From a virus (taxonomy: Duplodnaviria > Heunggongvirae > Uroviricota > Caudoviricetes): 64,000 nt of DNA. How positions within the stretch are numbered: the first letter of the stretch is position 1; every line of letters begins with the position of its first letter. A program made the position numbers and the translations under genes. Positions 1-64,000 of this stretch are shown piece after piece. The DNA is taken from the IMG/VR virus record IMGVR_UViG_2740892439_000009; one strand, written 5' to 3'. Below the pieces are notes generated by a model. That model had not been told where the DNA came from. It did not search any database and saw nothing but the letters and a program-made list of their open reading frames with translations.

Positions 1-186
1 TGTCTGCACCTTTCTGAAGAAAACGGTGTAACTGGTCTGTACGGCGGCGAAAACGCCGGTATCGTTGTGGAAAACATCGGCACTGTTCAGAACAAAGACG
101 CAGTACGTACTCGTGTGAAGTGGTACTGCTCTCTGGCCAATAAGCACGATAAGGCTATCGCTGCACTGACCAATGTAAAAATTTAA
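1..186 (+). CDS. Partial CDS, 3' end of an upstream structural gene (possibly major capsid protein by lambda-like synteny)
   Basis: Frame open from window start to TAA at 184-186; followed by GC hairpin and T-run. Confidence 0.4.
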   Translation, partial: CLHLSEENGVTGLYGGENAGIVVENIGTVQNKDAVRTRVKWYCSLANKHDKAIAALTNVKI

Positions 187-217
187 TCAGTGCAGTAGAT
201 AAGTAATTATCTATGTT

Positions 218-247
218 AAAGGGTGGGCTATACGCCCACCCTTTTTG
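218..247 (+). terminator. Rho-independent terminator
   Basis: Stem GGGTGGGC / GCCCACCC followed by TTTTT. Confidence 0.6.
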
Positions 248-259
248 TAGGAGCGAGAA

Positions 260-1180
260 ATGCCAGAACAAAAGATGAAGATTACGGAAGAGGCATTTTC
301 GGATTTTACGGGGCATATGTGCCGTGCCGGATTTACCAATTCTATCTCCGATGAACCTTTAACCGAGCGACAACAAAGTCAGCTATCTGCTTGTTTGCAG
401 GCGGTTCCCTTCTCCCAATCCGTAAACATAACCCCGGCTTCACCGTCAGTTTTGGTTGGGAAAACTGTTCAACTTAGTGCAGGTATTACTATGGGTAAGA
501 GTGCCAGTTCATTCACCTGGAAGTCAGCCAATGATCAAATTGCAACCGTCAACGGCACTGGATTAGTAACTGGCGTAGCACCAGGCAAAGTGGAAATTAC
601 CGCAACTGATCAGGAAACCCAGCTTTCCGCATCAGTGGAAGTCACCGTAAATCCGGTAGCCGTTCAATCCGTAACGGTAACGCCAGACTCAACCTCTGTT
701 GAGAAAGGGAAATCAGTCAGTCTGAAAGCGAATGTTCAGCCGTCAAATGCGACGAATAAGGCAGTTACCTGGTCTTCCAAAAATGAAGACAAGGCAACGG
801 TAGACCAGAGCGGGAACGTTACTGGTGTAGAAGTTGGCACTGCGACGATTGAGATCGTTTCCCAAGATGGCAGCAAAAAGGCAACTGCAACGGTGGAAGT
901 AACTGCGCCTGTTGTGGCTGTTACCGGCGTCGAAATCGACCCAAATAGCACAACCGTTGAGGCAAACAAAACTGTTCAGCTGACCGCAAATGTCGAGCCG
1001 GCAGGAGCCACAAATAAAACCGTTACTTGGGAATCCAAAAATACCGAGTTTGCAACGGTTGACAGCGAAACCGGTGTTGTAACTGGTGTTGCGGCTGGTA
1101 CTGCCACAATCGAGGTTACTACCCAAGATGGTAGCCACAAAGCGACAGCAACTGTAGAAGTAACTGCCGCACAGGAATAA
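260..1180 (+). CDS. Virion-associated protein with three tandem Ig-like (Big_2-type) repeats, possibly capsid decoration
   Basis: Repeated VTVTP/VTGV..ATNK.VTW.S...ATVD..G.VTGV..G.A.I motifs typical of bacterial Ig-like domain 2. Confidence 0.6.
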   Translation: MPEQKMKITEEAFSDFTGHMCRAGFTNSISDEPLTERQQSQLSACLQAVPFSQSVNITPASPSVLVGKTVQLSAGITMGKSASSFTWKSANDQIATVNGTGLVTGVAPGKVEITATDQETQLSASVEVTVNPVAVQSVTVTPDSTSVEKGKSVSLKANVQPSNATNKAVTWSSKNEDKATVDQSGNVTGVEVGTATIEIVSQDGSKKATATVEVTAPVVAVTGVEIDPNSTTVEANKTVQLTANVEPAGATNKTVTWESKNTEFATVDSETGVVTGVAAGTATIEVTTQDGSHKATATVEVTAAQE

Positions 1181-1224
1181 CCGATATTGGGCGGCTTTCG
1201 CCGCCCAAGTGGAGAGAAAGCGTT

Positions 1225-1659
1225 ATGAAACCAGCAAAAATTGTTTTATTAGAACCGCAATTTTCCGGTTATTCGGGAATGTTGTGCGGCGTTCAGTTCG
1301 AGAACGGGGTGTCCGTAGCGGAGTTGCCTTTTATCGATCAGCAAAGGATTTGTGCCTCAATGCGAGCATCAACAGTCGAGGGCAAAAATGTTTCTCCGTC
1401 TGCCGCATACAGTGATCGTGGCGAGTTGACCGCAGACCTGATTACCGAGCCAGCAGCACCTGACATTGTACCAATGAAACGTGGGACACCAGATGAACCG
1501 GCCAAACAGATCCAGACTTTCACACGAGAAGAGTTGGAGTCAATTGCAGACAATGAAGGCATTGCCGGTCTACGTGTGATTGGTAATCAGGTTGGTGTCA
1601 AAGCGAAAGGAATTGTCGAGATGATTGAAGGCATCCTGAAAGCACAAGGCGGTGAGTAA
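1225..1659 (+). CDS. Hypothetical head-module protein
   Basis: ORF in operon; stop overlaps next start. Confidence 0.45.
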   Translation: MKPAKIVLLEPQFSGYSGMLCGVQFENGVSVAELPFIDQQRICASMRASTVEGKNVSPSAAYSDRGELTADLITEPAAPDIVPMKRGTPDEPAKQIQTFTREELESIADNEGIAGLRVIGNQVGVKAKGIVEMIEGILKAQGGE

Positions 1660-2492
1660 TGGCGCAGATCGACTCGTATCGTAGCGGTGAAGCTGTTTCC
1701 CTTTCATTTGCCTTCAACGTGCTGGATATCGAATCTGCTACCTACACAGTAAAGGACAGCACCGGGGCTATTCTCGTTGATGGCGAGCCGCTAGAAATTA
1801 CCAGCGGTCAAATGTCGATTCCGGTTGTTGTGTCGGCTGAATATAACCAGCTCTCTGAGAAAGAGCGAGATCTGCGGTACGTCATTGTGAAGGCTGTTGC
1901 ATCGGGCCTGACGCATGAAGAGCGTCAAATGTATGTTCTGCTGAATAGTTTTGAACTGTCGATACCAGAACAGTCGTTTGCAACTGTCGCTGATGCTCAA
2001 ATGCAGGCGATCGATATGCTGAATGGGGACACTTTGCTGTCGGATGGTGAAGGCTTAATGCGCAAGCGTCTCATTGAGGCTACCAGACGAATTAAAACTT
2101 TACCGTTCTCAATCCGCAAAATTCTACGTATCGACTTTGACCGATACGATCGCCCTCAAAATATGCTGAATGTGTATGACATTCCGTGGGGAGCAGATGG
2201 AGCGTACCGGCATGATTTAGTCGATTGGGAAAAGATGACGCAGGAGAAGTTTGAAGAGTTCCCTGACTACTTCAAAGAAGCGTTGATGCTTGCCGTTGTC
2301 AACGAAGCGTGTGAGATCGCAAATGGCAATGATGTAGCCGCAGCACGAGAGGATGGCATTTTGTCAGAGTCCATCGGTGAAACAACCAACATGTACCGTA
2401 CCGGTAAAGCTGCAAACGTGCATGTGGCTCGTAGTACCTGGCGCTTGCTGGTCAGTTACATCAACAACCGTATGATTGTTCGCCGTGCGTAA
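1659..2492 (+). CDS. Hypothetical head-module protein
   Basis: 277-aa ORF, start overlaps previous stop. Confidence 0.45.
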   Translation: MAQIDSYRSGEAVSLSFAFNVLDIESATYTVKDSTGAILVDGEPLEITSGQMSIPVVVSAEYNQLSEKERDLRYVIVKAVASGLTHEERQMYVLLNSFELSIPEQSFATVADAQMQAIDMLNGDTLLSDGEGLMRKRLIEATRRIKTLPFSIRKILRIDFDRYDRPQNMLNVYDIPWGADGAYRHDLVDWEKMTQEKFEEFPDYFKEALMLAVVNEACEIANGNDVAAAREDGILSESIGETTNMYRTGKAANVHVARSTWRLLVSYINNRMIVRRA

Positions 2493-2571
2493 CGCCAGTC
2501 GCATTATTTACTTTTGGTCTAAAGGGTTTTTGGCCAGTAATGAGAGCGACCGACAACAACAGGGAGAGAGC

Positions 2572-2916
2572 ATGAATATTTCATGGCAAACAGAAATTGC
2601 GATCTACCGCTTTGGCGCAAAGAACGTTTACGGTGAGGCGCAATTACAATTCGTCAGGAAGACGAATGTCGGCGTGGTTAAGTTCGAACAGAGTAATGAG
2701 AAATCGTCAGTTCGTGCTGATAGCTCTGGTAGTCGTGGTAAGGCGAGTCTGGAGCTGTTTGATGCTGTGTTAGTTGTCCCTTTAGAAGCGGCTGTACAAC
2801 TTGATGATGTACTGATCCTTGAAGGTCAAAAATTAAAGGTGTCCAGTGTTCATCGCCGCTGGGGGCTACGAGGAAGACCTGGGCATCTTGAAGTAGGGGC
2901 GAATATATGGGTCTGA
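2572..2916 (+). CDS. Putative head-tail joining protein (FII-like by position)
   Basis: ATG at 2572 preceded by AGGGAGAGAG; ORF track frame 2476..2916; synteny only. Confidence 0.4.
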   Translation: MNISWQTEIAIYRFGAKNVYGEAQLQFVRKTNVGVVKFEQSNEKSSVRADSSGSRGKASLELFDAVLVVPLEAAVQLDDVLILEGQKLKVSSVHRRWGLRGRPGHLEVGANIWV

Positions 2917-3380
2917 AATACGATGCGCATCAGTTCAAACGTGCGGGGAATAGACTCAACAACAGCCAGAAAGCATTTAAGCGATATCTTATTCGGGACA
3001 TGGAAAAGCTGGCGCGTTTGGTTGAGCGCCTCAGCCGTGCAATGGCCCCGCTGGAAACCGGATCTCTGGAGACAGCCATCTTTGCCAGGGTGATTAAAGA
3101 AGGTTATTCAGGGCTGCGCATTGAGCTTTCTGTGTCTGGAGCAAAACCACGTCAGGGGCATCCGGGCGTAGAAGTCGGTGACTATGCTAAGTACATGGAG
3201 CTGGGTAAATACCGACTCGGTTATCTTTCTCGAATGAAGAACGTGACAAACCCACCAATTGCCGGTGTTAAACCTCGTGTTGGGCCACACTTTCTGGAAA
3301 GAGCGGTGGAAATTAGCGAGAAGCAGTTCTCAGAAGCGATTCTTGAGGCTGCCAGAAAAGCCGGTTTTACGAGAGGTTAA
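2907..3380 (+). CDS. Putative tail completion protein (Z-like by position)
   Basis: 157-aa ORF overlapping neighbours; synteny only. Confidence 0.4.
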   Translation: MGLKYDAHQFKRAGNRLNNSQKAFKRYLIRDMEKLARLVERLSRAMAPLETGSLETAIFARVIKEGYSGLRIELSVSGAKPRQGHPGVEVGDYAKYMELGKYRLGYLSRMKNVTNPPIAGVKPRVGPHFLERAVEISEKQFSEAILEAARKAGFTRG

Positions 3381-3381
3381 T

Positions 3382-3765
3382 GTGTTTATTGAAGCGTTTG
3401 CAAGTTTGATGCAGAAGGCAAAGATTGGCACGGTCGGGACTGACATTTTCTGTCACTACTTGCCTGCCAATGTGAAATCTGGCGTCCTGCTTATTAACCC
3501 AAATACCGGCATCAGCATCGATCATGAGCTACAGGGCTTTTATCACGAATCATTCACAATCATTGTGCGTGGTTCGTCAATTACTACGACGGTTGAGAAA
3601 GCCAATAAAATCATTGAGATGTTTCCAGTAGAGGAAACGGAATCTGGTGGTGTGTATTTTCGACTTGTACGACCGATGGCGATGCCAATCATTTATCCCA
3701 AAAATGATGGGGCATTAATAGAAGCAGGCATTCCTGTTGAATTTGCTGGCTATTTATTGAATTAA
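3382..3765 (+). CDS. Putative tail terminator (U-like by position)
   Basis: GTG at 3382 after GAGAGG; same frame as ORF 3259..3765; size about 127 aa. Confidence 0.4.
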   Translation: MFIEAFASLMQKAKIGTVGTDIFCHYLPANVKSGVLLINPNTGISIDHELQGFYHESFTIIVRGSSITTTVEKANKIIEMFPVEETESGGVYFRLVRPMAMPIIYPKNDGALIEAGIPVEFAGYLLN

Positions 3766-3839
3766 CTCAATTGGTAAGTATATACTTACTATTAGCGCAA
3801 TGAATGCGTAGAATTAACGGAAAAAGGAGTTTTCCATCA

Positions 3840-4586
3840 ATGTCTAATACCCATGTAAAAAACATCAAACTTGGTGCCTGTAAGGTGTCGTTTGGTGGTG
3901 TGGATTTGGGTTACACCAAAGGTGGTGTTCAGGTTGAAATCGCAACCGAAACGCTGAAAGTGACCGTAGACCAGCTGGGCCAGACCACGATCTCCGAGCT
4001 GATCCAGGGCCGCAACATCACCATTACTGCGCCGCTGGCTGAATCCGTGTTGAAAAACATGGTCGATCTGATGCCAGGTTCCACGCTGAGTTCTGGCGAA
4101 GATACCGTAACCATCACGTCTGCGCAGGGAGTGAACCTGATCGACGTTGCGAAAGAGTTGGTGCTGACCCCGCAGGATGCGACGGATTATGTTCTGACCA
4201 TCCCTAAAGCAGCAACCGCGGGTAACTTCACCATGACCTACCAGTCTGACGACGTTCGCGTGTTCTCAGTTGAGTTTTCCGCTTACCCGGACGACGCTGG
4301 CGTGTTGGGGAAAATGAGCCTCCCAAAGCCGGTTGAGAGCGTCACGCTGACCCCGTCTTCACCGACCGTAAAAGTGGGCACTAAAGTTCAATTGAGCGCA
4401 ACCTTCACCCCGGCCGATGCAACCAATAAGACTGGCGTGTGGAGCTCTGATGCGACTGATAAAGCGACCGTAGATCAGAACGGACTGGTAACTGGTAAAG
4501 CTGTCGGTTCAGCCAATATCACCTTCACAACTAATGACGGTGCCAAGAAGGCGACCAAAGCCGTCTCTGTAACTGCCGCAAGCTAA
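3840..4586 (+). CDS. Major tail protein (lambda V-like) with C-terminal Ig-like domain
   Basis: ATG 3840 after AAAGGAG; C-terminal Big_2-like motif (VTLTPSSPTVKVGTKVQLSATFTPADATNKTGVWSS); position before chaperone and tape measure. Confidence 0.6.
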   Translation: MSNTHVKNIKLGACKVSFGGVDLGYTKGGVQVEIATETLKVTVDQLGQTTISELIQGRNITITAPLAESVLKNMVDLMPGSTLSSGEDTVTITSAQGVNLIDVAKELVLTPQDATDYVLTIPKAATAGNFTMTYQSDDVRVFSVEFSAYPDDAGVLGKMSLPKPVESVTLTPSSPTVKVGTKVQLSATFTPADATNKTGVWSSDATDKATVDQNGLVTGKAVGSANITFTTNDGAKKATKAVSVTAAS

Positions 4587-4647
4587 ATTGTGATAACCCA
4601 AGAGGCCCATGGATGGGCCTCTGTATGAGTTTAAAAGGATTTAAACC

Positions 4648-4965
4648 ATGACCAAATTACTCGATCTCGACTCCATTCTGCCGCCGAAAAAAAGCATCAA
4701 ATTTGGTGGCAAAGAATATCCCATCGTTGAAATGACCGTCGGCCTCTTTGTTTCCATCAAGCAGATGGAAGGCAAAGATCTCATGAACATGTCTCCTGTT
4801 GAGCAAGTGACAGCTTATGCAGATCTGGTTCGTAAGGTTATCCCTTCAGTACCTGACGAAGTTCTTGAAAAACTGACTGTTCCGCAACTCCAGCAGATCT
4901 TCACCTTCGCTATGGAAGTGATTGATGAAGAAAACGAAAAAGCGGCTGGCGAAGGGGCAAAGTAA
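4648..4965 (+). CDS. Tail assembly chaperone (G-like)
   Basis: 105-aa acidic ORF between major tail and tape measure genes. Confidence 0.5.
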   Translation: MTKLLDLDSILPPKKSIKFGGKEYPIVEMTVGLFVSIKQMEGKDLMNMSPVEQVTAYADLVRKVIPSVPDEVLEKLTVPQLQQIFTFAMEVIDEENEKAAGEGAK

Positions 4966-5315
4966 TTTCCCGCGATGAATCCGGGACAAGGACCGTCTCA
5001 ATAGATCTCGGATTCTATTTCAGTCGTGTAGTTGCTCACTACGCCGTGTCGCCATTAGAGCTACTGAACGTTCCTCTCACGATGTTCTGGATGCTCAGTC
5101 GCAATATAGACCGTCTGCGTGCGGAAGAGGATGTCCGCAACTTACAAGTCGCTCGTGCGTCCCAGGCGGATGGCGAGGCTGTGAAGGCGTTCATGGAGGG
5201 TTTGCAACTCAGGATTGGAAGACCAGTCGTAACAGATAAAGTCTACGATCCAAGCCAGGATAAGGCAGACCCTGACGCCAAAGAGCAACTGATGCAAATA
5301 TTTGGCAGAGGATGA
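4929..5315 (+). CDS. Possible T-region reached by -1 frameshift from the G-like chaperone
   Basis: -1 frame opens at 4929 inside the 3' end of the G-like ORF and runs to 5315; no canonical slippery heptamer seen. Confidence 0.25.
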   Translation, partial: RKRKSGWRRGKVISRDESGTRTVSIDLGFYFSRVVAHYAVSPLELLNVPLTMFWMLSRNIDRLRAEEDVRNLQVARASQADGEAVKAFMEGLQLRIGRPVVTDKVYDPSQDKADPDAKEQLMQIFGRG

Positions 5316-5622
5316 CAAGGGAATGTCACAAAACGTAGAGTTTATCCTGTCGCTGGAAGACAAACAGTTTACAGCGTCAATCGATCGTGCGGGGAAACTG
5401 CTTACTCGATTTGGTGAGCAGGTAACAAAGCCTGCTCAAAAAATCCAAACCTTTGAACGCTCTTTGGGTTCGGTCGCCCGTATCATTGGCGTTCTGGAAA
5501 GCAAGCTCGATTCTACGGCAGATAAACTACAGGATGTAGCTGCCGGTTTTGAGCTTGCTTCAGATGCTACGCGTAAAATGCGTGGCAACATCACCAGCCT
5601 CAATTCTGGTCTTAAAGCCTGA
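5302..5622 (+). CDS. Tape measure protein, N-terminal segment
   Basis: Coiled-coil-like ORF; the next frame opens at 5616 and continues the same sequence character. Confidence 0.45.
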   Translation: MAEDDKGMSQNVEFILSLEDKQFTASIDRAGKLLTRFGEQVTKPAQKIQTFERSLGSVARIIGVLESKLDSTADKLQDVAAGFELASDATRKMRGNITSLNSGLKA

Positions 5623-5681
5623 TTGAGCGCGTCGATACGACAACTTCTTCAGTAGATAAACTCACCGCGTCATTACGTAAA

Positions 5682-7415
5682 GTGCAATCAGAGCTAAATG
5701 ATTTCTCTGATTGGGCGACCTATGCAAGCAAAAGCGCAAGCCGCTTTGGTACGGAGGTCAAAGAAGCCTCTGCGTCCGTGAGTGGCATGAATACGCGCCT
5801 TAATACCACGACGAAGCGACTCAGTAATTGGGGTGTCACAACGAGTCAGGCTGCCGAGGGACTGAAAAAGGTTCGTGAGCAGATGGACGAAGTTATCGGA
5901 CGTCAGCAACTGATTAGCAAGCCGGTACGCGTTCGTACATCTGGAAGTGGCGATGGTGGTAGCGGGCGGCGTAGCGGCGCTTCTGGCCATAGCGGTAAAA
6001 GTAACGAAGGAGGTATGTTCTCTGGCCTTCGTGGCAACATTTTCCTGCTTGGCGAGATCGGAGATGCAGCCAGAACGGTTACTGACATCATGTTTGGGTG
6101 GCAGAAGCCTATTGTTGAAGCTGCGGCCGAAATGGAACGTATGCGGGTGATGCTTCGAGGGTTGAATAAGGAGAAGTCCAACCCGGGCCAGGCTGCCGCT
6201 GATGATATGAAGTACATCGTAGACATGGCTCAAAATGCGCCGTTCGCGATGCAGGCGTTAACAGACTCCTTCGTGAAGTTTCGTTCTGCTGGCTTAGATC
6301 CAACCGATGGTTCTCTGAAGGCGCTGGTGGACTCCGTTGCTCGTTTTGGTGGTGATAGTGAGCTGTTGAAACGTGCGGCTGTGGCCGTTCAGCAGATGTC
6401 CGGTAAGGGCGTTGTGTCAATGGAAGAGCTACGTCAGCAATTAGGTGAAGCCGTTCCTAACGCGATGCAGGCAATGGCAGACGCCGCAGGCATCACTATG
6501 GGGGAACTGACTAAAGCCGTTGCCAGCGGTACGGTTGAGGCAAAACAGGCGTTGTCTCTGATGTTTGTTGGTCTGCGTGCGGAGAATGAGAACGCAGCGA
6601 AAGACATGATGCAAACCTACACAGGTGCGCTGGCGCAACTTCAGACGTCATTCACGTTATTTGCTGATCGGGTTGGTCAGGCCGGATATCTGGATTCTCT
6701 ATCGAAGGGGATGAAAGAACTGGCTTCAATCATGAATAGCGCCGAAGGGATTTCGTTTGCCAATTCTTTAGGTTCGGGGTTAACAACGGCAATCGATGGG
6801 TTGCGTCAGCTTGCTCAATGGTTAGCAAAGAACCAAGAGCTGGTAATTAATCTCGGTAAGGTCGTGGCCGCGATGGTTGCGTTCAAACTGATGCGAGCAG
6901 GGATCATGGGGGTAGTTGGCGCTGGGAGCCAGATGGTTAGCACCTTTGCCACGATGGCGACCGCCATACAGACTCCATTTAACCTCGGCGCTACAGCAGT
7001 AACTCGATTCAATCGTGCGGCACGTATGGGGCTGGCTCCGATCCCCTCTCTTATTTTCGCCATCCGTGGGGCGATTACGGGGCTTAAAGGCGCTTTTGCT
7101 GGATTAACGGCGTTCATTGCAGCAAACCCTATAGGGGCAGCATTTACAGTTGCCACTGTAGCTGTTGCTGGCCTAATCACGTACATGACCATGCTCCGCA
7201 GCGAAACTTCAAAGGTCGTTGACGAGATTAGGAAAATACCAGAAGCGATGACAGCGGCCAAACGTGCACAAATGGCCGACCGCGCAGAAAAGCTCGAAAA
7301 GCAGATTCTTGCTGATCAACGAGCATTAAAAACTGGTGAGGGTGTTAATTACGTATCTAACTCTGCCGGTGTTATTACTCACAAAGAGTCGAAGCTGACA
7401 TCGAAGCACGCCTGA
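5682..7415 (+). CDS. Tape measure protein, middle segment
   Basis: Gly/Ser-rich stretch, long hydrophobic segments, position upstream of M/L/K/I/J. Confidence 0.65.
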   Translation: MQSELNDFSDWATYASKSASRFGTEVKEASASVSGMNTRLNTTTKRLSNWGVTTSQAAEGLKKVREQMDEVIGRQQLISKPVRVRTSGSGDGGSGRRSGASGHSGKSNEGGMFSGLRGNIFLLGEIGDAARTVTDIMFGWQKPIVEAAAEMERMRVMLRGLNKEKSNPGQAAADDMKYIVDMAQNAPFAMQALTDSFVKFRSAGLDPTDGSLKALVDSVARFGGDSELLKRAAVAVQQMSGKGVVSMEELRQQLGEAVPNAMQAMADAAGITMGELTKAVASGTVEAKQALSLMFVGLRAENENAAKDMMQTYTGALAQLQTSFTLFADRVGQAGYLDSLSKGMKELASIMNSAEGISFANSLGSGLTTAIDGLRQLAQWLAKNQELVINLGKVVAAMVAFKLMRAGIMGVVGAGSQMVSTFATMATAIQTPFNLGATAVTRFNRAARMGLAPIPSLIFAIRGAITGLKGAFAGLTAFIAANPIGAAFTVATVAVAGLITYMTMLRSETSKVVDEIRKIPEAMTAAKRAQMADRAEKLEKQILADQRALKTGEGVNYVSNSAGVITHKESKLTSKHA

Positions 7416-7486
7416 AAAAAAATCAGGAAGAGTATCAAAAGATAACCGGCACGATAGCTCTTGGTGACGGCGCTGTAGCAAAGCGT

Positions 7487-9844
7487 TTGGCTAAAGAGGC
7501 TGCCGAATCTCAGATTGAGAAAATTCGAGCGGAAAACCAGATTTTCGCGGCAACATTCGTGAAAGCCCGGCAGGAGGCTCTGGATAAGATCCAGAAAATC
7601 AATGATGACGGTTCACTTTCAGATGATGAAAAGAACAAGCTATTGGCACCGTTACGTGAAACGGTAAACAAAAGCTATCTTGAGCCTGCGCAAAAACTGG
7701 TTGATTCACTTTCTTCTCGTAAGAATGCGACCGAGAAGCAAATCGCGACTCTTAATGATCAGCTTGAAAAAGCCAAAAAGGATGGAAATACCGAGCAGAT
7801 CCAGAAACTGCAAGGCAGTATTCGTGGTTATCAGGAGCATTTGGAAGCCGTTGCTCAGGAGCTGACTCAGGCAGAGTTCGAGAGAGATAACGCGGCCAAA
7901 ACTGGTAAGGGCGTAATGTCAAACCAGGGGACTGTTCTTGGGTTAGGTACAACTGATAAAGCTGCTCAGAAGGCGCTGGCGCAATATATGCGAAACCAGA
8001 TGGATTCTGCGACTTATCAACGTACTTTGCCTGACGGCACTCCGATGATGGACTTCGAAGGTAAGCCGATTATTGGGCCTAAACAACTCAAGACGCAGCT
8101 TAATTTGCAGAAAGCATCCAGTGCCAGCTCTCTGGAGAAAATGAGCGATGAAGAGCGTGCCGCAGCCATTGCTGCACTGACTAAAGCTCGTGAACAGGAT
8201 GCAGCAGCCGCCGAGAAAGCAGCCCAACGATCAGCTAACGCCTCGCAGCGTGCGGCCAAGAAGGAACAGGCAGCGCAACAGAAATTGGCAGCCGGATACC
8301 AGAAGGCTCTGGACAAAGCCGATCAGCTTATGGGGCAAATGGGTGAAAGTTCAAAGGCCACCGTGTCGTTTGATCAGTCGCTGCGTGATGTCACTAAGTC
8401 ACTAACCGATCTTGCAAACGCCACGCCTAACGAGTTTATCTCGCAGGAGATGGTTGACCAGGCTAAAAAACGTCTCGCGGATTTGAGGAACGCTACCCCC
8501 GAATACAGTGAAATGTTTAATCGCCGCAACGTCGAGCAAATGATCAGCGCTTGGGCGCCGGAATCGGATTCGATTATCAGCGCAGGCTTGATGCAAAGCC
8601 ATGAGGAGAAGGCTGCAGAGTTTTCGGATACCTACAACCGCAATCTTAAGGCGCTGATCGAGCTGCGTGATAAGGCGACTGACCCGAAAATCATCTCGCT
8701 TTACAACAAGCAGCTTAATCAGCTGGTGGCCGCTGGCAATAATGCGCTGATTAAGCAAACAGGTACAGCGACCCAGCAGTTGGCTCTGGAGTATGAGAAC
8801 CTGGCTGAGCAGATTGAGGGCACCTGGACAGATCTGTTTAGCGGCTTAACTGACACGCTTACTGACTTTGTTGTTAACGGAAAGATGAGCTTCTCCAGTC
8901 TGGCCACATCGATCCTTAAAGACATCACCAACATGGTCGTGAAGACCCAGATCACTCTGCCTCTCATGAATATGTTGGGAATGGGAACGACAAACGCCGG
9001 CAATGCACAAAGTGGAAATCTCATGAATAGCGTAGCGTCTGCGATCGCTAATCAAGGGGTTCAGCTAGGTAATTCTGGTGGGTCGGTGGCCAATGGGGAT
9101 AAATCTGTCGGCGAGGCCACTAAGGAGACAGCCTCCGGCGTGAATTCGATGGGGCAAGCGTCTCAGAATGCGGCCAGTGGTTTAAGTCAGGCGGTGAATG
9201 GCGTCTGGGACTGGACTAAGTCATTGTTCACCGGTACTGACGCTACGAAAGATCAAACCAAAGCGGTTAACAGCAGCATCCTCAGTATGGGGAATCTGTC
9301 TACCGCGGCTGGGGCGCTGGCAGCTACATTCGCCATGGTAGGTGCTTCGTCGTCGAGTTCGTCCAGCCGTTGGCTGAATTTCGGTCTGTCACTGGCCAGT
9401 ACCGCAGTGTCCGCCTGGGCTGGGTCTTCGACGCCATCAGGCTCAAAGCCAAATGTGAAGAAGCACGCCAATGGCGGCATCTTTGGCAGGGAAGGGGTTG
9501 TGCCTCTGAGAGCTTATCAGAAAGGCGGAATTGCCACCTCACCACAGTTGGCGATGTTTGGCGAGGGCTCAATGAACGAGGCTTACGTTCCGTTGCCAGA
9601 TGGTCGAACCATTCCAGTCACACTTTCTGCAGAGTCGGCTGGAAAGAGCACGGGTAACGCGGTGTCCCCTGTCTCGATTCAGATCAATGTAACCAAGGAT
9701 GGCCGAACCAGCGAGAGCAGCAGTGGAAGCGAGAGCAGTCTCTGGAACGGCGCAGCACGGCAAATCAAGTCGATTGTGCTTGAGACGATTGCCGAAGAGA
9801 AACGTTCTGGTGGTTCACTTAATCCGCATACCACCAGAGGGTAG
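7487..9844 (+). CDS. Tape measure protein, C-terminal segment
   Basis: Frame open from 7361; long coiled-coil-like region; frame changes next to an A8 run at 7415-7422. Confidence 0.65.
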   Translation: MAKEAAESQIEKIRAENQIFAATFVKARQEALDKIQKINDDGSLSDDEKNKLLAPLRETVNKSYLEPAQKLVDSLSSRKNATEKQIATLNDQLEKAKKDGNTEQIQKLQGSIRGYQEHLEAVAQELTQAEFERDNAAKTGKGVMSNQGTVLGLGTTDKAAQKALAQYMRNQMDSATYQRTLPDGTPMMDFEGKPIIGPKQLKTQLNLQKASSASSLEKMSDEERAAAIAALTKAREQDAAAAEKAAQRSANASQRAAKKEQAAQQKLAAGYQKALDKADQLMGQMGESSKATVSFDQSLRDVTKSLTDLANATPNEFISQEMVDQAKKRLADLRNATPEYSEMFNRRNVEQMISAWAPESDSIISAGLMQSHEEKAAEFSDTYNRNLKALIELRDKATDPKIISLYNKQLNQLVAAGNNALIKQTGTATQQLALEYENLAEQIEGTWTDLFSGLTDTLTDFVVNGKMSFSSLATSILKDITNMVVKTQITLPLMNMLGMGTTNAGNAQSGNLMNSVASAIANQGVQLGNSGGSVANGDKSVGEATKETASGVNSMGQASQNAASGLSQAVNGVWDWTKSLFTGTDATKDQTKAVNSSILSMGNLSTAAGALAATFAMVGASSSSSSSRWLNFGLSLASTAVSAWAGSSTPSGSKPNVKKHANGGIFGREGVVPLRAYQKGGIATSPQLAMFGEGSMNEAYVPLPDGRTIPVTLSAESAGKSTGNAVSPVSIQINVTKDGRTSESSSGSESSLWNGAARQIKSIVLETIAEEKRSGGSLNPHTTRG

Positions 9845-9887
9845 TAAAGCAGGCCGCCTTAACGGGCGGCCATCACAAGGAAGTGAT

Positions 9888-10223
9888 ATGTCGAGGAAAG
9901 TATTTAATTGGTATCCAGATTATGAGTCTGAGAAAACCGTAAAGCCTAACGTGATCGTGCTGAACTACGGCGACGATTACGAGCAGCGCCAGTCGCAGGG
10001 GCTCAATCGGATTAAAGAAGAGTGGTCTCTCACGTTCACCCGTAGCCATGACGTGGTAAACGACGTTGATGACTTTTTGACTGCCCGCGCTGGGGTGGAG
10101 TCATTCATTTGGACTAACCCAAGAGGCAAAGCAATTATCGTGGTTTGTGACAGCCATACGGTAAAGCGTTACCCCGGTTATCAAGTGCTTACGGCAACAT
10201 TTAGACAGGTTTTTGAGTCTTAA
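9888..10223 (+). CDS. Minor tail protein M
   Basis: GDDYEQR, ESFIWTNP, VVCD and ATFRQV motifs parallel lambda gpM; ATG 9888 after AAGGA. Confidence 0.75.
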   Translation: MSRKVFNWYPDYESEKTVKPNVIVLNYGDDYEQRQSQGLNRIKEEWSLTFTRSHDVVNDVDDFLTARAGVESFIWTNPRGKAIIVVCDSHTVKRYPGYQVLTATFRQVFES

Positions 10224-10232
10224 CTTGCGACT

Positions 10233-10256
10233 ATAGATAAGTAATTACTTATCTAT
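10233..10256. promoter_or_regulatory. Perfect 24-bp palindrome ATAGATAAGTAATTACTTATCTAT
   Basis: Self-complementary; member of a recurrent intergenic GATAAGTA/TACTTATC motif family. Confidence 0.5.
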
Positions 10257-10266
10257 TATCATATAT

Positions 10267-10296
10267 CAACGTCACATCCTGTGACGTTGAGTTTTT
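10267..10296 (+). terminator. Hairpin with T-run between M and L genes (possible attenuator)
   Basis: CAACGTCACA tcc TGTGACGTTG followed by AGTTTTT. Confidence 0.4.
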
Positions 10297-10309
10297 CAAG
10301 GATGAAGTG

Positions 10310-11008
10310 ATGGGTATTAGAGCTGATATTCAGAGTTTATCGCCTTCAGCGCTCATTGAGTTGTTCGAGCTGGATATGTCGGTGACAACCTCCGGCGGCA
10401 AGTTGTATTTCCATGCCGGCACCAACGGGCTTAGCCAGCCAATTGTCTGGCAGGGAGTTTCCTATGAGCCGTGGCCAATTAAAGCGTCTGGCTTTGATAA
10501 AAGCGGTCAGGGAACACTTCCTCGTCCAAAGATTCAGGTTTCCAACTACGACGGTGTAATTTCTGCCGAGCTGCAGGCCAATGACGATCTGATTGGCTGC
10601 AAAATCATTCACAAGATGACGCTGGCACGTTTTCTGGACGCGGTGAACTTTCCGGATGGAAACCCGACCGCAGACCCAAGTCAGCATTTTGCTGATGAAA
10701 TGTGGTTCGTCGAACAGAAGACCCTGGAGACGCACCAGTATGTCGAATTCGAGCTGTCCAGCGTCTTAGATCTGATGGGCGTTCAACTGCCGTATCGTCA
10801 GATCATCAAAAACAGCTGCCCGTGGAAATATCGCGGAACAGAGTGTGGTTACACCGGCCCCTATTTCGACAAAAACAACCAGCAAACCTCTTTGGCCGGC
10901 GCCGACTACTGCACCAAGCGTTACGACGCCTGTAATGCTCGCCGCAACTACTTCGCGAATGGCGTTATTCATTTTGGCGGATTTATTGGGGCGACACGAT
11001 ATGAGTAA
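10310..11008 (+). CDS. Minor tail protein L
   Basis: Motifs WQG..Y.P.PI..SGF, ARFLDAVNF, C.W.YRG.ECGY.GP and GNFGGF parallel lambda gpL. Confidence 0.8.
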   Translation: MGIRADIQSLSPSALIELFELDMSVTTSGGKLYFHAGTNGLSQPIVWQGVSYEPWPIKASGFDKSGQGTLPRPKIQVSNYDGVISAELQANDDLIGCKIIHKMTLARFLDAVNFPDGNPTADPSQHFADEMWFVEQKTLETHQYVEFELSSVLDLMGVQLPYRQIIKNSCPWKYRGTECGYTGPYFDKNNQQTSLAGADYCTKRYDACNARRNYFANGVIHFGGFIGATRYE

Positions 11009-11798
11009 CCAGACGTTACCTGAGCTGGGCTCAGAAGTCATGCAGGATATCTATCGCTGCGCTATCCAACGTTACCCGAATGAAGCGTGTGGCTTTCTTG
11101 TGCGCACACAGGGTGAGAAATATCGCTTTATGGAAGCGATGAATGTCTCTGAAACGCCACGTGAGGATTTTGTCATGCGTGCCAGCGACATTATTGCGGC
11201 CGAAGATGCTGGGGAAGTGATCGCTATTTGGCACTCTCACGTTGAGCGCAGCGCAGAGGCGTCAGACCCGGATCGCTCCGGGTGCGAGGCGACGGAACTA
11301 CCGTGGATGATTCTGGCAATTCGCAAAAATGTGGAAAGCGATATGCCATTCCACTTTAGCGAAATGAACGTCATTTATCCGTGTGGTTTTGAGATGCCCT
11401 ACCTCGGGCGCCCATACGTATTCGGTGTGTTTGATTGCTGGATGCTGTGCCGCGATTACCTAAAGCGTGAATTTGACGTTGAGCTGAATGCAAACGCCCA
11501 CCTGCATATTCCTTCTTGGTACACGGGGGACAACGACATCCTCGACCAGAACTACCGAAATGAAGGACTTGTCCGCATGGCGCCGGGGACGGAACCCCAG
11601 CGCGGCGACATCTTCTTCATCCAGTACGGGAAAATGCCAGATCACTGCGCGGTATACATCGGCGACGGCATGATCATGCATCACCAGATCGACCGTCTCA
11701 GCTGTCGGGCTTATTACGGTGGGATGTATCAGAAGCACACGACGCATCACCTGCGTCACAGGGATTTACTCAAGGGAGACGAGACGTGTCTGAATTAG
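11001..11798 (+). CDS. Tail assembly protein K (JAB/MPN plus NlpC/P60-like)
   Basis: ACGFLV..G, HSH, DCW.L.RD and HCA.YIGDG motifs parallel lambda gpK; ATG 11001 overlaps L stop. Confidence 0.75.
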   Translation: MSNQTLPELGSEVMQDIYRCAIQRYPNEACGFLVRTQGEKYRFMEAMNVSETPREDFVMRASDIIAAEDAGEVIAIWHSHVERSAEASDPDRSGCEATELPWMILAIRKNVESDMPFHFSEMNVIYPCGFEMPYLGRPYVFGVFDCWMLCRDYLKREFDVELNANAHLHIPSWYTGDNDILDQNYRNEGLVRMAPGTEPQRGDIFFIQYGKMPDHCAVYIGDGMIMHHQIDRLSCRAYYGGMYQKHTTHHLRHRDLLKGDETCLN

Positions 11799-12397
11799 TT
11801 CATGTTCAGCTCGGCGGTGCGATGGCAAAGAACTTTGGCCGCCACTGGAAATTGAAGGTGCGCAACACCAAACAAGCCATCGATTTGATTGAGGCGAATC
11901 GCCCGGGCTTTAAAGCCTGGATTAAGCGTAACCGTAACCACTTCGATAAGTACCACATCCAGGTCACAAATAAGCAGGGCCACAAGTGGTCAATGGACGA
12001 CACCGAATACCAGATGATGGGCGAGTCGGAAAATATCGCAAAAATCCGCATTACTCCCGTACCACGTGGCAGCGGTGGTAAGGCGTTTGGGTGGTTCCAG
12101 ACTTTCGTGGGCGCCGCGATGATCGCTGTCGGCGCTCTGGCCTCTGGGCTGACTTTTGGTGCGTCTTCCGCGCTGGTGATGGGAGGGATGTCATTGATGA
12201 TGGGCGGTGTGTCCATGCTGATTTCGCCGCAGGCATCAAATGCGTCTGTCAGACAGGCGGATAACACGGATTCGTTTTATTTCGATGGGCCTCAAAACAC
12301 CAGCAACCAGGGAAACCCGGTTCAGCTTAATTACGGCGAGGAAATTTTAGTTGGCTCACAGATTGTGAGTTCTTCAATCACCATAGACCAACTGTAA
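11786..12397 (+). CDS. Tail assembly protein I
   Basis: Position between K and J; Gly/Ala-rich hydrophobic C-terminal stretch. Confidence 0.6.
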   Translation: MSELVHVQLGGAMAKNFGRHWKLKVRNTKQAIDLIEANRPGFKAWIKRNRNHFDKYHIQVTNKQGHKWSMDDTEYQMMGESENIAKIRITPVPRGSGGKAFGWFQTFVGAAMIAVGALASGLTFGASSALVMGGMSLMMGGVSMLISPQASNASVRQADNTDSFYFDGPQNTSNQGNPVQLNYGEEILVGSQIVSSSITIDQL

Positions 12398-12407
12398 GGG
12401 AAGTTTT

Positions 12408-15400
12408 TTGAACATGTATCAGTTCAAGAAAAAGAGATTGCCCCTCCTGATTGCGGGAGCGGGCGGCAAAAAGAGCTCAGGCTCAAGCCGTACACCAGTT
12501 GAAGCGGATGATACCGTTAATTCGCGGGCCATGGCGTCTATCCTCGATCTGCTCGGGGAAGGTGTTGTTGGTGGGCTTATTAACGGTGCTAAATCTATCT
12601 TCATCGATGGCGTGGCGCTGGAGAACGAAGACGGATCATTCAACTATTCCGGTGTAACCTGGGATTTCCGGGATGGTTCACAAGACCAAAGCCCGATGCC
12701 TGGTTTCGATTTTGTCGAAACGCCAAAGGCCGTTAACACACAGCTGAAAACCACAAACGCGGTTACGGTCGCCATCGATAACGACGACGCTGATCGTGTC
12801 CGAGTGATCATGAAGTTCCCGTCGCTGCGTAGCATTGACAAGAAAACAGGGGACACAAACGGTACTTCTGTCCAGTTTAAGTTCCAGCTGGCCAATGGCA
12901 ATGGCTCTTTCTATGACGTGATTGCTACAGGTGAGAGCAGCTCTGACGTGAAGCTGACTGCGAAAAAGACTGGTGTCTACTACCGCAGTTACGAAATCCA
13001 ACTTCCAAAGCCTGGGCGCGCCTATAAAGTGCGCGTGCTTCGTCTCTCCGCCGACAGCAACGATCAGTATCTCTTTAACGATACCTGGGTCGACTCTATC
13101 GGTGAGATCGTTGACACCCCAATGAACTACCCGAACTCCGTTCTGGTTGGCCTTAAGGTTAACTCTGAGCAGTTTGGTAGCTCTATGCCGTCACGTTCGT
13201 ATCTTATCCGTGGCCTCAAAATCCGTGTGCCTTCGAATTATGATGAAAATACGAACACTTATAACGGCGTTTGGGATGGAACCTTTAAGCTTCTGTCGTC
13301 TTCCAACCCTGCCTGGATTCTGTTCGATCTGCTGACCAATGCTCGTTATGGCCTCGGCAAATTTGTTTCGGAGTCAATGATTGACCTTGGTAAGCTTTAT
13401 CAGATCGGTCGCTACTGCGACGAAGAGGTTGATGATGGCTTTGGCGGCAAAGAAAAACGCTTTGCAATCAACACCCAGATCACCAGTCGTCAGGACGCTT
13501 ATCGTCTGATTCAGGATATTGCCGGCGCTTTCCGTGGCATGGTTTTCTGGGCTGGTGGCATGGTGAATATCATGCAGGACAGCCCGTCTGACCCTGTCAT
13601 GCTCTTTACCAATGCGAACGTAAAAGATGGCCTGTTTACCTATAAAGGCTCAGCTCGAAAAGACCGGCCGTCCGTAGCGTTGATCACTTATAACAACAAA
13701 CAAGACGGCTATAAGCAGAACGTTGAGTATGTTGAAGATCAGGAAGCGATGGCCCGATACGGGGAGCGCAAGACCGAGGCCGTTGCGTTCGGATGCACCA
13801 GCCGAGGTCAGGCTCATCGTGTAGGTTTGTGGCTGCTCTATACCGCGCGTATGGAGTCAGACATGATCACCTTTACCGCGGGCCTGGACGCCTCGTTCCT
13901 GATGCCGGGCGAAACCGTTCTGATCCAGAACAAATATCGTGCCGGCAAACGCAATTCCGGTCGCATTGTCTCTTTCACCAAAAACAGCATCACCCTCGAT
14001 GCACCTGTCTCTCTGAAAAAGAGCGGTAGCTTCATCCGTATCATCAATCAGGAAGGCAAAATCGTTGAGCGAGACATCAACGAGACCGGCGACAACATCA
14101 CTAAAGTTACCTTCAAGACGGCGTTGGCCACAGCCGATCAACCAGTAGCGAATGGCGTCTGGACGATCACCGAACCAGACCTTGTTCCAATGCGGGCGCG
14201 CGTTGTCGCTATCGCGCAAGGTGAAACCCCGGGGTCGTTTGATATCACGGTGGTGCAGAACAATGCATCTAAGTACCAGGCGATTGATAACGGGGCCGCG
14301 CTCGTTCCAGAAAATACGACGGTTCTTGATCCCACATATTCCAAACCGAGCAACCTGGTCATCTCAGAAGGCACCTATCTGTCCAGTCCGGGCAACTTGT
14401 CCGTGAAGCTGATGCTTGCCTGGGAAGGTAAATCACCAGAATACTGGGTCAGCTGGCGCCGCTCCGACGAGGGCAACGTCTCCAACTGGCAATCTGCCCG
14501 CGCCACGGAAGAACAATATGAAATCGTCAATGTTGCCGAAAATGGGCGATATGACTTCCAGCTGTATTCCGTTTCCTTCGGCGGCAAAAAATCCGAGATC
14601 ATTACTGCTGTCTATCAGGTAAAAGGCACGATGACGCCGCCAGGGGCGCCCACATCACTCACCGCGGTGGGGGATTATCGTAACGTGGTATTGAATTGGG
14701 TTAACCCTGATTCAGTCGACCTCGCGCAGATCAACGTGTATGCGTCCAAAACAAATAAGCTGGACACCGCAACACTCATTGCTCAGGCCGCAACAACGAC
14801 TTTCACTCACGCTGGCCTGGGTGACAACGAGACCTGGTATTACTGGATTCGTGCGGTAAACAAACGTGGGATGGTAGGCCAGCCGAACTCGAACCTCGGT
14901 ACAGAGGCCACCACTCGCGACGTATTGTCTTTCCTGAAAGATAAGATCACATCTTCTGAACTCGGCAAGGAGCTGCTCGACGAAATCGACAGCAAAGCCA
15001 CTCAGGAGGCGGTAGACAACGCCATTGGCGAGGTTCAGAACTCAGTCAACGAGTCTATCCAGCAAGTTGAAAACGATCTGGCGCAAACCTCCTCCGAAAT
15101 TAAGGCGCAGGTTGACTCTGTCAATCAGTCGCTGAAAGAGGACATAAAGACCGTCAATCAGACGATTGTTGACAACATCGATACCGTCAACCAGACGATC
15201 AATACCAACATCTCCAACGTAAACAACCAAATTGAAGCTGCAAAACAGTCTATTAAAGACGGCGACGCGGCTCTGTCGCAGGAGATTAAGAATGCGCAGT
15301 CATCACTGACAACGTCGCTGTCCCAGACCAGCAAAGATCTGACTGCGGCCATTCAGAAAGAGACGAATGACCGTATTGCAGATGTTAATGACGCAGCCAA

Positions 15401-15614
15401 GCAAGCGGCCGACCAACTGCTGAGCGCGAAGAATGAGCTGAAAACCTCTATCGATAGCTTGTCTGAGGTTGTGACCTCCGGTGACGAAAACCTCGCGCGA
15501 CAGATCTCGCAGATTGCCGCTGGCACAGGGGAACAGTTTGACTCTCTGAAAATCTGGTATTTCGACCAGGACGCTGAAGGCTGGACGGAAGATGATAATG
15601 CTACACGCCAATGA
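12408..15614 (+). CDS. Tail tip / host specificity protein, lambda J-like N-terminal and central part
   Basis: Motifs NPAWILFDLLTNARYGLGKF, GFGGKEKRF, AMARYGERKTEAVAFGCTSRGQAHRVGLWLL and KITSSELGKELL parallel lambda J; stop overlaps next start (ATGA). Confidence 0.8.
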   Translation: MNMYQFKKKRLPLLIAGAGGKKSSGSSRTPVEADDTVNSRAMASILDLLGEGVVGGLINGAKSIFIDGVALENEDGSFNYSGVTWDFRDGSQDQSPMPGFDFVETPKAVNTQLKTTNAVTVAIDNDDADRVRVIMKFPSLRSIDKKTGDTNGTSVQFKFQLANGNGSFYDVIATGESSSDVKLTAKKTGVYYRSYEIQLPKPGRAYKVRVLRLSADSNDQYLFNDTWVDSIGEIVDTPMNYPNSVLVGLKVNSEQFGSSMPSRSYLIRGLKIRVPSNYDENTNTYNGVWDGTFKLLSSSNPAWILFDLLTNARYGLGKFVSESMIDLGKLYQIGRYCDEEVDDGFGGKEKRFAINTQITSRQDAYRLIQDIAGAFRGMVFWAGGMVNIMQDSPSDPVMLFTNANVKDGLFTYKGSARKDRPSVALITYNNKQDGYKQNVEYVEDQEAMARYGERKTEAVAFGCTSRGQAHRVGLWLLYTARMESDMITFTAGLDASFLMPGETVLIQNKYRAGKRNSGRIVSFTKNSITLDAPVSLKKSGSFIRIINQEGKIVERDINETGDNITKVTFKTALATADQPVANGVWTITEPDLVPMRARVVAIAQGETPGSFDITVVQNNASKYQAIDNGAALVPENTTVLDPTYSKPSNLVISEGTYLSSPGNLSVKLMLAWEGKSPEYWVSWRRSDEGNVSNWQSARATEEQYEIVNVAENGRYDFQLYSVSFGGKKSEIITAVYQVKGTMTPPGAPTSLTAVGDYRNVVLNWVNPDSVDLAQINVYASKTNKLDTATLIAQAATTTFTHAGLGDNETWYYWIRAVNKRGMVGQPNSNLGTEATTRDVLSFLKDKITSSELGKELLDEIDSKATQEAVDNAIGEVQNSVNESIQQVENDLAQTSSEIKAQVDSVNQSLKEDIKTVNQTIVDNIDTVNQTINTNISNVNNQIEAAKQSIKDGDAALSQEIKNAQSSLTTSLSQTSKDLTAAIQKETNDRIADVNDAAKQAADQLLSAKNELKTSIDSLSEVVTSGDENLARQISQIAAGTGEQFDSLKIWYFDQDAEGWTEDDNATRQ

Positions 15615-18600
15615 GCGTCACCAGCGATGGCTGGCTGAAAGCGAACAATCCGACCTCAACCTGTCGTTCCCCTAACGGCTTGACGATCGATGCCCATGCT
15701 TATCGTTTCATTAAGATGCGCATTAAAAAGGTTGGCAACCCAACCTGGAACGCCAAAATGTTCTGGATCGGCGCTGATGAAACCGGCTGGAATGCTGGTC
15801 GCTCCGTGGTTATCAATGAACCGGAATACGATGACAAGGGTATTGCGATTCTGACCCTGCACGACATTGAGTGGCGAGATTCGACAACGATTCGTCGTTT
15901 CCGCTTCGATTTCACTTCAGGTCAGGATGCGGACAATTACCTGTTATTCGACTGGATCGCCGTCGGTCGACCGACGCCGGGCGCAGGCATGGCCGCGTTA
16001 CAGGAAGAGCAGCAGGCTCGTGCGAATGCAGATACCGCCGAAGCGCAGGCGCGCAGCACATTGGCTGCACAAATCCGCGGTTCCTCTGAAAGCGGAAATC
16101 TGGACGACATTCGCTCCGGTCTGATCTATCAGGAGAAAAATGCTCGTATCACCGCCGATGCTGCGGAAGCGAGTGCGCGTGAATCCCTGCAGACTGAATT
16201 CAACAGAAACAAAGCCTCTGTTGCAGAAGAGCTGCATACGCTGTCCACTGAACAAGCTTCTCAGGCAAGCAAGATTACCGGGTTGCAAACAAGCCTTGGC
16301 CAGAAGGCCGATGCCAGTGCAGTACAGACAATTTCCCAGAAGGTTGAAGAGCAGGGCAACACCCTTAAATCACAAGGTGCGGCATTGTCTACGCTGGATA
16401 ATCGCGTAGGAAGTGTTGAGTCTGGTGTATCTGCGAATAGCAAGGCGATCACGGGTCTACAGTCGACCGTAACCCAGCAGGATAAAACCCTTAGCAGCCA
16501 GAGTGAAAGCATCACCACCCTGAATAACTCGCTGAGCGATATCCAGAGCGATACCGATACTGCCAAAAGCAACCCGAGTAATTTGCTGGTTAACGCCTCC
16601 TTTGAGCGTGACCTGGCAGGGTGGTCTGCAGGGAACAGCGTATCCAATGTTATCAAAGCGAGTGCGCCCCATTCTGGTAGCAAAATTCTTGTTTGCGCCG
16701 CTGGCACGGTGCAAATCACGCAATCTGTAAGCGTCGTCGAAGGGCGGACATACAAGCTGTCCTCTTTTGTGCGCTGCACCACTGATGCGGTGATCAGCAG
16801 CCCTGGCAACAACAAACTGCGTATTGGCGCGGCTACGTTGCTCAAAGAGATTCCGATCCGTCCGGAGAATCTGCCCAAAGATGAAACATGGAAGGAGGTC
16901 TCTGATACCTGGAAGGCGACGCTGACCGGTAAAGTTGACGTATCGATCATGTCTTCTCTCAAAACCGGTTCTCAGTACTTCGATGATGTTGGTTTTGTTG
17001 ACGTCACTGATGCTCTGGCGATTGAGGCGAACGCCAGTGCCACCAATGCTTTGACCTCTCGGGTATCGTCTGTTGAGGGCACCATCACAAGTCAGGGGCA
17101 ACAGATCACTTCGATGCAGAACAGTATCAAGAACAAAGCTGACGCCTCAGCTGTGACTAATCTGACAAACCGCGTAACTGCTGCCGAAAATCAGATCTCC
17201 AGCCAGTCCCAGAGCATCACCAGCCTGTCAAATTCGCTGGATAACGCCAATGCTGATGCGGATGCCTCGAAAGCGATCATCGGCAACATGCTCAAAAACA
17301 ACTCTTTTGAACGTGGTTTCGAAGGTTGGGAGTATGTTGGTTGGACTCTGCTGGAGGCCCAAAACCCCAAATCGGGGAAATACATCATCCAGGCGGGCAA
17401 ACTGGCCTCTGGCGGTGACTCGGGCTGCAACCAAACGATCGAGCTGCAGGCTGGCAAGACTTATCGTATCGGCGCATGGGTTCGCAAATCCGCTGACTTC
17501 GCGATTAATAATGCCGGCAACAACAAAATTAGCCTTCGAAACGCAGATCTTACGCCAATAAAGGATATCCCGATCACTGGCGCCGGGCTGTCGACGAACT
17601 GGGCGCTTATTAGCGGCGAGTATACGCCAGCCAAAACCGCGAGCGTGGTTGTGTCTCTGCGCGCAAGTGTCGCTTCAGGCTATATGTATCTCGATGACGT
17701 CTTCTGCGTTGACGTGAGCAATGAGAAAGCGATTGATGCGACGTCCAATGCGTTATCAACCCTCAACAGCACCGTGACCCAGCAGGGAAAAGACATTACG
17801 TCTAACTCCAACAGCATCACTTCGCTGTCAAACCAGATGGTTAACGGCCGCCAGAACATGTGGGTGCGTAGCGTATACAACGTACAACTGGCGAACAATA
17901 CCACTGAGCCGACCTTTAGCGATATCAACGGTAAGGCGCCAATCTCGATCGATGAGGTTCCTGACGCGGCAAAACTGGACTTTGTGAGCGCCGGCAGTTA
18001 CGTGATCGCGCATTACAAAGCCTTCGTGAAAGTCAATGCTGATACCACCATCACTATGGCACCAGGGTCTCGTGTTTTTGATGATACGGGCGCCGTGTAC
18101 GTGAACGGTGTTAGGGTTGCCTTTGGTAATGCGAGCTGGAATACGGTTAGCTTTGATCTGAAAGCTGGCTGGAGCACGGTTGAGTTCTTGGTGAACCAAT
18201 GGACTGGTCAGGCTTACATTAACCTCGGCTTTAAACTGTCCGAGAAGGTAGCCCAGCTGAATTCTGCTCTTGGGATGAACGCGCTTTCGAATGCCATTAG
18301 CGCCGTCACCTCAAACGTCAGCACCGTAGGTGATCGCGTCACGAGCACCTCACAGAGCGTTACTGACCTGCGAAATAGCCTCGAACAGACCAACGCAAAT
18401 CTAGCGAATAAGGCAGATGCACAGGCGCTGTCTACGCTGCAAAATACGGTCTCCAAGCAGGGGGATACGATTTCCAGCCAGGGTAACAGCATCACGAACC
18501 TGAATAACACCCTGACCGCTGCCAGAAACGCCGGTGACAACCTGATCCCGAACTACGATTTCCTGCAGGGTGCAACTGCGTGGGATATCCAGTATCCGGC

Positions 18601-21600
18601 GGGCGTCGCTTTTGGCAACTTCGGTGATGGTAAGGCTGGGGTTAAGCTGAACCGGACGACCACGACCAGCCCAGGCATCTTCTCCAACAACAACAAGCCG
18701 CTGCCGCTTAATGGTCAGCGCAAATATCGTGTTGTGGTTAAAGCCAAGGGCGTGTCCGGGGCGATGAACATGTTGATCCGGCGCCAGAACAAAATCGGCC
18801 AGACCGACAGCAATTATGAAGATAAAAACGTCACACTCACCAGTGAGTGGCAGACCATTACCTGGGAAACTGGGCTTACTGCCTCTAACGCTGATGGTCA
18901 GAACTTTAAGCTTTACGCGCACCCGGCTAATGCCGAAATCTGGGTTGATACCTTTAAGGTCTTTGATATCACGGATGAGGTGAAGATCAAGGCTAATAGC
19001 GATGCGCTGTCTACGTTGTCGAGCACGGTGACGCAGCAGGGTGACAAGATCACCAGTCAGGGCAACAGCATCACTAAGTTGACCAATGACCTCGAAGTCG
19101 CTGACGCAAACATCGCGAAAAAGGCCGATCAGTCGGCAGTCACTACGCTGACAGGTCGGGTAGAGAAGACGGAGTCCGGTCTGACGGCGGCGAACAGCAA
19201 CATTACGTCGCTCAGCAGCTCTCTGAACCAGCAATCCAAACGCGGCGCCAATCTGCTTCCTGATGGCACTTTTGAAAGCTACGCGGTTGGCCATAATCTA
19301 TCAAATAATCGCGTTATCGTGACCACTGATGACTCGCATGGCGGTAGTAAGTGCATCCGTGTGACGCGTCCGAATGATTACAACGCTAACGCAACTGATA
19401 ACAGCGATAATCACATTTTCAGCGGGTTCCAGGTTCGCGATAACGCAGTCTTCTATATGGAATGCTGGGTTAAGCTGGATGCCAAGAGCACCGCTATGGC
19501 CGAGAATGCGCAGATCTCCATTGGCTTGTCGCTCCAGTATCAGGATAACTCCTGGCAGTGGCCAGCAGTAACCAAAGCGGCGAAAGATCTGTCTACAGCT
19601 CAATGGACGAAGGTTTCTGGTTACCTGAAATCAACGAAGAGCGGTATTAAGCAGGCAATGGTGAGGATTTCTATTCCTAACGTTAGCAGCGTTAAGGCGG
19701 GAAACTCATTCCTCATTGATGACCTGGTCATTACCGAAGTGACTGATGCCTACAATGCGCAAAGTACAGCAGACGCTAATGCCAATGCGATTTCGACACT
19801 GGACTCGACCGTCTCCCAACAGGGTGACCAGATCACCAGTCAGGGTAACAGCATCACCAAACTGACAAATGACCTGGCAACGACCAATAACAACGTCAGT
19901 AAAAAAGCGGATCAGAGCGCTTTAAGCGTGTTGTCCGGGCGCGTCGATCAAACAGAATCGGGCTTATCCTCTGCGAATAGCAGTATCACTGCGCTTAATT
20001 CATCTGTACGCGCAGGGAATGCGACAAGTGGCGATTTGATTAGCAACCCGACATTTGACCCAGAGTTTAGTCAGATGGGCTTCACTGTGGTTTCCAGCTC
20101 GTCTGAGGGCGTGCCAGCCAATTGCCCATACGCTTATGTTGCACGCATTGCGGCTCGCGACCATCACCCCAATTTTGCTGCTATTCCGGCGACATTGGGG
20201 GATGTCTATGAAATGTCTGCTCTCGTCGCGTGTGGCACCGGCTCCGCTGATTTCAACCTGTATCTCGGAACCGCAACACGGCCAAGCGGCAGCGTGGGCG
20301 CGCCTCTGTCATCCGGCGGCAACCGCAAGGCGTCGGCCACATGGCAGCGAGTAACCTGGCGATTCAAAATTACTCAGGGGATTGTCGATCGCGGCTTCTT
20401 CCGTCCATTCCTGCAAATTAACCAGTCCAGCCCATTCGGCACCGTCTGGTATGTGACTGACTGGCATCTGCGGAACGTGACCGACTCCTCCAAAGTCCAG
20501 GATTCCCTCGACGCCACGGCGAAAGCGGTTGATTCGCTGACCTCTACGGTAAATCAGCAGGGGGAGAATATCTCCAGCATTGGTACACGTACTACCAATC
20601 TTGAGAATAATTTGAGAACAACAAATGCAAACGTTGCTCAAAAAGCGGACGCCAATGCTCTGACGGCACTGACCAACCGTGTTACCCAGACCGAAAAAGA
20701 CATTAACTCAACGAGTTCTTCTGTCACGAATCTGAACAACAAGGTTGATGCCATTTCTGTTGGCGGTACAAACCTGATTAAGAACTCTGGCGATATGACC
20801 GGCTGGTCGAACGTTACCAGCGACACGTATCGTGGTAACGCGGTAATTGGCGCAACTGTAAAAGCCGGCTCCGGCTACAAGGATCTGCGGGAAATCACGC
20901 TTGAGTCGCCGGTCGATGCAGGTGAGTACGTTTACAGCTTCTATGCAAAAGGCGGTGTTGCTGGCCAGATTATGACGGCGTTCTTCTACAATCCGAACAC
21001 TACAACGTCTATCGAGACCAGCCAGGGTGCGAAAGGTAACAACAGTGATGGCCGTGCGCAGTTCACGCTGACCACTTCATGGTCCCGCTATTGGGTTAAG
21101 TGGAAACAGACACCTACCACGAGTACCAAGCGCCTGATTCTGTGTCGTATCGAGAGCAATACCTCCAAAGACCAGACGGTGTACATCAACAGTCCGAAGT
21201 TTGAGGTAGGTAACGTTGTTTCCGACTGGAACGAGTCTCCGTCTGATAGTGCCAGTGCGTCGGCTGTGGACTCGCTGACAACGAAAGTGAATCAGCAGGG
21301 CACTTCCATTAGCTCTATCGGAAATCGCACCACATCGTTGGAAAACGGGTTATCGACAGCTCAAAACAATATTGCCAAGAAGGCTGATGCTTCTGCATTG
21401 CAGGATCTCCGGAACACGGTGACATCTCAGGGTGATGATTTAACTGCGGCGAACAGCAGCATTACCAGCCTGCATGCCTCGATGAACCGTCGCACTGTGT
21501 TTACTGTCACTGCACGGGGTAATGGCAACAGCGTTACCCATGGGGTGTTTGATGAAAGCGGCAAGAATCTGTTTACCCCTGGTCGCAGCTGGGCGCTGGT

Positions 21601-23413
21601 CACTTTTGCAAAACACAGCGACGGATCAACGGTGATTGCGACCTCCAAAACATACGATGTCTTTGGCAGCGCGAATAATGGCGCCACGATGTCGGCTGAT
21701 ATCGAGGCACTGGCCAGTGGGACTTACGTTTGCGTCCTGACATTCGATGAGCCAACTGGCAACCGAGGTAAGGTGTTGTCTGCCCTGGAATCTCTTGGTG
21801 GCACTTCCGAAGTCGTTAACTCTCTGCCGTATCGTGGCGCCTACATTCTCCTTGGCCGCAAAGGTATGAAGCCGGGCGATGGTCTGGAACTGCGTGCGCC
21901 AACCGGTGGCGACGGCACCGCCCACATTTCGACCTCAGTCGAGTTTGTGAACGGGGTAATGATGGGGCTGGGCGCCGCTGGTGGTGTGATGATGAAGGCT
22001 GATGCGAACGCATCTGCAATTACCACGCTCCAGAATACAGTGAAGACCCAAGGGGATAATATTGACTCCCTGAGCTCCTCGACAACAGCGCTGGAAAACA
22101 GCCTTGCGTCCAGTAACGTCAGCGTGGATGCAGCAAGCCAGATCCCCGGTAACCTGATCGTAAACCCGTCTTTTGAGCGTGGTACGGAGGGCTACACTGG
22201 TTGGAGCGGTATTGCCACGGTGGCAACGCTGCAGGTTCCACATCTTGGCACCAAAGCCGCCAAACTAGCGGCGGGTGGTTCTGCAGGCGTGGGCCAGAAG
22301 ATCTCCTTCAAAAAGGATCGGTCGTACAAAATTGGTATTTGGGCAAAGCAGGACCCTAATACCACCATTCAGTCGACCGACAACACAAAATTCCGTGTGG
22401 CTGACGGTACTGGCCTGATTGCAAGTAAGGTTTATGGTCCGTTCACCTCGAACTGGCAGGAGGTGTCATGGACATGGAAGGCGACAAAGGATGTCCTTGC
22501 TGACGTTCAGTTCACTGCTTTCTTGTCAGCCGGCGCGATGTACTTTGATGATTTTTACGTCGTCGATGTGACCGACTCAGTTGAAACTCAGGCGAACTCG
22601 AGTGCGATCACGAAGCTCGATAGTCGTGTGACCAAGACAGAGAATGACATCACCAGCCAGGGCAGCCAGGTTACGCAACTTAAGAATGACCTTGCTACCA
22701 CAAACACAAATGTTTCGAAGAAAGCGGATGCAGCTGCGTTAACGGCATTAACGAACCGCGTCACGCAGAATGAGAAAGAAATTGGAACCCAGAGCAGCCA
22801 GACAACTTCGCTCAAAAACTCTTTGAGCACTGTTCAGGCAATGGGAAGCAACCCGTGGTTTGATGGTTCTCTGGAGACGTACTCCGAAAACCAGCAGATC
22901 AGCGGCTCGCGCGCGGTCGTCGTCAGCTCTCAGAAACGAAGCGGAACGAAGTCGTTGCGTGTTTCCCGCGGCGCCGGTGAGGGCGGAAACAGCGATAAAA
23001 CCATCGGTAAGTGGATTGCTCTGCGTGAAAATGCGGTATTCCGCATTGAACTCTGGGCGATGATGCCGGCAGATCAGTCGCCATCATCCGGGTGGTCAAC
23101 GCTCGTTGGTTTGCAGACCCAAAACGCTGCCAACAACAATAACTGGCCGACGGCAATCACTATCAATGAAGCCGCATTGGGTGCAAGAGGCGCATGGAAG
23201 AAATTCACCGGTACGCTCCGTGTAGCCGCTGGCCACACTCGCGGCGCATTTTGGGTATCTACCGCGGCACAACTGGCACTGGTACACCGGGGTATGATCT
23301 GTATATCGATGACGTTGTTGTCACCGATATCACCGACGCAAAAGAGGCTCAAGATTCGGCTAATTCGAACGCATCCGCGCTCACCAGCCTTACCTCACGT
23401 GTTACCAATGTAG
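15611..23413 (+). CDS. Giant modular fibre segment (about 2600 aa) of alternating globular and coiled-coil modules
   Basis: About 10 repeats of a globular unit ending in a Y.DDV.V.DVTD-like motif followed by a coiled-coil unit (STV.QQG..ITSQGNSIT.L.N.L). Confidence 0.7.
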   Translation: MSVTSDGWLKANNPTSTCRSPNGLTIDAHAYRFIKMRIKKVGNPTWNAKMFWIGADETGWNAGRSVVINEPEYDDKGIAILTLHDIEWRDSTTIRRFRFDFTSGQDADNYLLFDWIAVGRPTPGAGMAALQEEQQARANADTAEAQARSTLAAQIRGSSESGNLDDIRSGLIYQEKNARITADAAEASARESLQTEFNRNKASVAEELHTLSTEQASQASKITGLQTSLGQKADASAVQTISQKVEEQGNTLKSQGAALSTLDNRVGSVESGVSANSKAITGLQSTVTQQDKTLSSQSESITTLNNSLSDIQSDTDTAKSNPSNLLVNASFERDLAGWSAGNSVSNVIKASAPHSGSKILVCAAGTVQITQSVSVVEGRTYKLSSFVRCTTDAVISSPGNNKLRIGAATLLKEIPIRPENLPKDETWKEVSDTWKATLTGKVDVSIMSSLKTGSQYFDDVGFVDVTDALAIEANASATNALTSRVSSVEGTITSQGQQITSMQNSIKNKADASAVTNLTNRVTAAENQISSQSQSITSLSNSLDNANADADASKAIIGNMLKNNSFERGFEGWEYVGWTLLEAQNPKSGKYIIQAGKLASGGDSGCNQTIELQAGKTYRIGAWVRKSADFAINNAGNNKISLRNADLTPIKDIPITGAGLSTNWALISGEYTPAKTASVVVSLRASVASGYMYLDDVFCVDVSNEKAIDATSNALSTLNSTVTQQGKDITSNSNSITSLSNQMVNGRQNMWVRSVYNVQLANNTTEPTFSDINGKAPISIDEVPDAAKLDFVSAGSYVIAHYKAFVKVNADTTITMAPGSRVFDDTGAVYVNGVRVAFGNASWNTVSFDLKAGWSTVEFLVNQWTGQAYINLGFKLSEKVAQLNSALGMNALSNAISAVTSNVSTVGDRVTSTSQSVTDLRNSLEQTNANLANKADAQALSTLQNTVSKQGDTISSQGNSITNLNNTLTAARNAGDNLIPNYDFLQGATAWDIQYPAGVAFGNFGDGKAGVKLNRTTTTSPGIFSNNNKPLPLNGQRKYRVVVKAKGVSGAMNMLIRRQNKIGQTDSNYEDKNVTLTSEWQTITWETGLTASNADGQNFKLYAHPANAEIWVDTFKVFDITDEVKIKANSDALSTLSSTVTQQGDKITSQGNSITKLTNDLEVADANIAKKADQSAVTTLTGRVEKTESGLTAANSNITSLSSSLNQQSKRGANLLPDGTFESYAVGHNLSNNRVIVTTDDSHGGSKCIRVTRPNDYNANATDNSDNHIFSGFQVRDNAVFYMECWVKLDAKSTAMAENAQISIGLSLQYQDNSWQWPAVTKAAKDLSTAQWTKVSGYLKSTKSGIKQAMVRISIPNVSSVKAGNSFLIDDLVITEVTDAYNAQSTADANANAISTLDSTVSQQGDQITSQGNSITKLTNDLATTNNNVSKKADQSALSVLSGRVDQTESGLSSANSSITALNSSVRAGNATSGDLISNPTFDPEFSQMGFTVVSSSSEGVPANCPYAYVARIAARDHHPNFAAIPATLGDVYEMSALVACGTGSADFNLYLGTATRPSGSVGAPLSSGGNRKASATWQRVTWRFKITQGIVDRGFFRPFLQINQSSPFGTVWYVTDWHLRNVTDSSKVQDSLDATAKAVDSLTSTVNQQGENISSIGTRTTNLENNLRTTNANVAQKADANALTALTNRVTQTEKDINSTSSSVTNLNNKVDAISVGGTNLIKNSGDMTGWSNVTSDTYRGNAVIGATVKAGSGYKDLREITLESPVDAGEYVYSFYAKGGVAGQIMTAFFYNPNTTTSIETSQGAKGNNSDGRAQFTLTTSWSRYWVKWKQTPTTSTKRLILCRIESNTSKDQTVYINSPKFEVGNVVSDWNESPSDSASASAVDSLTTKVNQQGTSISSIGNRTTSLENGLSTAQNNIAKKADASALQDLRNTVTSQGDDLTAANSSITSLHASMNRRTVFTVTARGNGNSVTHGVFDESGKNLFTPGRSWALVTFAKHSDGSTVIATSKTYDVFGSANNGATMSADIEALASGTYVCVLTFDEPTGNRGKVLSALESLGGTSEVVNSLPYRGAYILLGRKGMKPGDGLELRAPTGGDGTAHISTSVEFVNGVMMGLGAAGGVMMKADANASAITTLQNTVKTQGDNIDSLSSSTTALENSLASSNVSVDAASQIPGNLIVNPSFERGTEGYTGWSGIATVATLQVPHLGTKAAKLAAGGSAGVGQKISFKKDRSYKIGIWAKQDPNTTIQSTDNTKFRVADGTGLIASKVYGPFTSNWQEVSWTWKATKDVLADVQFTAFLSAGAMYFDDFYVVDVTDSVETQANSSAITKLDSRVTKTENDITSQGSQVTQLKNDLATTNTNVSKKADAAALTALTNRVTQNEKEIGTQSSQTTSLKNSLSTVQAMGSNPWFDGSLETYSENQQISGSRAVVVSSQKRSGTKSLRVSRGAGEGGNSDKTIGKWIALRENAVFRIELWAMMPADQSPSSGWSTLVGLQTQNAANNNNWPTAITINEAALGARGAWKKFTGTLRVAAGHTRGAFWVSTAAQLALVHRGMICISMTLLSPISPTQKRLKIRLIRTHPRSPALPHVLPM

Positions 23414-24570
23414 AAGGGCAGGTGACATCCCAGGCGTCTCAGCTGTCCTCTTTGACGTCCCAGGTGAATGATGCGTCTTCGAAGGTTGATCAGATGGCGC
23501 AAACCATCACCAACAACGAGAAAACGCAGTCGTCGCTGAATACCAGCTTGCAGTCGCAAATTGATGCGCAGGCATCGGCAAACATCAAGAACCAGACGGA
23601 GTTGAATAACGCCACCACTTCGATGGCGGCAATTAAATCAACTCAGCAGACTCAGGCCACAACGATTAGTGCACTGTCTCAGCAGCAAACGAATTTAACG
23701 GCCCAGGTAGGAGGCCAGTCAGCCGAGCTGCAGGAGCTGAAGAAAACGGTTGTTGAAAACGGCAACGTTAACAGCACCTGGATGGTCAAAATGGAAACCA
23801 ACAGCAACGGTAAAAAGTATGCTGCTGGTATAGCTTTAGGTATCGATGGCAAAAATTTGCAGAGCCAGTTTCTGGTTCAGGCTGATCGCTTCGGCTTAAT
23901 CAACACCTCTAACGGGAATACGACTACACCTTTCGTTATCGAAAATGGCGTTGCGTATATTAATGCCGCTGTCATTAAAGATGGCTCGATCACCAATGCG
24001 AAAATTGGAGGCGAAATCCGTTCTGACAATTTCGTTAATGGTTCAAATGGCTGGAGAATTGGAAAAGACGGTAGTTCACAGTTCAACAATGCGATATTCA
24101 GAGGTCATATTGAAGCGCGCAGTGGTACGTTCAAAGGAACCCTGGAAGCTCAAAACTTTATTGGTGATATCGCTGTAGCTCGGCGTTATGCGGATTTATC
24201 GTTCCGTCGTAACAACACCGTACAGCGTGATGGTCGTTACCAGAACCGCGGATACGGTATGACTATTGTGCTAAGTTGTACCCTGATATATCAGGTTACT
24301 GGGGGGAATGAGGATCGTAACGGTTATATTGTTGAAATGACATTTAACGTTGGCGGTCAGGAGGTAACTCGCCGTTTCCCGATCAACCCGCGAATGAATA
24401 TGGGCTCCTACTCGATGGAGTTTCGTTTTGCAGCGGATATTCCAGGCAACTATGACAACGTCCCGTTCTTTGTAAGAGCACGTGGTCGGGATGCTACTTG
24501 GGACTACCAGTGTTATGTAGAAAACATCACTGCCACTGCTTTCCGTACAAACAGCAACTCATTCAGCTAA
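23194..24570 (+). CDS. Fibre C-terminal segment carrying the lambda J-like C-terminal domain
   Basis: Continues the module motif (YDLYIDDVVVTDITD) in a different frame; from about 23780, WMVKMETNSNGKKYAAGIALG...SQFLVQADRFGLI...GTLEAQNFIGDI parallels the lambda J C-terminus. Confidence 0.65.
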   Translation: MEEIHRYAPCSRWPHSRRILGIYRGTTGTGTPGYDLYIDDVVVTDITDAKEAQDSANSNASALTSLTSRVTNVEGQVTSQASQLSSLTSQVNDASSKVDQMAQTITNNEKTQSSLNTSLQSQIDAQASANIKNQTELNNATTSMAAIKSTQQTQATTISALSQQQTNLTAQVGGQSAELQELKKTVVENGNVNSTWMVKMETNSNGKKYAAGIALGIDGKNLQSQFLVQADRFGLINTSNGNTTTPFVIENGVAYINAAVIKDGSITNAKIGGEIRSDNFVNGSNGWRIGKDGSSQFNNAIFRGHIEARSGTFKGTLEAQNFIGDIAVARRYADLSFRRNNTVQRDGRYQNRGYGMTIVLSCTLIYQVTGGNEDRNGYIVEMTFNVGGQEVTRRFPINPRMNMGSYSMEFRFAADIPGNYDNVPFFVRARGRDATWDYQCYVENITATAFRTNSNSFS

Positions 24571-24697
24571 CATGGCGCCCCTTTGGGGCGCCCACTAAAC
24601 CGTATTAACTCAAGGAAGAGTAAATTATGGCAATGTATGAAGTTGGCACCATAACGGGTGCTGCAAACCAGGCAAAGGTTACAGGTATTTCCACTAA

Positions 24698-26065
24698 GTG
24701 TCGGAGACCGCCCTGGGTATTCAAGAGGGTTCGATTCTTGTCATTTATCGCAATGGAAGTGCCGATCTGTATGCCATCAAATCCGTTAATAACGACACTC
24801 AACTGACCCTGACGAGAAACATTACAACAGCTTTTTCTGGTGCGAAATATGGAATTATCACATCAGAAACAGCCAGCACATCGTCTTTTGCTAATCAACT
24901 CGCCAGTGCATTCACTCTGTGGCGTAATGTTGTCCAGGGGTGGTCTACAGCACTAACAGGTAGTGGCAATATTACAATAACAGACCCTTTAACGGGTGTA
25001 TCTGTGACTGTTCCAGCAATTTCAGGAATGGCGAAAGCGTCCGATCTCACAGCACTTAGCAACTCGCTGAAAGATGTAGCGAAGACTACAACGGCAAACA
25101 CATGGACGCAGGCGCAGACGTGGAACGCAGCATCTACGTTTAAAAATAACCTTACGGTGAACGGCACTTTTACAGTAAATGGGAATTTCTACGGCAAGCA
25201 GCTTGCTGGAGGCCACATAGAGTTAACAGGGGCGACCCCTTATATCGACTTTCACCACGGCAACACCACAACAGACTACACACATCGAATTATTACTGAG
25301 AATGGGGCATTGGCTGTTTATCCGGGCTTACGCGTCCGTGGTGGATTGGGGATTTATGGTGTAGCTACGCAATACGGAGATCAGTACGGGCAGGGATTTA
25401 TCACCCGTCTTAACACAGATCCAGGTAACGTAGCTAACGGCACAATCATTGCCTCTCCACGCGTCACAACTAGGTTCAACACTCGCGGCAGTGACACAAA
25501 TGTTGACGGCGGACAGGGGGCCATGTGGTTTGAGGAGCAGGTGGGGACGAACCATAGGCTGGTATTCATGCTTGGTGGTTTCAGTCAGCCTGTCCAATAT
25601 TGGCAACACTTGCCTGATGGGCGGATCTATAGTAGTTCTCGCGGCGATGTTGCATTTAACGGGACGTCCGACGAACGGTTGAAACATAGTATAGAACCGA
25701 CTGACGGCCATTTGTCAGTCGATCGCATTCGTCAGCTTGAGCTGGTGACGTTCGTCTATAACGATGACGAGCAGGAACGAGTACGCCGCGGGATTATTGC
25801 GCAGCAGGCTCAGCTGGTCGACAAACAGTATGTTAAGCAGATTAACACATCGTATATTCTCAACGGTGAGAAAGTGGACGATGACCGTCTGCAACTCGAT
25901 AATAACGTTATTCTAATGGATACATTGGCGGCGGTTAAAGTACTGATTCAGCGAGTTGAAGAACTTGAGAATAAACTTAACTCATCAGAAGGGAGCGACG
26001 CCATAAATACAAACCAGAATACCTTCGATACAGGCGTGGCCATGAGAAGTGAGCAATCAAATTAA
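24698..26065 (+). CDS. Side tail fibre with C-terminal intramolecular chaperone-like domain
   Basis: C-terminal SDERLKHSIEP motif region; an apparent N-terminus (ATG 24627, MAMYEVGTITGAANQAKVTGISTK) lies in another frame and joins at about 24698. Confidence 0.55.
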   Translation: MSETALGIQEGSILVIYRNGSADLYAIKSVNNDTQLTLTRNITTAFSGAKYGIITSETASTSSFANQLASAFTLWRNVVQGWSTALTGSGNITITDPLTGVSVTVPAISGMAKASDLTALSNSLKDVAKTTTANTWTQAQTWNAASTFKNNLTVNGTFTVNGNFYGKQLAGGHIELTGATPYIDFHHGNTTTDYTHRIITENGALAVYPGLRVRGGLGIYGVATQYGDQYGQGFITRLNTDPGNVANGTIIASPRVTTRFNTRGSDTNVDGGQGAMWFEEQVGTNHRLVFMLGGFSQPVQYWQHLPDGRIYSSSRGDVAFNGTSDERLKHSIEPTDGHLSVDRIRQLELVTFVYNDDEQERVRRGIIAQQAQLVDKQYVKQINTSYILNGEKVDDDRLQLDNNVILMDTLAAVKVLIQRVEELENKLNSSEGSDAINTNQNTFDTGVAMRSEQSN

Positions 26066-26143
26066 TTCAATTCGTATGTAAGTGCTTACCTACAATTAGT
26101 TTCTAATTTATGATATAAATCTGCCATCCGATTTGACTTATTC

Positions 26144-26479
26144 ATGGAGGAAGACATGTCAAACGAGATGGCAGGCGTGACGCCAGAGCAGGTGGAGCGC
26201 ATTGCCGCAATTGTTGCGCGAGAAGTCGTAGGAAAATTAAGTAAGGAGCTTCGCGATGATATTGGCCAGGAGGTCAACGATCAGCTGCGAACCTACTTTG
26301 GCGATATGACTCCGGCGCAACATAGCATTCAGCATTCCAACCTGGACAAACTTCTTAATCGGCTCGACACGATTTCAAGCGGGTTCTTTGGAGGCATTAT
26401 TTCCAAGATTACCTCGTTCCTGATCACCGTGCTGCTTTTGGGTTTGGCCGCTTATGGCGTGAAAAATGGACTGCAATAA
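26144..26479 (+). CDS. Small membrane protein with single C-terminal TM (holin candidate)
   Basis: Hydrophobic C-terminal helix; position at head of lysis cassette. Confidence 0.3.
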   Translation: MEEDMSNEMAGVTPEQVERIAAIVAREVVGKLSKELRDDIGQEVNDQLRTYFGDMTPAQHSIQHSNLDKLLNRLDTISSGFFGGIISKITSFLITVLLLGLAAYGVKNGLQ

Positions 26480-27185
26480 CAGGAGAACAAGGATGAGTAC
26501 TCCAAGAGGCATTCGTAACAACAACCCTGGCAACCTGGATAAAGGGTCGCCGTGGCAAGGGTTAGTAAACAACCCGTCGGAACCGCGGTTCTGTACTTTT
26601 AAAGACCCCGTATGGGGGATTCGAGCACTGACAGTAACGCTCATCACCTACCATGATAAGCGCCGTGCAAAAGATGGCTCCAGCATCGATACGATCCGCG
26701 AAGTCATCGAGCGTTGGGCGCCGCCACACGAAAACAACACCGCCGCCTATATCAATGAGGTTTCTAAAGCCGTTGGCGTGACGCCGGACATGATCATCGA
26801 TCTGCATGACTACAATACTATGCGGCCGCTGGTGGAGGCGATTATTCGTCATGAGAACGGTCGTGGCCCTTTGAAAACACTCAACAGCTGGTATTCGGCC
26901 GAAGTTATTGACGAAGGTATGCGTCGCGCCGGCGTCGTTAAACCGGTAACTGCAGTGAAAGCCGTACCTGTCACGAAAGAAACTGCAGGCGCAACGGTGA
27001 CTGCAGGTATCGGTATTGCGCAGCTGGCGGACGTAATGCCGCAGATCTCCGTTGCGATGGATAAGGCCCAGGGACATATTACCAGCGGTGATACCGTTCG
27101 CATTATCTTCGGTATTGCGACCATTGTTGTCGCCGGCTTTATTGCCTGGTCGCAAGTTCGTAAGCATCAGGCAGGAGTGGTGTAA
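26466..27185 (+). CDS. Putative lysis-associated / muralytic protein, C-terminally membrane-anchored
   Basis: GIRNNNPGNL motif near N-terminus; C-terminal TM; sits between holin-like gene and spanins; function uncertain. Confidence 0.3.
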   Translation: MDCNNRRTRMSTPRGIRNNNPGNLDKGSPWQGLVNNPSEPRFCTFKDPVWGIRALTVTLITYHDKRRAKDGSSIDTIREVIERWAPPHENNTAAYINEVSKAVGVTPDMIIDLHDYNTMRPLVEAIIRHENGRGPLKTLNSWYSAEVIDEGMRRAGVVKPVTAVKAVPVTKETAGATVTAGIGIAQLADVMPQISVAMDKAQGHITSGDTVRIIFGIATIVVAGFIAWSQVRKHQAGVV

Positions 27186-27187
27186 CC

Positions 27188-27439
27188 ATGAACGGCAGCC
27201 TGCTTTCAAAAGTCAAATCGACCATCATGACTTTGGCTGCCGTCTTCTCTGTGCTCGTTGGGGCGTACACCTGGGGTGGACGAGCTGCCCGGCGGGCCAT
27301 GGAAGAAAAGGCGCAGAGAGAAACCAACAAACGGCTTCAAGGCACAGTGGATGTGAAAAATGAGACGATTAATGAAGTCAGGACTAAGGATGCTTCTGCC
27401 GTTCATCGCGAGCTTCGCGATAAGTGGATGCGTGATTAA
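27188..27439 (+). CDS. Inner-membrane spanin (Rz-like)
   Basis: N-terminal TM, charged coiled C-terminal part; overlapped by lipoprotein ORF in another frame. Confidence 0.5.
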   Translation: MNGSLLSKVKSTIMTLAAVFSVLVGAYTWGGRAARRAMEEKAQRETNKRLQGTVDVKNETINEVRTKDASAVHRELRDKWMRD

Positions 27440-27587
27440 ACCCCAGACCGTGGGCGTACAATTCTGCGATGGGGCTAACCCTATCTACATCAGCAAGGAC
27501 GACGCCCTGACAGAAGAAACTGAGAGGGAAATCCTGATCCACAACACGCTGGGTGAGCGAATCTGTGATTGGGGGAAAGGTACATAA
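27360..27587 (+). CDS. Outer-membrane lipoprotein spanin (Rz1-like)
   Basis: Signal peptide with lipobox ISGC; starts inside the Rz-like gene in a different frame. Confidence 0.5.
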   Translation: MRRLMKSGLRMLLPFIASFAISGCVIKPQTVGVQFCDGANPIYISKDDALTEETEREILIHNTLGERICDWGKGT

Positions 27588-27598
27588 GGAACTGACGT

Positions 27599-27640
27599 AA
27601 GATGCGCTTGCGTTGATGTGAGGCGCATCTGTTTCTTCTA
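27599..27640 (+). terminator. Rho-independent terminator after lysis cassette
   Basis: AGATGCGC ... GCGCATCT stem followed by a T-rich tract. Confidence 0.55.
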
Positions 27641-27667
27641 TCTGTAATCGAGTAAATGCCGTCATCC

Positions 27668-27702
27668 AAGTTCACCGAACTTGATTATTCTTCACCGAAC
27701 TT
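27668..27702. promoter_or_regulatory. Direct repeat TTCACCGAACTT x2, first copy within palindrome AAGTTCaccGAACTT
   Basis: Copies at 27671-27682 and 27691-27702, about 130 bp upstream of ORF 27831. Confidence 0.35.
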
Positions 27703-27830
27703 CACTCAAGGTAATCTTGAATCATCCTGCTTAATGATGTAGATTTAACCAACAGCTGACGATGTCGTCAGCCGTTAGACCTGAAAAGGTGCCGCAATGA
27801 CATTCAATTGTTAACGGCTAAGGTGGAAAC

Positions 27831-28223
27831 ATGCACAACGCACTGAACGCATCCCGTTCTATACAAACGATCCGTGATTGCACGAGCGTTATTGAGACTC
27901 ATGTGCTGGCTCAGCACAAGATTGAAGTCCGTAAGCTCAACAATGACGCGGTTGATCTAAAAGACACTCGCTTCATCATCACCTTTAAAAATGATGTTGA
28001 GAAGCCGTGTGCCAGCGTAAAGCCGTTAGCGGAAGCAATCTTCCTGAACGGACGTGTACGTTTTGTCGTAAAACCTGATAAGCAATACCCTGAATTTTTG
28101 CGTCATTTAAAAGAGTTTTCTGAGGTGATAGAACATTCTATTCGTCGCTTCGTACTTGGTCATGGTAGCATTAGTAGTCATGTAAAGGCTGATAGATCTG
28201 CTACCAAATGGCTCCTACACTAG
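27831..28223 (+). CDS. Hypothetical protein (accessory gene)
   Basis: 130-aa ORF; 16-nt overlap with the next ORF. Confidence 0.4.
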   Translation: MHNALNASRSIQTIRDCTSVIETHVLAQHKIEVRKLNNDAVDLKDTRFIITFKNDVEKPCASVKPLAEAIFLNGRVRFVVKPDKQYPEFLRHLKEFSEVIEHSIRRFVLGHGSISSHVKADRSATKWLLH

Positions 28224-28960
28224 ATAGCTCATACTCTAAAGATCTTAGCGAGTTTCCTCATAAAGGGGAGACTCTTGTATCTCGTTTCGGTTACATAATC
28301 AACGAAGCCTCTCTCTTCAAAATTTCTGAAATCACCATTGTTGATCCCGAAGATGATATAGTTTTGTACACCCGGATAGAACGGGTTGGTGCGCTTGATC
28401 AGGATCAGTTGATGGAGTTCATCTTGGACAAGGCTGATGACGATATTCCTGAAGAGGATATCATCAGAGAACTTCTTCGCTCCGGTATAATCGATGAAAG
28501 CAAAAATTCTATAGTAGGCAGAATTGCCTTGCGAGAATACAGCTTCGTTGAAGATGGAAATGAGGTTGAATGCTACCAAGTGGCAGGTGTTGAGACTGTG
28601 AAAGCTATTCGTCAGAGAGGGCTGTGCCATCGCACATACCTGTTCTTGCTTCACTGGTACGAACATCTAGTTTGTGACGATATGCAGACAATCCCTGGTG
28701 CTAAGATCTGGGCAGGGCCTCTCATGCGAACCGGCGATGTGCGTATATACAATGCCAAAACAGAAACGTTCGAGGATGTGTTAGGTGAGTACGGGATGGG
28801 GAAAGAAACCGGATTTTTGCCGTGGAACAGAGGATTGTTGCTTGATGCAGAGTTAAGCTCTTGGCTCCCAAACAAAGTGCAAGTTAACGTTCAGAAATTT
28901 ATCGTACTTATCATCTCCCGCAAAACAAGAACTCCAGTAGGTTTATACCTAAAAGATTAA
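28208..28960 (+). CDS. Hypothetical protein (accessory gene)
   Basis: 250-aa ORF, acidic; followed by terminator. Confidence 0.45.
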   Translation: MAPTLDSSYSKDLSEFPHKGETLVSRFGYIINEASLFKISEITIVDPEDDIVLYTRIERVGALDQDQLMEFILDKADDDIPEEDIIRELLRSGIIDESKNSIVGRIALREYSFVEDGNEVECYQVAGVETVKAIRQRGLCHRTYLFLLHWYEHLVCDDMQTIPGAKIWAGPLMRTGDVRIYNAKTETFEDVLGEYGMGKETGFLPWNRGLLLDAELSSWLPNKVQVNVQKFIVLIISRKTRTPVGLYLKD

Positions 28961-28965
28961 AAATA

Positions 28966-28989
28966 AGGCGACTTTGGTCGCCTTTTTTG
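28966..28989 (+). terminator. Rho-independent terminator
   Basis: GGCGAC ttt GGTCGCC followed by TTTTTT. Confidence 0.6.
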
Positions 28990-29136
28990 TTAACAGCCAT
29001 TGATTCTCGCCTAAAAATTCTAAGGCAGCACCTACCATTTAACCTTTACACCACAGCCGTAGGCATTTAGGCTATATCACATATAAGAAAACAAGTTGTT
29101 TCAGACGATAATTATATACGCAAAGGGAACTCTCCA

Positions 29137-29805
29137 ATGACCAAGATCTTTGTGGTTGGCGGCACAAAGGGCGGGCCTGGCAAATCCACCGTTGCCCAGC
29201 AAATTGCCGTTTGCCTGAAAGTCAAAAAGAAGAAGAAGGTTTATATCACCGATATAGATATTCAGCGCACGACAACGAGCTGGTGTGAAGACCGTCGACA
29301 GAACGAAGACCTTGAGCTGATTCCTTTTGCATACGTTCAGGATGACATCATTAAGCACCTAAAATCGCTTCAGGGTAGAGCTGAGTTTGTAGTGGTAGAT
29401 GCTGGTGGCTTCGACTCCGAAATTCAGCGACAAGCGATGCTGATGGCTGACGTTATCATTATCCCGCTGCGTCCTAAGCGTCGTGATTTGAAATCTTTAC
29501 GTGACATCGATCCTATTATCGACAATGTTCGCAATGTAAACGATAAAGTGAAGGTCCGCGCGGTCATGAACCAGTGCCCGGCTTTGCCATCACAAGTGTC
29601 TCGCATTCTGGCGGCTAAAGAGATTGTCGAGACGTTTGGCATCGAGTCTGCGCCAGTCAATCTATATAACCGCAACGTCTACGATGATGCGGAAGAGTCT
29701 GGTCGTTCTATCTTCGAAATGACCGGTAGCGAGCGCGACAAAAAGGCGGAAGCCGAGTTTGAAGAATTTGTAGATTATCTGTTGAGTCTGGAGGAAGAAG
29801 AATAA
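29137..29805 (+). CDS. parA: ParA-family partition ATPase (small type)
   Basis: Deviant Walker A GGTKGGPGKST; 222 aa. Confidence 0.75.
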   Translation: MTKIFVVGGTKGGPGKSTVAQQIAVCLKVKKKKKVYITDIDIQRTTTSWCEDRRQNEDLELIPFAYVQDDIIKHLKSLQGRAEFVVVDAGGFDSEIQRQAMLMADVIIIPLRPKRRDLKSLRDIDPIIDNVRNVNDKVKVRAVMNQCPALPSQVSRILAAKEIVETFGIESAPVNLYNRNVYDDAEESGRSIFEMTGSERDKKAEAEFEEFVDYLLSLEEEE

Positions 29806-30164
29806 TGTCCATGAAAATGGGTGACCTAGCAAAGCGCAAAGAGCCTGATGCACCGGCTAAGAACACAACTCCTTTGCGCCAACCAGTCAGACCACAAGGA
29901 CGCCCGACTCGTGGCAAAGAGAAAATTAAAAGCCGCACCATGTCACTGGAAGACGAATACTTCGAGCTTCTGGAAATGATGAAGTTTATCCCTCGTTTCG
30001 AGAAGTTCACCCGCTCTGATGTGATTCGTGCTGCTATTTTCCATCTGGCAGAGAAGTCGCCGCAGGAAATCGAGGATATCGTGAAACTTAACGAGGCGAT
30101 CACTGCTGCCGACGTCACGATGCGTACCGATGAAATCAAACGCGAGTTGATGAAGAAAGGTTAA
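29805..30164 (+). CDS. Putative centromere-binding partner of ParA (ParG-like)
   Basis: 119-aa basic N-terminus, start overlaps parA stop. Confidence 0.45.
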   Translation: MSMKMGDLAKRKEPDAPAKNTTPLRQPVRPQGRPTRGKEKIKSRTMSLEDEYFELLEMMKFIPRFEKFTRSDVIRAAIFHLAEKSPQEIEDIVKLNEAITAADVTMRTDEIKRELMKKG

Positions 30165-30208
30165 TTTTATTGAGGTGCTGCTTGGCACCTCTTTCTATAG
30201 GTTCCCTA

Positions 30209-30928
30209 ATGCTCTACAAATATATTGGAAGTGAAGATTCGCAAAAAGTGTTACGTAACCTCAAACGGTTTGTAGAGGACGGCACTATCTCTGCTAGCGC
30301 ACCTTCTTCATTCAACGACCCATCAGAGTTCAAAGTTTCGATAACGATGGGAGGTACAGAAGTGGAGCGCCGGAAACACTTTGAAGACAATGGATGTAAG
30401 GATTTTTCCTTTGAAGACTGGGATGCTGTAGCTCCTGAAGCTGCAAAATCGTTGGCTGTGGATTTGCGGAAAGAATCATTAGGGGCTTTTGGTGTGGTGT
30501 GCTTGTCACCAAACGAAGATAACATCTTGATGTGGTCACATTACTCAGTGTCGCATAAAGGTTTCTGCATAGGCTTTGATGATGATTTTGTTACCTCTAT
30601 TGAGGGGTATCACAGCTTTGATAATGTGAAATATATACCTTCTGTTCCCGTGTTCGATGAAGTTACAGATGAGTTTAAGGTACTTTTTGATAAGCTCTTT
30701 TTCTACAAGCACGAATGCTGGAAATATGAGGAAGAACAAAGGGTTATTACTAAAAAAATAGGCGCTCAGGCATTTGATAAGAAATATATTAGAGAGATCA
30801 TTCTTGGACATAACGTTTCTCCTGAAGTAGAAGAATATGCCCGGACACAGCTAGACACGAGCATCGAGGTTTACAAAATGAGTACACCTGATGATGGTTA
30901 TCTTCTTGTCAAAGAAAAGCTGAAGTAG
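30209..30928 (+). CDS. DUF2971-family protein
   Basis: SFNDPSEF and LMWSHYSVSHKGFCIGFDDDF motifs; AT-rich gene. Confidence 0.6.
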   Translation: MLYKYIGSEDSQKVLRNLKRFVEDGTISASAPSSFNDPSEFKVSITMGGTEVERRKHFEDNGCKDFSFEDWDAVAPEAAKSLAVDLRKESLGAFGVVCLSPNEDNILMWSHYSVSHKGFCIGFDDDFVTSIEGYHSFDNVKYIPSVPVFDEVTDEFKVLFDKLFFYKHECWKYEEEQRVITKKIGAQAFDKKYIREIILGHNVSPEVEEYARTQLDTSIEVYKMSTPDDGYLLVKEKLK

Positions 30929-30994
30929 CTCCAGACTTTCCTCAAATGATTATGTTGGGCGCTTTTCTTATTGAACTGGTTAGTGAGGCTAATA

Positions 30995-32167
30995 ATGGAT
31001 TTGTTCTCAACCAAAATAGCAAAAAACAAGCTGCACGAATCTTTTAAACAGATTTATCAAGATAATACATATGCTCCAGTAAGAGAAGTGATACAGTCGT
31101 GGGGGCGTGGGTTACTGGAGCGTAGCGGTGAGCAGACTAAATTCGTTAAAGAGTTTCAGACAACCTTCAATTCCGCCTTATGGGAATTGTATCTGAACGA
31201 AATGTTTATTCGTCTCGATTATTCTGTCGACTACACAAAAGACAGTCCCGATTTCTGTGTTACTACACCGTCAGGCTACCAGTTTAACGTCGAAGCTGTG
31301 ATATCAGATCGGCCACATAATCCACCTGCAGGTGCTCTTTTTAGCGAATCAAAATTCAAACATCAATCAACGCTAAAATTAATCGGAAAAATCAAAGACA
31401 AACATGATCTTTTTACAGGAGTTAATGGCAAAAAATTCCCGTACTCTACGATGTCTCATGTAGTTAATAAGCCGTTTGTTCTGGCGCTTGCACCCTTTGA
31501 CTCCGATTTATCATTGTCTCAAAATAACACAATCATCAATCGAGTGTTGTTTGGCATTGAGGAACCTACCACCAGAAATTTGGTGACTGGCAGCCAAACT
31601 AAAGTTACCTCAATCAAAAAGAATGAAGACGTTGAAATTCCATTAGGTATATTTACTAACGACTCATATAAAGAAATAAGTGCGGTTATTTTCTCCACCA
31701 CCGGCACTTTTGGAAAAGCCGTGGTTCAAAGCGGTATCGGTAGATATGTAAGGTCAACACGATATCGAGCCATTGATGTGAATGATTTCATCGCCAATGA
31801 AGGGATGAAAAACGAGGGAAAGCACACACAAAGGATAGGACCTGATCATTTCATCACTACATATCGGCATTTTTTAAATAACGAAGTCACTGGTGCGGAT
31901 ATTGTAGTTTGCCATTCCACTGCTCATGAAGAGACGCACTTTGACGGCCTTCATATTTACTACAATCCTTTTGCGACAGTGCCACTGGACAGAAATATTT
32001 TCTTCCCCCCAGAGATAACTCATAATTTTTACGATATGGAAAAAGAACAGTCTGTTCAGAATCATCCTGATGGAGCGCTGGTATCTAGACAGGTTTTTGA
32101 ACCAACTAGAGCACATTTTAGGTATATCATGAAACATTGGTTTCCAGGCTTTCTAAAAGATGTTTAA
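30995..32167 (+). CDS. Hypothetical protein downstream of the DUF2971 gene
   Basis: ATG 30995 after TGAGG; AT-rich; no recognisable motif. Confidence 0.45.
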   Translation: MDLFSTKIAKNKLHESFKQIYQDNTYAPVREVIQSWGRGLLERSGEQTKFVKEFQTTFNSALWELYLNEMFIRLDYSVDYTKDSPDFCVTTPSGYQFNVEAVISDRPHNPPAGALFSESKFKHQSTLKLIGKIKDKHDLFTGVNGKKFPYSTMSHVVNKPFVLALAPFDSDLSLSQNNTIINRVLFGIEEPTTRNLVTGSQTKVTSIKKNEDVEIPLGIFTNDSYKEISAVIFSTTGTFGKAVVQSGIGRYVRSTRYRAIDVNDFIANEGMKNEGKHTQRIGPDHFITTYRHFLNNEVTGADIVVCHSTAHEETHFDGLHIYYNPFATVPLDRNIFFPPEITHNFYDMEKEQSVQNHPDGALVSRQVFEPTRAHFRYIMKHWFPGFLKDV

Positions 32168-32355
32168 GCATCCTGCTGGTTGAATTTGGAACCTGCTTCT
32201 GTATATAAATACTAAGTTACTTATTATTATTTATACGGAAGCAGGTCTTTTTCTATGCCAACTTCCCAGACACATTCCCTTCCGTTTCCACTTCCAAAAA
32301 CTGCCACCAGTCGCTATCATCCGCTCATTGCAATAAGTAAGTAACTACCTATCGG

Positions 32356-33105
32356 GTGAGCCACATGAGCCAAATCTTTTTTGATACCATTGACAACGAC
32401 CAGTACGACTTCATGACAGAGTGGAATACCGCTGTTATGGACAAGTGGGTCGCTGAAAACATTGGTTTGTCGCGCTGCAAAGACGAGGCTGAACTCTTCG
32501 AGACGAAGTGGTTTGATTACCGCGATATGCATCCTCTCATGGCCACCTGTCTGTTTACGGAGGCGTACAAACGTCAGTACTCAAATATCATGCTGACGCA
32601 CGGTCGCGAACACTTTGAAACAGCTCCGTTCACCACCGGGTTAAAACGCCTGCCTTATCAGGAGTTGTCGACTGCCAATAAAACGTCGCTATGGAAAGCA
32701 CGCCAGTTTGCTGATCGCTATTGCTGTTCATACGACTACTTTATCTCCACGGTTCTTTCCGCAGCTGCACGGCGTCTGTGGGACAAGTTGCCGCGCCCAC
32801 AGCATTTATGGCAGCCAGAACTGATTGAGATATTCGAAGAGAAATTATCCAGACGCGCAACAACCCGTCTGGATGACTCTCTGGTTAGCTTTAAGCATAT
32901 GGGAGACATGCAGTTCAACCCGATTCAGGAAAGCTATTTTGAGTGGATTCTGGAGCGTTTGCGCATCATCCCCCGCAGCAAGCGCATACGCGCAATTTTC
33001 TCTGCTATCTGGCTAATGGAAATCGTTCCAGAGCGCCTTATTTCCGCCCACTTTCCAGAAGAACTGGAAGAAGCACGGCGGTTTATTGATCCCCTATCTA
33101 ATTAA
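32356..33105 (+). CDS. Hypothetical protein upstream of helicase
   Basis: 249-aa ORF. Confidence 0.45.
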   Translation: MSHMSQIFFDTIDNDQYDFMTEWNTAVMDKWVAENIGLSRCKDEAELFETKWFDYRDMHPLMATCLFTEAYKRQYSNIMLTHGREHFETAPFTTGLKRLPYQELSTANKTSLWKARQFADRYCCSYDYFISTVLSAAARRLWDKLPRPQHLWQPELIEIFEEKLSRRATTRLDDSLVSFKHMGDMQFNPIQESYFEWILERLRIIPRSKRIRAIFSAIWLMEIVPERLISAHFPEELEEARRFIDPLSN

Positions 33106-33148
33106 CTAATACTAGAAAACAATTTGTTTAAAAAACAAAGGAAAGCAC

Positions 33149-34087
33149 ATGACCGAACTTTGCCATACAGGACGCGGGCTGTCCGAAGAGTTTGATGAAG
33201 ATTTCCAGAACAGACTGACGGCATATTTTTGTCGTGATCACGAGTTTCTTACTCGTGCGGGAGATCTGGTTGTGCCTAGCCAATTTGCCAATGCGGCCAA
33301 TGCCATATTGGTTAATATGGTTTCGGGCTATTACCGTATGTACAAGAGCGCGCCTTCTTCATCTGCGATTCTGGATATGCTTAAGCGCGCGAAACGCGAT
33401 AAGACCATCCGTGAGGAACTCTTCCCGGATGTTGTTGCTGCGTTTAAGCGCATCCTTGCAGAAAAATTGTCTGATACCTCGTACATGGTTGACCAGGTAT
33501 CCACATTCGCAAAAAGTGTAGCGTTTGATGATGCTCTGATTAAAGCTGCTGAACTGAAAGAGAAGGGCGACTTTCAGGGGGCGATGGCAATCATGGCCAA
33601 GGTTCAGCAGATAGGCTCGAACGAAGCGACCGGAATCTATGACTACTACACCTCCGCAAGTGAGCGATTGAAAGCGCGTGAATATGAGGCTTCAGAGGAG
33701 TATGTGCCAAACAGCATTACAACTGGACTCCCTCTGCTTGATAGATTGCTGTACCAAAAAGGCTGGGCGAAGCGTGAAATGGTGCTCTTCATGGGGTTCG
33801 CTAAATCCGGTAAATCGACCGCAATGGGTGAGTTTTCCATAAACGCAACACTTGCTGGCTACAATGTTCTGTATCTCTCGCTGGAGGTTCACACCACCAT
33901 TTTATCCGACCGTTTTGATGCAAGATTGTCGGAGACAGAAATGTCCAGGCTGGTGGAACGGCGCGATGAGGTTCATCGTAAGTTGGCAGAGTTGGGAGCA
34001 CGAAGGGGATTGGTAGTTTGTGGGTGGTTGAGCGTCCGTCAGGAAGTATGTCACCGGCAGATCTGGACCGTATGCTTAACAGCATGA
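33149..34087 (+). CDS. DnaB-like replicative helicase, N-terminal segment with Walker A
   Basis: GFAKSGKST Walker A; continues in another frame. Confidence 0.6.
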   Translation: MTELCHTGRGLSEEFDEDFQNRLTAYFCRDHEFLTRAGDLVVPSQFANAANAILVNMVSGYYRMYKSAPSSSAILDMLKRAKRDKTIREELFPDVVAAFKRILAEKLSDTSYMVDQVSTFAKSVAFDDALIKAAELKEKGDFQGAMAIMAKVQQIGSNEATGIYDYYTSASERLKAREYEASEEYVPNSITTGLPLLDRLLYQKGWAKREMVLFMGFAKSGKSTAMGEFSINATLAGYNVLYLSLEVHTTILSDRFDARLSETEMSRLVERRDEVHRKLAELGARRGLVVCGWLSVRQEVCHRQIWTVCLTA

Positions 34088-34488
34088 AAGCCAACGGCAT
34101 GGTGCCTGATATGGTTGTTGTCGACTACGCAGATTTGATGCGTGCCAGTTATGACCTTCGTGATGATCGCGCCAACATTCGTAGTATCTACACCGATTTA
34201 CGTGCTCTTTATGACAAACATAACGTTGCTGGAATCACGGCATCGCAGACAAACCGTGAAGGTGGCGCGTCAGAAGTTGCCACAATGATGCACGCCGCCG
34301 ACAACATCGAAAAAGTACGTATTGCTGACCTGGTAATAACGATCAACAAAACCGAAGAAGAAGAAGCGAAAGGAGAGGCTCGTCTCTACTTTGCTGGTTC
34401 ACGTAACCAGCAGGGAGGGATCAGCATTCGTGTTAAACAAAACCTCGAACAAATGCGCTTCATTGAGCGAATCTTAGACGTTACCTAA
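34018..34488 (+). CDS. DnaB-like helicase, C-terminal segment
   Basis: MVVVDYADLM Walker B-like and ITASQTNREG motifs; overlaps previous ORF by 70 nt in a different frame. Confidence 0.6.
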   Translation: MWVVERPSGSMSPADLDRMLNSMKANGMVPDMVVVDYADLMRASYDLRDDRANIRSIYTDLRALYDKHNVAGITASQTNREGGASEVATMMHAADNIEKVRIADLVITINKTEEEEAKGEARLYFAGSRNQQGGISIRVKQNLEQMRFIERILDVT

Positions 34489-34497
34489 AAAATAAGC

Positions 34498-35751
34498 GTG
34501 GAGAACACCTCCACGCTTGATTCATTGGTGAAACAACTTTTCTTTTGCCAAACCACAAAAGAAAAACACATGAACCTTTATATTATATCAACATTTAGGT
34601 TGGTCACAATATTGCCTGTTAAAAGTGGAATTATCGTGAGCGAGCTGAAAGAGCTAATTGCCGAATTAGATTTTGAACAATGGTTGGATACTGAAGGTAT
34701 CGTTTATCGACGTGGAGGCGTGAGTGCTCGCGGTCGTGAAGTGAATATCAAAGAGTGTCCGGTATGCGGCAGCTCCAACTGGAAGGTATATTTCAATCTG
34801 ACCAGTGGCGTCGGCAAATGCTTCGCTGGTGATCATCCCGAAGAGATTCAGTTCAATAAGCTGGTCTTCCTCAAGCACTACAGCAGTAAATCACGACGAC
34901 AGTTCGAGGAATATGTGCAGAACGCTCTTCTTTCCCAGGGGTGGGCACCAAAGAAAGAAGAGCTAGTGCTTGCAAGCACAGTCGAGTTAGAGGGGCCAGT
35001 TGCACTCCCTCGTCATTACGAACTTCCTATAGATGGCCGTCTTCCAGACTATCTGGTTGAACGAAACATATCACCTGAAATGGCAAAGTATTTTGACCTA
35101 CGATACTGCGTCGAAGGCAAGCACGCTTATGTAGATCCGTATACAGATCAGGTTAAAGGACAGATATTCGATATGCGAATACTGATACCGATTTACGATC
35201 TGGATGGGGTAATGAAGACATTTCAGGGACGAGACATTACCGGTACAGCAGAACGCCGCTACCTCTTTCCTATGCAGCTTCCAGCTTCAGGTAAATTTCT
35301 CTACAACGGCCATAATGCAGTCGGCAAACAGACTGTAGTTGTCTGTGAGGGTGCGTTCGATGTTATGGGGGTCAAACGAGCTATTTTCGACGAAGAAACA
35401 TTACGTGATTACGTGGAGCCAATAGGAACGTTCGGGATGCATCTATCTGGCAACACCACTCAGGATGCAGAAGATCAGTTGGGCGCGTTCCTGACGCTCA
35501 AGGCGCGTGGATTACGTAATGTGATCATGATGTGGGATAGTGAAAAGCAAGCTATACGCAACACTATGGCCGCAGCCAGGCGACTGACCAGTATCGGTCT
35601 TAATGTCAAAGTTGCGTGTTTGGGCGAGGAAGGACTCGACCCGGGCGGTGCAACGCCAGAACAAATTATCAAAGCCTATTATCGGGCAAAACCGTATACC
35701 AAACAGTTGGAGTTGCAAAGCAAGGTTTTGGGCATTAAGGCTCTATCGTAA
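34498..35751 (+). CDS. DNA primase (zinc ribbon plus TOPRIM)
   Basis: CPVCGSSNW...C..GDH zinc-binding motif; VVVCEGAFDVMG TOPRIM motif; true start may be internal (34570 or 34636). Confidence 0.6.
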   Translation: MENTSTLDSLVKQLFFCQTTKEKHMNLYIISTFRLVTILPVKSGIIVSELKELIAELDFEQWLDTEGIVYRRGGVSARGREVNIKECPVCGSSNWKVYFNLTSGVGKCFAGDHPEEIQFNKLVFLKHYSSKSRRQFEEYVQNALLSQGWAPKKEELVLASTVELEGPVALPRHYELPIDGRLPDYLVERNISPEMAKYFDLRYCVEGKHAYVDPYTDQVKGQIFDMRILIPIYDLDGVMKTFQGRDITGTAERRYLFPMQLPASGKFLYNGHNAVGKQTVVVCEGAFDVMGVKRAIFDEETLRDYVEPIGTFGMHLSGNTTQDAEDQLGAFLTLKARGLRNVIMMWDSEKQAIRNTMAAARRLTSIGLNVKVACLGEEGLDPGGATPEQIIKAYYRAKPYTKQLELQSKVLGIKALS

Positions 35752-35764
35752 CAAGTGCCGCCAA

Positions 35765-35786
35765 AATAAGTAGATGATTACTTATC
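35765..35786. promoter_or_regulatory. Intergenic inverted repeat AATAAGTAGATGATTACTTATC
   Basis: ATAAGTA / TACTTAT arms; motif family member. Confidence 0.4.
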
Positions 35787-35826
35787 TTTCTGTAAGAATA
35801 CTTTCATCTGTTAGCTAGGAGTTGGT

Positions 35827-36609
35827 ATGAAAGACGAAATTCAGAAATTAGCCTGCGACATCATTGATAAAACTGGTTTAGAAATCAGCGAGAGCAATCG
35901 GCTAGACATCATTGAAAAAGCCGTAAAAACAGCAATGGATCATATCGCCACTCGTTTGGTCGAGATCCCGCTACCGGGGCTACCTTATCTGAAGGTTAAG
36001 TTACACGTATGGGGTGAACCTTCTTGTGCACGGCGTTCTGCATTAGTTGTTTTTATTAGCAAAGAAAACCCGATCAGTCTTAAAGTGCAGGTTGGGGCAT
36101 GGATGGATGGCAAAGTGATCTACACAAATACCGTTTTTTGTGCGTCAAATGACAGTATTATTGAAGAGGCTATTCAAGAATCACTTCTAACTATGCATAG
36201 CTTAGTTTTGCTGGAAGACAAGCAAAACTACGAAGAGTACTTACGGTCGATAAAAGGTGAGAGAACATTGTCACTTAAAGCAGATTTCGTTACCCCGACA
36301 AACCTGTTGGAAGTCTTGCTTAATAAAGGGGCTAATGATGCCGTAAATGTAATCAGAGAGAGTGAGTATGCGTCTCTTTGCGACATGTGCAAAAGCCAGT
36401 TGGATCTGGTGCATATCGTTATTGATGCTGGGAAGGCATGTGATGGCGTAATGGCGGAATTTGCTGGGAAGGTGGTCAGGATTGCTAACGAATTACCGAT
36501 GATAGAGCAAGAGGCTAAATCATACGCCACCAATCATGTCACAGAGCTTCTTGCCCCCTATCGCTTAGAAAGCAATCAGCGCAAGATGATTAGCTGGGGA
36601 AGTTGGTAA
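35827..36609 (+). CDS. Hypothetical protein
   Basis: 260-aa ORF. Confidence 0.45.
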   Translation: MKDEIQKLACDIIDKTGLEISESNRLDIIEKAVKTAMDHIATRLVEIPLPGLPYLKVKLHVWGEPSCARRSALVVFISKENPISLKVQVGAWMDGKVIYTNTVFCASNDSIIEEAIQESLLTMHSLVLLEDKQNYEEYLRSIKGERTLSLKADFVTPTNLLEVLLNKGANDAVNVIRESEYASLCDMCKSQLDLVHIVIDAGKACDGVMAEFAGKVVRIANELPMIEQEAKSYATNHVTELLAPYRLESNQRKMISWGSW

Positions 36610-36664
36610 TCTCTCAGTGTGTCGTTTTTTACGCAAAGAATGATAGGTAAGTACAAGATTATTT

Positions 36665-37147
36665 GTGGCGGTGGTTGTGAAAGCTGATTTGTCAAAAATC
36701 CCCTCTATTTCAGGAAATAATGGTTATTCACTTCGTTGTGAGGAAGTAAAGATAAACGGTGAGTCGGCATATTGCAGCTATTCCGTTTGCCAGCACACCA
36801 TTCTTGCCTTCAAAGAAAACCGTCTTCCTCGAACTTCATTCCAGTCGTGCGCAACCGCTATCAAAGCAGGCAAATGCAAGGCGTTAAAAATGATGGTTGA
36901 AGAGATTCGTAAAGGAGAATCTCTGTATTTCGAAGATATGACCGCACTCATTAAGGAGGTTGAAGAACGGAATAAACAAGCCAGAACTATAAAACGAAAA
37001 CGTGACAGTGTAACGATTAATAGCATGGTTAAGAAGAGCGCCATATCACAAACAGCGATCACTGACGTGTATGCGGCGTTGCTTGAAGAAACAACAAAAA
37101 AAACACATGAGCAAATCGATCAACATATGGAGGCAAAACAACAATGA
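36665..37147 (+). CDS. Hypothetical Cys-rich protein
   Basis: 160-aa ORF; stop overlaps ligase start. Confidence 0.4.
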   Translation: MAVVVKADLSKIPSISGNNGYSLRCEEVKINGESAYCSYSVCQHTILAFKENRLPRTSFQSCATAIKAGKCKALKMMVEEIRKGESLYFEDMTALIKEVEERNKQARTIKRKRDSVTINSMVKKSAISQTAITDVYAALLEETTKKTHEQIDQHMEAKQQ

Positions 37148-38466
37148 AAAAGTTGATCGCACTTAAGCATAAGCTGGACGAAATGAAAGCTATGGGAACC
37201 AATGCAAAAAAAGAGGCATTGGCCAACATGGATGACTTTGAACAAAGCATGGTTTCATTGATGCTCAACCCTTTCATCCGTTTTGGGGTAAAGAAATACA
37301 AAGTGGCAAAGCCGCTTAGTGAGTCCGTCCCAAGTGACGAAAAAGCCATTGATGTACTGAATAAGCTGGCCTCTCGCGAGCTGACGGGGAACGCAGCAAT
37401 AGCAGCTGTTGAGTCTATCGTGGCGTCAATGTGCGCCGATGGGCAGGACGTGTTCCGTCGTTTCCTCTTAAAAGACCCGAAAGCAGGTGTTGGGATTAGC
37501 CTATGCAACAAGGTTTTTGAAAATCCCATTCCGAAATTCGAGGTGCAGCTGGCGTCACCGTATAAAGAAAAAGGCGACAAATACCCCTTCAAGCCAAATC
37601 CTAAAGCAAAATGGCCGATGATTGGCAGTCTTAAGCTCGATGGTTTGCGAGTAATTTGCGAGGTTATTGTTGACGAGGAAGAGGTTAACTTCCTTTCTCG
37701 TACTGGTAATCCAATCACGTCTCTCGATCACCTAAAGCCAGCAATGCTCGAATTAGGCAAACTTTCAGGCCACAAACACATCTTCTTCGATGGTGAAGGA
37801 ACAGCCGGTTCATTTAACCAGTCCGTATCTGCATTGCGCAAAAAGAACGTGCAGGCAATTGGCGCTATTTATCATGTTTTCGACTTCTTCCTACCGGAAT
37901 GGCGAGCACAGGCTAAATCCAAAGAGTATGCAAAGACAGGTATGAAGCTGAAAGAGCGCCTGGCTATTCTCGTGGCGTTGTTCAAAAACGATCGCAGTGA
38001 AGGCTACACACAAGACATTCACCTGCATCCGTTCTATATCATCCATAGCCACGAAGACTTCATCGAACGCTTCATGAAACGCCTGGACGATAACGAAGAA
38101 GGGGAGATGGGTAAAGATCCGAACTCTGTTTACGAGTTTAAACGCACCCGCAGCTGGTGGAAGTTAAAAGACGAAGATTCAGAAGATGGTGAAATTATCG
38201 ACTTTGAGCCGGGCGACCCGGACTCTGGTTTTGCCAACACGCTTGGAAAAATTGTTATTCGTCTTGAAAACGGCGTCATCGTGCGTGCGAGCGGCATTAA
38301 GCATAAATATCTGGACGAGATCTGGAACAACAAAGAGAAGTACCGTGGTCGTATTGTTGAGGTTCATTGTCACGAGAAAACACCGGATGGCAGCTTACGC
38401 CACCCACGACTGAAATGGCCGCGTTGCTTACGCGATACAGAAGATCGAATCGGAGATAAAGAATGA
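37144..38466 (+). CDS. ATP-dependent DNA ligase
   Basis: KxDGxR motif (SLKLDGLRV) and FFDGEG motif. Confidence 0.7.
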   Translation: MKKLIALKHKLDEMKAMGTNAKKEALANMDDFEQSMVSLMLNPFIRFGVKKYKVAKPLSESVPSDEKAIDVLNKLASRELTGNAAIAAVESIVASMCADGQDVFRRFLLKDPKAGVGISLCNKVFENPIPKFEVQLASPYKEKGDKYPFKPNPKAKWPMIGSLKLDGLRVICEVIVDEEEVNFLSRTGNPITSLDHLKPAMLELGKLSGHKHIFFDGEGTAGSFNQSVSALRKKNVQAIGAIYHVFDFFLPEWRAQAKSKEYAKTGMKLKERLAILVALFKNDRSEGYTQDIHLHPFYIIHSHEDFIERFMKRLDDNEEGEMGKDPNSVYEFKRTRSWWKLKDEDSEDGEIIDFEPGDPDSGFANTLGKIVIRLENGVIVRASGIKHKYLDEIWNNKEKYRGRIVEVHCHEKTPDGSLRHPRLKWPRCLRDTEDRIGDKE

Positions 38467-38639
38467 TGCTCGGCTGGATGATTGCATTTTTAGCAGTTGG
38501 TTTTTTCATCGGTATTGTGGTGATGTCCAGTTGCATTAATGACTACATTAAAAACGGTGTTATAGAAAGACGCGGTCGTATTTATCGCATTGTAGAAATA
38601 ACCAACACCCTGAAGGAGATTAAGGATGATCGTATTAAG
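38463..38639 (+). CDS. Small membrane protein (58 aa)
   Basis: ATG overlaps ligase stop; one TM. Confidence 0.35.
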
Positions 38640-38841
38640 TAAACGGGAGAAGGAAACGCTTCATGAAATCAGTAAGTGGCCGGAGTTCCCTGAGTACTGG
38701 AAGCCTAAAACGCGAGCTAAGTTAGAGCGTTTAGGGTTGGTTGCAAACGTTTCTGAAACGAAGTGTTCGGCCAACTACCAGTTAACTGATAAAGGGAAAG
38801 TATTGCTACAGCAATTAGTAGAATCAGGAGTGTTAAAATGA
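38626..38841 (+). CDS. Small hypothetical protein (71 aa)
   Basis: ORF in ATGA-coupled series. Confidence 0.4.
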   Translation: MIVLSKREKETLHEISKWPEFPEYWKPKTRAKLERLGLVANVSETKCSANYQLTDKGKVLLQQLVESGVLK

Positions 38842-38990
38842 TTCCATACATCTCATTAGCTTTTATGAGTGGCTTCCTTATCGGCTTCGGCATCTGTCGT
38901 GATTTAATTAAGCAGGAACTTAAAACCAAAACACTGTGCATCGGAAAGCGTGTGTATCGGGTAGTTCATGAAACAAAGGTTAAAAAATGA
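38838..38990 (+). CDS. Small membrane protein (50 aa)
   Basis: ATGA overlap; one TM; C-terminal KRVYRVVHETK resembles 38463 ORF. Confidence 0.35.
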   Translation: MIPYISLAFMSGFLIGFGICRDLIKQELKTKTLCIGKRVYRVVHETKVKK

Positions 38991-39277
38991 GCAATTTAAC
39001 TTCTTGGGACTGGTGGTTGGCCACCTATTTCTTAGCGGCCGGAGTCGCATTCGCCTTTTACGTAGGTCAGTTAGTCGTAAAACTGTTGCTGATTAAATTT
39101 GCTAGTCATAAACGTATCGATGATGGTCTGTGGCGTCTTGGCACCCTGGTGGAAACTCGCTACGGGCAACTTAAGGAGAACGAAACCATTACTATCCAGG
39201 CGAAACGATTCACTGCCACCATCACAAGAACACCTAGTCGTAGAGTGGCCTTGATCAAAAAAGTCACAACCGAATAA
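38987..39277 (+). CDS. Small membrane protein (96 aa)
   Basis: ATGA overlap; N-terminal TM. Confidence 0.4.
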   Translation: MSNLTSWDWWLATYFLAAGVAFAFYVGQLVVKLLLIKFASHKRIDDGLWRLGTLVETRYGQLKENETITIQAKRFTATITRTPSRRVALIKKVTTE

Positions 39278-39286
39278 AAATATCAT

Positions 39287-39308
39287 GATAAGTATTTACT
39301 TACTTATC
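39287..39308. promoter_or_regulatory. Intergenic inverted repeat GATAAGTATTTACTTACTTATC
   Basis: GATAAGTA / TACTTATC arms. Confidence 0.4.
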
Positions 39309-39691
39309 TTTTATGTATAAGATGACTTTGTTTTCGTTGAGACGCGACTGTTTGAACTTAAATACAAGTGCAAACGAAGAAGTCTATCTGGCAGTAGCCT
39401 AATAAGCCAAACACCAGCGAGGTCAGTTTCCAGCCTCGTTACCGAAATGGGACACACTGAGCGAGTGTGATTGCAGAACGCAGGATAGGGCATAGACAGC
39501 CAAACCACTATGCCCTATTCGATGAAGTAACAGAATGGGCGGTTGGTATATTTTCAACTCCATATGACTCCCGGATTCTTAGCCTCTGACCGCCCATCCT
39601 GTTACGTCATTTTGTTCAATTATGTCGTTTATACTGGGTTAAAAAGCGGCGACGTAGCCCGGCTGGTATGGTTAGCCAGCACACAACGTTG

Positions 39692-39803
39692 AGGCCATTA
39701 CATTTTTATCAATTCTAAGGTTCTATTCACAGAGATACCGGCGAGCGTTGATATGTAACATGTTGGGCAAACATTCAATCGGAGTAGTGGCCTCAACGTT
39801 GTG
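39692..39803. repeat. Perfect 15-bp inverted repeat CACAACGTTGAGGCC / GGCCTCAACGTTGTG separated by about 82 nt
   Basis: Read directly; lies in a 750-bp non-coding region with other long stems. Confidence 0.5.
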
Positions 39804-40068
39804 AAGACAGGATTGTTGTGTAGGTTTAACCACTGTTGCCATTGGTGCCTGTTTTCACAACAAATGATTCCATACATCACATTGTATAAATTACAAAGTA
39901 GGTGCTGTCCTCAAAAAACATCATCTACTTAAAGATTTTGCCTTCTATTGAGCGAAGTCGAAAACGTCTGGCACTAACGAAAAGTGCAAGTAGCGGTGCG
40001 TTTCCTGGCAGAAACTAACACCGCCGCGATTGGCACTGTTGAGTAATAAATACTGGCAGTGCTGAATT

Positions 40069-40143
40069 GATGGTGTAGCTCAGCGGTAGAGCAGTTGGCT
40101 GTTAACCAACTGGTCGGTGGTTCGAATCCACCCACCATCGCCA
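40069..40143 (+). tRNA. tRNA-Asn (anticodon GTT)
   Basis: Acceptor GATGGTG/CACCATC, D-arm GCTC..GAGC, anticodon loop CTGTTAA, T-loop TTCGAAT, encoded CCA. Confidence 0.8.
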
Positions 40144-40148
40144 ATTTA

Positions 40149-40235
40149 GGGGAGTTAGTCCGTAGAGGTAGCGGTGTAGACTGTAAATCTACTGTCATTG
40201 CGACTCGGGTGGTTCGACTCCATCACTCCCCACCA
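40149..40235 (+). tRNA. tRNA-Tyr (anticodon GTA), long variable arm
   Basis: Acceptor GGGGAGT/ACTCCCC, anticodon arm GTAGA-CTGTAAA-TCTAC, T-loop TTCGACT, CCA. Confidence 0.75.
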
Positions 40236-40239
40236 AATT

Positions 40240-40315
40240 GCCGGTTTAGCTCAGTTGGTAGAGCGCTGCCTTGTAAGCAGGATGTCAGCGGTTCGAGTCC
40301 GCTAACCGGCACCAA
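40240..40315 (+). tRNA. tRNA-Thr (anticodon TGT)
   Basis: Acceptor GCCGGTT/AACCGGC, D-arm GCTCAGTTGGTAGAGC, loop CTTGTAA, T-arm AGCGG-TTCGAGT-CCGCT, CCA. Confidence 0.7.
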
Positions 40316-40538
40316 TACAACGATAAGATCATTACGGTTAATCGTCGTTCATGTGCACAATGACTGGTCGAAAGGTAGTGATCTTACCGTTGTGGTGGAT
40401 TCGCAGACTGATGCGATAGCTTTCTTGGATGTTAGGGAAATGCGGCCGCAAATCTTCCCTTTCGCGAGCGGTGATCGTCCGTAGTCCTAATTGGCTGCAC
40501 CGTATGCCGGAGATTCAGTACCGGCCACCACAACGGCC

Positions 40539-40625
40539 GGAGAGTAGGGAGCATGGTGCTCAAGCGGTCTTGAAAACCGTCCCATTGCGCAAGCGATGAT
40601 GGTTCGATTCCATTACTCTCCGCCA
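40539..40625 (+). tRNA. tRNA-Ser (anticodon TGA), long variable arm
   Basis: Acceptor GGAGAGT/ACTCTCC, anticodon loop CTTGAAA, T-loop TTCGATT, CCA. Confidence 0.75.
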
Positions 40626-40628
40626 GAC

Positions 40629-40696
40629 ACAGCGTTGAGCGGTTTGGCCTTTTAATCAACTCGATTAAGACTCCGCTAACATAAACCAGACCGCTC
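40629..40696. terminator. Long inverted repeat ACAGCGTTGAGCGGT / ACCGCTCAACGCTGT
   Basis: 15-bp arms separated by about 38 nt between the tRNA cluster and convergent minus-strand genes. Confidence 0.45.
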
Positions 40697-40779
40697 AACG
40701 CTGTGATAGACAATTACGGCAGACGTTCTTAACCATAGCTTGCTAACATCCTAGCAACACTTTTTTCAGCGCAAAATTC

Positions 40780-40803
40780 AAAGGGGCTTCGGCCCCTTTT
40801 CTT
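40780..40803. terminator. Bidirectional rho-independent terminator
   Basis: AAAGGGGC ttcg GCCCCTTTT flanked by T/A runs on both strands. Confidence 0.6.
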
Positions 40804-42014
40804 CAAAAAAGTTTTATAAATTCATAATTCTGGTCAATTAAGGATTCAATACACACCATGCAAAAATCTACATCGTCAAAATCAGGTGTGTAATATTCAT
40901 CCTCATAACATTCATTTAGACCTTCAATCAATTTTTCTTTAAAAACTCCCCACGTTTCAATATGAACCATTTCCATATAAGGCGCATGTGTATGTGCTTG
41001 CAATACATCCCAGGTGTCTATAACCTCGATCCGCGGCTTGCAATTAATTTTTTCTAAATATGCCTTCCCAGAATTGTAAATTTTCGACATTGATGCCCCA
41101 AAACCTGATGGTTGGTAATGAGTGTAAATGTCATAAATTTTTTGTCCTATTCTAGGGAGTTGAGAAGCATTGGATATTTGTGGCGAATGAAAGTATCGCT
41201 CTATGGAAGAAAACGCAGAAACATTAACTAGAGTAATCGTATATGGCGCTAAAGTTCTCTCATTCAAATTTCTACATAAAATAGCAAACCCATGGCTATT
41301 AGTCTTTTCACCGTCTGAGGACATTTTTGCCATGCTGGCTTTAATAACATTCAATTTCGAATGTAAACGAGAAGTTGAAGTCGGTTTATTATACATTTCA
41401 TCATCATACAAACATATATGAAACCCACCAAGATGACGAAATGAGAACTTGAGTGCTTCTTCCGCAATAACTAATTTATTAATATCTAAAGGAGTAAGTG
41501 ATACGTTACCTTGTAAATCATAGCAAGGTTCTAAACATAGAAAGTTTTTCTTCTGCCACACGATCATATTAAAAATAAAGTGTCTAACCAGGGGTGGCCA
41601 GTCAGGTGATATAAGTACATTGGTAATATCTCCATCAGACAAGTATGACAAGTAACTTTTTAGTTCCGCAGCATATGCCACCAACTCAGTTCCAGCTTCC
41701 CTTGTTGGTGTTGAAAAGTTTTTTAACTCAATAAGAACTAAGGATTCATTCTCTGTTGAATAAGCAACAACATCAGGTCTTAATATCTCAGATTTTGTTG
41801 CTGAGATATTCTCATCATCTGTCATTAAATGTAACAATGTTATGTTCTTTAAACAAAACTGATAACTCTCCTTAATTTTTTTCTCTTCGGGTCTTTTCGG
41901 ATTAAATTCGTTTAATTTATCAATATTGATGATTGAATTATATAATCCATCTTGATCAGATAATTTGTCAATTATCCAATTTTGCATTTCCTTTTCGCTT
42001 AAAAATATTGACAC
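40803..42014 (-). CDS. Candidate defence effector: 403-aa protein with putative PD-(D/E)xK nuclease motif
   Basis: RPDVVAY ... LVLIELK arrangement in N-terminal third; GTG start preceded by GGGAG; markedly AT-rich. Confidence 0.5.
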   Translation of the reverse strand: MSIFLSEKEMQNWIIDKLSDQDGLYNSIINIDKLNEFNPKRPEEKKIKESYQFCLKNITLLHLMTDDENISATKSEILRPDVVAYSTENESLVLIELKNFSTPTREAGTELVAYAAELKSYLSYLSDGDITNVLISPDWPPLVRHFIFNMIVWQKKNFLCLEPCYDLQGNVSLTPLDINKLVIAEEALKFSFRHLGGFHICLYDDEMYNKPTSTSRLHSKLNVIKASMAKMSSDGEKTNSHGFAILCRNLNERTLAPYTITLVNVSAFSSIERYFHSPQISNASQLPRIGQKIYDIYTHYQPSGFGASMSKIYNSGKAYLEKINCKPRIEVIDTWDVLQAHTHAPYMEMVHIETWGVFKEKLIEGLNECYEDEYYTPDFDDVDFCMVCIESLIDQNYEFIKLF

Positions 42015-42040
42015 TAATTAGGCTCCCGTTAAACCAAAAA

Positions 42041-42862
42041 TTAAAAATCTTGCTTTACTTTATCCATGGTCAGAATTTTGCTAATAATTGAAGATTCAAA
42101 TCCATCTAAACCTGAGAGAAAGTTAATTAGCTTTTGGATATGTTGTTCTTTAGGTATAAGTATATATTTTATATCATTGAACTCAAAATCAATGCCAAAC
42201 TTTGAAAATTCTGAGCTAATTTTTGCTTTGTCATCAGAAGTGATAACACGCTCCAAACTCAGACTAGGCCATAAATCACCAATAAAAGGAGCTGGCACAT
42301 AACGCCACTCTTTCTCGTCTGCATATATATAATTCTCTATTGTTTTATTATCTTTTCGCTCTAGCTTGCCTCTGTAATTTTTCATATAACGCAGTAAATT
42401 ATATAGATCAGAGTATTCTGCTTTCAATTTCTCAAACTCTATTCTGTTTTTGGTATCTAAATTTCCTCTAGCCTTCCAAAGCGGCACCAACTTATTTTTA
42501 ATAAGTCGAATTCTGGCATTGTATTTAGAAAATATTTCACTACTCTTATTCATATATAGAACTGGGTGTAGACCTTTCTTTTCCGCCCAAGACTTAGTTA
42601 GCCCAAGACCGAATTCTCCATATTTTCCGCTATGATCTCTGATTTGTGATAGTTTTATGTCACAAAACGATACCATTGGTACTGCAAACCTCCTACGTCC
42701 CCCGACTCCTCTTATTTCCTCGCGAGCAAGAAATGGTTTAAAATATTTCTCAGCCAATATGCTATAGAAAGCATCTTCGTTTTTTGTAAAATGAAACAAC
42801 GTGGTTGGATGAAGACTATAAACAGATTCAACATTCGCATCAGGATTTTCAAGGATAGTCAT
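42041..42862 (-). CDS. Candidate defence partner protein (about 273 aa from ATG; track ORF extends to 42907)
   Basis: ATG (MTILENPD) preceded by AGGTG; LFHFTK...YG.FGLGL motifs; AT-rich; co-oriented 26 bp upstream of the 403-aa gene. Confidence 0.5.
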   Translation of the reverse strand: MTILENPDANVESVYSLHPTTLFHFTKNEDAFYSILAEKYFKPFLAREEIRGVGGRRRFAVPMVSFCDIKLSQIRDHSGKYGEFGLGLTKSWAEKKGLHPVLYMNKSSEIFSKYNARIRLIKNKLVPLWKARGNLDTKNRIEFEKLKAEYSDLYNLLRYMKNYRGKLERKDNKTIENYIYADEKEWRYVPAPFIGDLWPSLSLERVITSDDKAKISSEFSKFGIDFEFNDIKYILIPKEQHIQKLINFLSGLDGFESSIISKILTMDKVKQDF

Positions 42863-42938
42863 TTTACACCTTGTGGAAAGCCAGTTTAGTTCTGTAAATA
42901 GTATCACACGACAGGCGGCTATTCTTCTATCAATAAAT

Positions 42939-42955
42939 GATAGGTAAGCACTTAC
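42939..42955. promoter_or_regulatory. Palindrome GATAGGTAAGCACTTAC in divergent control region
   Basis: GTAAG..CTTAC inverted repeat, motif family. Confidence 0.35.
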
Positions 42956-43151
42956 TTTTTACGCACGTTAACTGTATAGTTCTTTCGGATACTCACTTGA
43001 AAGGACTCAATATGGGAAATAAATGTAAACATGCGCGTCGCGCATCTCGTCAGGTGCAGAAGTCAAATCCATACATTCACGAGCACTACCACCTCAGCTC
43101 TTTCACTAACCGCTACACGTTCCCCAGCGAAGCGCATAACGAGGCAAAGCA

Positions 43152-43397
43152 ATGACGATCACTATCTATGGACGAGATAACTGCTCATACTGCAAACGTG
43201 CGGTCGAACTGGCGAAGCAACTAAAGGGACATGGCTACGGTGATTATGAGTACATCGACATCACAACTGCCGGTCTCGACAAAGAAAAACTAAGTGAAAT
43301 TGTTGGTAAATCGGTAGAGACAATCCCCCAAGTGCTGATCGATGGCCAACCGATTGGCGGATACACAGAACTGGCTGCATACGTCAGCACCCTCTGA
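43152..43397 (+). CDS. Glutaredoxin-like protein
   Basis: CSYC redox motif at N-terminus; 81 aa. Confidence 0.65.
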   Translation: MTITIYGRDNCSYCKRAVELAKQLKGHGYGDYEYIDITTAGLDKEKLSEIVGKSVETIPQVLIDGQPIGGYTELAAYVSTL

Positions 43398-43403
43398 TTT
43401 TAA

Positions 43404-43426
43404 CGGCTCACAGGAGCCGTTTTTTA
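43404..43426 (+). terminator. Rho-independent terminator
   Basis: CGGCTC acag GAGCCG followed by TTTTTT. Confidence 0.6.
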
Positions 43427-43468
43427 TTCCCACCAAACTCACTCCTGTTTCCCTTAAAATTCAAAAAA

Positions 43469-43501
43469 AAAACGTCTAAATGATTCCATACCTACTATGT
43501 A
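43469..43501. other. lox/FRT-like candidate recombination core: 13-bp perfect inverted repeats around a 7-bp spacer
   Basis: AATGATTCCATAC ctactat GTATGGAATCATT, about 110 bp upstream of the tyrosine recombinase gene. Confidence 0.45.
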
Positions 43502-43609
43502 TGGAATCATTACTGAAAATGAGTTACTTTTACTCTTGATCCTATAAGAATCTATGCCTAATATACTGTTTACTTATACAGTGCATCGGCGTAACTCGGT
43601 GATTGTCAT

Positions 43610-44713
43610 ATGAAAAATAGCTTTGACAGAGCACGCGCTGCGGAGAACACCTCAAAAGAGGCGATAGAGTATCTCGAAAGAGCATCTCAAATGCAGGCCG
43701 TTATGATCTCGCAGGTTAGCAATGACATGAGATTCTCGGACGCATTCATGTTATTCACTCGCTTATCTCTGCTGATAACCAGACGTCGGCCAGAGATCGC
43801 TGTTCATTGTATTTTGATACATGTTTTGCCGCACATTGCCGATGTAAAAGTAAGTGACATTAATAGGTTCATGGTGAACCAACTGGTCAACCCACTAATA
43901 CTGGATGGCAAAATTGTTATGGGCCGCCGCGTTTTCTCTCTGATGAAGCAGTTCCTTAGCTGGTGCGCCTTCCAGGGGATGATAGACGTGTCACCGTTAA
44001 ACGATATGTCACTTAACAAAGTTGCCGGTGGCGCAAAGCCCACACCTCGCGAGCGGAAGCTGACCGACGCAGAGGTATGGGTGTTCTGGAATATATGGGA
44101 CTACTTCAATGTGTGCGCTGGTACAAAATGGGCGGCCAGGCTGTGTCTTGTATCAGCAAGACGACCTGATGAAGTACTGCGGGCTAAAAAAAGTGAGTTC
44201 AATCTTAAGCGTGGGGTTTGGAATCAAGGCAAAAGAAACAAGTCAGCACGTGAGCATTCGCTGCCTTTAAGCACATTAATGCGCACATGCATTGAAGAGT
44301 TGTTCGAATACGGTAAAGACAGCCAGTGGCTCGTGCCTTCGAATAAAAAAATCGGGAAAGACCTTCCTATGTCTAAAGTGGCAATAGCCCAGGCATTACG
44401 TCGTATTCTGGAACGACCAGAACTGATGGAGCTTGAGCCATTTACACCCCGAGATTTGCGCCGTACTGCGCGTAGTTACTTCCCAGCATTAGGCATAAGC
44501 CAGGAGGTATCACGCAAAATCATGAACCACAGTCTTGAGGGGATAGATCGGGTCTACGACCGGCACGATTATATGGACGAGATGCGAGACGCCTTAGAAA
44601 GTTTCTCGACGTACATCGCATCAATCGTAGAGCAACCGGATTTAGACGAAATTGACCACAAATTCAAGGGAGATCGTCTATCAACAGAGCTTATTCGTGT
44701 AAATTTTTCATAG
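43610..44713 (+). CDS. int: Tyrosine recombinase (integrase/resolvase family)
   Basis: C-terminal R...H..R...Y pattern (DLRRTARSYF, MNHSLEG, VYDRHDY). Confidence 0.7.
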   Translation: MKNSFDRARAAENTSKEAIEYLERASQMQAVMISQVSNDMRFSDAFMLFTRLSLLITRRRPEIAVHCILIHVLPHIADVKVSDINRFMVNQLVNPLILDGKIVMGRRVFSLMKQFLSWCAFQGMIDVSPLNDMSLNKVAGGAKPTPRERKLTDAEVWVFWNIWDYFNVCAGTKWAARLCLVSARRPDEVLRAKKSEFNLKRGVWNQGKRNKSAREHSLPLSTLMRTCIEELFEYGKDSQWLVPSNKKIGKDLPMSKVAIAQALRRILERPELMELEPFTPRDLRRTARSYFPALGISQEVSRKIMNHSLEGIDRVYDRHDYMDEMRDALESFSTYIASIVEQPDLDEIDHKFKGDRLSTELIRVNFS

Positions 44714-45094
44714 AGACTTTATGGCCTCAACAACCTTTTGTGATGCGCCTTTCTCTTTACCGAATCGCTCGTTATATGCAGCAAGAACCTGTTTTTCGTC
44801 CTCGTTAAGAGGAGCGGTGCCTTCTTTGTATAAAAATGCTGCGAGTTCAGGTTGGCGTTCTTCCAGCACCATCATCATAAGACGACTTGGCTCAATACCC
44901 AGCGCCAGCGCCAACGGACGAACCTTATCGATAGGCAAAGGAATTTTGCCACTTTTAATTAAAGAAAGGTTGTTGGCATTTTTATAACCAATAAGTCTGG
45001 CTATTTGGGCCTGACTCATAGGTGAGGATTCAATCAGCCCTGCGATAAAAGCAGCATAGCGACTTTCTATAAATTCAATCTTGTTGTCAGACAT
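44708..45094 (-). CDS. XRE-family HTH transcriptional regulator (repressor-like)
   Basis: HTH segment SQAQIARLIGYKNANNLSLIKSG. Confidence 0.6.
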   Translation of the reverse strand: MSDNKIEFIESRYAAFIAGLIESSPMSQAQIARLIGYKNANNLSLIKSGKIPLPIDKVRPLALALGIEPSRLMMMVLEERQPELAAFLYKEGTAPLNEDEKQVLAAYNERFGKEKGASQKVVEAIKSL

Positions 45095-45126
45095 TGTTAC
45101 AACCTTTGCGCGTTCAATTCTCTCTG

Positions 45127-45140
45127 GTAAGTGCTTACCG
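45127..45140. promoter_or_regulatory. Palindrome GGTAAGTGCTTACC upstream of the regulator gene
   Basis: Perfect 14-bp palindrome in divergent intergenic region. Confidence 0.4.
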
Positions 45141-45345
45141 ATATTACATCAAAGGTTAGGGTTGTAAAGCTATTATCATTTTTTTCGATAGGCACTTAAA
45201 AGACCGGTTAAAGGCCATTGCACGGAGAAAAATTAGCCCAAAATAGGTAAGAAAATTAACTTGCATATGATATGAATGTATTCAGTATTGATATAGATTT
45301 TAGTAGTATTCCTTACCATAGTATAAGTTAGAATGGATTGATTGA

Positions 45346-45558
45346 ATGAACACCACTATTCCCAGCCTAATCGCTCTTGAGATCGGACACGTACAGAAAT
45401 TAGCTGATGAGTGTGTAGCTGACATCCTCACCGATCTACCGAATGAGCAGATTCAGGTTGGTGTGAATGACACAACTGGCTTTATATTCGAACTTAACAA
45501 CAAACGCTTCACGCTTCTCAATACCGGCTCCGGGTCTTTAGCCGTCAGAATCTGTTAA
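45346..45558 (+). CDS. Small hypothetical protein divergent from regulator
   Basis: 70-aa ORF. Confidence 0.35.
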   Translation: MNTTIPSLIALEIGHVQKLADECVADILTDLPNEQIQVGVNDTTGFIFELNNKRFTLLNTGSGSLAVRIC

Positions 45559-45656
45559 CCCCTCTTCTCCCTGCGCGAATGGCTTAGTTCCCTGTTCGCG
45601 CAGTGCTACATTAAACACACTAGTAAATAATTTGTTTTCATAACAAAGGATTAGCC

Positions 45657-47036
45657 ATGTCTAAAAAACGTTCCATCAAAGAGGTTCAGGACTTCCGTGA
45701 CAGTGTAAAACGAGTAGTCGCTCTCCTTTCAGGTAAAAACATCCCTGTTGCAGAACGAGGGGACGACGCTTATGTACGCTATAACGATGATGGAGAGCCA
45801 ATTCTCGTAAACATCCCATCAATCCCGGATAACGCAACACCGGCATTGATGAATGCTGTGCGCGGATTTCTCGATCATGAGGTTGCTCACATTTTGTTTA
45901 CCGATATTCGTGTGTCCAACAAAATGAGAGAAAAAGGACGCGTTCCTTCCTGGTCGCTATGGAATGCCTTAGAAGACGTGTTCATCGAGCGAAAAATGGG
46001 GCAGGTCTTTAACGGAACAAGACGTAATCTGATGGCAACTCAGCGCCTTATAATCGAAAAAGTCTTTAAACCAAAGGCTTCAGAGGCTATTGCTTATTGT
46101 GGCAAAGATCAGCGCGCGCTTTTTCTAAACTTCTTTCTCTGTCCGGTTGTAAGAGCCTGGGATGGCCAAGCACCGTTCGTAGATTTCATGGATGAATATT
46201 GGCCTGTCATTGAGAAACCAATTTCATTATTAAAAGAACATGGTATCGATGTGGCCGTGCGTAACATGTCTTGCACCGAGGATTGTGTAAAGGTGGCTGC
46301 GACCATAGCTAAGATCCTCAAAGACACTGAAAGTGAAAGCAAAGGTAAGGAGTCAGCTCCGGGAAAAACTTCCGATCCTTCAGACGCTGACCAGACGGAT
46401 GCCTCTGGAGAAAACAATGAAGACAACGAAGATCATGAGACACCCTCATCGTTAGATAATCACAAATCTATCGAATCAGAATCACATAGTAAGCACAAAC
46501 ATGATAATAACGACAGCGATGATTCAGATAATTCTGAATCATCAGAAACAATATTCGATGATACAGAAAATGATAAAGAGGTATCAGATTCTGATGCTTC
46601 TGATAACGCGGCGTCAGAATCATTAACCGCTGACCACGAAAAAAGAAAAACGACAGAAGACGGCTCTTCAGATATCCCAACTCCGTCAAAAATGAGTCTG
46701 GAAGAGGCTTTAGAGGAGCTGGATAGCATAGAAGATGAAGTCGGAGGCATGACAGAAGATGCTCTATCCGAAACGATTAAAAGCGAGTTAACAGAAAGCT
46801 CGAAAAGCGAATACAGGCCATACAATCGCTCATACGACTTCATCGGCTCGATTGATCAGGCAGAAGCCATATCAAACGGCTTATTAAAACATTCTCCGAT
46901 ATTGATTTGGGAGGATATCCAATCAGCCGCTATCGCATCGTTCCTGAAGGCAACCAGCTCTTCGACAAATATATTGAAAAGCATCTTTCGTCAGGTGTTT
47001 CGTCGACGCTGGCAAAAGACCTGGAGCGAGCAATAG
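45657..47036 (+). CDS. CobT-like protein, N-terminal segment with acidic Ser/Asp-rich linker
   Basis: Long acidic low-complexity tract; continues into vWA segment in another frame. Confidence 0.45.
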   Translation: MSKKRSIKEVQDFRDSVKRVVALLSGKNIPVAERGDDAYVRYNDDGEPILVNIPSIPDNATPALMNAVRGFLDHEVAHILFTDIRVSNKMREKGRVPSWSLWNALEDVFIERKMGQVFNGTRRNLMATQRLIIEKVFKPKASEAIAYCGKDQRALFLNFFLCPVVRAWDGQAPFVDFMDEYWPVIEKPISLLKEHGIDVAVRNMSCTEDCVKVAATIAKILKDTESESKGKESAPGKTSDPSDADQTDASGENNEDNEDHETPSSLDNHKSIESESHSKHKHDNNDSDDSDNSESSETIFDDTENDKEVSDSDASDNAASESLTADHEKRKTTEDGSSDIPTPSKMSLEEALEELDSIEDEVGGMTEDALSETIKSELTESSKSEYRPYNRSYDFIGSIDQAEAISNGLLKHSPILIWEDIQSAAIASFLKATSSSTNILKSIFRQVFRRRWQKTWSEQ

Positions 47037-47764
47037 CAAGCAGAAACAGAGTTCAGTTTATACCGGGCCAGCGTCGGGGGCGCATTCATGGTTCTAGTAT
47101 CTACAGATTAGCAATGAATGATGATCGCGTGTTTCGTAAAAAAGAAGAATCTAAAGCCGTTAACGCCTGTGTTCAACAAGTGATTGATTTATCAGGTTCA
47201 ATGAGTGGTATAACGATACAATTGGCTCTTGCAAGTGCATATACCATCGCCGATGCCCTTGATCGAATAAATGTTCCCAACATTATCACCGGCTTCACTA
47301 CATTTGGTAGTCATATGGCGGCAGGAGAACTTAAGGCTGTCAAGTATGAGTTCTCTCGCTTTGAATCTTTAATGCTACCTATCATCAAAAATTGGAATGA
47401 AAAGGTAAATTCTCGCGAAGTTCGCTCACGTATGGGGTGCGTAGGCTACACATTCCCACTTCTTAATAACGTGGATGGTGAAAGCATAGCCAGCCTTGCA
47501 TCGTTATTTTCCGGTCGCATGGAGGACAGGAAGATCATGCTTGTTCTGAGTGACGGCGCGCCGTGGGCTGTTGGGAGAGGTTTTGACGCTCATTTGCGTT
47601 CGGTTGCGAAGCAAATTGAAACGCAGACTGACATTGATTTGATGGCAATTGGCATCATGACTGACGCACCGGAGAGATTTTACTCAAATCATGCCCTGGT
47701 AACGAGCGTTGATAGTCTTGGTTCATCTGTAGTTACTGAACTATCTCGTATCATTTTGAAGTGA
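46907..47764 (+). CDS. von Willebrand factor A domain segment (CobT-like C-terminus)
   Basis: MIDAS motif VIDLSGSMSG; overlaps previous ORF by 130 nt in a different frame. Confidence 0.55.
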   Translation: MGGYPISRYRIVPEGNQLFDKYIEKHLSSGVSSTLAKDLERAIASRNRVQFIPGQRRGRIHGSSIYRLAMNDDRVFRKKEESKAVNACVQQVIDLSGSMSGITIQLALASAYTIADALDRINVPNIITGFTTFGSHMAAGELKAVKYEFSRFESLMLPIIKNWNEKVNSREVRSRMGCVGYTFPLLNNVDGESIASLASLFSGRMEDRKIMLVLSDGAPWAVGRGFDAHLRSVAKQIETQTDIDLMAIGIMTDAPERFYSNHALVTSVDSLGSSVVTELSRIILK

Positions 47765-47780
47765 ATAAAACAGCCTTAAT

Positions 47781-47802
47781 GATAAGTAACCACTTACGAT
47801 AG
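47781..47802. promoter_or_regulatory. Intergenic inverted repeat GATAAGTAACCACTTACGATAG
   Basis: TAAGT / ACTTA arms. Confidence 0.35.
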
Positions 47803-47859
47803 TTAATGGTATATTTATATAAGAAGTTGAACGCTCATTAGAGAACAAAGGAAAAACGC

Positions 47860-49095
47860 ATGACGACTACTGCACTGCAAAATGAAAAAAATCATTCTGA
47901 TTACCTTGTTTGCAAGTGGTGCGGCAAATCATTTCACTATTTTAAGTCCCATGTAGCCAATGGTAATTGCGAGGGCATTCCTGAGTCAGTAAAAGATGCC
48001 GATCCTGACACCGTACTGAAAATGTACACAACGCAGTTTCCAGATGAACCAACGCTATCGAAAAAGGCACTTGATGCAATTCAAGCTAAACGTGCCGAGC
48101 AAAAAAGCGAAATGGCCAAATCTTCTAGCTTGACCAGTAGCCCTGGCTACACAGGCACAGTTGAGTACAAGACAGATCTGGTCGCAGCTCACGAACTGCT
48201 AAACGTAACGGTGGAAGAACTCGGAACAAAACGTGGGACGCCGCTCATGGTTAGCGTCAACGTCAATACGCCGTATCCAGAGTTCGTTCCCGAAGTGAAG
48301 AAAGGCTACGTATATGGCGACTTCGAACTGATCAAAGATATTTTCATGATGCTTGAACTTGGCATACCTGGCTATTTGTGGGGTCATGCAGGAACAGGCA
48401 AATCGTCATTGCCTACACAGCTATGTGCTTTGCTCAATCGTCCGTTGATCCGTGCCCAACATACAGCATCAATGGAAGAGGCACATGTTACGGGGCAAAT
48501 TCTGGCGCGTGATGGCTCTACGTATTTCGAACCTGGCTTGCTTGCGCTCGCAATGAAGCATGGCTGGGTTTACCTCGCGGATGAATACGACTTTGCGTTT
48601 CCACAAATTCTTGGCGTGTATCAGCCAGTGCTGGAAGGTGAAGCGTTAGTCATCAAAGAGGCGACTCCAGAATGGCGTCGCATTACTCCGCATGAACGGT
48701 TTGCTTTCATTGGCACTGGCAACACGAACGGATCTGGTGATGAAACCGGCTTGTACCAGGGTACAAACATCCAGAACGCCGCGAACTTTTCGCGTTTTGG
48801 CATCGTTTCGAATGTGAAATACATGAGCAAAGACGCAGAGATCAACATGTTGATAAATGCCGGTATCGTGGATGAATACGCAGAAAAGATGGTTAAGTTT
48901 GCCGGTATCGTTCGCGATGGATACGAAGAACACCTTATCAGTCAGCCAATTGGCCCTCGTGAACTTTTGTTGTCGGCCAAGATTGGAATGATGCGAGGCG
49001 ACTTTGTGACAGGTATTGAGCGTTCTTTCATTAACAAACTCCCTTCAGCTTCTGCACAAGCGGCTCGTGAAGTTGTTCAAAAAATATTTGGTTGA
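47860..49095 (+). CDS. AAA+ ATPase, CobS/MoxR-like
   Basis: Walker A GHAGTGKSS; Walker B-like VYLADEYD. Confidence 0.6.
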   Translation: MTTTALQNEKNHSDYLVCKWCGKSFHYFKSHVANGNCEGIPESVKDADPDTVLKMYTTQFPDEPTLSKKALDAIQAKRAEQKSEMAKSSSLTSSPGYTGTVEYKTDLVAAHELLNVTVEELGTKRGTPLMVSVNVNTPYPEFVPEVKKGYVYGDFELIKDIFMMLELGIPGYLWGHAGTGKSSLPTQLCALLNRPLIRAQHTASMEEAHVTGQILARDGSTYFEPGLLALAMKHGWVYLADEYDFAFPQILGVYQPVLEGEALVIKEATPEWRRITPHERFAFIGTGNTNGSGDETGLYQGTNIQNAANFSRFGIVSNVKYMSKDAEINMLINAGIVDEYAEKMVKFAGIVRDGYEEHLISQPIGPRELLLSAKIGMMRGDFVTGIERSFINKLPSASAQAAREVVQKIFG

Positions 49096-49274
49096 TCGTG
49101 CGTAAAGGATGTTTCGGCTCTCTTATCGCTGCTTCTGAAACTGGTAAGGCTTGTCTGGTGTGTCCAGACAAGCCCGATTGTCACCAATCAGCAAAAGAAG
49201 TTGCGATTTCGATGCATGGGAAGTTCGTAGCTTCCCCAATGACAAAATCAAAAAAACCAGAAAGGTAAAAACAC

Positions 49275-52200
49275 ATGAAGGCACTGATGGTTCGAACTGA
49301 CTTCTCACTTGGGGAGTCGGCTTTAAAAGCAGAAAACGCGGTGAAGATTGCCAGAGAAGCTGGCTACACCGCTGTAATTTCAGCAGATAGCATGAATATT
49401 GCGAGCGTTATTCCACTACAACGTGCCGCTGGTGACGACATGGCGGTTATTTGTGGTGTGAAACTAAACATTGTTGATGATCCCACATACGAGCACCGGG
49501 TTAAACTTGCTAAAGAATCTATGAGATGTATGGAATCATTAGAGCGGGGACGTAACTACTCGTTTACCGCTCTAATTAAAAATGAGCAAGGATATCGCGA
49601 CATCTGCGAACTAATGACGGTGGCCAACACACGAGAACAGTTCTACTTTGTACCGCGTCTCTCGCTCGAACAGTTGGTTTCTACATATGCCAAAGGCAAC
49701 ATCATCCTGCTCACTTCCGACATCGGTAGCGTGTTCCAACGCAACGATTTTGCAAAAATCATAAGCTCACTGATTACAGCGGGCGGGAAAGACAACTTCT
49801 ATAGCGTGGTTTATCCGCACCCTACCCCATTCTACGACCAGATTAACGTCCGGGCGATGAAAGTCGCCAGCGCATTGAAAATAGAGCCAGTGGCGTTCTA
49901 TCCCGCTTATTACGAATCGATCGACGATGCAGACATTAAAGACATTGCGCACATGGTTACGAACAACATAAAAATCGACCAGCCGCATCGTCTGCGTATC
50001 CCCCACCAGCGAGATAACGCCATCAATGGTCGTCGCCATCTCCTTGAGGCGCTTAAAGCCTTCTCCGTTCGCATGGATGTGCCGGTAACAGCTGCAATGG
50101 CCTCAACAACGCAGGACTCCATTATCGATGCCTGCACATGGCGCTGGCATGAATTGCCACCAGCACTGCCCAAGATGGCAGACGACGAACCTGCAACGCT
50201 GATGAAACTGGCTGTTGCAGGGCTGCGTAAACGTCTTACCACAAAAGAGTTTGGATACACACCACCTGCTTCTGAGAACAGGGTTTATGTTGAGCGGCTA
50301 AAGTACGAAATGGACACGCTGACTCGCCTGGGATTCTGTGGTTACTTCCTGATGGTACGCGATCTGATGAATCACAGCCGTGAAACTGGCATTCCTGTCG
50401 GGCCTGGTCGTGGTTCCTCTGCCGGTTCTCTGGTGGCGTGGTGCATAGGCATAACCAACGTCGACCCAATCCGTCACGGTCTTCTGTTTGAGCGTTTCAT
50501 CAACCCTGAGCGTCTCGACTTGCCGGATGCGGACTTGGACTTCAGCCAGGCACGTCGCCATGAGGTGATCGAGTATCTGAATGAACGCTACGGCGAAGAT
50601 TACGTTGCAGGCATTCCGAACTTCACCTATCTGGGCGCGGCATCTGCGCTGCGTGACACTGCACGTATTTACGGTGTCGATGCTGCGGATATGGCGGTAT
50701 CCAAAGAGTTCAAGAATATGGAGGACGACAGCCTGTCTCTGGAAGAGCTGCGCGAGCAACTGGCCAGCCTGGACAAATACGCCACGAAAAACCCGGAAGC
50801 GTTCAAAGCGGCGTGTAAGCTGCAAAGCCTGATGCGTGGTTTTGGTCGTCACGCTGCGGGGATGATCGTCGCTGGCGTTCCATTAGTAGAGCGCACGCCC
50901 GTCGAGCTGCGTGGCAATGCTCGATGTATTGCGTTCGATAAACGTTACTGCGAGGCGATGGGGCTGATTAAGTTGGACGTTCTCGGTCTGGCAACACTCG
51001 ATCTTCTGGATAGCGCGAAACGCTACATCAAAGAGAGTACCGGTGAATACATCAATCTCGACGCTATCCCACTGGACGATCGCAAGGTTCTGGATGGGTT
51101 CGCTGCAGGGTACACGCAGGGCGTATTCCAGCTGGAGTCCGGCCCCATGCGTAAGCTGCTTAAAGATCTGGGCGGTGGCATCGAGCCAATGAGTTTCAAA
51201 ACCGTTGTCGCAACTACCGCCCTCTTCCGACCGGGACCGATTCAATCCGGCATGTTGGATGACTATGTTTCCGTTGCGAAAGGATTTATGACGCCTACAT
51301 CACTACATCCTGTCTTGGATGAACTGACCTCTGAAACAAATGGAGTGATTCTCTATCAGGAACAAACGATGAACGCAACAAGGCTTCTTGCTGGTTTCAC
51401 AATGGCCGAGGCGGATGGTGTGCGTTCAGCAATCGGTAAGAAGAACATGGAAAAGATGAGGAGCATGGGTGAGAAATTTGTCATTCAGGCTCAAGCTGGG
51501 TGGATCGACGTAGAGCTTGAAAATGGCGCAATACAACGGATTCATCGCGCAGAACATTTTAAATGCGAGGACGGTACTCTGAGGACAGTTGAAGAGGCGT
51601 TGGAGCATGGAGTGAAGCTGCCAATGCCAGTTGTGCGCGTTACAACGTCACATCCAGGTCTGTCTGAGACGAAGGCAAAAGAGATATGGACTGCATTTGA
51701 GAAAAACGGAGCCTATCAGTTCAATAAATCACACTCCGTTGCTTATTCTTTAATCAGTTATCAGTCTATGTGGCTAAAGACGCACTACCCTGCTGAGTTC
51801 TTCGCAGCTGCGCTCACCATTCTGGGCGAGGATAAGCATCAGGGGCTGGTGAAGGATGCGCTGACCTATGGCATTCGCGTATTGCCACCAGACGTTAATG
51901 TGTCATCTAACCGAATTGAGATCCGCACACTCGAAGACGGCAGTCAGGCACTGTATGCGCCATTCTCTGCTGTGAAAGGCTGTTCTGAAAATGGTTGTCA
52001 GGCAATTATGCGTGCGCGTGAGAAAGTTGGTGGCAAATTCGAGTCAGTGGCACAATTCGATGAAGCGGTCGAGAAGCGTGCATGTAACAGTCGTGTACGC
52101 GAGTCGCTTCATAAAGTAGGGGCTTTTGCGTCAATTGAGCCAGGCAGTCTGCCAGCAACTGATCCTGAACGACTGCGCGACCAGGCTGAGCTGATGGGCA

Positions 52201-52793
52201 ATCTCATCATTGACGCTGTTAAAGCATCACGTCCGTTCGAAATGAATCCTAAGCGTTCTGCCGAAATCAACGTACTCATGACACGTATGGCGGCTGAAAT
52301 GGGCTTGGGTGAGGAGTTGATACGCCCGACTATTGGTATTAAACCCAAAATCATGATCATTCTGGACAATGCGAACGGCAATGACGCTCGTACCGGCTAC
52401 TTCATGGAGAACGGATACGACGACTTTAAGGCAAAACTACTGACAGTTGGAGATCTGCGCATGGGCGATCTTTATGTCACGGGTGTTTGTAAGAAGGTTA
52501 AGGACAAAGAGAAAGACTATACCAAAGACGAGATAGGCCAGTTCACAGACTTTATGCGGGAAGAAATTAATCTTGTACGACCAACCTACATTTTGACGTG
52601 TGGTAGTCGTTCAACCGCACTATTTAACAATAAGAGTAAACCATCAGATCTGATTGGTCGTAAGGAGTACTTCCCAGAGCTTGATGCAACCGTCTTCTAC
52701 GGATTTAACCCGAATATCCTGTACTTCCGACCGGAAGAAGGAGAGCGACTGGAGGCCATTCTGGCTGATATCGCGGAGACAATAAATAAGTAA
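49275..52793 (+). CDS. dnaE: DNA polymerase III alpha subunit-like (DnaE-type) replicative polymerase
   Basis: 1172 aa; GLIKLDVLGL and GVILYQEQ motifs characteristic of the Pol III alpha core. Confidence 0.75.
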   Translation: MKALMVRTDFSLGESALKAENAVKIAREAGYTAVISADSMNIASVIPLQRAAGDDMAVICGVKLNIVDDPTYEHRVKLAKESMRCMESLERGRNYSFTALIKNEQGYRDICELMTVANTREQFYFVPRLSLEQLVSTYAKGNIILLTSDIGSVFQRNDFAKIISSLITAGGKDNFYSVVYPHPTPFYDQINVRAMKVASALKIEPVAFYPAYYESIDDADIKDIAHMVTNNIKIDQPHRLRIPHQRDNAINGRRHLLEALKAFSVRMDVPVTAAMASTTQDSIIDACTWRWHELPPALPKMADDEPATLMKLAVAGLRKRLTTKEFGYTPPASENRVYVERLKYEMDTLTRLGFCGYFLMVRDLMNHSRETGIPVGPGRGSSAGSLVAWCIGITNVDPIRHGLLFERFINPERLDLPDADLDFSQARRHEVIEYLNERYGEDYVAGIPNFTYLGAASALRDTARIYGVDAADMAVSKEFKNMEDDSLSLEELREQLASLDKYATKNPEAFKAACKLQSLMRGFGRHAAGMIVAGVPLVERTPVELRGNARCIAFDKRYCEAMGLIKLDVLGLATLDLLDSAKRYIKESTGEYINLDAIPLDDRKVLDGFAAGYTQGVFQLESGPMRKLLKDLGGGIEPMSFKTVVATTALFRPGPIQSGMLDDYVSVAKGFMTPTSLHPVLDELTSETNGVILYQEQTMNATRLLAGFTMAEADGVRSAIGKKNMEKMRSMGEKFVIQAQAGWIDVELENGAIQRIHRAEHFKCEDGTLRTVEEALEHGVKLPMPVVRVTTSHPGLSETKAKEIWTAFEKNGAYQFNKSHSVAYSLISYQSMWLKTHYPAEFFAAALTILGEDKHQGLVKDALTYGIRVLPPDVNVSSNRIEIRTLEDGSQALYAPFSAVKGCSENGCQAIMRAREKVGGKFESVAQFDEAVEKRACNSRVRESLHKVGAFASIEPGSLPATDPERLRDQAELMGNLIIDAVKASRPFEMNPKRSAEINVLMTRMAAEMGLGEELIRPTIGIKPKIMIILDNANGNDARTGYFMENGYDDFKAKLLTVGDLRMGDLYVTGVCKKVKDKEKDYTKDEIGQFTDFMREEINLVRPTYILTCGSRSTALFNNKSKPSDLIGRKEYFPELDATVFYGFNPNILYFRPEEGERLEAILADIAETINK

Positions 52794-52798
52794 TAAAG

Positions 52799-52826
52799 AA
52801 AACCCGCCTGTTGGCGGGTTTATAAA
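52799..52826 (+). terminator. Rho-independent terminator
   Basis: AAACCCGCC tgtt GGCGGGTTT. Confidence 0.6.
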
Positions 52827-53096
52827 GAATTATGGCGCTTGTTGAGGAAGTCACTCCTCTTACGCACTTTGTTTTGCCATGCCGGCAGTTAGCTTCTGCC
52901 TTTGACTATTCATGCGGCAACCCCGCATTTCGCCACAATGGGCAATTCACTTTTATGGAATAAACTGGCCGTTGTGTCGATTTAATTAGCATGGCCTTAC
53001 CATGCTAATTTATTCAACTTGTACAATCCTACAAATCTATCCACTCAGGCTTACACCGTCTTCGTTATTGTAGAAATGAGGATCATCAGCGTTGAA

Positions 53097-53312
53097 TCAG
53101 CTTAGAGCAACGACATTTGCTGCTGCTGGGCCTTTAGCCCCATTCTCGATAGAGAATTCGACCTGCTGGCCTTCTTCCAAAGTGCGGAAATTATTACTCT
53201 GAATTGCCGAAAAATGTACAAAAACATCTTTACTGCCATCAGCAGGAGAAATAAAGCCAAAGCCTTTATCAGAGTTAAACCATTTTACTAAACCAGTCAT
53301 TTTATTAGACAT
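53097..53312 (-). CDS. Cold-shock protein (CspA family)
   Basis: [23 protein letters not shown]...VFVHFSAI closely parallels E. coli CspA. Confidence 0.85.
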
Positions 53313-53641
53313 AGATATTACCTTCTTAATTTTGTGAGCCACATAGTGCGGCGAGAATTTGATCTGTATAGATTGGGACTTACTTAGGCACTTAAGGAGG
53401 AGACTCACGAAGAAGGGAAATCAGAAGATAACACTGAACTGAGACTGCTTTACTAAAACTGCTTACATAAGGTCTGTCTTGCAAACCAACGATGCTATTA
53501 ACGCATACCCCTTCTTTTCATGCAACCTTTATTTTTCAAAGATAACTAATTTTTGTCACCATTGGTTTAGTAAACGTTAACGAACCAGACGATGCCAGAC
53601 ACCTTTACAGAGAACAGATGCCCGCCAATTGGCGGGCATCA

Positions 53642-54241
53642 TTATGCGCATTTCGCAATATCTTTGCGGCGTTTAATCAGTTTCTCCGCAATTTGCTCTA
53701 TTTCGTTGAAATCTTTCGAGACGCTGTTTCGAAGCGCCAGATTCCATTTACTCAAAGTTCGGGCATTTTGGACAATTTGATCGCCCTCTTTAAGTCGTCC
53801 GTTATTCATGAGCCATTCAGCCACATCAGCCCAATCCCAGAGAGGAGACTGGCCTTTTATGCGTTGTACAGGGCAAGGGAAGTCGCCGCTTCCGCGCTTA
53901 CCGTCTTTGAGCAACGCCACTGCCTGGCGAGACAGGTCTGTCAGTTCCGCGATATCGCTTAAGCCCACAAGAGCCGAGTCGACGGATTCAACAATTGCAC
54001 CGATACCGGCTGATTCAATATTGTCGACCGCAGATGCGATAGCTGCATCAAGTGATTGTGCTTCGCGGTCAAATTCTACATAGACGGAGTTTCCATATGC
54101 GCAAATTAGCGCATCGTCACAGCCGTTTTGGTACAGCGCGTCTTCCAGTCCTTCCGTCTCATACGATACGCCTGAGAGCGTCAGAGTGAAGTTATAAAGC
54201 GCCATAGTTTTCCTTTGAAGATAGTTGGACAGTTTCTGCAA
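53642..54241 (-). CDS. Putative antitoxin/regulator with C-terminal HTH (HicB-like)
   Basis: Second gene of a two-gene minus-strand operon; HTH-like segment LSDIAELTDLSRQAVALL. Confidence 0.4.
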   Translation of the reverse strand: MQKLSNYLQRKTMALYNFTLTLSGVSYETEGLEDALYQNGCDDALICAYGNSVYVEFDREAQSLDAAIASAVDNIESAGIGAIVESVDSALVGLSDIAELTDLSRQAVALLKDGKRGSGDFPCPVQRIKGQSPLWDWADVAEWLMNNGRLKEGDQIVQNARTLSKWNLALRNSVSKDFNEIEQIAEKLIKRRKDIAKCA

Positions 54242-54265
54242 AAGGCGGCTAATGCCGCCTTGAAA

Positions 54266-54490
54266 TCATTTACAACGATCAACCATTCGTTTGATCTGTT
54301 TGGCATGGTTTTCGGGATTACCCGGAGTCGACCATACGCTCATTTGGTGAGTTTTGTGTTCACCTTCTGGATTACCGCATCGCAGTCTGCAAAAACAATG
54401 TGCAGCACCACCAGCTGCTACCCAGATCCAGCCTTTACTTAATGCATAGTCAATGGCTGCTTGAATATGCTTATTCGGATGTTGCTTCAT
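54266..54490 (-). CDS. Small protein, possible HicA-like toxin
   Basis: 74 aa; GW...AH pattern; GGAGG before ATG; first gene of operon. Confidence 0.35.
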   Translation of the reverse strand: MKQHPNKHIQAAIDYALSKGWIWVAAGGAAHCFCRLRCGNPEGEHKTHQMSVWSTPGNPENHAKQIKRMVDRCK

Positions 54491-54504
54491 TCGCCTCCGA
54501 TAAT

Positions 54505-54540
54505 AGTATTCTATTCACAGTGTTGACATCTGTCAACGGC
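54505..54540 (-). promoter_or_regulatory. Sigma70-like promoter (TTGACA-17-TAGAAT) with overlapping palindrome GTTGACAtctGTCAAC
   Basis: Read on minus strand upstream of ORF 54490; palindrome at 54522-54537. Confidence 0.5.
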
Positions 54541-54744
54541 GACTGAATTTCATCCGTTCATGCCACACCCCCATCCATCTCATGTATGTGACCTAAAGAT
54601 GGTCAGCACAGCTTACCAAAATAAGACAACTAATTATCTTCGGTGATCTCAACATTTTCCCCTGAACAAAGTTGACATGACGCCATAAACCCGTTCTCTG
54701 TTTGATATAATTGATACAGATTTTATAAGTAGGAACTTATTAGA

Positions 54745-55176
54745 ATGAACACTGATATTTTTTCTAAAATCATGGCTGATCTGGAGTTCGACCGCGACAA
54801 CCTTGAGGAAGTATGGCGTAAGCAGCCACGGCTTTTAATGGAGTATGGGTCAAAACTAGCGCTGGCAGATCGAGATGTCGCAGAGGCAAAACTTAACCTT
54901 GAAGCTGTTGAAGCAAAGCTATACGACACAGAGCGTAAGAACTTGAGTATGAACGGCATTAAGTTCAACGAGTCTGTACTGGACGCTAAGGTTAAAACAA
55001 ACCCACAGTATCTGTCTAAACGGCAGAAGTTGGATGAAGCACGGCACATCGCAGACATATACAAACATGCTGTCGCCGCCTTTTCGCATCGCCGAGACAT
55101 GATCGTTCAGGCGTCGAAGATGGCTATCGTTGAATTAGAGCGATTAGGCTCTGAACGCTTTATTTCTCCCCGTTGA
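54745..55176 (+). CDS. Hypothetical coiled-coil protein upstream of SSB
   Basis: 143-aa ORF. Confidence 0.45.
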   Translation: MNTDIFSKIMADLEFDRDNLEEVWRKQPRLLMEYGSKLALADRDVAEAKLNLEAVEAKLYDTERKNLSMNGIKFNESVLDAKVKTNPQYLSKRQKLDEARHIADIYKHAVAAFSHRRDMIVQASKMAIVELERLGSERFISPR

Positions 55177-55181
55177 TTTTT

Positions 55182-55210
55182 GATAGATAATAAGTAAGTA
55201 CTGATCTATC
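55182..55210. promoter_or_regulatory. Intergenic inverted repeat GATAGATAATAAGTAAGTACTGATCTATC
   Basis: GATAGAT / ATCTATC outer arms. Confidence 0.35.
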
Positions 55211-55293
55211 ATTTAACAGCTCGAAAGAGCCACGAATGAACGAAAGCCCAACGCGCATAGCGCCATCGGCCAAATCACAACAAGGAGAAACAC

Positions 55294-56322
55294 ATGTCTA
55301 AGACATTACTTGATTTGCTTAACAAAACTCGTGAAGACATTGCCGCCAAACGTGGCAACAACGTTGATCTGACTCGCTTAAAAGACGGCGTCAACTATAT
55401 CCGCATCTTCCCGAATAAAGACGACCCAAACGGTAAGTTCTTCCAGACTTTCGGTATGCACTACGTTAAGTATCAGAACGAGGAAGGTAAAGAAGCAACC
55501 AACGCTTATATTTGTGAGCAACATACTCACGGTCGCGCTTGTCAGCTATGCGAAATGGTGATGGAAGGTCGCGCTCGTCACAAGGGTAACAAAGCAATGG
55601 AAGAACGCATCGGTCAAATGCGTGCCACTCCTCGCTACCTGGTCAACGGCATTCTTTCTGCTCGTGAGGATTTCGCAGATGCTGAGAAATGCCAGTTAAT
55701 CGAGCTGCCGTCTACTGTATTCGATGATATCTGCAAAGCAATCACCGAAGACATCGCTGATGATATCGGCAATCCACTGAGCAAAGAGGAAGGCTACGCA
55801 TTCCTGATTAAACGTACTGGCTCTGGTCGCGATACCAAATATGACGTCTCGCCTAAGCGTAAAGTCTACAAAGGCGATATCGAAGATAAATTCTGGAACA
55901 CCCAGCATGATCTGATCGCATACGCAAATCAGGCTGATGAAACTCGTCTTCTGTCGACAGTTCGCACTATGGGTCGTCTGATTGGCATCGCTGCACCAAC
56001 TGCCGCAGCATCTGCACCAGCAATTTCCTCAACCGCGAAAACATCGGCTGCGGCACTACCTGGATTTGGCTCTGTCACTGGTCATACAGAAGGAGCGACG
56101 GCTGTAGCAACCGCGCACACACCGGCTTCTGAACCAACCAGTCTGGTTGATGAAGAAATCCTCCGTGCCGTTGAAACTGAATTTAAACCAGAGGCAAGTT
56201 CCGCTGCCGTTGCCGTATCAGTCAAAGAGTCTGAAGCAGTCGCAGCGACATCTGTAGCAACCGCATCTGCGACGGAAGATGAAGGTCTGGATGACCTACT
56301 GAGAGAACTGGACTCTCTGTAA
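55294..56322 (+). CDS. Single-stranded DNA-binding protein (T4 gp32-like)
   Basis: Zn-binding-like C..H.H...C..C cluster; acidic C-terminal tail. Confidence 0.5.
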   Translation: MSKTLLDLLNKTREDIAAKRGNNVDLTRLKDGVNYIRIFPNKDDPNGKFFQTFGMHYVKYQNEEGKEATNAYICEQHTHGRACQLCEMVMEGRARHKGNKAMEERIGQMRATPRYLVNGILSAREDFADAEKCQLIELPSTVFDDICKAITEDIADDIGNPLSKEEGYAFLIKRTGSGRDTKYDVSPKRKVYKGDIEDKFWNTQHDLIAYANQADETRLLSTVRTMGRLIGIAAPTAAASAPAISSTAKTSAAALPGFGSVTGHTEGATAVATAHTPASEPTSLVDEEILRAVETEFKPEASSAAVAVSVKESEAVAATSVATASATEDEGLDDLLRELDSL

Positions 56323-56339
56323 TCCCATTACGTGACCAG

Positions 56340-56368
56340 TAAGGCGTCTACGGACGCCTTACTTTTTG
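56340..56368 (+). terminator. Rho-independent terminator
   Basis: AAGGCGTC tacg GACGCCTT followed by ACTTTTT. Confidence 0.55.
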
Positions 56369-56441
56369 GAAGGAGTGTACCGGTGAATTATCTCTTCGTA
56401 GATGGCAATAGCTGGGTTATTACCACCAACAATCTGACAAA

Positions 56442-57326
56442 TTGCACAACGGCGAAATGGAAGTACAGGCTGCTTTCGGCTTTGTTAAGAACGTCCGTCG
56501 TTATGCCTCCATCCTCCATGCCCGACCTATGATTCTTTGGGATGGATTTAGTGACAAGCGTCGCGACTTTTACCCGGACTACAAAGCAAATCGCGACGAC
56601 GATCCTGATATGAAAAAGATGAAGGAAGGCTTTGCTATCCAGAAGCCATACATCCTCAAAATGATGACCGCGCTTGGAGTTACCCAACTCATTGCAAAAG
56701 ATGCAGAAGCGGATGATCTGGCCGGGCTGCTGGTATCCCGCATGGCACCGCAGCCAACCGTTGAACACATCTATCTGTTAACAGGCGATAGCGACTGGCT
56801 TCAGTTAGTTCGCGAAAACGTAAGCTGGGTAAGCCTGCGCGAAGACGCCAAAAACAAGCAGGTTAATTTTGAGCAATTTGCGGAGCTGACAGGATTCGCT
56901 ACTCCTCGCGCATTTTTGGAAGCAAAAGCATTACAAGGCGATAAATCGGACAACATTAGCGGTGTTGGTGGCATTGGTGCTGGCGGTGCGAAAGAGCTGC
57001 TGCATGAATGGGGAAGTGTCGCAACGATGGTACGCGGCATCAACGACGGCTCAATCGTGGTTGACAAAGGACGCCATAAGACCGCCTTCAACAAACTAGC
57101 GAAGAATGCCTTCAACGAGAAAACAGGCTGTCGAATGCTCGAAGCGTTCAAGAGAAACATCACGCTAATGAACCTGATTGAGACGAAGTTTCCGCCTACC
57201 GAAATCGAAACAATCAAAGGCAATCGTGACGTGAAAGCATTCGAGCAACTGTGCTACGAGCTGAATTTCCGTTCGTTCCTTGAAGACCTTGAAGTGTTTG
57301 TTCTTCCATTCGAAAGGTATTGCTAA
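56442..57326 (+). CDS. 5'-3' exonuclease / flap endonuclease (FEN, RNase H-like)
   Basis: LLTGDSDWLQL and DKSDNISGVGGIG motifs; expected N-terminal motif (NYLFVDGNSW, GTG 56383) lies in a different frame. Confidence 0.65.
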   Translation: MHNGEMEVQAAFGFVKNVRRYASILHARPMILWDGFSDKRRDFYPDYKANRDDDPDMKKMKEGFAIQKPYILKMMTALGVTQLIAKDAEADDLAGLLVSRMAPQPTVEHIYLLTGDSDWLQLVRENVSWVSLREDAKNKQVNFEQFAELTGFATPRAFLEAKALQGDKSDNISGVGGIGAGGAKELLHEWGSVATMVRGINDGSIVVDKGRHKTAFNKLAKNAFNEKTGCRMLEAFKRNITLMNLIETKFPPTEIETIKGNRDVKAFEQLCYELNFRSFLEDLEVFVLPFERYC

Positions 57327-57592
57327 TGCTTAAATCGATTATTAATGGCGCTACAACCACCCCTACCCAACTGGCAAAAGAGATTGTCTTTTATCACGGT
57401 GAATACGCTGTCATCGCACTGCCGTCAATTCTGGGCGCTGCCGGAATGAAAGCGACAGATCGCGAGTTTGGATTAGTCAGCGAGCAGGTCGTAAAAATCC
57501 TCGCTCGTGTATCCAGACTCCTTAATCACGATGCGATTGTATTCGACGAATCCGCCGCTTTAAAACGAATCAACGAAACAAAAGGAGCCTGA
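57320..57592 (+). CDS. Hypothetical protein
   Basis: 90-aa ORF between FEN and RecA-like genes. Confidence 0.4.
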   Translation: MLMLKSIINGATTTPTQLAKEIVFYHGEYAVIALPSILGAAGMKATDREFGLVSEQVVKILARVSRLLNHDAIVFDESAALKRINETKGA

Positions 57593-57594
57593 TC

Positions 57595-58668
57595 ATGGCA
57601 AAAGGAAAATCCGCACTGGCACTTGCTCTGAAAAAGAAAATCGGTAGCAACGACGAAATTCAGAAAGTAACTCATTGGATTGACACAGGCTTTCCTCCGT
57701 TAAACAAAGCTATTTCTGGTCGTTACGATGGCGGCTTCCCATGTGGTCGTATCGTCGAAGTATTCGGTCCTCCAAGCGCGGGGAAAACGTTCCTTGCAAC
57801 AGCAGCGATGATCTCCGCTCAAAAACAAGATGGTCTGGCGGTATTCCTCGATCATGAAAACAGTTTTGACGTTGGCCTGGCTGTAGCCAATGGCCTGAAC
57901 GCAGATGAGGATGACGGTCAGTGGGTATACAAGCAGCCAGATACCTTCGAAGACTCTGTAGAGTTGATCGGCACAATACTTAAATTGGTTCGTGATGAAG
58001 AGCTTATCCCCGAATCAGCACCTATCTGTATCGTGGCTGACTCTCTTGCGTCTATGGTTCCGAACTCCAAAGCCGAGAAGTTCGAAAAGATGGCTGAAGG
58101 CACTGCCAAAGACAAAGATCAGCTAAACATGAACGACAATACGGCACTGGCTCGTGCGACGAGTGCGAACTTCCCTACTCTGGCTTTGTGGGCACGCAAA
58201 TACAACGCCTGCATCATCTTCTTGAATCAGGTTCGCACAAAAATCGGTGTAATGTTTGGCGACCCTACTACGTCGCCAGGTGGAGATTCACCGAAGTTCT
58301 ACGCTTCTGTACGTATCCGTCTTGGTGCATCGGTGATGAAGGATGGTAAAGAGAAGATCGGCCAGGACGTAGGCGCAGAATGCATCAAAAACAAAGTTGC
58401 ACCACCGTATGGCAAATGCACCTGGAAATTCTACTTCGATCCTACTCGTGGCCTCGACGTTATCGAATCGCTCGTCGAGTACATGCTGGAAGAAGGATAC
58501 CTGCCAAAGAACGCCAGCGGGCGAGTTGAAATTGGTGACAAGAAATACACAAAATCGCAGATCGTCGAGATGTATCGGGAGAAGCCACTGGCTGAAATCA
58601 TTGCGGCTTTGCAGGCAATCGACGACCGAAGAGCAAAAGACAACCCCACCGAGTCAGTAGAAGAGTAA
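57595..58668 (+). CDS. RecA/UvsX-like recombinase
   Basis: GRIVEVFGPPSAGKT Walker A region and overall pattern parallel RecA. Confidence 0.75.
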   Translation: MAKGKSALALALKKKIGSNDEIQKVTHWIDTGFPPLNKAISGRYDGGFPCGRIVEVFGPPSAGKTFLATAAMISAQKQDGLAVFLDHENSFDVGLAVANGLNADEDDGQWVYKQPDTFEDSVELIGTILKLVRDEELIPESAPICIVADSLASMVPNSKAEKFEKMAEGTAKDKDQLNMNDNTALARATSANFPTLALWARKYNACIIFLNQVRTKIGVMFGDPTTSPGGDSPKFYASVRIRLGASVMKDGKEKIGQDVGAECIKNKVAPPYGKCTWKFYFDPTRGLDVIESLVEYMLEEGYLPKNASGRVEIGDKKYTKSQIVEMYREKPLAEIIAALQAIDDRRAKDNPTESVEE

Positions 58669-58712
58669 ACACAAGGCGTCCACATGACGCCTTTTTTATC
58701 TCTTGAAAATAC

Positions 58713-58728
58713 ATAAGTACTTACTTAT
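58713..58728. promoter_or_regulatory. Palindrome ATAAGTACTTACTTAT
   Basis: ATAAGTA / TACTTAT arms with 2-bp spacer. Confidence 0.4.
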
Positions 58729-58760
58729 TATTTTCGCATAACAACCACATAGGAAAACAC

Positions 58761-58961
58761 ATGATCAAAATCTATCTATTGGCAGTAGCCACAGGCCTTT
58801 CAGTGGCTCTCATCTACGGTTTACTGGTTCCATCGCTGATTTCTACCAAGAGTGATTTAGCCGTCATGTTTGGAGTTGTCGTTGGTTTTGGCGCTCCAGT
58901 AATCGGTCTTATTGGTGGTCGTAAGTTTATTAACTCATTAATCAAAGCAAAGGGGAAATAA
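58761..58961 (+). CDS. Small hydrophobic membrane protein
   Basis: 66 aa, two hydrophobic stretches. Confidence 0.45.
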   Translation: MIKIYLLAVATGLSVALIYGLLVPSLISTKSDLAVMFGVVVGFGAPVIGLIGGRKFINSLIKAKGK

Positions 58962-59095
58962 GTAATGAAGAAAGGTTTACTTGCAGTTGCTCTGGCGGCT
59001 ATTTGCACAATGGGTCTTACTGGCTGTGATCGCGTGGAGCTGGATACGTTGGCATCAAAGTAAACAAATTAGGTGAAGACAAAGGGATTGGTGAA

Positions 59096-59794
59096 GTGGT
59101 TGGCGTTGGTCGCCAATGGACAGGTCTTAACACCGAACTTTACGTATTCCCAACCTTCAAACAAATGAAGACCTACGACGAGCCGTTCACATTCCAGATG
59201 AGTGACGGTACTGCTATTGGTCACAAAATTGGCGTTGCGTATCTGGTTAATCGTGACAAGGTAACGACGGTGTTCCAGACCTATCGCAAAGGCGTAGACG
59301 ATATCACCGAATCAGATCTGCGTCAGAAAATTGCCGACTCTCTAAACCGTTTGGCCAGCCGTATGACCACTGATTCATTTATCGACGGTGGTAAGGCGCA
59401 ATTGCTGGACAACGCACTTAAAGATATTCAGAAAGAGATGTCTCCGGTTGGTATTGAGGTACTGAGCCTGTCATGGGTTGGAAAACCTGATTACCCAAAA
59501 ACCGTCATTGAATCTATCAACGCCAAAGTAACGGCTAACCAGCGTACTCTGCAACGTCAGCAGGAAGTTGAACAGCGTAAAGCTGAGGCGAATATGCTAC
59601 GTGAACAGGCTAATGGTGAAGCTGATGCTATCCGTGCTCGTGCGCAAGCAGAAGCAGACGCCATTCGTCTGCGCGGTGAAGCTCTGCGTCAAAACCCGAA
59701 CGTTATGGAGCTGGAAGCCATCAATAAATGGAATGGCCAGTTACCGCAGTACATGACTCAAGGGGCTAACACTCCTTTCATTACAGTGAAATAA
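59096..59794 (+). CDS. SPFH/band-7 domain protein
   Basis: GYVGIKVNKLGEDKGI-type N-terminal region in frame upstream of the called start; a lipoprotein signal peptide (58965-59063) lies in another frame. Confidence 0.55.
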   Translation: MVGVGRQWTGLNTELYVFPTFKQMKTYDEPFTFQMSDGTAIGHKIGVAYLVNRDKVTTVFQTYRKGVDDITESDLRQKIADSLNRLASRMTTDSFIDGGKAQLLDNALKDIQKEMSPVGIEVLSLSWVGKPDYPKTVIESINAKVTANQRTLQRQQEVEQRKAEANMLREQANGEADAIRARAQAEADAIRLRGEALRQNPNVMELEAINKWNGQLPQYMTQGANTPFITVK

Positions 59795-59808
59795 CTCCCC
59801 TTAAAAGT

Positions 59809-59837
59809 TCAGGCGTCCAGTTGGACGCCTTTTTTAT
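59809..59837 (+). terminator. Rho-independent terminator
   Basis: AGGCGTCC agtt GGACGCCT followed by TTTTTT. Confidence 0.6.
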
Positions 59838-59885
59838 CGCAATTATCTTATTAAGAAAACAATTTGTTTAAAGGGTCAAGAAAAT

Positions 59886-60311
59886 ATGACAGCTATTAAG
59901 AAACTCTACGATGCTGCAAACGCGGCTCTGGATGTTATTGATGATGAAGTATCAAAAGGCTTTCCTGAACCTGATTGGGCGCATCAGCTACGAAACGCTA
60001 TCGCCGAAATGAATCCACCAGATCCAACCCCCGACGAGACAGACTGGCAGCGATTCATCCGTATGTACGCTCAGGAAATAGGTCCAACGCCAACGGCAGA
60101 GCAGGCAATGCTGCTGAAATACTTCAAAGAGGCGGGAGAGGATTTACCAATTGATGACTCAGCATATTGGTTCCACTGCGCATGGCGTAAGTATGACGTG
60201 ATATTCACACAAGGCATGGGAAGCAAAGATATGGTTGTGTGGCATCTACTCCATATAGACACAGCCGTTGACAGAGTTATTGAACAGTTTTTACCTAAAC
60301 AAGAAGATTGA
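59886..60311 (+). CDS. Hypothetical protein
   Basis: 141-aa ORF. Confidence 0.45.
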   Translation: MTAIKKLYDAANAALDVIDDEVSKGFPEPDWAHQLRNAIAEMNPPDPTPDETDWQRFIRMYAQEIGPTPTAEQAMLLKYFKEAGEDLPIDDSAYWFHCAWRKYDVIFTQGMGSKDMVVWHLLHIDTAVDRVIEQFLPKQED

Positions 60312-60366
60312 TCGCCTATTCATAACTAACAAAATAAGTAAACACTAACCACAAAAGGAAAAACAC

Positions 60367-60642
60367 ATGAGAGTTTTAGTTCGAATCGTTACCAGCACTG
60401 TCTATGACGTGTTTCCGCTTTTTATGGTCAAAGCCGATGGCCTTAACGACGAAGAAACTGACGCGCTGATCCAGCGTATTCTCGTTGAATATACAGGTCA
60501 TGACGCTGATTCAGTGATGGTTGATGATGATGGTGTTTGTTGGCATAACGGCAACTGTTGGTACGTAGAAGAGACTCAACAAATCAGTGATGAAGATGCC
60601 GCACATCTTGAGCGTATTTTAAGCATCAGCACTTTTGAGTGA
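60367..60642 (+). CDS. Hypothetical protein
   Basis: 91-aa acidic ORF. Confidence 0.4.
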   Translation: MRVLVRIVTSTVYDVFPLFMVKADGLNDEETDALIQRILVEYTGHDADSVMVDDDGVCWHNGNCWYVEETQQISDEDAAHLERILSISTFE

Positions 60643-60857
60643 GTTTACAGTAAAATTTATATAAGTTAGTATCTACCTATCATGAAGATTTTTATTGAAT
60701 ACTTGTTACTCATCGTTTCAATAGCTTTTGTCATCGACTGCATTTTCACTGGTGTCATTCGTAAAGTCTTTTCCCCGGTGAACGACGTAGTCATAAACGC
60801 TTTGGCTATCGTGCTCGTATTTAATTCAGCATTTGATGTAATCAAAGAGGTGGCAGC

Positions 60858-61193
60858 ATGAAGGCCATCCCATTCGCGCTGTTGTTCCTTTCTTCGATCG
60901 TTGTGGCCGACACCACTGTTTATCAGTGTGAAATGTCTGTAGCCGACGTTAAGAATGGCGCTCTTACCGACGTCATAAAAGCACCATATGGAGCGATGGT
61001 CGTAGACAGCGGCGACCAGTTCTATGTTGTGCGTGACGATCGAGTATTGTCATCCCCATATCTCACAAACCGTAATGGCAAATTAACCGGCGTCGGAGAA
61101 GACCACTTCGTATACAATAAATACAAGGGCTTCTATGGCGTTCACGCTTCTCAGCAAAGCTACCTTTTCGATGACTGCAAGGAGGTTGGATAA
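60858..61193 (+). CDS. Secreted small protein with N-terminal signal peptide
   Basis: Hydrophobic N-terminus MKAIPFALLFLSSIVVA. Confidence 0.45.
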   Translation: MKAIPFALLFLSSIVVADTTVYQCEMSVADVKNGALTDVIKAPYGAMVVDSGDQFYVVRDDRVLSSPYLTNRNGKLTGVGEDHFVYNKYKGFYGVHASQQSYLFDDCKEVG

Positions 61194-61450
61194 TGGCATT
61201 AACACTGGCAGGTCTGGAAATCGAGAAAACAAGCGGCTACTGGCGTGCTAAGGGTTTCAAGCAGCCTGGCATTCTTGAGCGTCTGGAACGTGAAGATGGG
61301 TATATCGTCCACCAGCGGCGTGAATGGCGTATGTACGATCCAGAAACAGGAAACTGACTACAAAAGCCGGAACACTTTGGGGTCTGTTAAAGAAAATACA
61401 CTAAATGCAAACTGACTGCGGCACGTTCCGCAGTCATATTTCATAGTCGT

Positions 61451-61985
61451 CACCGCTGACAGCATACACAATCAACTACCGCTGATAGCATATCGAGAGT
61501 CTATCTCACCGCTCACAGCATACTTTACTCGATTTTTTACCGCTGACAGCATACTTAAGACATTGCATGAATAATGTGTACCGGTATGGGTATAACCAGA
61601 ACAAAATTACCGCTGGCAGCATACGAAGGTCTGACATATGCCATTAATTACCGCTGATAGCATATCCAAACAAAAATTCCTCAATAAAACACCGCTGACA
61701 GCATACATTCTATCAGAGAGTAGCAGGCAATAAATGCCTTTCACTACAAGCAATCAGCGCAATAGCAATAGAATGTTAGTGAGCGCAAACCTATATGGAA
61801 TGCACTCTTCGAGGTTAGTAACCACTGGGGAGGTATGACAGAGCATTGAGTGGTGATAGATGATTTACCGCTCACAGCATACGTTCATCTCACTATACCG
61901 CTGGTAGCATATCTTTAACCGTTCACAGCATACTTTTCAGAAAAATAGCCGCTGATAGCATACATTTCACCGCTGACAGCATATC
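61451..61985. repeat. Iteron array (12 copies, consensus about yACCGCTGACAGCATAC) downstream of repA
   Basis: Copies near 61451, 61478, 61507, 61538, 61607, 61647, 61690, 61865, 61896, 61917, 61947, 61969. Confidence 0.8.
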
Positions 61986-63078
61986 AAAGCAGTTTGAGAC
62001 TATTGGAAAGGATCTCAATCATCTTGATATTTTCAGGCGTCAAATTCTGCGAAAGTTCAGTTATCTTGTTGATAATGTTCTGTTTGGCATCAATTTCCCC
62101 GGCTTTCTCATCTGGTTTTTTGGGTTCGATGTCTTCAGGTTTTGGCGGTGCGACTTTGAGTTTTGGATTGCGGCTGTGAATCTGGATATAGATCGACCGC
62201 CCACGCTTAATCTCGCTGTATTCGAGATAGCCCAAATCTTGGAGAGCTTTTAAGCCGTTACGTATAGTCTGATTCTGCGAGCTGACATTCCTGCTACTCA
62301 AATTGAGTCGCGCACGCAATCGAGCAAGCGATACCGGCGCAGGCTTGGTTGGAAGACTTTCGATGAAGGTGTACAGAGCCTGTGCTGTTTCTTTGCGTGG
62401 TAGCTTATTGATAACCTTTAACTGCAAAAGAACCTTATGGTCAAAGCGATATAGTTCGGCCAGCTTCGGTTCTGCATAGAACACCACCGTATCTTTCTGC
62501 TCGTTGTAGTCCACGCTATTGATGAGGTGCACCATCAGAAGCGAGATCTTGTTAGAGCCGTCGACGTTCTTTTCTTCATACGTTCTCTGGAAAGACAGAG
62601 TTGTACGCATGATCTTCAAAAGACTGTTTGTAAGCCGGTCGCGGAGTGTTTTGCGGATCTGTGACGATGGATAGCCACAAAACTTCGCAAATTTCGTGAT
62701 GCTTAACTCGACACGACCATTAGGTTCGCCGTATTCTGCCAGCGAACGCACAACGCCCACCCACGTTTTGAAATCATGATCCATGTCCAGGCGAGGACCG
62801 GTTATCTTGATATCGGAATAGCCTTCAGAACGGGCTACTTCGAGCTGGACAAGCTCCTTTGAAGCATCGATCTCATTTGGCTTGTTACGTTTACTGTATT
62901 TTGTTCCCTTAAGCGTGGGGACGAACAACCCCAGTCGCATCAACGCAATTGGTTGGACTGTATTGTTGCTATTAGGGACAAGTTCCCCTGTGTACAATTC
63001 AAGGGAACCTTCTTCAAAGTTGTCGATGTTATCTTCTACTTCTTTGTTATTTTTACCTTTTTTATTTTTTGTGGACAT
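61984..63078 (-). CDS. repA: Plasmid replication initiator RepA (iteron-binding)
   Basis: Flanked on both sides by iterons; ATG (MSTKNKKGKNNK) preceded by AGGTG; track ORF extends to 63198. Confidence 0.65.
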   Translation of the reverse strand: MSTKNKKGKNNKEVEDNIDNFEEGSLELYTGELVPNSNNTVQPIALMRLGLFVPTLKGTKYSKRNKPNEIDASKELVQLEVARSEGYSDIKITGPRLDMDHDFKTWVGVVRSLAEYGEPNGRVELSITKFAKFCGYPSSQIRKTLRDRLTNSLLKIMRTTLSFQRTYEEKNVDGSNKISLLMVHLINSVDYNEQKDTVVFYAEPKLAELYRFDHKVLLQLKVINKLPRKETAQALYTFIESLPTKPAPVSLARLRARLNLSSRNVSSQNQTIRNGLKALQDLGYLEYSEIKRGRSIYIQIHSRNPKLKVAPPKPEDIEPKKPDEKAGEIDAKQNIINKITELSQNLTPENIKMIEILSNSLKLL

Positions 63079-63098
63079 GTGGACACCTTTGTCATTCA

Positions 63099-63200
63099 AC
63101 CGCTGACAGCATACTTGATTTGCCGCTGACAGAATACCAAAAACAGTTGGCAGCATACGGTGAACCGCTGACAGACTATCAATTACCGCTGACAGCATAC
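63099..63200. repeat. Origin-proximal iterons (4-5 copies) upstream of repA
   Basis: AACCGCTGACAGCATAC, TGCCGCTGACAGAATAC, GAACCGCTGACAGACTAT, TTACCGCTGACAGCATAC plus a partial copy. Confidence 0.75.
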
Positions 63201-63240
63201 ATGAACATGGCTTCAGACCAGTCGTGGCGCGGCTTACAGC

Positions 63241-63313
63241 GATCGGGGATCTTATTTGATCTATACAAGGATCTATCTATGGATCTCTTTATTAGGATCT
63301 ATCCTGTGGATAT
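63241..63313. other. Candidate replication origin: six GATC sites in about 60 bp plus a DnaA-box-like ATATCCACA
   Basis: GATC at 63241, 63248, 63258, 63270, 63282, 63296; DnaA-box-like 9-mer on the minus strand at about 63301-63313. Confidence 0.55.
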
Positions 63314-63399
63314 GTGAATAATTAAAACAGGCATTTACTACCTTCGGCGCACCTGGTGGGTTATCGTTGCCTCGGCTAACAATCACAGAAAAATGACAT

Positions 63400-64000
63400 A
63401 TGGATCTAAAACGCACGCGCTGGGTTCGTCGTCTTGAAGACGGCTCCTACACTATCGAATCAAATTCCAACCTGAATAAGCAGAAGTTGCTTTGTGACAT
63501 CTGCGGTATAGCGGCGAAGTGCCCGATCTACGAAACCAGAATTAAACTTGATAAGGCTGGTGTGAATTTTCATTTAAACAGTTGCATCAGGTACGTTCCA
63601 TTACTCGCATTTCGTAAACCGATCATCGGATTGGATGCTCCCTACTTCAACACACTCCGTTCAGGTGTGACGTGGCGAGATCGTTTATCACCAGACAAGC
63701 TGATTTGCCTTGTATCCGCAGACACAGGGAAAATCATCCGTTTTGGGAAAGTAGACAAGGTTTACTCAGGTCCAGTAGACGAAATGTTACGGAAACACAG
63801 CCGGTTTAATCATCTCTGTATGGGTGGTGAGAAAATCGAAAAGGTGGAAGAAGTGATCCGCAAATCCTACGGACACTTCCTGACCAAAGATAGCCTGCTC
63901 ACCGCAATCTACATCAGACATGTAAAACGTGAGTTCGACCTCGAATACCACAGTGAAGAAGAGCTTAACCTTGTTGACCCACGTCCAAAAGCTGGCGTCA
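63400..64000 (+). CDS. Partial CDS running off the window end
   Basis: ATG at 63400 with open frame to 64000; no stop inside the window. Confidence 0.4.
   Translation, partial: MDLKRTRWVRRLEDGSYTIESNSNLNKQKLLCDICGIAAKCPIYETRIKLDKAGVNFHLNSCIRYVPLLAFRKPIIGLDAPYFNTLRSGVTWRDRLSPDKLICLVSADTGKIIRFGKVDKVYSGPVDEMLRKHSRFNHLCMGGEKIEKVEEVIRKSYGHFLTKDSLLTAIYIRHVKREFDLEYHSEEELNLVDPRPKAGV

Follow-up and report, generated by a model that had tools for sequence, protein, structure and literature searches.

The question raised by this 64,000-nucleotide stretch of DNA (the window) is what kind of element combines a tailed-phage body with plasmid maintenance modules. The preliminary description had proposed a phage-plasmid of either the SSU5/pHCM2 type or the P1 type. 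All of the components that it listed were found, and the co-occurrence of phage and plasmid genes is not due to chance, since known circular phage-plasmids run collinear with the window over its full 64 kb. Whole-genome comparison with known phage-plasmids, which the description had called for, identified the window as SSU5-type and closest to pECAZ155_2. Collinear SSU5 homologues were found for 53 of its 63 gene segments, with approximately 80% DNA identity covering 36–56% of the segments tested, whereas P1 matched only three segments (RepA, a Cra-like protein and the helicase C-terminus), such that the SSU5/pHCM2 assignment held and the P1 assignment did not. The window thus represents some 60% of an unexceptional phage-plasmid of the SSU5 type, harboured by E. 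coli and its relatives, and we place a probability of roughly 0.93 on the complete element being a ~110-kb temperate siphovirus of the E. coli branch of the SSU5 supergroup that persists as a low-copy, non-mobilizable circular plasmid. This kind of phage-plasmid is already known, and near-identical copies are present in public databases; the only undescribed item is a network of recurring motif half-sites around the palindrome next to its recombinase gene.

The window opens within the major capsid gene and continues through the virion and lysis genes:

1-186, forward strand: 3' end of the major capsid gene
260-1180, forward: Ig-like decoration protein (Pfam Big_2)
within 1-5315, forward: head-tail connector and neck genes, and two small genes in the tail-chaperone position
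3382-3765, forward: tail terminator (Pfam Phage_tail_terminator_6)
3840-4586, forward: Ig-domain major tail protein
5323-9846, forward: tape measure protein (Pfam TMP_3)
9890-10223, forward: tail M (Pfam Phage_min_tail)
10312-11008, forward: tail L (Pfam Phage_tail_L, E 5e-91)
11003-11798, forward: tail K (Pfam NLPC_P60 and Prok-JAB)
11786-12397, forward: tail I
12416-24574, forward: giant J-like tail-tip fibre protein (Pfam FNIII-A_GpJ, Phage-tail_3, Phage_Tail_Tip)
24631-26065, forward: tail fibre with a C-terminal S74 intramolecular chaperone (Pfam Peptidase_S74)
26144-27587, forward: lysis cassette
26144-26479, forward: holin candidate with a C-terminal transmembrane segment read from the translation
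26466-27185, forward: endolysin (phrog_873, E 1e-87)
27188-27439, forward: Rz-like i-spanin (PHROG E 2e-24)
27360-27587, forward: Rz1-like lipoprotein, candidate o-spanin, overlapping the Rz-like gene (lipobox in the translation)

The block at 1-5315, which was also read from the RefSeq annotation of pECAZ155_2, is collinear with SSU5_005-014 at 83–96% amino acid identity. The tape measure protein, a single 1507-aa CDS in pECAZ155_2, is spread over three frames in the window, and the 4052-aa J-like protein, likewise a single CDS in relatives, is at most 96.8% identical to those of Klebsiella phage-plasmids. Pfam domains and the annotation of pECAZ155_2 identified the lambda-like tail genes that had been claimed (tape measure, M, L, K, I and J), and the reported lysis cassette comprises a holin candidate, endolysin and spanins; SSU5_026-030 are annotated with the same three functions.

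The plasmid half of the element is represented by a partition pair and a replicon:

29137-29805, forward: ParA, a small ATPase of 222 aa (Pfam MipZ/AAA_31/CbiA)
29137-30164, forward: partition pair of ParA and a 119-aa partner
61446-61983: array of at least 11 iterons with core ACCGCTGACAGCATA, downstream of repA
61984-63198, reverse: repA replication initiator gene (Pfam Rep3_N)
63093-63321, reverse: origin core with iterons, heptamers and DnaA boxes

The earlier call of parA plus a partner agrees with Pfam and with an NCBIfam ParA_partition match (E 2e-33) that lies under the curated cut-off. The partner, for which a weak aCcr1 match (NCBIfam) was obtained and no confident family, is possibly a ribbon-helix-helix protein, and both products are 91–93% identical to SSU5_033 and its neighbour. 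The pairing of repA with iterons was also confirmed: in addition to the downstream array, four iterons lie at 63093-63199 at the 5' end of repA, accompanied by five GATC-carrying AGATCC/AGATCA heptamers and a tandem DnaA-box-like sequence, TTATTCACATATCCACA. The annotated repA ATG overlaps iterons, and translation probably begins further downstream. RepA is 99.8% identical over its full length to that of PhiR41_1, and over residues 41-404 it matches that of E. coli phage CMS-2020a at 100%; identity is 84% to the Klebsiella relatives, 48% to SSU5 and Cyrano, and 43.5% to P1/P7 RepA.

A replication and recombination set is distributed between these modules:

33172-34488, forward: DnaB-like helicase (Pfam KaiC/ATPase)
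34498-35751, forward: primase (Pfam DNAG_N/Toprim_2)
within 33172-38466, forward: two unknown genes between primase and ligase
37144-38466, forward: ATP-dependent DNA ligase (Pfam DNA_ligase_A_M)
45657-49095, forward: CobT-like protein and CobS/MoxR-like AAA+ ATPase (Pfam CobT, AAA_5)
49275-52793, forward: DnaE-type DNA polymerase III alpha subunit (Pfam PHP, DNA_pol3_alpha, finger, HHH_6)
54745-58668, forward: recombination/replication block (Pfam and Cyrano annotation), including a UvsY-like mediator
55294-56322, forward: gp32-type SSB (Pfam gp32, E 2e-67)
56383-57326, forward: 5'-3' exonuclease/FEN (Pfam 5_3_exonuc_N/5_3_exonuc)
between FEN and RecA, forward: small ORF
57595-58668, forward: RecA (Pfam RecA, E 2e-42)

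Pfam located every member of the full set reported earlier (DnaE, helicase, primase, ligase, SSB, FEN and RecA). For the helicase-to-ligase block, the annotation of relatives also served as a basis.

Along with these core modules, the window contains candidate regulatory, defence and other accessory genes:

30170-30928, forward: DUF2971/PDC-S31 candidate anti-phage gene (PADLOC E 4e-38)
30971-32167, forward: PD-T7-5 candidate anti-phage gene (PADLOC E 1.5e-139)
38463-39277, forward: three small membrane proteins and a 71-aa protein (from translations)
38626-38841, forward: the 71-aa protein, a 'putative transcriptional regulator' in the Cyrano record
40069-40625, forward: tRNA cluster Asn, Tyr, Thr, Ser (ARAGORN)
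40803-42907, reverse: low-GC accessory cargo, an AbiGi protein and a 403-aa partner with no family match
42041-42907, reverse: AbiGi-family protein (Pfam AbiGi E 2e-24; PADLOC AbiGi E 5.5e-47)
43152-43397, forward: glutaredoxin (Pfam Glutaredoxin), followed by an intrinsic terminator (terminator scan)
44708-45094, reverse: XRE/cI-type HTH protein of 128 aa (weak Pfam HTH_19, below threshold)
53072-53490, reverse: cold-shock protein gene (Pfam CSD E 4e-33) with a cspA-type thermoregulatory 5' UTR (Rfam RF01766, 185.7 bits)
53642-54490, reverse: two-gene HicA/HicB-like operon (PADLOC PDC-M06A E 1e-19, PDC-M06B E 2e-32)

Rfam matched the Asn, Tyr and Thr tRNAs, and tRNA-Ser was called by ARAGORN alone. 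The AbiGi pair is missing from SSU5 and pECAZ155_2; the identical pairing in this context is widespread. Two earlier assignments stood in part. The HTH gene is present, but its XRE label derives from the sub-threshold HTH_19 match and from an AF2 model (pLDDT 73) whose Foldseek matches were all XRE/cI/Stl-type repressors (probability 0.9–0.99) at non-significant E values of 0.16–1; the Cyrano homologue is annotated as a putative repressor and is expressed in the lysogen (PMC9928086). The toxin-antitoxin-like operon likewise exists, and is named HicA/HicB in the phage Cyrano annotation, but no Pfam family, HicA/HicB included, matched it. Its second gene matched a PHROG 'excisionase and transcriptional regulator' and its AF2 topology is alpha-beta3-alpha, with a non-significant fold search, such that it is a candidate toxin-antitoxin or defence pair, a weaker call than the one made previously.

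The recombinase region comprises the following features:

43479-43511: 13-7-13 palindrome, AATGATTCCATAC-CTACTAT-GTATGGAATCATT, 99 bp upstream of the recombinase gene
43610-44713, forward: tyrosine recombinase/integrase of 367 aa (Pfam Phage_integrase, E 5e-10)
38838: half-site 1 of a 15-mer, on the start codon of a small gene in 38463-39277
39864-39878, forward: half-site 2 of the 15-mer, ATGATTCCATACATC, non-coding and upstream of the tRNA cluster
49525-49539: half-site 4 of the 15-mer, antisense in dnaE at codons C-M-E-S

The preliminary description had read this region as a recombinase with a lox-like site. Both parts are present; however, the arm recurs as half-sites rather than being unique, and neither Cre nor any solved structure showed detectable sequence similarity to the recombinase. 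In every Int-carrying relative examined, the palindrome arms are invariant and the spacer is variable. It is possible, although we do not favour this reading, that the palindrome is a paired operator instead of a lox-like target, and part of a network of ATGATTCCATACATC sites for a hypothetical regulator found across the supergroup. The 12-mer arm occurs five times in the window versus 0.21 expected (0 of 100 shuffles reached five), and across the complete genomes of pECAZ155_2 and SSU5 its copies are restricted to one ~10.7-kb stretch (window coordinates). Syntenic half-sites occur in Klebsiella pJN2-26 and in SSU5, which has neither the integrase nor the HTH gene, and both were located without use of the motif. 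Across 13 distinct diverged sequences the dnaE-internal copy is free of synonymous changes; these sequences were chosen by the exact 15-mer and are therefore not independent for this site. The arms do not covary but stay unchanged, which points to sequence-specific recognition by a protein, and not to an RNA hairpin. Conversely, all loci in which the sequence upstream of int is visible have the palindrome and none that lack int do, and its arms are invariant (12/12) while Int falls to 60% amino acid identity and the 7-bp spacer is free to vary; together with the linkage to int, this is how simple tyrosine-recombinase sites are classically organised. SSU5 may simply have arisen by a recent deletion, with too little time since for its half-sites to decay; one of the three already has a mismatch. 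Such a network would touch the promoter of the integrase gene, the leader of the tRNAs, the start of a small gene and the 5' region of dnaE.

Three other accounts concern the element as a whole. It is very unlikely to be a prophage that used its integrase to enter the chromosome, despite a weak relationship of the integrase to CP4-57/P4-type integrases and a tRNA cluster 3 kb away. No tRNA 3' end is directly repeated around the integrase region, and the window both begins and ends within phage-plasmid genes collinear with circular plasmids. Among 5426 complete E. coli genomes, 236 contained related sequence; the structural half was found in 249 places and the recombinase module in 254, all on plasmids instead of between chromosomal attL/attR junctions, and neither had a chromosomal copy. 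Of the matching PLSDB plasmids, 1332 of 1394 are non-mobilizable, and an exact cargo protein was found mostly on contigs of 50–200 kb and on none longer than 1 Mb. As the window covers ~64 kb of ~110 kb, this episomal evidence comes from relatives. A P1-type identity is hardly credible, and as a family assignment was ruled out by the match of only three of the 63 segments. The resemblance has a real but narrow basis in RepA, the origin layout and the Cra-like gene (48% identity), to which a tyrosine recombinase with an inverted-repeat site and a tRNA-Asn/Thr pair also found in P1 can be added; however, no P1 structural, ParAB, C1 or Cre homologue was found in the window, and its tail is of the non-contractile lambda type.

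We also consider it improbable that this copy is a decaying, defective phage-plasmid that is limited to plasmid life, although such elements exist (PMC12977533) and ten single-base deletions break essential genes that are intact in relatives. These affect the tape measure (5617, 7393), J-like (15599, 23261), tail fibre (24699, shifting its frame), helicase (33998), CobT-like (46868) and FEN (56412) genes, and the SPFH and Cra-like genes are likewise frameshifted. Were the frameshifts real, this copy would be a defective plasmid unable to make tails or replicate lytically. However, these deletions and an eleventh, intergenic one are all unique to the window, insertions are absent, and at each of the ten coding sites all other covering loci have one base more. 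Nine of the 11 lie in GG, CC or CCC runs, two of these in CCTGG. The first 25 kb contains five unique frameshift deletions and 14 unique substitutions, versus none and 30–223 in relatives with intact genes, whereas p13P484A-3, a visibly error-laden assembly, is similarly indel-heavy (11 indels to one substitution). The frameshifts are most likely assembly errors and not decay, and the element is therefore probably intact.

For an intact SSU5-type phage-plasmid, the gene content suggests the following life cycle, in which we infer the repressor identity, the recombinase substrate and copy-number control. As a plasmid, RepA would bind iterons at an origin that resembles P1 oriR in layout, the second iteron array 3' of repA may limit copy number by analogy with P1, and ParA and its partner would segregate the copies. 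The candidate for lysogeny repressor is the XRE-type HTH protein, and the adjacent palindrome is the probable substrate of the tyrosine recombinase, either in multimer resolution or in circularising incoming DNA. After DNA damage, as seen in Cyrano, the genome would be copied by a replisome that the element itself encodes (DnaE, DnaB-like helicase, primase, ligase, gp32-type SSB, FEN and RecA/UvsY-like proteins), lambda-like tails would be assembled with their giant J-type tip fibre, and the holin-endolysin-spanin cassette would lyse the cell. PD-T7-5, PDC-S31, the AbiGi and HicAB-like pairs, the cold-shock protein and the tRNAs may contribute to retention or host benefit.

The relatives named for the E. 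coli branch are pECAZ155_2, pECOH89 and pLF82/Cyrano; these SSU5-like elements have tail, lysis, ParA, replisome, Int-HTH and RepA laid out as in the window. The closest record, pECAZ155_2 (NZ_CP019002.1; circular, 112,917 bp), is 99.4% identical to positions 1-27834 (27.8 kb) and 99.9% to 29030-36981, with the same gene order across 1-36981. It lacks the HicAB-like pair and csp gene, and its SSB gene is interrupted by IS100, which is absent from that of the window. pLF82/phage Cyrano (OV696614.1) is 97% identical across 81% of 39001-64000, but differs in its tail-tip module, in which the window is also unlike most E. coli relatives, and its RepA is only 48% identical. Both carry other cargo in place of the AbiGi pair. 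Cyrano/pLF82 is maintained at 5.5 copies per cell, makes virions and is induced 39-fold by ciprofloxacin (PMC9928086). The recombinase module of pECOH89 (NC_023916.1) is 97.6% identical to that of the window.

The Salmonella phage SSU5 (NC_018843.1), type member of the supergroup (Pfeifer et al. 2021, PMC7969092), shares the order of head-tail, lysis, ParA, helicase-primase-ligase, CobT/S, DnaE, SSB-FEN-RecA and RepA genes. It differs in its shorter J protein, different fibre, 48% identical RepA and single tRNA versus four, and it lacks the integrase, HTH protein, glutaredoxin and any cargo from tRNA-Asn to CobT. The Klebsiella pKpn-type phage-plasmids (such as vB_KpnS_p4727, pJN2-26 and vB_Kpn_1825-KPC53) have the same Int-palindrome-HTH module and RepA at 83–85% identity. 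Their tail-tip and fibre region is 92–97% identical whereas the backbone replication half is just ~79% identical, such that the tail module looks recently swapped between the Klebsiella and E. coli lineages. In P1, oriR (incC-repA-incA) has the same layout of DnaA boxes, five GATC heptamers and iterons flanking a homologous repA (42–43.5% protein identity), with the window's array at 61446-61983 in the position of incA. Beyond RepA, the Cra-like gene and the helicase C-terminus, no P1 genes are shared; P1 partitions by ParA/ParB, whereas the window's ParA is of the small type. Cre/loxP also places a tyrosine recombinase beside an inverted-repeat site with 13-bp arms, but the loxP spacer is 8 bp rather than 7 bp, and in the window, unlike in P1, the arm sequence is repeated as lone half-sites kilobases away.

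By gene content and order we assign the element to the SSU5 supergroup of phage-plasmids (Pfeifer et al., PMC7969092), because 53 of its 63 gene segments have collinear homologues in SSU5 of Salmonella, mostly at 70-96% amino acid identity, compared with only three in P1. These counts derive from tblastn searches with the 63 window segments against complete SSU5, pECAZ155_2 and P1 genomes rebuilt from fetched loci, a segment being counted if its homologue spanned at least half its length. The closest single record is pECAZ155_2, a circular E. coli plasmid of 112,917 bp, which has homologues of 58 of the 63 segments and is identical to the window at 99.4% of positions over 1-27834 and 99.9% over 29030-36981. 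DNA identity to SSU5 is ~80% across 36-56% of the segments tested (79.8% over 1-8991; 80.3% over 56% of the last 25 kb). The last 25 kb match Escherichia phage Cyrano (the E. coli plasmid pLF82) at 97.1% over 81%, and positions 1-25000 match Klebsiella SSU5-like phage-plasmids at ~92% over 88-94% of the length. Nearest neighbours, which include E. coli pECOH89, suggest placement on the E. coli branch. Three traits of the supergroup are present in the window: a collinear gene repertoire, a non-contractile lambda-like tail with lysis genes, and RepA and ParA within the same 64 kb.

The preliminary description had proposed a phage-plasmid resembling either the SSU5/pHCM2 type or the P1 type. The DNA and tblastn comparisons identify it as SSU5-type; P1 can be set aside as its family, as all window genes compared with P1 match only RepA (42% identity), a Cra-like protein (48%) and, for the helicase C-terminus, Ban (29%). 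This kind of element, near-identical members included, is already represented in public databases and the literature. The classification in itself contributes little: hundreds of Enterobacteriaceae genomes are known to carry SSU5-type phage-plasmids, and typing tools for plasmids and phage-plasmids already recognise them. Among these tools, tyPPing assigns an element to the pSLy3 type when it has at least 47 of the 95 protein profiles specific to that type and measures 85-134 kb (PMC12977533).

Genes run nearly uninterrupted on the plus strand of the window. Profile searches (Pfam, PHROG) recovered all of the lambda-like tail genes and the lysis cassette that had been described, together with parA and its partner, repA with its iterons (a Rep3_N match and at least 15 iterons) and every component of the replication set. 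The principal features outside the recombinase region and the origin are as follows.

Tail block: tape measure, M, L, K (JAB and NlpC/P60), I and J-type tip protein (Pfam TMP_3, Phage_min_tail, Phage_tail_L, NLPC_P60/JAB)
J-type tip protein: Pfam GpJ FNIII-A, Phage-tail_3 and Phage_Tail_Tip
After the J-type protein: fibre with S74 chaperone domain
26144-27587: lysis block of a small protein with a C-terminal transmembrane (TM) helix, an endolysin (PHROG, E = 1e-87) and an Rz-like spanin (PHROG)
Within 26144-27587: lipoprotein ORF in the Rz1 position, overlapping the Rz-like spanin
29137-30164: ParA-family ATPase of 222 aa (small type) and its 119-aa partner
30170-30928: PDC-S31 (DUF2971; PADLOC)
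30971-32167: PD-T7-5 (PADLOC, E = 1.5e-139)
40069-40625: four tRNA genes, Asn, Tyr, Thr and Ser
53072-53490, minus strand: gene for a cold-shock protein and, upstream of it, a full-length cspA thermoregulator (Rfam RF01766, 185.7 bits)
54745-55176: counterpart of the gene recorded as the UvsY mediator in Cyrano
Replication and recombination set (profile search): DnaE-type polymerase, DnaB-like helicase, primase, ATP-dependent ligase, gp32-type SSB, 5'-3' exonuclease (FEN) and RecA

Within the lysis block, the endolysin has a hydrophobic helix at its C-terminus and the sole TM helix of the putative holin is likewise C-terminal (26144-27185), an atypical layout for a holin and its endolysin. Two overlapping genes (27831-28960; 130 and 250 aa; PHROGs 2594 and 3307) separate the lysis cassette from parA; their positional counterparts in pECAZ155_2 and SSU5 are only ~30% identical to them, which marks the pair as fast-diverging. 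A search beside parA for a centromere repeat array gave no convincing one. The cold-shock gene of the window has a csp counterpart at the corresponding place in Klebsiella pJN2-26.

To determine the state in which such elements are carried, we turned to complete genomes and plasmid collections. Among 5426 complete E. coli genomes, 236 have sequence like window 1-25000 (249 places) and 252 have the module comprising the tyrosine recombinase and a helix-turn-helix (HTH) protein (254 places); every one of these places is on a plasmid, and neither the structural half nor the integrase module was found on a chromosome in this set. The recombinase module is carried by 841 plasmids from Klebsiella, Escherichia, Enterobacter, Yersinia, Salmonella and other genera, mostly of 100-120 kb among the matches listed, and 1332 of 1394 matching PLSDB plasmids are non-mobilizable. 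Exact copies of the AbiGi partner protein, encoded near the recombinase, occur in 1107 blocks of the assembly collection; sorted by longest contig, 637 of these fall at 50-200 kb, three at 0.2-1 Mb and none above 1 Mb. Both ends of the window fall within phage-plasmid genes.

These data bear on two ways in which the element might have been tied to a chromosome. The zero chromosomal matches rule out chromosomal integration in this set, and since the matches to the structural half and the recombinase module all lie on plasmids, what we found is the opposite of chromosomal attL/attR junctions with no episomal form, the sign that the preliminary description had named as speaking against its phage-plasmid reading. 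That the integrase region might be a tRNA-targeting island is contradicted by the lack of a flanking direct repeat of the tRNA 3' end and by the retention of the module in 841 plasmids. For Cyrano, 5.5 plasmid copies per cell have been measured, and virion production has been shown by qPCR, TEM and a 39-fold induction with ciprofloxacin (PMC9928086). The relatives are unambiguously extrachromosomal and, read from them, the window would be as well.

Several genes that are whole in relatives are split across frames in the window, namely those for the tape measure, J-type protein, tail fibre, helicase, CobT, exonuclease, SPFH and Cra-like proteins. Alignment traced each split to one single-base deletion, the full set lying at 5617, 7393, 15599, 23261, 24699, 33998, 46868, 49230, 56412, 59040 and 61353. 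All 11 (10 coding, one intergenic) are confined to the window, as, at any given position, the 3 to 38 other loci that cover it all have one base more. Runs of GG, CC or CCC hold nine of the 11, two of these within CCTGG. Counted over positions 1-25000, changes unique to the window amount to 14 substitutions and five frameshifting deletions, against 30, 138 and 223 unique substitutions and no frameshifts in three gene-intact relatives; the same indel-rich pattern (11 indels versus one substitution) is seen in a relative whose genes are flagged as frameshifted in RefSeq. Real pseudogenisation, which would also split these genes, is opposed as the main reading by the uniqueness of the deletions and their error signature. 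The most economical reading of the alignments is that they are uncorrected long-read assembly errors and not decay. The phage-plasmid is probably intact, its apparent pseudogenes most likely being assembly errors, and we suggest that it be annotated in that form; virion production by this copy hinges on the frameshifts being artefacts.

The tail-tip and fibre region (~9-25 kb) is 92-97% identical to Klebsiella phage-plasmids (maximum 96.8%), whereas the replication half is only ~79% identical to them. Of the 236 E. coli genomes with matches, just 15 match over 80% or more of positions 1-25000. It looks as though the host-recognition module has been swapped recently between Klebsiella and E. 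coli lineages, an exchange that bears on host range. An ISEcp1-like transposase and a beta-lactamase gene lie within the ligase gene in three fetched loci of close relatives (L137, L141 and L144; locus position ~14058-16451), and an HNH/NUMOD3 endonuclease gene interrupts dnaE in some (L137, L140, L141 and L144; locus position 1-330); neither is present in the window. The RecA ORF of Cyrano (locus L002, 20101-22440) is 779 aa long compared with 357 aa in the window, and because of this difference an inserted element, absent from the window, is suggested in Cyrano. The known or candidate defence genes of the window are PDC-S31, PD-T7-5, the AbiGi pair (40803-42907, minus strand), in which the 403-aa partner had no family match, and PDC-M06A/B. 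SSU5-type phage-plasmids are in this respect carriers of both resistance genes (ISEcp1-bla in the ligase gene) and anti-phage defence genes.

The HTH protein of the recombinase module (128 aa; 44708-45094, minus strand) had been described as an XRE-type regulator. Its Pfam match to HTH_19 is sub-threshold, some of its homologues are annotated as XRE family, and a Foldseek search with a single-sequence model (pLDDT 73) returned nearly exclusively XRE/cI-type repressors, at probabilities of 0.9-0.99 and with no significant E-value, including SaPI Stl, a Salmonella phage repressor, lambda cI and C-proteins. Taken together, the fold matches and annotations make a predicted XRE-type regulator a reasonable description. 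The Cyrano homologue is a putative repressor expressed in the lysogen (PMC9928086), and the window protein may likewise be a lysogeny repressor.

For the toxin-antitoxin-like operon of the preliminary description, the best candidate is the gene pair at 53642-54490 (minus strand), and here the description holds in part: the pair matches the PADLOC candidate families PDC-M06A/B only and is called HicA/HicB in the Cyrano record, but no Pfam or NCBIfam HicA_toxin or HicB model matched at an E-value of 0.01 or better. Sequence searches of the two proteins against solved structures gave nothing significant. A single-sequence AF2 model of the putative HicA (pLDDT 62) has an alpha-beta-beta-beta-alpha order, its best Foldseek matches were dsRBDs (E = 0.02-0.3) and none of the structures retrieved was a HicA; with a low-confidence model and a non-significant fold search, we do not take structure as confirming HicA.

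The recombinase had been described as accompanied by a lox-like site. Both a tyrosine recombinase and a 13-7-13 palindrome are present, although the enzyme has no detectable similarity to Cre and the site is not unique, single copies of its arm motif, ATGATTCCATAC(ATC), lying on either side of it:

38838-38852: half-site 1, at the start codon of the gene for a 50-aa membrane protein
39864-39878: half-site 2, within non-coding sequence leading into the tRNA cluster
43479-43511: palindrome AATGATTCCATAC-CTACTAT-GTATGGAATCATT, 13-bp perfect inverted arms and a 7-bp spacer, 99 bases upstream of the recombinase gene
43610-44713: tyrosine recombinase, 367 aa (Pfam Phage_integrase, E = 5e-10)
49525-49539: half-site 4, antisense in dnaE, over codons C-M-E-S

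By our own reading, the R...R/H-x-x-R...H...Y motif positions are readable in the recombinase translation. No similarity was detected to Cre (BLASTP, E = 2.6) or, by sequence search, to solved structures, and the site differs from loxP in its 7-bp spacer and unrelated sequence. All fetched IMG/VR loci that show the recombinase and its upstream region carry the palindrome ~100 bp upstream, as do the recombinase carriers Cyrano, pECAZ155_2, pJN2-26 and pGF66.1-B; recombinase-less loci have no palindrome. The 12-bp arm core is invariant down to 60% recombinase identity, while at least six different spacers are seen. This anatomy fits a simple recombinase target of the Cre/loxP, FLP/FRT or ResD/rfsF type. 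Cre resolves multimers and circularises DNA for P1, and since no chromosomal copies were seen, multimer resolution or circularisation would, by analogy, be the likeliest job of the window recombinase. No natural recombination product was found at palindrome-type sites.

The palindrome also marks one edge of a variable bay: homology to diverged relatives is lost at the tRNA-Asn 3' end (40143-40145) and restarts at the palindrome (43477-43480). In the window the bay holds tRNA-Tyr, tRNA-Thr and tRNA-Ser, an AbiGi-family gene with its 403-aa partner, and a glutaredoxin gene. Cyrano has other small genes at this position, Klebsiella elements have PhoH and others, pGF66.1-B has a YafO-type toxin pair directly beside the palindrome, and SSU5 has nothing, its tRNA-Asn adjoining CobT. 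The tRNA complement varies too, SSU5 and pJN2-26 having only Asn, Cyrano and pECAZ155_2 lacking Tyr, and pGF66.1-B having all four. The break of homology at the palindrome would be expected if the integrase captured cassettes there, but no second recombinase site was found at the far end of such inserts, among them the two-gene one in pGF66.1-B, and for this reason capture by the recombinase is unsupported; nor was the motif present at the boundaries of the AbiGi cargo.

The arm motif itself is over-represented and confined. Five occurrences of its 12-mer are present in the window, where 0.21 would be expected; none of 100 shuffles gave as many. All copies lie within a 10.7-kb stretch that begins just past the ligase gene and runs as far as the 5' end of dnaE. 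In pECAZ155_2 and SSU5, searched as whole genomes, the 12-mer is likewise confined to a single stretch, ~10.7 kb in window coordinates. The three single copies beyond the palindrome are oriented and extend to ATGATTCCATACATC. They are syntenic in SSU5 and Klebsiella pJN2-26, both of which came up independently of the motif, and SSU5 keeps them though it is without the recombinase and the HTH protein. The antisense copy in dnaE shows no synonymous change in 13 distinct diverged dnaE sequences, which are not an independent sample for this site because the loci were chosen by an exact 15-mer match.

The half-sites might be bound by the recombinase, by another conserved protein or by nothing. Taken as a hairpin of RNA or DNA with a purely structural role, the palindrome folds well (z = -8.6), but its arms are invariant in sequence and do not covary; this arm invariance argues for recognition by a sequence-specific protein rather than for an RNA hairpin. 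The bases 3' of the 15-mer showed no consistent pattern of covariation among the sites of one genome, and a promoter scan found no sigma-70 promoter-like match at the half-sites. Directly upstream of half-site 1 is a gene for a 71-aa protein, recorded in Cyrano as a putative transcriptional regulator, which might, speculatively, be the motif-binder. It lies between genes for paralogous membrane proteins of 59 and 50 aa (38463-39277), each a TM helix followed by G-R/K-x-Y-R-x-V; a third TM protein, of 96 aa, follows this pair, and then ~790 bp of non-coding sequence before the tRNAs.

We tentatively propose, at a probability of about 0.3, that the lox-like site is part of a conserved, undescribed network of cis-elements in the SSU5 supergroup, one that could couple binding of the recombinase or a regulator to polymerase expression and to the decision between plasmid and lytic states. 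If so, the palindrome would not be a simple multimer-resolution site. A literature search for the motif sequence, or for a recombinase site already reported from SSU5-like elements, returned nothing relevant, and the motif network is the sole item left unexplained by the known systems found here. It may offer a handle on the control of recombination or of the lytic switch.

The replicon, by comparison, has a well-studied counterpart. RepA is 43.5% identical to RepA of P1 and P7 (E = 6e-64), and the region 61446-63321 has the full layout of P1 oriR, in repA-strand order:

Tandem DnaA-box-like sequences TTATTCACATATCCACA
Five AGATCC/AGATCA heptamers with GATC
63093-63199: four iterons, core ACCGCTGACAGCATA
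61984-63198, minus strand: repA (Pfam Rep3_N)
61446-61983: second array of at least 11 iterons

The repA start is probably further downstream than annotated, because the annotated start overlaps the iterons. The origin of P1 is arranged incC-repA-incA, with upstream iterons that serve initiation and autoregulation and a downstream array that limits copy number; by analogy, the two arrays of the window may have the same roles. Within the supergroup, RepA is identical to that of E. coli phage CMS-2020a over residues 41-404 and 99.8% identical to PhiR41_1 over its full length, yet it is ~84% identical to Klebsiella relatives and only 48% to SSU5 and Cyrano: alleles of RepA are exchanged among its members.

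The likeness to P1 is confined to particular modules. No window protein matched the P1 structural genes by tblastn (sheath, tube, baseplate, portal and pacAB), the window tail being of lambda type, and none matched P1 parA, parB or c1. P1 and the window have the same adjacent tRNA Asn-Thr pair, and they share the RepA/oriR replicon type; it is because this replicon is truly P1-like that P1 had also come to mind in the preliminary description.

Follow-up and report, generated by a model that had tools for sequence, protein, structure and literature searches.

The 64,000-nucleotide stretch of DNA analyzed here (the window) raises the question of why so many of its conserved genes are split between reading frames. 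The preliminary description, made from the letters of the sequence, had listed eight such breaks and offered two explanations, namely that the assembly contains indel errors or that the element is decaying. Base-level comparison with related plasmids showed that all eight breaks exist and that each of them corresponds to one missing base. Pfam matches agree with the claim that conserved genes are cut, as single domains are divided between frames. The DnaB/RecA-like domain is represented by profile positions 2–67 in one open reading frame (ORF) and 111–249 in the next, and the matches to the FEN N-terminal domain and to Band_7 begin only at profile positions 28 and 22, respectively. In the tape measure gene, TMP_3 and Tape_meas_lam_C fall on separate fragments. 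The list was incomplete in that three further sites, at 15600, 49230 and 61354, are absent from it. The eleven lesions, with the fraction of compared relatives that carry the additional base, are as follows.

5618..5619, plus strand: CCC to CC in AAAG[CCC]TGA; tape measure gene, with a stop after codon 99; extra C in 4/4 complete-plasmid relatives
7394..7394, plus strand: GG to G in GAA[GG]CTGA (AGCC on the minus strand); tape measure gene, second break; extra G in 3/3 covering relatives
15600..15600, plus strand: GG to G in AAT[GG]CTAC; giant tail-tip fibre gene, first break; extra G in 4/4 covering relatives
23262..23263, plus strand: CCC to CC in CTA[CCC]GCGG; giant tail-tip fibre gene, second break; extra C in 13/13 relatives
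24700..24700, plus strand: GG to G in AAGT[GG]TCGG; early in the side tail fibre gene; extra G in 14/14 relatives
33999..33999, plus strand: CC to C in GAG[CC]ACG; DnaB-like helicase gene, inside the RecA-like domain; extra C in 15/15 relatives
46867..46868, plus strand: CCC to CC in AAG[CCC]ATA; CobT-like gene, between the CobT and CobT_C/VWA parts; extra C in 9/9 relatives
49230..49230, plus strand: GG to G in GTA[GG]CTTCC; intergenic, upstream of dnaE; extra G in 9/9 relatives
56412..56412, plus strand: CC to C in TAG[CC]TGG; FEN gene, at about codon 10; extra C in 15/15 relatives
59040..59040, plus strand: CC to C in GAG[CC]TGG; SPFH lipoprotein gene, directly after the lipobox; extra base in 15/15 relatives
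61354..61356, plus strand: AAAA to AAA in AGG[AAAA]CTG; 70-aa hypothetical gene (61193-61404); extra A in 14/14 relatives

At the side tail fibre, the G that had been suspected to be missing from AAGTGTCGG is exactly the lesion at 24700. In an exact-match search, the broken 24-mer at this site was absent from viral_contigs and genome_contigs, and the intact 25-mer was found. The second tape measure break had been placed beside a run of eight A. Both the break and the run (7416-7423) exist, but the run has the same length in the relatives, and the missing base is a G at 7394, which lies 22 nt upstream of the run, so that the proposed link between the two does not hold.

A comparison with closely related genomes had been suggested in the preliminary description, and its outcome was uniform. 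The extra base was present in every compared plasmid (3–15 per site) at all 11 sites, with a single exception at 5618 that is taken up below. In four of the five relative records no frameshift flag is attached to any gene that aligns with the window; the RefSeq relative NZ_CP019283.1 has extra-T indels of its own and ‘frameshifted’ flags. Adding one base per site to the window restored eight ORFs at the lengths annotated in the relatives. The repaired genes are listed below.

5323..9844, plus strand: tape measure gene; about 1,507 aa after repair of 5618 and 7394 (1,514 aa as an ORF from the upstream TTG); a single 4,524-nt CDS in relatives
12414..24570, plus strand: giant tail-tip fibre (J-like) gene, with the break at 15600 leaving ORF 12408-15614 and ORF 15611-23413; about 4,052 aa after repair (4,054 aa as an ORF); CDS of 12,159 nt in relatives
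24627..26065, plus strand: side tail fibre gene with a Peptidase_S74 C-terminus; 479 aa after repair
33149..34488, plus strand: DnaB-like helicase gene; 446 aa after repair; 1,341 nt in relatives
45657..47764, plus strand: CobT-like gene; 702 aa after repair; 2,109 nt in relatives
56383..57326, plus strand: 5'-3' exonuclease (FEN) gene; 314 aa after repair (331 aa as an ORF); 945 nt in relatives
58965..59794, plus strand: SPFH/Band_7 lipoprotein gene; 276 aa after repair; 831 nt in relatives

The eighth is the hypothetical gene at 61193-61404, for which the repair yields 70 aa.

Relative to the same plasmids, the window carries 11 private 1-nt deletions, no private 1-nt insertion and 44 private substitutions. 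Ten of the deletions disrupt the eight genes, and the remaining one is the intergenic lesion at 49230. The spectrum is one-sided (every one of the 11 private 1-nt indels removes a base; P = 0.0005 for a 50:50 expectation) and strongly biased in its context, as a sequencing artefact would predict. A G or C was lost from a run of 2–3 bases in 10 of the 11 cases (P = 0.0014), and eight of these ten G/C deletions shorten AGCC to AGC in an AG-CC context (P = 2.5e-7). Run length at all 11 sites was 2–4 bases. No deletion was found in any of the 177 G/C runs of at least 4 bases in the window, nor in any of its A/T runs of at least 5 bases. The residual indel rate is about 1 per 6 kb, and the number of breaks is far above chance or usual assembly quality. 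Because the share of deletions in coding sequence (10/11) resembles the coding density of 91% and the hits per gene rise with gene length, the deletions appear to ignore coding status and selection.

The origin of the sequence bears directly on this pattern. The window equals positions 1-64000 of the GenBank record JUDV01000020.1 (assembly GCA_001630855.1), with 100% identity at the compared loci and the same coordinates. JUDV00000000 is the genome of E. coli RCE01, an isolate from Crohn’s disease, for which reads from an Ion Torrent PGM (318 chip and 200-bp kit) were combined across several (six) colonies into one meta-assembly by MIRA 4.0 (PMC5517970). The depositors caution about “artificial frame shifts”, which were corrected in part only, their correction tool having reduced artificial indels by only ~2.5-fold (PMC5517970). 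Ion Torrent assemblies are generally prone to frameshifts and are found disproportionately often among the assemblies that RefSeq excluded for ‘many frameshifted proteins’ (PMC12046094). An indel-prone platform thus lies behind the record, as expected if the breaks are sequencing artefacts.

By its sequence, the E. coli RCE01 element belongs to the plLF82/SSU5-like phage-plasmids, in line with the depositors, who named plasmid contigs of this isolate plLF82-like. The window showed 80–99.5% identity and synteny to Salmonella phage SSU5, to SSU5-like phages of Klebsiella and to hundreds of non-mobilizable plasmids of E. coli and Klebsiella; in total, over 1,000 non-mobilizable plasmids of enterobacteria gave hits. 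The similarity and synteny include a plasmid replication module and phage structural and replication modules, and its gene order is that of the annotated relatives, RepB, tail genes and DnaE included. RepB, tail genes, DnaB, primase, ligase, CobT, DnaE, FEN, RecA and SPFH are shared with the SSU5/pHCM2/plLF82-type phage-plasmids. Once the errors are repaired, the element has no trait that is unusual for this type, from which it differs in variable accessory islets only (the AbiGi region, the tRNA array and the presence of a RecA intein).

Further evidence comes from a second assembly of the same isolate. Two Logan contigs of run SRR1599274, L013 and L032, were aligned to the window over 7,380 and 23,201 nt. 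Across these 30.6 kb no mismatch was observed, and the only differences were 1-nt indels at six sites. Seven of the window’s deletions lie in the covered regions. Three of them are absent from the Logan contigs (5618 and 24700 in L032, 49230 in L013) and are hence artefacts. As the one at 49230 is intergenic, such deletions occur regardless of coding sequence. Four are common to both assemblies (7394, 15600 and 23262 in L032, 46867 in L013). The Logan contigs in turn contain three deletions of the same kind that the window lacks, at 44388 (TAG[CCC]AGG), at 11988 (AAGT[GG]TC), where the heptamer is identical to that of the 24700 lesion, and at 23214, close to the shared deletion at 23262. These Logan-only deletions break the integrase and a tail assembly protein, both of which are whole in the window. 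The deposit was probably built in part on SRR1599274, so that the agreement of this run with the window does not represent independent chemistry.

The exception mentioned above, contig L026, represents a divergent plasmid (97–98.5% identical to the window) and comes from SRR1596056, a neighbouring run accession. It carries the identical deletion at 5618 together with GCC/GGC deletions of its own, and the recurrence at 5618 fits a site-specific systematic error. Sequence identity and the proximity of the accessions suggest that SRR1599274 and SRR1596056 are both part of the RCE project.

We conclude that the frame breaks are very likely (probability about 0.92) residual Ion Torrent consensus errors and not the result of decay or recoding, and that the genes are to be treated as intact. 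In the proposed sequence of events, the PGM would under-call one base in short G/C runs, and these under-calls would outlast both the MIRA assembly and the partial homopolymer correction of the depositors. The AGCC context may reflect a bias in platform flow or signal processing. We infer that the four shared sites and those at 33999, 56412, 59040 and 61354 represent the same kind of error. The real RCE01 plasmid most likely possesses intact genes for the tape measure, the tail-tip fibre, the side fibre and the DnaB-like helicase as well as for the CobT-like, FEN, SPFH and 70-aa proteins. Of the two explanations offered in the preliminary description, assembly error is thus strongly supported by the Ion Torrent/MIRA record and by assemblies of one isolate that differ only by 1-nt indels. 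Its practical conclusion that the annotations have to be read through the breaks also stands.

The other explanation, genuine pseudogenisation, would make the element decaying and non-inducible, with some frameshifts being real at the four shared sites and possibly in the SPFH gene. Phage-plasmids may survive as plasmids despite the loss of phage functions, and 7394, 15600, 23262 and 46867 are deleted in the deposit and in the Logan assembly alike. The four shared deletions could therefore be real, which we consider unlikely; if they are, the RCE01 element is a defective phage-plasmid. In unrelated plasmids, moreover, the SPFH gene has natural disruptions where it is broken in the window. Against this reading, the same error-prone chemistry underlies both assemblies, and the candidate sites look like the artefacts that the second assembly exposed, being 1-nt G/C deletions in an AGCC context. 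Decay would be expected to leave a mixture of nonsense mutations, varied indels, IS insertions and gene loss, but only 1-nt deletions with one narrow technical signature were observed. None of the 44 private substitutions is a nonsense mutation, and neither IS insertions nor larger private deletions were found in the broken genes. The proportion of indels to substitutions (11 to 44), with no insertion among the indels, is also unlike natural spectra as known from E. coli mutation-accumulation data. Nor do the substitutions point to relaxed selection with dN/dS near 1: at low statistical power, 19 are synonymous and 16 non-synonymous as called (~10 non-synonymous once three doubtful minus-strand ORF calls are excluded), compared with a neutral expectation of ~1:3, and the tape measure, DnaB, FEN and side fibre genes contain no private substitution at all. 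The broken 312-aa helicase product has no record in the same-run Logan assembly, which is weak evidence against a shared break at 33999. Taken as a whole, pseudogenisation is thus quite improbable.

Two further explanations carry even less weight. True indel variants present in some of the six colonies could have entered the consensus when their reads were merged, and both the meta-assembly of several colonies and the six indel differences from the single-run Logan assembly are compatible with such within-patient heterogeneity. It would nevertheless require sub-lineages that are separated by six frameshifts and not a single substitution in 30.6 kb, which is implausible, and the Logan-only deletions show the same technical signature and disrupt additional essential genes, those for tail and integrase; we regard this possibility as very remote. 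Programmed ribosomal frameshifting, or truly separate genes, is suggested solely by the programmed frameshifts known in phage tail genes, an example of which the window itself appears to contain.

4648..5315, plus strand: tail assembly chaperone pair; G-like ORF 4648-4965, -1 frame open 4935-5315

This pair lies just 5' of the first listed break and was not among the breaks of the preliminary description. As in the lambda-type G/GT programmed -1 frameshift, a small ORF (4648-4965) just upstream of the tape measure gene overlaps a -1 frame, and all relatives preserve this arrangement of two ORFs. It is the one place in the window where a frame change would be expected on biological grounds and not as an error, the slip site itself being putative. 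In contrast to lambda G/GT, none of the 11 lesions has a two-frame architecture conserved in relatives, all of which have single uninterrupted ORFs at every break site. The breaks also pass through single Pfam domains, two assemblies of one isolate are broken at partly different positions, and the sites have no slippery motif in common, the junctions being short G/C runs of the AGCC type and not X XXY YYZ. The comparison of relatives effectively refutes recoding, which is the least probable of all these readings.

The finding is a technical artefact and without new biology in itself. Like the artificial frameshifts known from Ion Torrent data, the lesions are single-base indels that fragment conserved genes, are irreproducible between assemblies at three of the seven sites covered, and are removed by comparison with accurate relatives (PMC5517970, PMC12046094). 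Their context differs from the long A-rich homopolymers typical for this platform (PMC12046094), as the errors here are deletions only, mostly in very short G/C runs (2–3 bases) and with a strong AGCC bias. The short-run bias may have arisen because the correction by the depositors had removed read-polymorphic errors. Gene-fragmenting indel errors in long-read assemblies were reportedly described by Watson and Warr in 2019. Indels in PacBio/ONT assemblies likewise create pseudo-pseudogenes for which intact relatives and one-base repair are diagnostic (Kastor, PMC12007338), although platform and error spectrum differ from those of the short-read Ion Torrent data behind the window. The eight conserved genes should be annotated as intact and not as pseudogenes or novel split genes, and it would be unsafe to claim a defective phage-plasmid in this Crohn’s-disease isolate. 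If the rate of ~1 indel per 6 kb holds throughout JUDV and the sister RCE assemblies, extrapolation suggests hundreds of false frameshifts, which would distort pan-genome and orthologue counts derived from them.

The site at 59040 is ambiguous because other plasmids carry natural lesions nearby. Unrelated plasmids have different lesions within ~25 nt of it, yet even these lesion-bearing plasmids retain the base that is missing from the window, and the deletion is shared with none. The 232-aa SPFH product has no record in the same-run Logan assembly. That the break is genuine and belongs to a natural hotspot is doubtful; if true, the hotspot, at which SSU5-like phage-plasmids would repeatedly have shed the lipoprotein signal and N-terminus of the SPFH/Band_7 protein, would point to recurrent selection to inactivate or relocalise it. 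The hotspot in related plasmids is the only biologically interesting by-product of this analysis. Among SSU5-like plasmids, it comprises two nonsense alleles, two different one-base deletions and two independent IS insertions, the latter ~10–20 nt further downstream. All of these lesions lie just past the lipobox, and the same 232-aa SPFH body remains.

By megablast, the window belongs to the group of SSU5-like phage-plasmids; its matches include over 1,000 non-mobilizable plasmids of E. coli and Klebsiella, along with Salmonella phage SSU5 and several SSU5-like phages of Klebsiella. No identical record was found among INPHARED phages, PLSDB plasmids or RefSeq complete E. coli genomes (top match 99.4–99.5% identical). 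E. coli plasmid pECAZ155_2 (NZ_CP019002.1), 99.4–99.9% identical over window 1–35399, is among the nearest complete plasmids. Exact-product look-ups retrieved loci from JUDV01000020.1 (GCA_001630855.1, 81,989 bp) that are 100% identical to the window at identical coordinates. The JUDV00000000 assembly is that of E. coli RCE01, isolated from a patient with Crohn's disease (Rakitina et al. 2017, BMC Genomics 18:544, PMC5517970). The RCE01 data were generated on an Ion Torrent PGM and combined in a MIRA 4.0 meta-assembly pooling several colonies, and the depositors class the RCE01 plasmid contigs as plLF82-like (PMC5517970).

The window was compared with annotated relatives, namely NZ_CP019002.1 and four other complete plasmids.

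Genes that are single in the relatives (length there) and are represented by two to three ORFs in the window
Tape measure, 4,524 nt
Tail-tip fibre, 12,159 nt
Side fibre, 1,440 nt
DnaB-like helicase, 1,341 nt
CobT-like protein, 2,109 nt
5'-3' exonuclease (FEN), 945 nt
SPFH lipoprotein, 831 nt

Base-level alignment confirmed the eight frame breaks listed in the preliminary description, with one base absent in each case (5618, 7394, 23262, 24700, 33999, 46867, 56412 and 59040), and revealed three further deletions that it had overlooked: at 15600 (an additional break in the giant fibre gene), 49230 (intergenic) and 61354 (in a gene for a 70-aa protein). The prediction of an absent G in AAGTGTCGG was exactly correct. 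The A8 run suspected of causing the second tape measure break is identical in the relatives and was rejected as the culprit; the base actually lost is a G 22 nt upstream of it. At the breaks, single Pfam domains are severed across frames. The extra base is present at all 11 sites in every comparison plasmid (by vote among 3–15 plasmids per site), with the sole exception of L026, a Logan contig described below. Adding one base per site yields ORFs of 1,514, 4,054, 479, 446, 702, 331, 276 and 70 aa, in line with the relatives. With the bases restored, the element is unremarkable as a plLF82/SSU5-like phage-plasmid.

Logan contigs of run SRR1599274 encode the frameshifted CobT fragment and the N-terminal fragment of the giant fibre. 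They show no substitutions relative to the window over 7,380 and 23,201 nt, one-base indels being the only differences, and thus represent the same plasmid. The contigs retrieved cover seven of the 11 sites (33999, 56412, 59040 and 61354 lie outside them). The base is intact at 5618, 24700 and 49230, and the deletions at 7394, 15600, 23262 and 46867 are common to both assemblies. Three other deletions occur in the SRR1599274 contigs only.

Deletions found only in the SRR1599274 contigs (window-equivalent positions)
44388, in TAG[CCC]AGG, splitting the integrase gene
11988, in AAGT[GG]TC, splitting the gene of a tail assembly protein; the heptamer is the same as at the window's 24700 lesion
23214, deletion

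The two assemblies come from one isolate and show no substitution differences, yet they conflict at six frameshifts, all in one motif class. They cannot both be true to the DNA, and the conflicting indels are therefore technical. As the same chemistry lies behind both assemblies, the deletions at 7394, 15600, 23262 and 46867 are probably rather than demonstrably technical and could be real mutations. In exact-product look-ups, the broken DnaB and SPFH products were not on record for SRR1599274, which weakly suggests that these two breaks are not common to that assembly. Exact-product look-ups gave no match for the DnaB N-terminal fragment, the side fibre fragment starting at GTG 24698 or the 160-aa protein at 36665–37147; a look-up via a 250-aa neighbour protein returned unrelated plasmids only, and two SPFH product look-ups included no same-isolate contig among their matches. 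An exact 24-mer across the 24700 deletion had no match in viral_contigs or genome_contigs, and the intact 25-mer matched two IMG/VR contigs.

L026, a contig of the neighbouring run accession SRR1596056 equivalent to window 16–5869, stems from a different plLF82-like plasmid (97–98.5% identical). It carries the identical 5618 deletion and, at 1204 and 1558, GCC/GGC deletions of its own. A site-specific systematic error would be expected to give this combination in a divergent plasmid. We infer that SRR1596056 belongs to the same project as the RCE01 run, and L026 probably derives from another patient's isolate in this Ion Torrent project. Five other comparison contigs (L027–L031) stop exactly at 5619, because a look-up with the exact 99-aa product selects contigs truncated there.

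The SPFH lipoprotein site (59040; window 59030–59060) has a broader context. The 232-aa SPFH fragment was also called in 12 contigs of unrelated samples (among loci L043–L056). None of them has the window's deletion, and all bear other lesions within ~25 nt, just past the lipobox.

Lesions in the SPFH gene just past the lipobox in contigs of unrelated samples
GAG to TAG nonsense mutation, in two backgrounds
One-base G deletions, two different ones
End of a multicopy IS, joined at two different points in two samples

The IS end is a 30-mer; of 5,426 E. coli genomes, 3,001 contain it more than once. All these lesions leave the identical 232-aa SPFH body. The gene appears to contain a natural lesion hotspot in related plasmids, the apparent clustering being partly due to ascertainment since the look-up was conditional on the exact 232-aa product. 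As disruption of the SPFH N-terminus recurs in nature, context alone cannot make 59040 an artefact.

The changes private to the window comprise 44 substitutions and 11 one-base deletions; one-base insertions are absent. Run-length differences in long A/T runs at 40761, 43463 and 59830 were left out of the error count because they are polymorphisms common to other plasmids. In ten of the 11 deletions the lost base is a G or C in a run of two to three bases, and eight of these ten changed AGCC to AGC on either strand (P = 2.5e-7 given the context frequency). No deletion fell in any of the 177 G/C runs of at least four bases or in an A/T run of at least five bases. With 10 of 11 deletions in coding sequence at a coding density of 91%, the deletions are distributed independently of selection. 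The private substitutions were called as 19 synonymous and 16 non-synonymous, or ~10 non-synonymous once three doubtful minus-strand ORF calls are removed. Genuine decay of the element, the second reading offered in the preliminary description, is unlikely: the private changes include no nonsense mutation, the spectrum of 1-nt deletions is one-sided, and four of the broken genes lack private substitutions altogether. This pattern is unlike decay and resembles a one-sided, context-specific base-calling error.

The first reading in that description, indel errors in the assembly, is supported. Ion Torrent assemblies are prone to frameshifts, and such errors are irreproducible between sequencings (PMC12046094). 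However, their AGCC bias and the shortness of the affected runs set the errors in the window apart from those in long A-rich homopolymers that are usually reported for this platform (PMC12046094); correction by the depositors may already have taken out read-polymorphic errors. Dcm (CCWGG) methylation or long-read chemistry was rejected as the source of the G/C bias, as CCTGG accounts for only two of the 11 sites and sequencing was by Ion Torrent. Real heterogeneity, which would take the conflicting indels as true variants among the colonies, is improbable, and programmed recoding, which would make the breaks functional, is likewise unlikely. The value of the assembly-error result lies in the caution it calls for in reading the JUDV01000020.1 record.

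Upstream of the tape measure gene, window 4648–5315 contains a G/GT-type pair of tail assembly chaperones. Its −1 frame is open from 4935 and overlaps the final codons of a 105-aa ORF; judged by its sequence, GAA-AAA-G at ~4937–4943 is a possible slip site. The two-ORF layout is retained in relatives, and the candidate slip-site bases show no change even in loci of 94.5% identity. In public annotations the second part appears as a hypothetical protein of its own, 74 aa long.

The window's RecA (57595–58668, 357 aa) lacks an intein. In the close relatives NZ_CP061757.1, NZ_CP151549.1 and L021, RecA is 779 aa long and harbours an intein and a LAGLIDADG homing endonuclease; its annotation there is just 'LAGLIDADG family homing endonuclease'. 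In the relative L044/L050 (Logan ERR5312252; ~window 49275–52793), a gene for a 244-aa HNH/NUMOD3 endonuclease divides the plasmid dnaE into parts of 787 and 389 aa, apparently through insertion of a mobile endonuclease.

A tRNA array (Asn-GTT, Tyr-GTA, Thr-TGT, Ser-TGA) lies at 40069–40625 and is flanked by a divergent patch (39486–39517); tRNA-Tyr varies in presence among relatives. A low-GC islet (40803–42907, ~40%) carries genes for an AbiGi-family protein and a 403-aa hypothetical protein on the opposite (minus) strand. The islet is present in NZ_CP061757.1, but other relatives have different genes in its place, and it is therefore probably a variable defence islet.

The RefSeq 'complete' plasmid NZ_CP019283.1 has private extra-T indels at window-equivalent 473, 488, 914, 1248, 1953 and 3834, and three of its neighbouring genes are flagged 'frameshifted' by PGAP. 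These indels are likely a separate case of sequencing error in a reference record.

Follow-up and report, generated by a model that had tools for sequence, protein, structure and literature searches.

Dispersed 22-bp palindromes as putative repressor operators of an SSU5-type phage-plasmid

A perfect 24-bp palindrome, ATAGATAAGTAATTACTTATCTAT, lies at positions 10233-10256 of the analysed window (the whole 64,000-nucleotide stretch from IMG/VR record IMGVR_UViG_2740892439_000009), and similar AT-rich inverted repeats recur in other intergenic gaps of the same DNA, raising the question of what kind of element they are and which factor would recognize them. The first-pass annotation, which was made from the letters alone, described the repeats as copies of GATA(A/G)GTA and its complement separated by spacers of 0-8 bp. 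It suggested either a phage-specific binding site for a phage-encoded activator or repressor, or an RNA processing hairpin.

When the 13 listed sites were examined, the sequences given for them were present at all 13 coordinates, and the repeat at 10233-10256 was confirmed to be palindromic over 24 bp. The variable spacers, on the contrary, proved to be an artefact of a 4-bp periodicity (GATA-GGTA-AGTA) within the motif. Nearly all sites align without gaps to one fixed 22-bp palindrome, which consists of the halves GATAGGTAAGT and ACTTACCTATC, is made of 4-bp RRTA units and contains the invariant positions T3, T7, A16 and A20. The flanks of the palindrome are likewise symmetric in the SSU5 group, and the site is neither asymmetric nor orientation-dependent. 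The listed sites were not all of the same quality, as 45127-45140 and 47781-47802 hold the inner core only and 36642 is a weak or half site, and the list had missed 26073-26094, 54724-54741 and 60333-60350.

The frequency of the motif is far above that in shuffled sequence and is not due to chance. In the 64-kb window, the half-site GATARGTA has 14 matches compared with 2.1 expected, and none of 100 shuffles reached 14. The 18-mer GATAAGTA-NN-TACTTATC gives nine window sites with at least 13 of 16 matches, against 0.16 expected. A palindromic PWM finds 13 sites with a score of at least 16 against 0.04 in Markov-2 shuffles, a figure that is somewhat circular because the PWM was trained partly on the same window sites. 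The proposed location at gene boundaries also held. The centres of 11 of the 13 PWM sites fall in non-coding DNA (binomial p = 6e-8), which makes up ~15% of the window by an ORF-based mask (85% coding). The annotated relatives Cyrano and SSU5 (genomes 87-88% coding) each carry many copies, ~20 sites per genome, and 19 of 20 and 18 of 21 of these, respectively, are intergenic. The features of the window are as follows, with strand given where a feature has one.

194..215: motif site between the major capsid gene and the gene for an Ig-like protein (260..1180); a terminator-like hairpin is seen past the site at 221-237
3769..3790: motif site with core GTAAGTATATACTTAC, between the tail-completion gene and the tail-tube (Ig-like) gene
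10233..10256: the perfect 24-bp palindrome (PWM register 10236-10257, score 28), between tail gene M, which ends at 10223, and L, which starts at ~10307; a terminator-like hairpin follows at 10266-10290
26073..26094: motif site 5' of the holin/lysis cassette, unlisted in the first-pass annotation
32332..32353: motif site directly adjoining the ribosome-binding site of the first gene of the helicase/primase operon; the ATG lies 11 nt past the site, which belongs to the operator-only class
35765..35786: motif site past the primase gene, with a -10-like box TGTAAGAAT 4 nt downstream
36642..36663: weak or half site, left half GATAGGTAAGTAC only
39287..39308: motif site before the region leading to the tRNA cluster (40069-40625)
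42939..42960: motif site separating the divergently oriented AbiGi-like gene (minus strand) and glutaredoxin operon (plus strand)
44708..45094, minus strand: XRE-type HTH gene (128 aa), candidate repressor and binder, overlapping the end of the integrase gene
45126..45139: inner core GGTAAGTGCTTACC, beginning 1 nt past the -10 hexamer of the HTH-gene promoter and covering the transcription start
45141..45168, minus strand: sigma70-type promoter of the HTH gene, with -35 TTTACA (45168-45163), a 16-nt spacer and -10 TAATAT (45146-45141)
47781..47802: core-only site between the CobT-like and MoxR-like genes
54724..54741: weaker site (13/16 matches) before a UvsY-like gene
55189..55210: motif site before the gp32-like SSB gene; a generic scan calls a promoter-like TAGATA-17-TATCAT at 55184-55212
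58703..58731, plus strand: near-consensus sigma70 promoter TTGAAA-17-TATTAT directly past a terminator (58673-58693); the motif (58708-58729) occupies spacer and -10
60333..60350: weak site (12/16 matches); the ATG at 60367 follows after 16 nt
60660..60681: motif site immediately adjoining the ATG (60682) of a small membrane-protein gene

The window is part of an SSU5-type phage-plasmid. In IMG/VR, the motif is confined to SSU5-type elements, with 43 loci of which ~37 are SSU5-like and carry several sites each, and unrelated contigs show single matches. The motif is kept at orthologous gaps in Cyrano, SSU5, pJN2-26 and pKSB1_9A_3, with diverging flanks, and the claim of a phage-specific regulatory element is borne out by this restriction and by the conservation at orthologous gene boundaries. 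Distant lineages from Acinetobacter and Aeromonas contain likewise dispersed palindrome variants, ATCAGTCAGT followed by ACTGACTGAT and TTCAGTAAAT followed by ACTTACTGAA. These variants are also found beside the HTH gene in those lineages, and three copies adjoin the Acinetobacter homolog. In clinical Klebsiella, E. coli, Enterobacter, Salmonella and Yersinia, SSU5-type phage-plasmids occur very frequently, PLSDB containing ~800-960 such plasmids, and resistance genes on them have been reported in published work.

The motif acts as double-stranded DNA and not as a hairpin. An RNA (or single-stranded DNA) hairpin that serves, for instance, in RNase III-type processing, in mRNA stabilisation or as a translational operator might be suspected from the perfect copies at 10233 (dG -11.4, z = -6.4) and 39287 (z = -6.0), which fold well, and from the many sites located just 5' of ribosome-binding sites within operons. 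However, folding is no better than in shuffled sequence at 32332, 55189 and 60660, which are all high-scoring (z = +0.4, +0.1 and +0.9, respectively), z being at or above zero in three of the six sites tested for folding. In addition, the arms of 45 unique cores form 336 Watson-Crick pairs, 51 G.U(+) pairs and 52 A.C(+) pairs on the transcribed strand, so that G.U is no more frequent than A.C, and only 68% of the arm positions pair. The same cores exhibit neither R/Y covariation at positions 5/18 nor compensatory changes between the arms, and no Rfam family matches the motif. It is the sequence, not the structure, that is conserved. With G.U and A.C equally frequent, covariation absent and strong sites unfolded, we reject the RNA-processing hairpin, and a hairpin of any of the above kinds is extremely improbable.

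As a DNA site, the motif follows the lytic genes and stands ahead of most operons for virus production. All strong sites precede genes of the lytic strand, including structural, lysis, replication and nucleotide metabolism genes, and the motif is also located upstream of helicase/primase, SSB, NrdA, ThyX, methyltransferase and tRNA regions, which covers both early-type and late-type genes. No strong site was found before the toxin-antitoxin, repA or regulator genes of the opposite strand. In the Cyrano lysogen, the genes above local background are mostly those of the opposite strand and a few others including the HTH gene (PMC9928086).

The sites fall into two classes according to their geometry. 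In class (a), the palindrome lies in the spacer of TTGAAA-17-TATTAT/TATCAT promoters, as at 58703-58731 in the window, and such spacer-filling palindromes are also present at SSU5 3543 and 55694 and at Cyrano 3526 and 57445. In class (b), found in all three lineages, sites of the operator-only kind directly adjoin the ribosome-binding site, at a centre-to-ATG distance of ~20-22 nt. In Acinetobacter and Aeromonas, TATACT or TATAAT takes the place of the gene-proximal palindrome end at an unchanged offset, for example in TTGAAA-N18-TATACT. Elsewhere, -10-like boxes stand at variable offsets from the motif, which would be better tolerated by an operator than by an activator site. Most SSU5-group sites lack a convincing in-register -35 (about one quarter have at least 4/6 matches), and many would therefore be weak sigma70 promoters needing little repression. 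For the SSU5 group, the idea that the edge hexamer serves as a -10 on the gene-proximal side was considered and rejected, since the -10-like hexamer shows no asymmetry, being found on the gene-distal side in 16/29 and on the gene-proximal side in 18/29; with equal frequency on both sides, promoter polarity is not visible in this group. Several sites are placed right after intrinsic terminators, as taken from scans of the sequence, and no other promoter-like sequence precedes the gene. Such sites would be more readily understood with the motif itself as the promoter.

Such a promoter element might be bound in the lytic cycle by an activator or an RNA-polymerase-associated factor, which would stand in for the -35 in the manner of P1 Lpa and switch on all lytic operons, a reading that we consider unlikely. 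The late promoters of P1 have the form AAGT[G/T]ACTT-N4-TAnnnT without a -35, and the motif resembles them in having a palindromic box on AGT.ACT a few bp 5' of TAnnnT, with the -35 often absent. The P1 promoter LPs, AAGTTACTTATCTTACAAT, is close to the SSU5-type AAGTACTTA(Y)C-TATCAT and shares ACTTATCT with the motif, whose centre AAGTACTT resembles the Lpa-dependent -22 box of P1. A good -35 is absent from most sites, several sites are the sole conserved element from the upstream terminator to the next gene, and P1 and the SSU5-type elements are both enterobacterial phage-plasmids with Cra, TciA/B and tail fibre genes in common.

However, detailed comparison with P1 revealed several differences. 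First, the P1 box comprises 9 bp with a central base and lies 4 bp from the -10, whereas the SSU5-type centre comprises 8 bp without a central base and lies 3 bp from TAYCAT, giving centre-to-(-10) distances of 9 nt and 7.5 nt, respectively. In the Acinetobacter variant, the centre is CAGTACTG with 2 bp spacing, or 6.5 nt from centre to -10. Second, no Lpa homolog was detected by tblastn (best E = 0.73) in the window, which is a part of its element, in all of Cyrano and in the first 100 kb of SSU5, that is, all but its last ~3.3 kb; a PHROG scan of the candidates gave no match to phrog_1704, which P1 Lpa itself matches at 8e-85. Third, the motif is not limited to late genes but precedes early-type replication genes as well. 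Fourth, where a good -35 exists, the palindrome fills the 17-18 bp spacer, which is a repressing rather than an activating position, and the copy at the HTH-gene promoter covers the start site. Finally, for the sites abutting a ribosome-binding site, 11-22 nt from the ATG, a downstream transcription start would exclude that binding site.

We then turn to the binder that a repressor operator would need. The XRE-like HTH protein, already named as a candidate in the first-pass annotation, appears to be strengthened in this role by the motif on the promoter of its own gene and by the variation of the motif where HTH homologs have diverged. The HTH-gene copy of the motif comprises the inner 14 bp only. 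TTTACA-N16-TAATAT together with this core is invariant in 50 distinct upstream regions, for which the HTH proteins are 59-100% identical and the leader diverges. The HTH gene belongs to the core genes of the group, being found in 962 plasmids and distributed over genera in the same way as PolIII-alpha. All of its homologs lie on contigs of ~100-116 kb, and a search of viral contigs for distant homologs returned SSU5-supergroup loci only. Homologous HTH proteins are present in the Acinetobacter and Aeromonas relatives, the gene on the Aeromonas plasmid running in the same direction as the lytic genes. Members of the SSU5 supergroup share a conserved recognition helix, and this helix is altered where the motif is altered, as judged from three lineages.

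The HTH region is the best-conserved part of the 128-aa protein, and the AF2 model (pLDDT 75.8 overall and 86-90 over residues 11-80) contains a five-helix HTH domain. Foldseek matched the model to 5d4z, 1lmb, C.AhdI and HigA with a probability of 1.00 and weak E-values of 6e-3 to 0.1, and the predicted fold is of the XRE/Cro-CI type. At the sequence level, the protein matches PHROG_8 (E = 7.5e-12) and, below the family cut-off, Pfam HTH_19 (E = 0.0015); a PDB sequence search with it gave no match. Phage SSU5 does not carry the HTH gene, owing to a ~6 kb deletion relative to 99%-identical plasmids. Since SSU5 is a viable phage without this gene, the HTH protein is not an essential activator. 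We infer that the HTH protein most probably binds the motif and that its binding most probably represses. The suggestion of a site for a phage-encoded regulator thus gained comparative evidence and a candidate protein, and of its two variants the sequence data favour a repressor, an activator remaining the rival.

Other binders were also considered. The FljA-family regulator (CYRAN_114/SSU5_121, PF03614) was set aside: its gene lies beyond the window, carries no motif of its own and does not figure among the genes expressed in the lysogen, and the protein more likely acts on host flagellin. Host global regulators were set aside as well, their boxes (Fur, LexA, TrpR and LacI-family) giving no convincing match, and the restriction of the motif to these elements, together with its differences from lineage to lineage, makes a host factor unlikely. 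Finally, the sites could be bound by another conserved DNA-binding protein, such as one of two ParB_N-domain proteins, acting in silencing and/or partition, either as KorB-like global operators or as dispersed centromere-like sites of the N15 kind. In RK2, KorB recognizes 12 scattered palindromes, and the centromeres of N15 are likewise palindromic and dispersed, lying close to phage promoters. Both ParB_N proteins are conserved in Cyrano, SSU5 and pKSB1_9A_3, and one motif site lies directly upstream of the first ParB_N gene (Cyrano 105106). However, only the ParB_N domain was detected in them, with no KorB-type DNA-binding domain, the sites follow lytic operon starts and the HTH-gene promoter rather than par or rep regions, and no site is found upstream of the parA operon (Cyrano 29.0-29.3 kb). 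Binding by the ParB_N proteins is considered very unlikely.

Based on these observations, we suggest with moderate confidence that the motif represents dispersed operators of a prophage repressor, following the logic of P1 C1 and the L5 stoperators, with the HTH protein as the putative binder. A dimeric phage-encoded regulator would recognize the 22-bp palindrome as a double-stranded DNA operator. In the plasmid-prophage state, the repressor would occupy ~20-25 sites spread along the lytic strand. At class (a) sites, repressor bound over the spacer and part of the -10 would exclude RNA polymerase from the sigma70 promoter, while at class (b) sites, which lie inside operons next to the ribosome-binding site and have no promoter features, the bound repressor would act as a roadblock. 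The core copy over the start site of the HTH gene would provide negative autoregulation. Once the repressor is lost or inactivated, all lytic operons would be released at once.

The L5/L1 repressor gp71 has ~30 dispersed operator/stoperator sites, including promoter-less positions. As in L5, dozens of copies of a short site lie mostly in short intergenic gaps of lytic units, and one repressor would silence the genome. The L5 sites, however, are 13-bp, asymmetric and orientation-dependent, in contrast to the 22-bp palindromes here, the repressor belongs to another protein family, and L5 is an integrating mycobacterial siphovirus rather than an enterobacterial phage-plasmid. Moreover, repressor binding has been demonstrated for L5, whereas we infer it for the SSU5-type motif. 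Multiple operators are mentioned for L1/L5 in published work (PMC1934351).

P1 is a phage-plasmid in which one repressor, C1, governs many separate lytic promoters around the genome. Its dispersed monovalent operators (Oref, Omat, Ossb, Oc4, OrepL, Olpa and others), annotated in NC_005856, overlap or abut sigma70 hexamers. Unlike the present sites, these operators have a length of 17 bp and lack symmetry, and there is no relationship between C1 and the XRE protein. P1 also has a second tier (Lpa) for late genes, while here one motif serves early-type and late-type operons. The predicted HTH fold of the candidate matches XRE/Cro-CI repressors and C-proteins (lambda cI 1lmb, the Salmonella phage repressor 5d4z, C.AhdI, C.Esp1396I and HigA), which bind palindromic operators as dimers and commonly autoregulate. 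The lambdoid repressors, however, act at two or three clustered operator regions instead of ~20 dispersed sites, and the sequence similarity is marginal.

A broader reading would combine both functions. The SSU5 supergroup, the Acinetobacter AB group and the Aeromonas relatives, together a large family of phage-plasmids, would then share the palindrome as their universal lytic promoter or 'punctuation' element. A putative phage factor would read it and redirect host RNA polymerase to -35-less promoters, the system being a distant functional cousin of P1 Lpa and its -22 box. NNGT tetramers (ARGT, CAGT or mixed) would encode lineage specificity, and the XRE protein would compete for the same sites, one sequence being both on-switch and off-switch. 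We consider this combination distinctly unlikely.

Coming back to the dispersed operators, one small repressor most likely keeps the plasmid-borne virus silent through the palindrome. Control of this kind is known but is not yet described for the SSU5-type plasmid group: in the literature searched, no paper contains the motif or an SSU5 repressor/operator system, and the silencing of SSU5-type phage-plasmids as plasmids and their induction are not described. If true, this reading would provide a regulon map consisting of ~20 operators, one candidate repressor and an autoregulated promoter, and would explain SSU5, a recent deletion derivative without the repressor island, as a presumed plaque-forming phage. 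The three lineages would form a natural series of repressor/operator specificity variants, from which orthogonal repressor/operator pairs for synthetic biology may be drawn, and the repressor and its operators would offer handles to cure or induce SSU5-type plasmids.

The palindromic sequence reported by the first-pass annotation was present at every one of its coordinates, including the perfect 24-bp palindrome at 10233-10256. The annotation had described inverted repeats of GATA(A/G)GTA with spacers of 0-8 bp. However, when a palindromic position weight matrix (PWM) was refined on the sites of the window, Cyrano (pLF82) and SSU5, the sites fitted a single gap-free 22-bp consensus, GATAGGTAAGT|ACTTACCTATC, with invariant T3, T7, A16 and A20, and the apparent spacers result from the 4-bp periodicity of its RRTA unit. 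The motif is far more frequent than expected, with 13 PWM sites in the window against 0.04 in shuffles, 14 half-sites (GATARGTA) against 2.1 expected, and nine 18-mers matching at 13 or more of 16 positions against 0.16 expected. The sites at 26073, 54724 and 60333 had not been listed before. As had been claimed, the motif lies mainly between a stop codon and the next start: 11 of the 13 PWM site centres are non-coding (p = 6e-8), and 19/20 strong sites in Cyrano and 18/21 in SSU5 are intergenic, while the coding fraction is 87-88% per genome. The literature searched describes neither this motif nor any SSU5-group repressor/operator system. A second, different long inverted repeat, in which 15-nt GC-rich arms flank an AT-rich inner palindrome, occurs in two intergenic copies per genome.

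Window 32191-32246; Cyrano 31178 and 78094; SSU5 33468 and 78322: ACCTGCTTCTGTATA ... TATACGGAAGCAGGT repeat, weak PWM score

An RNA-processing hairpin had also been proposed, and this option did not survive. Among 45 unique motif cores oriented with their genes, Watson-Crick pairs occupy 68% of arm positions, and the other pairs are evenly split (G.U 51, A.C 52, other 56). These cores showed no R/Y covariation at positions 5/18 (GC 12, AT 11, GT 7, AC 10). Folding is confined to near-perfect copies, shuffled sequences fold at least as well as the strong sites 32332, 55189 and 60660, and no Rfam family matched the motif. A structured RNA is ruled out by the mismatch symmetry, the absent covariation and the poor folding, and the results argue that the motif is a double-stranded-DNA element with two half-sites, of the type bound by a protein dimer.

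Sequence identity shows that the window comes from an SSU5-type phage-plasmid. It is mosaic: the structural half (1-25,000) is of Klebsiella type, with 92-98% identity to ~110-kb phage-plasmids (pJN2-26 and vB_KpnS_p4727), and the replication and immunity half (39,001-64,000) is of E. coli type, with 97% identity to E. coli phage Cyrano, ~80% to Salmonella phage SSU5 and no more than ~79% to Klebsiella phages. The window PolIII-alpha is 99.7% identical to an Escherichia marmotae plasmid copy. The following loci were also observed.

53072-53490, minus strand: full-length Rfam match to the cspA thermoregulator (185.7 bits, E = 2e-49)
40803-42907, minus strand: AbiGi-like protein (PF10899, E = 2e-24) and an adjoining 403-aa protein with a faint HSDR_N match
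45657-47764: CobT-like gene, apparently two overlapping ORFs (45657..47036 and 46907..47764)
Cyrano 780-1301, minus strand, outside the window: FljA-family regulator CYRAN_114/SSU5_121 (PF03614, E = 1e-80)

The thermoregulator is the 5'UTR of a cold-shock protein gene on the non-lytic strand, which is probably a moron, and a CspB/G/I-like gene is annotated at the equivalent place in pJN2-26. The AbiGi-like and 403-aa genes form a probable defence island, and Cyrano has neither at the matching position. Cyrano carries one 703-aa gene where the CobT-like gene seems split, possibly by a frameshift, pseudogene formation or sequencing error. CYRAN_114/SSU5_121 is conserved, matches PF03614 ('repressor of phase-1 flagellin') over its full length with a weak Hfq-like C-terminal match, and its target may be host flagellin rather than phage genes.

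According to the Cyrano and SSU5 annotation, the plus strand carries nearly all morphogenesis, lysis, replication and nucleotide-metabolism genes, and the minus strand the toxin-antitoxin genes, repA and regulator genes. All strong sites lie upstream of lytic-strand genes, including those for portal, capsid-associated, tail, tail-fibre, holin and helicase/primase proteins, as well as tRNAs, SSB, SbcCD, NrdA, ThyX, methyltransferase and others; none was found before opposite-strand lysogeny or plasmid genes. In the Cyrano lysogen, the genes scored above local background are mainly on the opposite strand, plus a few others, and include the putative repressor CYRAN_45 (PMC9928086). The proposal of a phage-specific regulatory element was upheld in part, in that the motif is conserved and linked to lytic operons; as to its binder, we lean, with moderate confidence, towards the motif copies being genome-wide dispersed operators of the prophage repressor, with an activator site as the rival.

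The sites fall into two classes, promoter-embedded (a) and operator-only (b).

58703-58731: class (a) promoter TTGAAA-17-TATTAT, palindrome in the spacer and -10, terminator directly upstream

This arrangement is repeated at SSU5 3543 and 55694 and at Cyrano 3526 and 57445, and a generic promoter scan gave further promoter-like calls at 10234-10262, 3757-3786, 55184-55212 and 60656-60683. Other sites have -10-like boxes (TGTAAGAAT, TGTCATAAT, TATAAGAT) 4-15 nt further downstream at a variable offset. Class (b) sites adjoin the ribosome-binding site, with 11-27 nt from centre to ATG, and at one of them the motif overlaps the stop codon of terL, 10 nt upstream of the portal ATG. Since a transcript started downstream of a class (b) site would exclude the ribosome-binding site, these copies at least are not conventional promoters. 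A repressor bound at class (a) operators would exclude RNA polymerase from the promoter, and at class (b) sites it would act as a roadblock. At several sites, a GC-rich terminator-like hairpin lies within 4-10 nt downstream of the motif, ahead of the next gene.

Window 194-244 and 10236-10290; Cyrano 67882 and 15528; SSU5 67774: motif with terminator-like hairpin

A start ~19 nt from the motif centre would fall at the edge or inside of the hairpin 5' arm, and therefore motif-started transcripts might escape the terminator that stops upstream transcripts.

The first-pass annotation had named XRE-like proteins as possible binders, and the immunity region contains such a gene.

44708..45094, minus strand: 128-aa XRE-type HTH gene, overlapping the integrase gene end
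45168-45141, minus strand: HTH gene promoter, TTTACA (45168-45163), 16-nt spacer, TAATAT (45146-45141)
45126-45139: motif core GGTAAGTGCTTACC, 1 nt past the HTH gene -10

Because it directly follows the -10, the core covers the HTH gene start site, and a repressor bound there would be autoregulatory. In pJN2-26, whose repressor is 57-59% identical to that of the window, the promoter and core alone are conserved, and the rest of the intergenic region has diverged; likewise, across 50 distinct IMG/VR upstream regions (repressors 59-100% identical) both are invariant and the leader is diverged. Extra half-sites cluster in the 250-bp gap of the window's immunity region. The HTH gene was found on 962 PLSDB plasmids, its distribution among genera equals that of PolIII-alpha, and it occurs solely on ~100-116 kb contigs. 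The helix-turn-helix, QAQIA...NANN[L/I]SLIKSG, is the best-conserved stretch of the protein, and the AF2 model (pLDDT 75.8 overall, 86-90 at residues 11-80) predicts an XRE/Cro-CI fold. Among the Foldseek matches, whose E-values are weak (6e-3 to 0.1), are 5d4z (Salmonella phage repressor), 1lmb (lambda cI-operator complex), C-proteins, HigA and SinR. The core on the HTH promoter and the homologs across lineages speak for this protein, which stays a candidate binder; a ParB/KorB-like protein in this role is very improbable.

The HTH gene is missing from phage SSU5 alone, and SSU5-like plasmids (98-99% identical) carry an island there.

SSU5 ~42.6 kb versus Enterobacter plasmid NZ_CP134668.1 9144-15156: ~6-kb island with PhoH, Gp49, GrxA, YafO, integrase, HTH regulator and a small divergent gene

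As near-identical plasmids retain this island, SSU5 is a recent deletion derivative, and its intact sites are uninformative on selection. The same absence means that lytic genes cannot depend on the HTH protein as an essential activator.

As the leading alternative, the motif would be an activator-dependent promoter box like that of P1 Lpa, which we regard as unlikely. The P1 -22 box AAGT[G/T]ACTT-N4-TAnnnT is similar to the motif centre AAGTACTT with its following TAYCAT. Its AAGT[G/T]ACTT is almost the same as the SSU5-type palindrome centre, and P1 LPs shares ACTTATCT with the palindrome.

P1 (NC_005856) 2678-2696, 17251-17269, 20969-20987, 31212-31230, 38318-38336 and 46608-46626: late promoters

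Moreover, most motif sites have no -35, and in some terminator-to-gene intervals the motif is the sole conserved element. However, no Lpa homolog was found in the window, Cyrano or the first 100 kb of SSU5, the spacing is unlike that of P1, early-type and late genes alike are preceded by the motif, class (b) sites adjoin the ribosome-binding site, and, where a promoter is good and also at the HTH gene promoter, the geometry is a repressing one. In the SSU5 group, the edge TAnnnT hexamer is symmetric (gene-proximal 18/29 versus mirror 16/29). The P1 likeness could be a coincidence or a common way of contacting RNA polymerase.

Variants of the palindrome were found in distant lineages. The motif is unchanged, GATAAGTAAG-NN-TTTACTTATC, in a diverged Klebsiella plasmid whose PolIII-alpha is 65% and whose HTH homolog is 47% identical. 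An Acinetobacter AB-group plasmid (PolIII-alpha ~40%) carries a dispersed palindrome of its own, ATCAGTCAGT|ACTGACTGAT, at 17 sites, 15 of them intergenic and ahead of lytic operons, and three copies lie next to its HTH homolog; many of its sites are sigma70 promoters (e.g. TTGAAA-N18-TATACT), with the gene-proximal end of the palindrome turned into the -10. In an Aeromonas plasmid (37%), the palindrome TTCAGTAAAT|ACTTACTGAA occurs in class (a) CTTAC-TATAAT promoters, at class (b) sites adjoining the ribosome-binding site ~21 nt from the ATG, and upstream of the HTH homolog. All variants are alike in length, in their centre (AGT|ACT) and in their 4-bp period and differ by tetramer (ARGT, CAGT or mixed), and the recognition helices NANNLSLIKSG, RPNVLSMIKSG and NQASMLSMIKNG differ in step with them. 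Compared as sequences, the lineage variants show a co-evolving phage-encoded factor; the HTH protein would fit this role, three lineages being too few to prove the assignment. Genes annotated 'RNA chaperone Hfq' lie directly upstream of the DnaB-like helicase gene in the Acinetobacter (45881-46420) and Aeromonas (41826-42149) plasmids, and in SSU5-type elements this position is taken by a motif-preceded gene with no assigned function.

The operators of mycobacteriophages L5 and L1 include stoperators, which follow the same logic as the dispersed operators proposed here. The P1 C1 operators annotated in NC_005856 do so as well, and multiple operators have been described in L5/L1 (PMC1934351). 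The proposed system differs from both in its symmetric 22-bp site and XRE-type protein. A repressor with dispersed operators is an already known kind, of which the SSU5 group would be a newly described instance, with practical interest from the abundance of SSU5-type plasmids and conceptual interest from the three-lineage specificity series.
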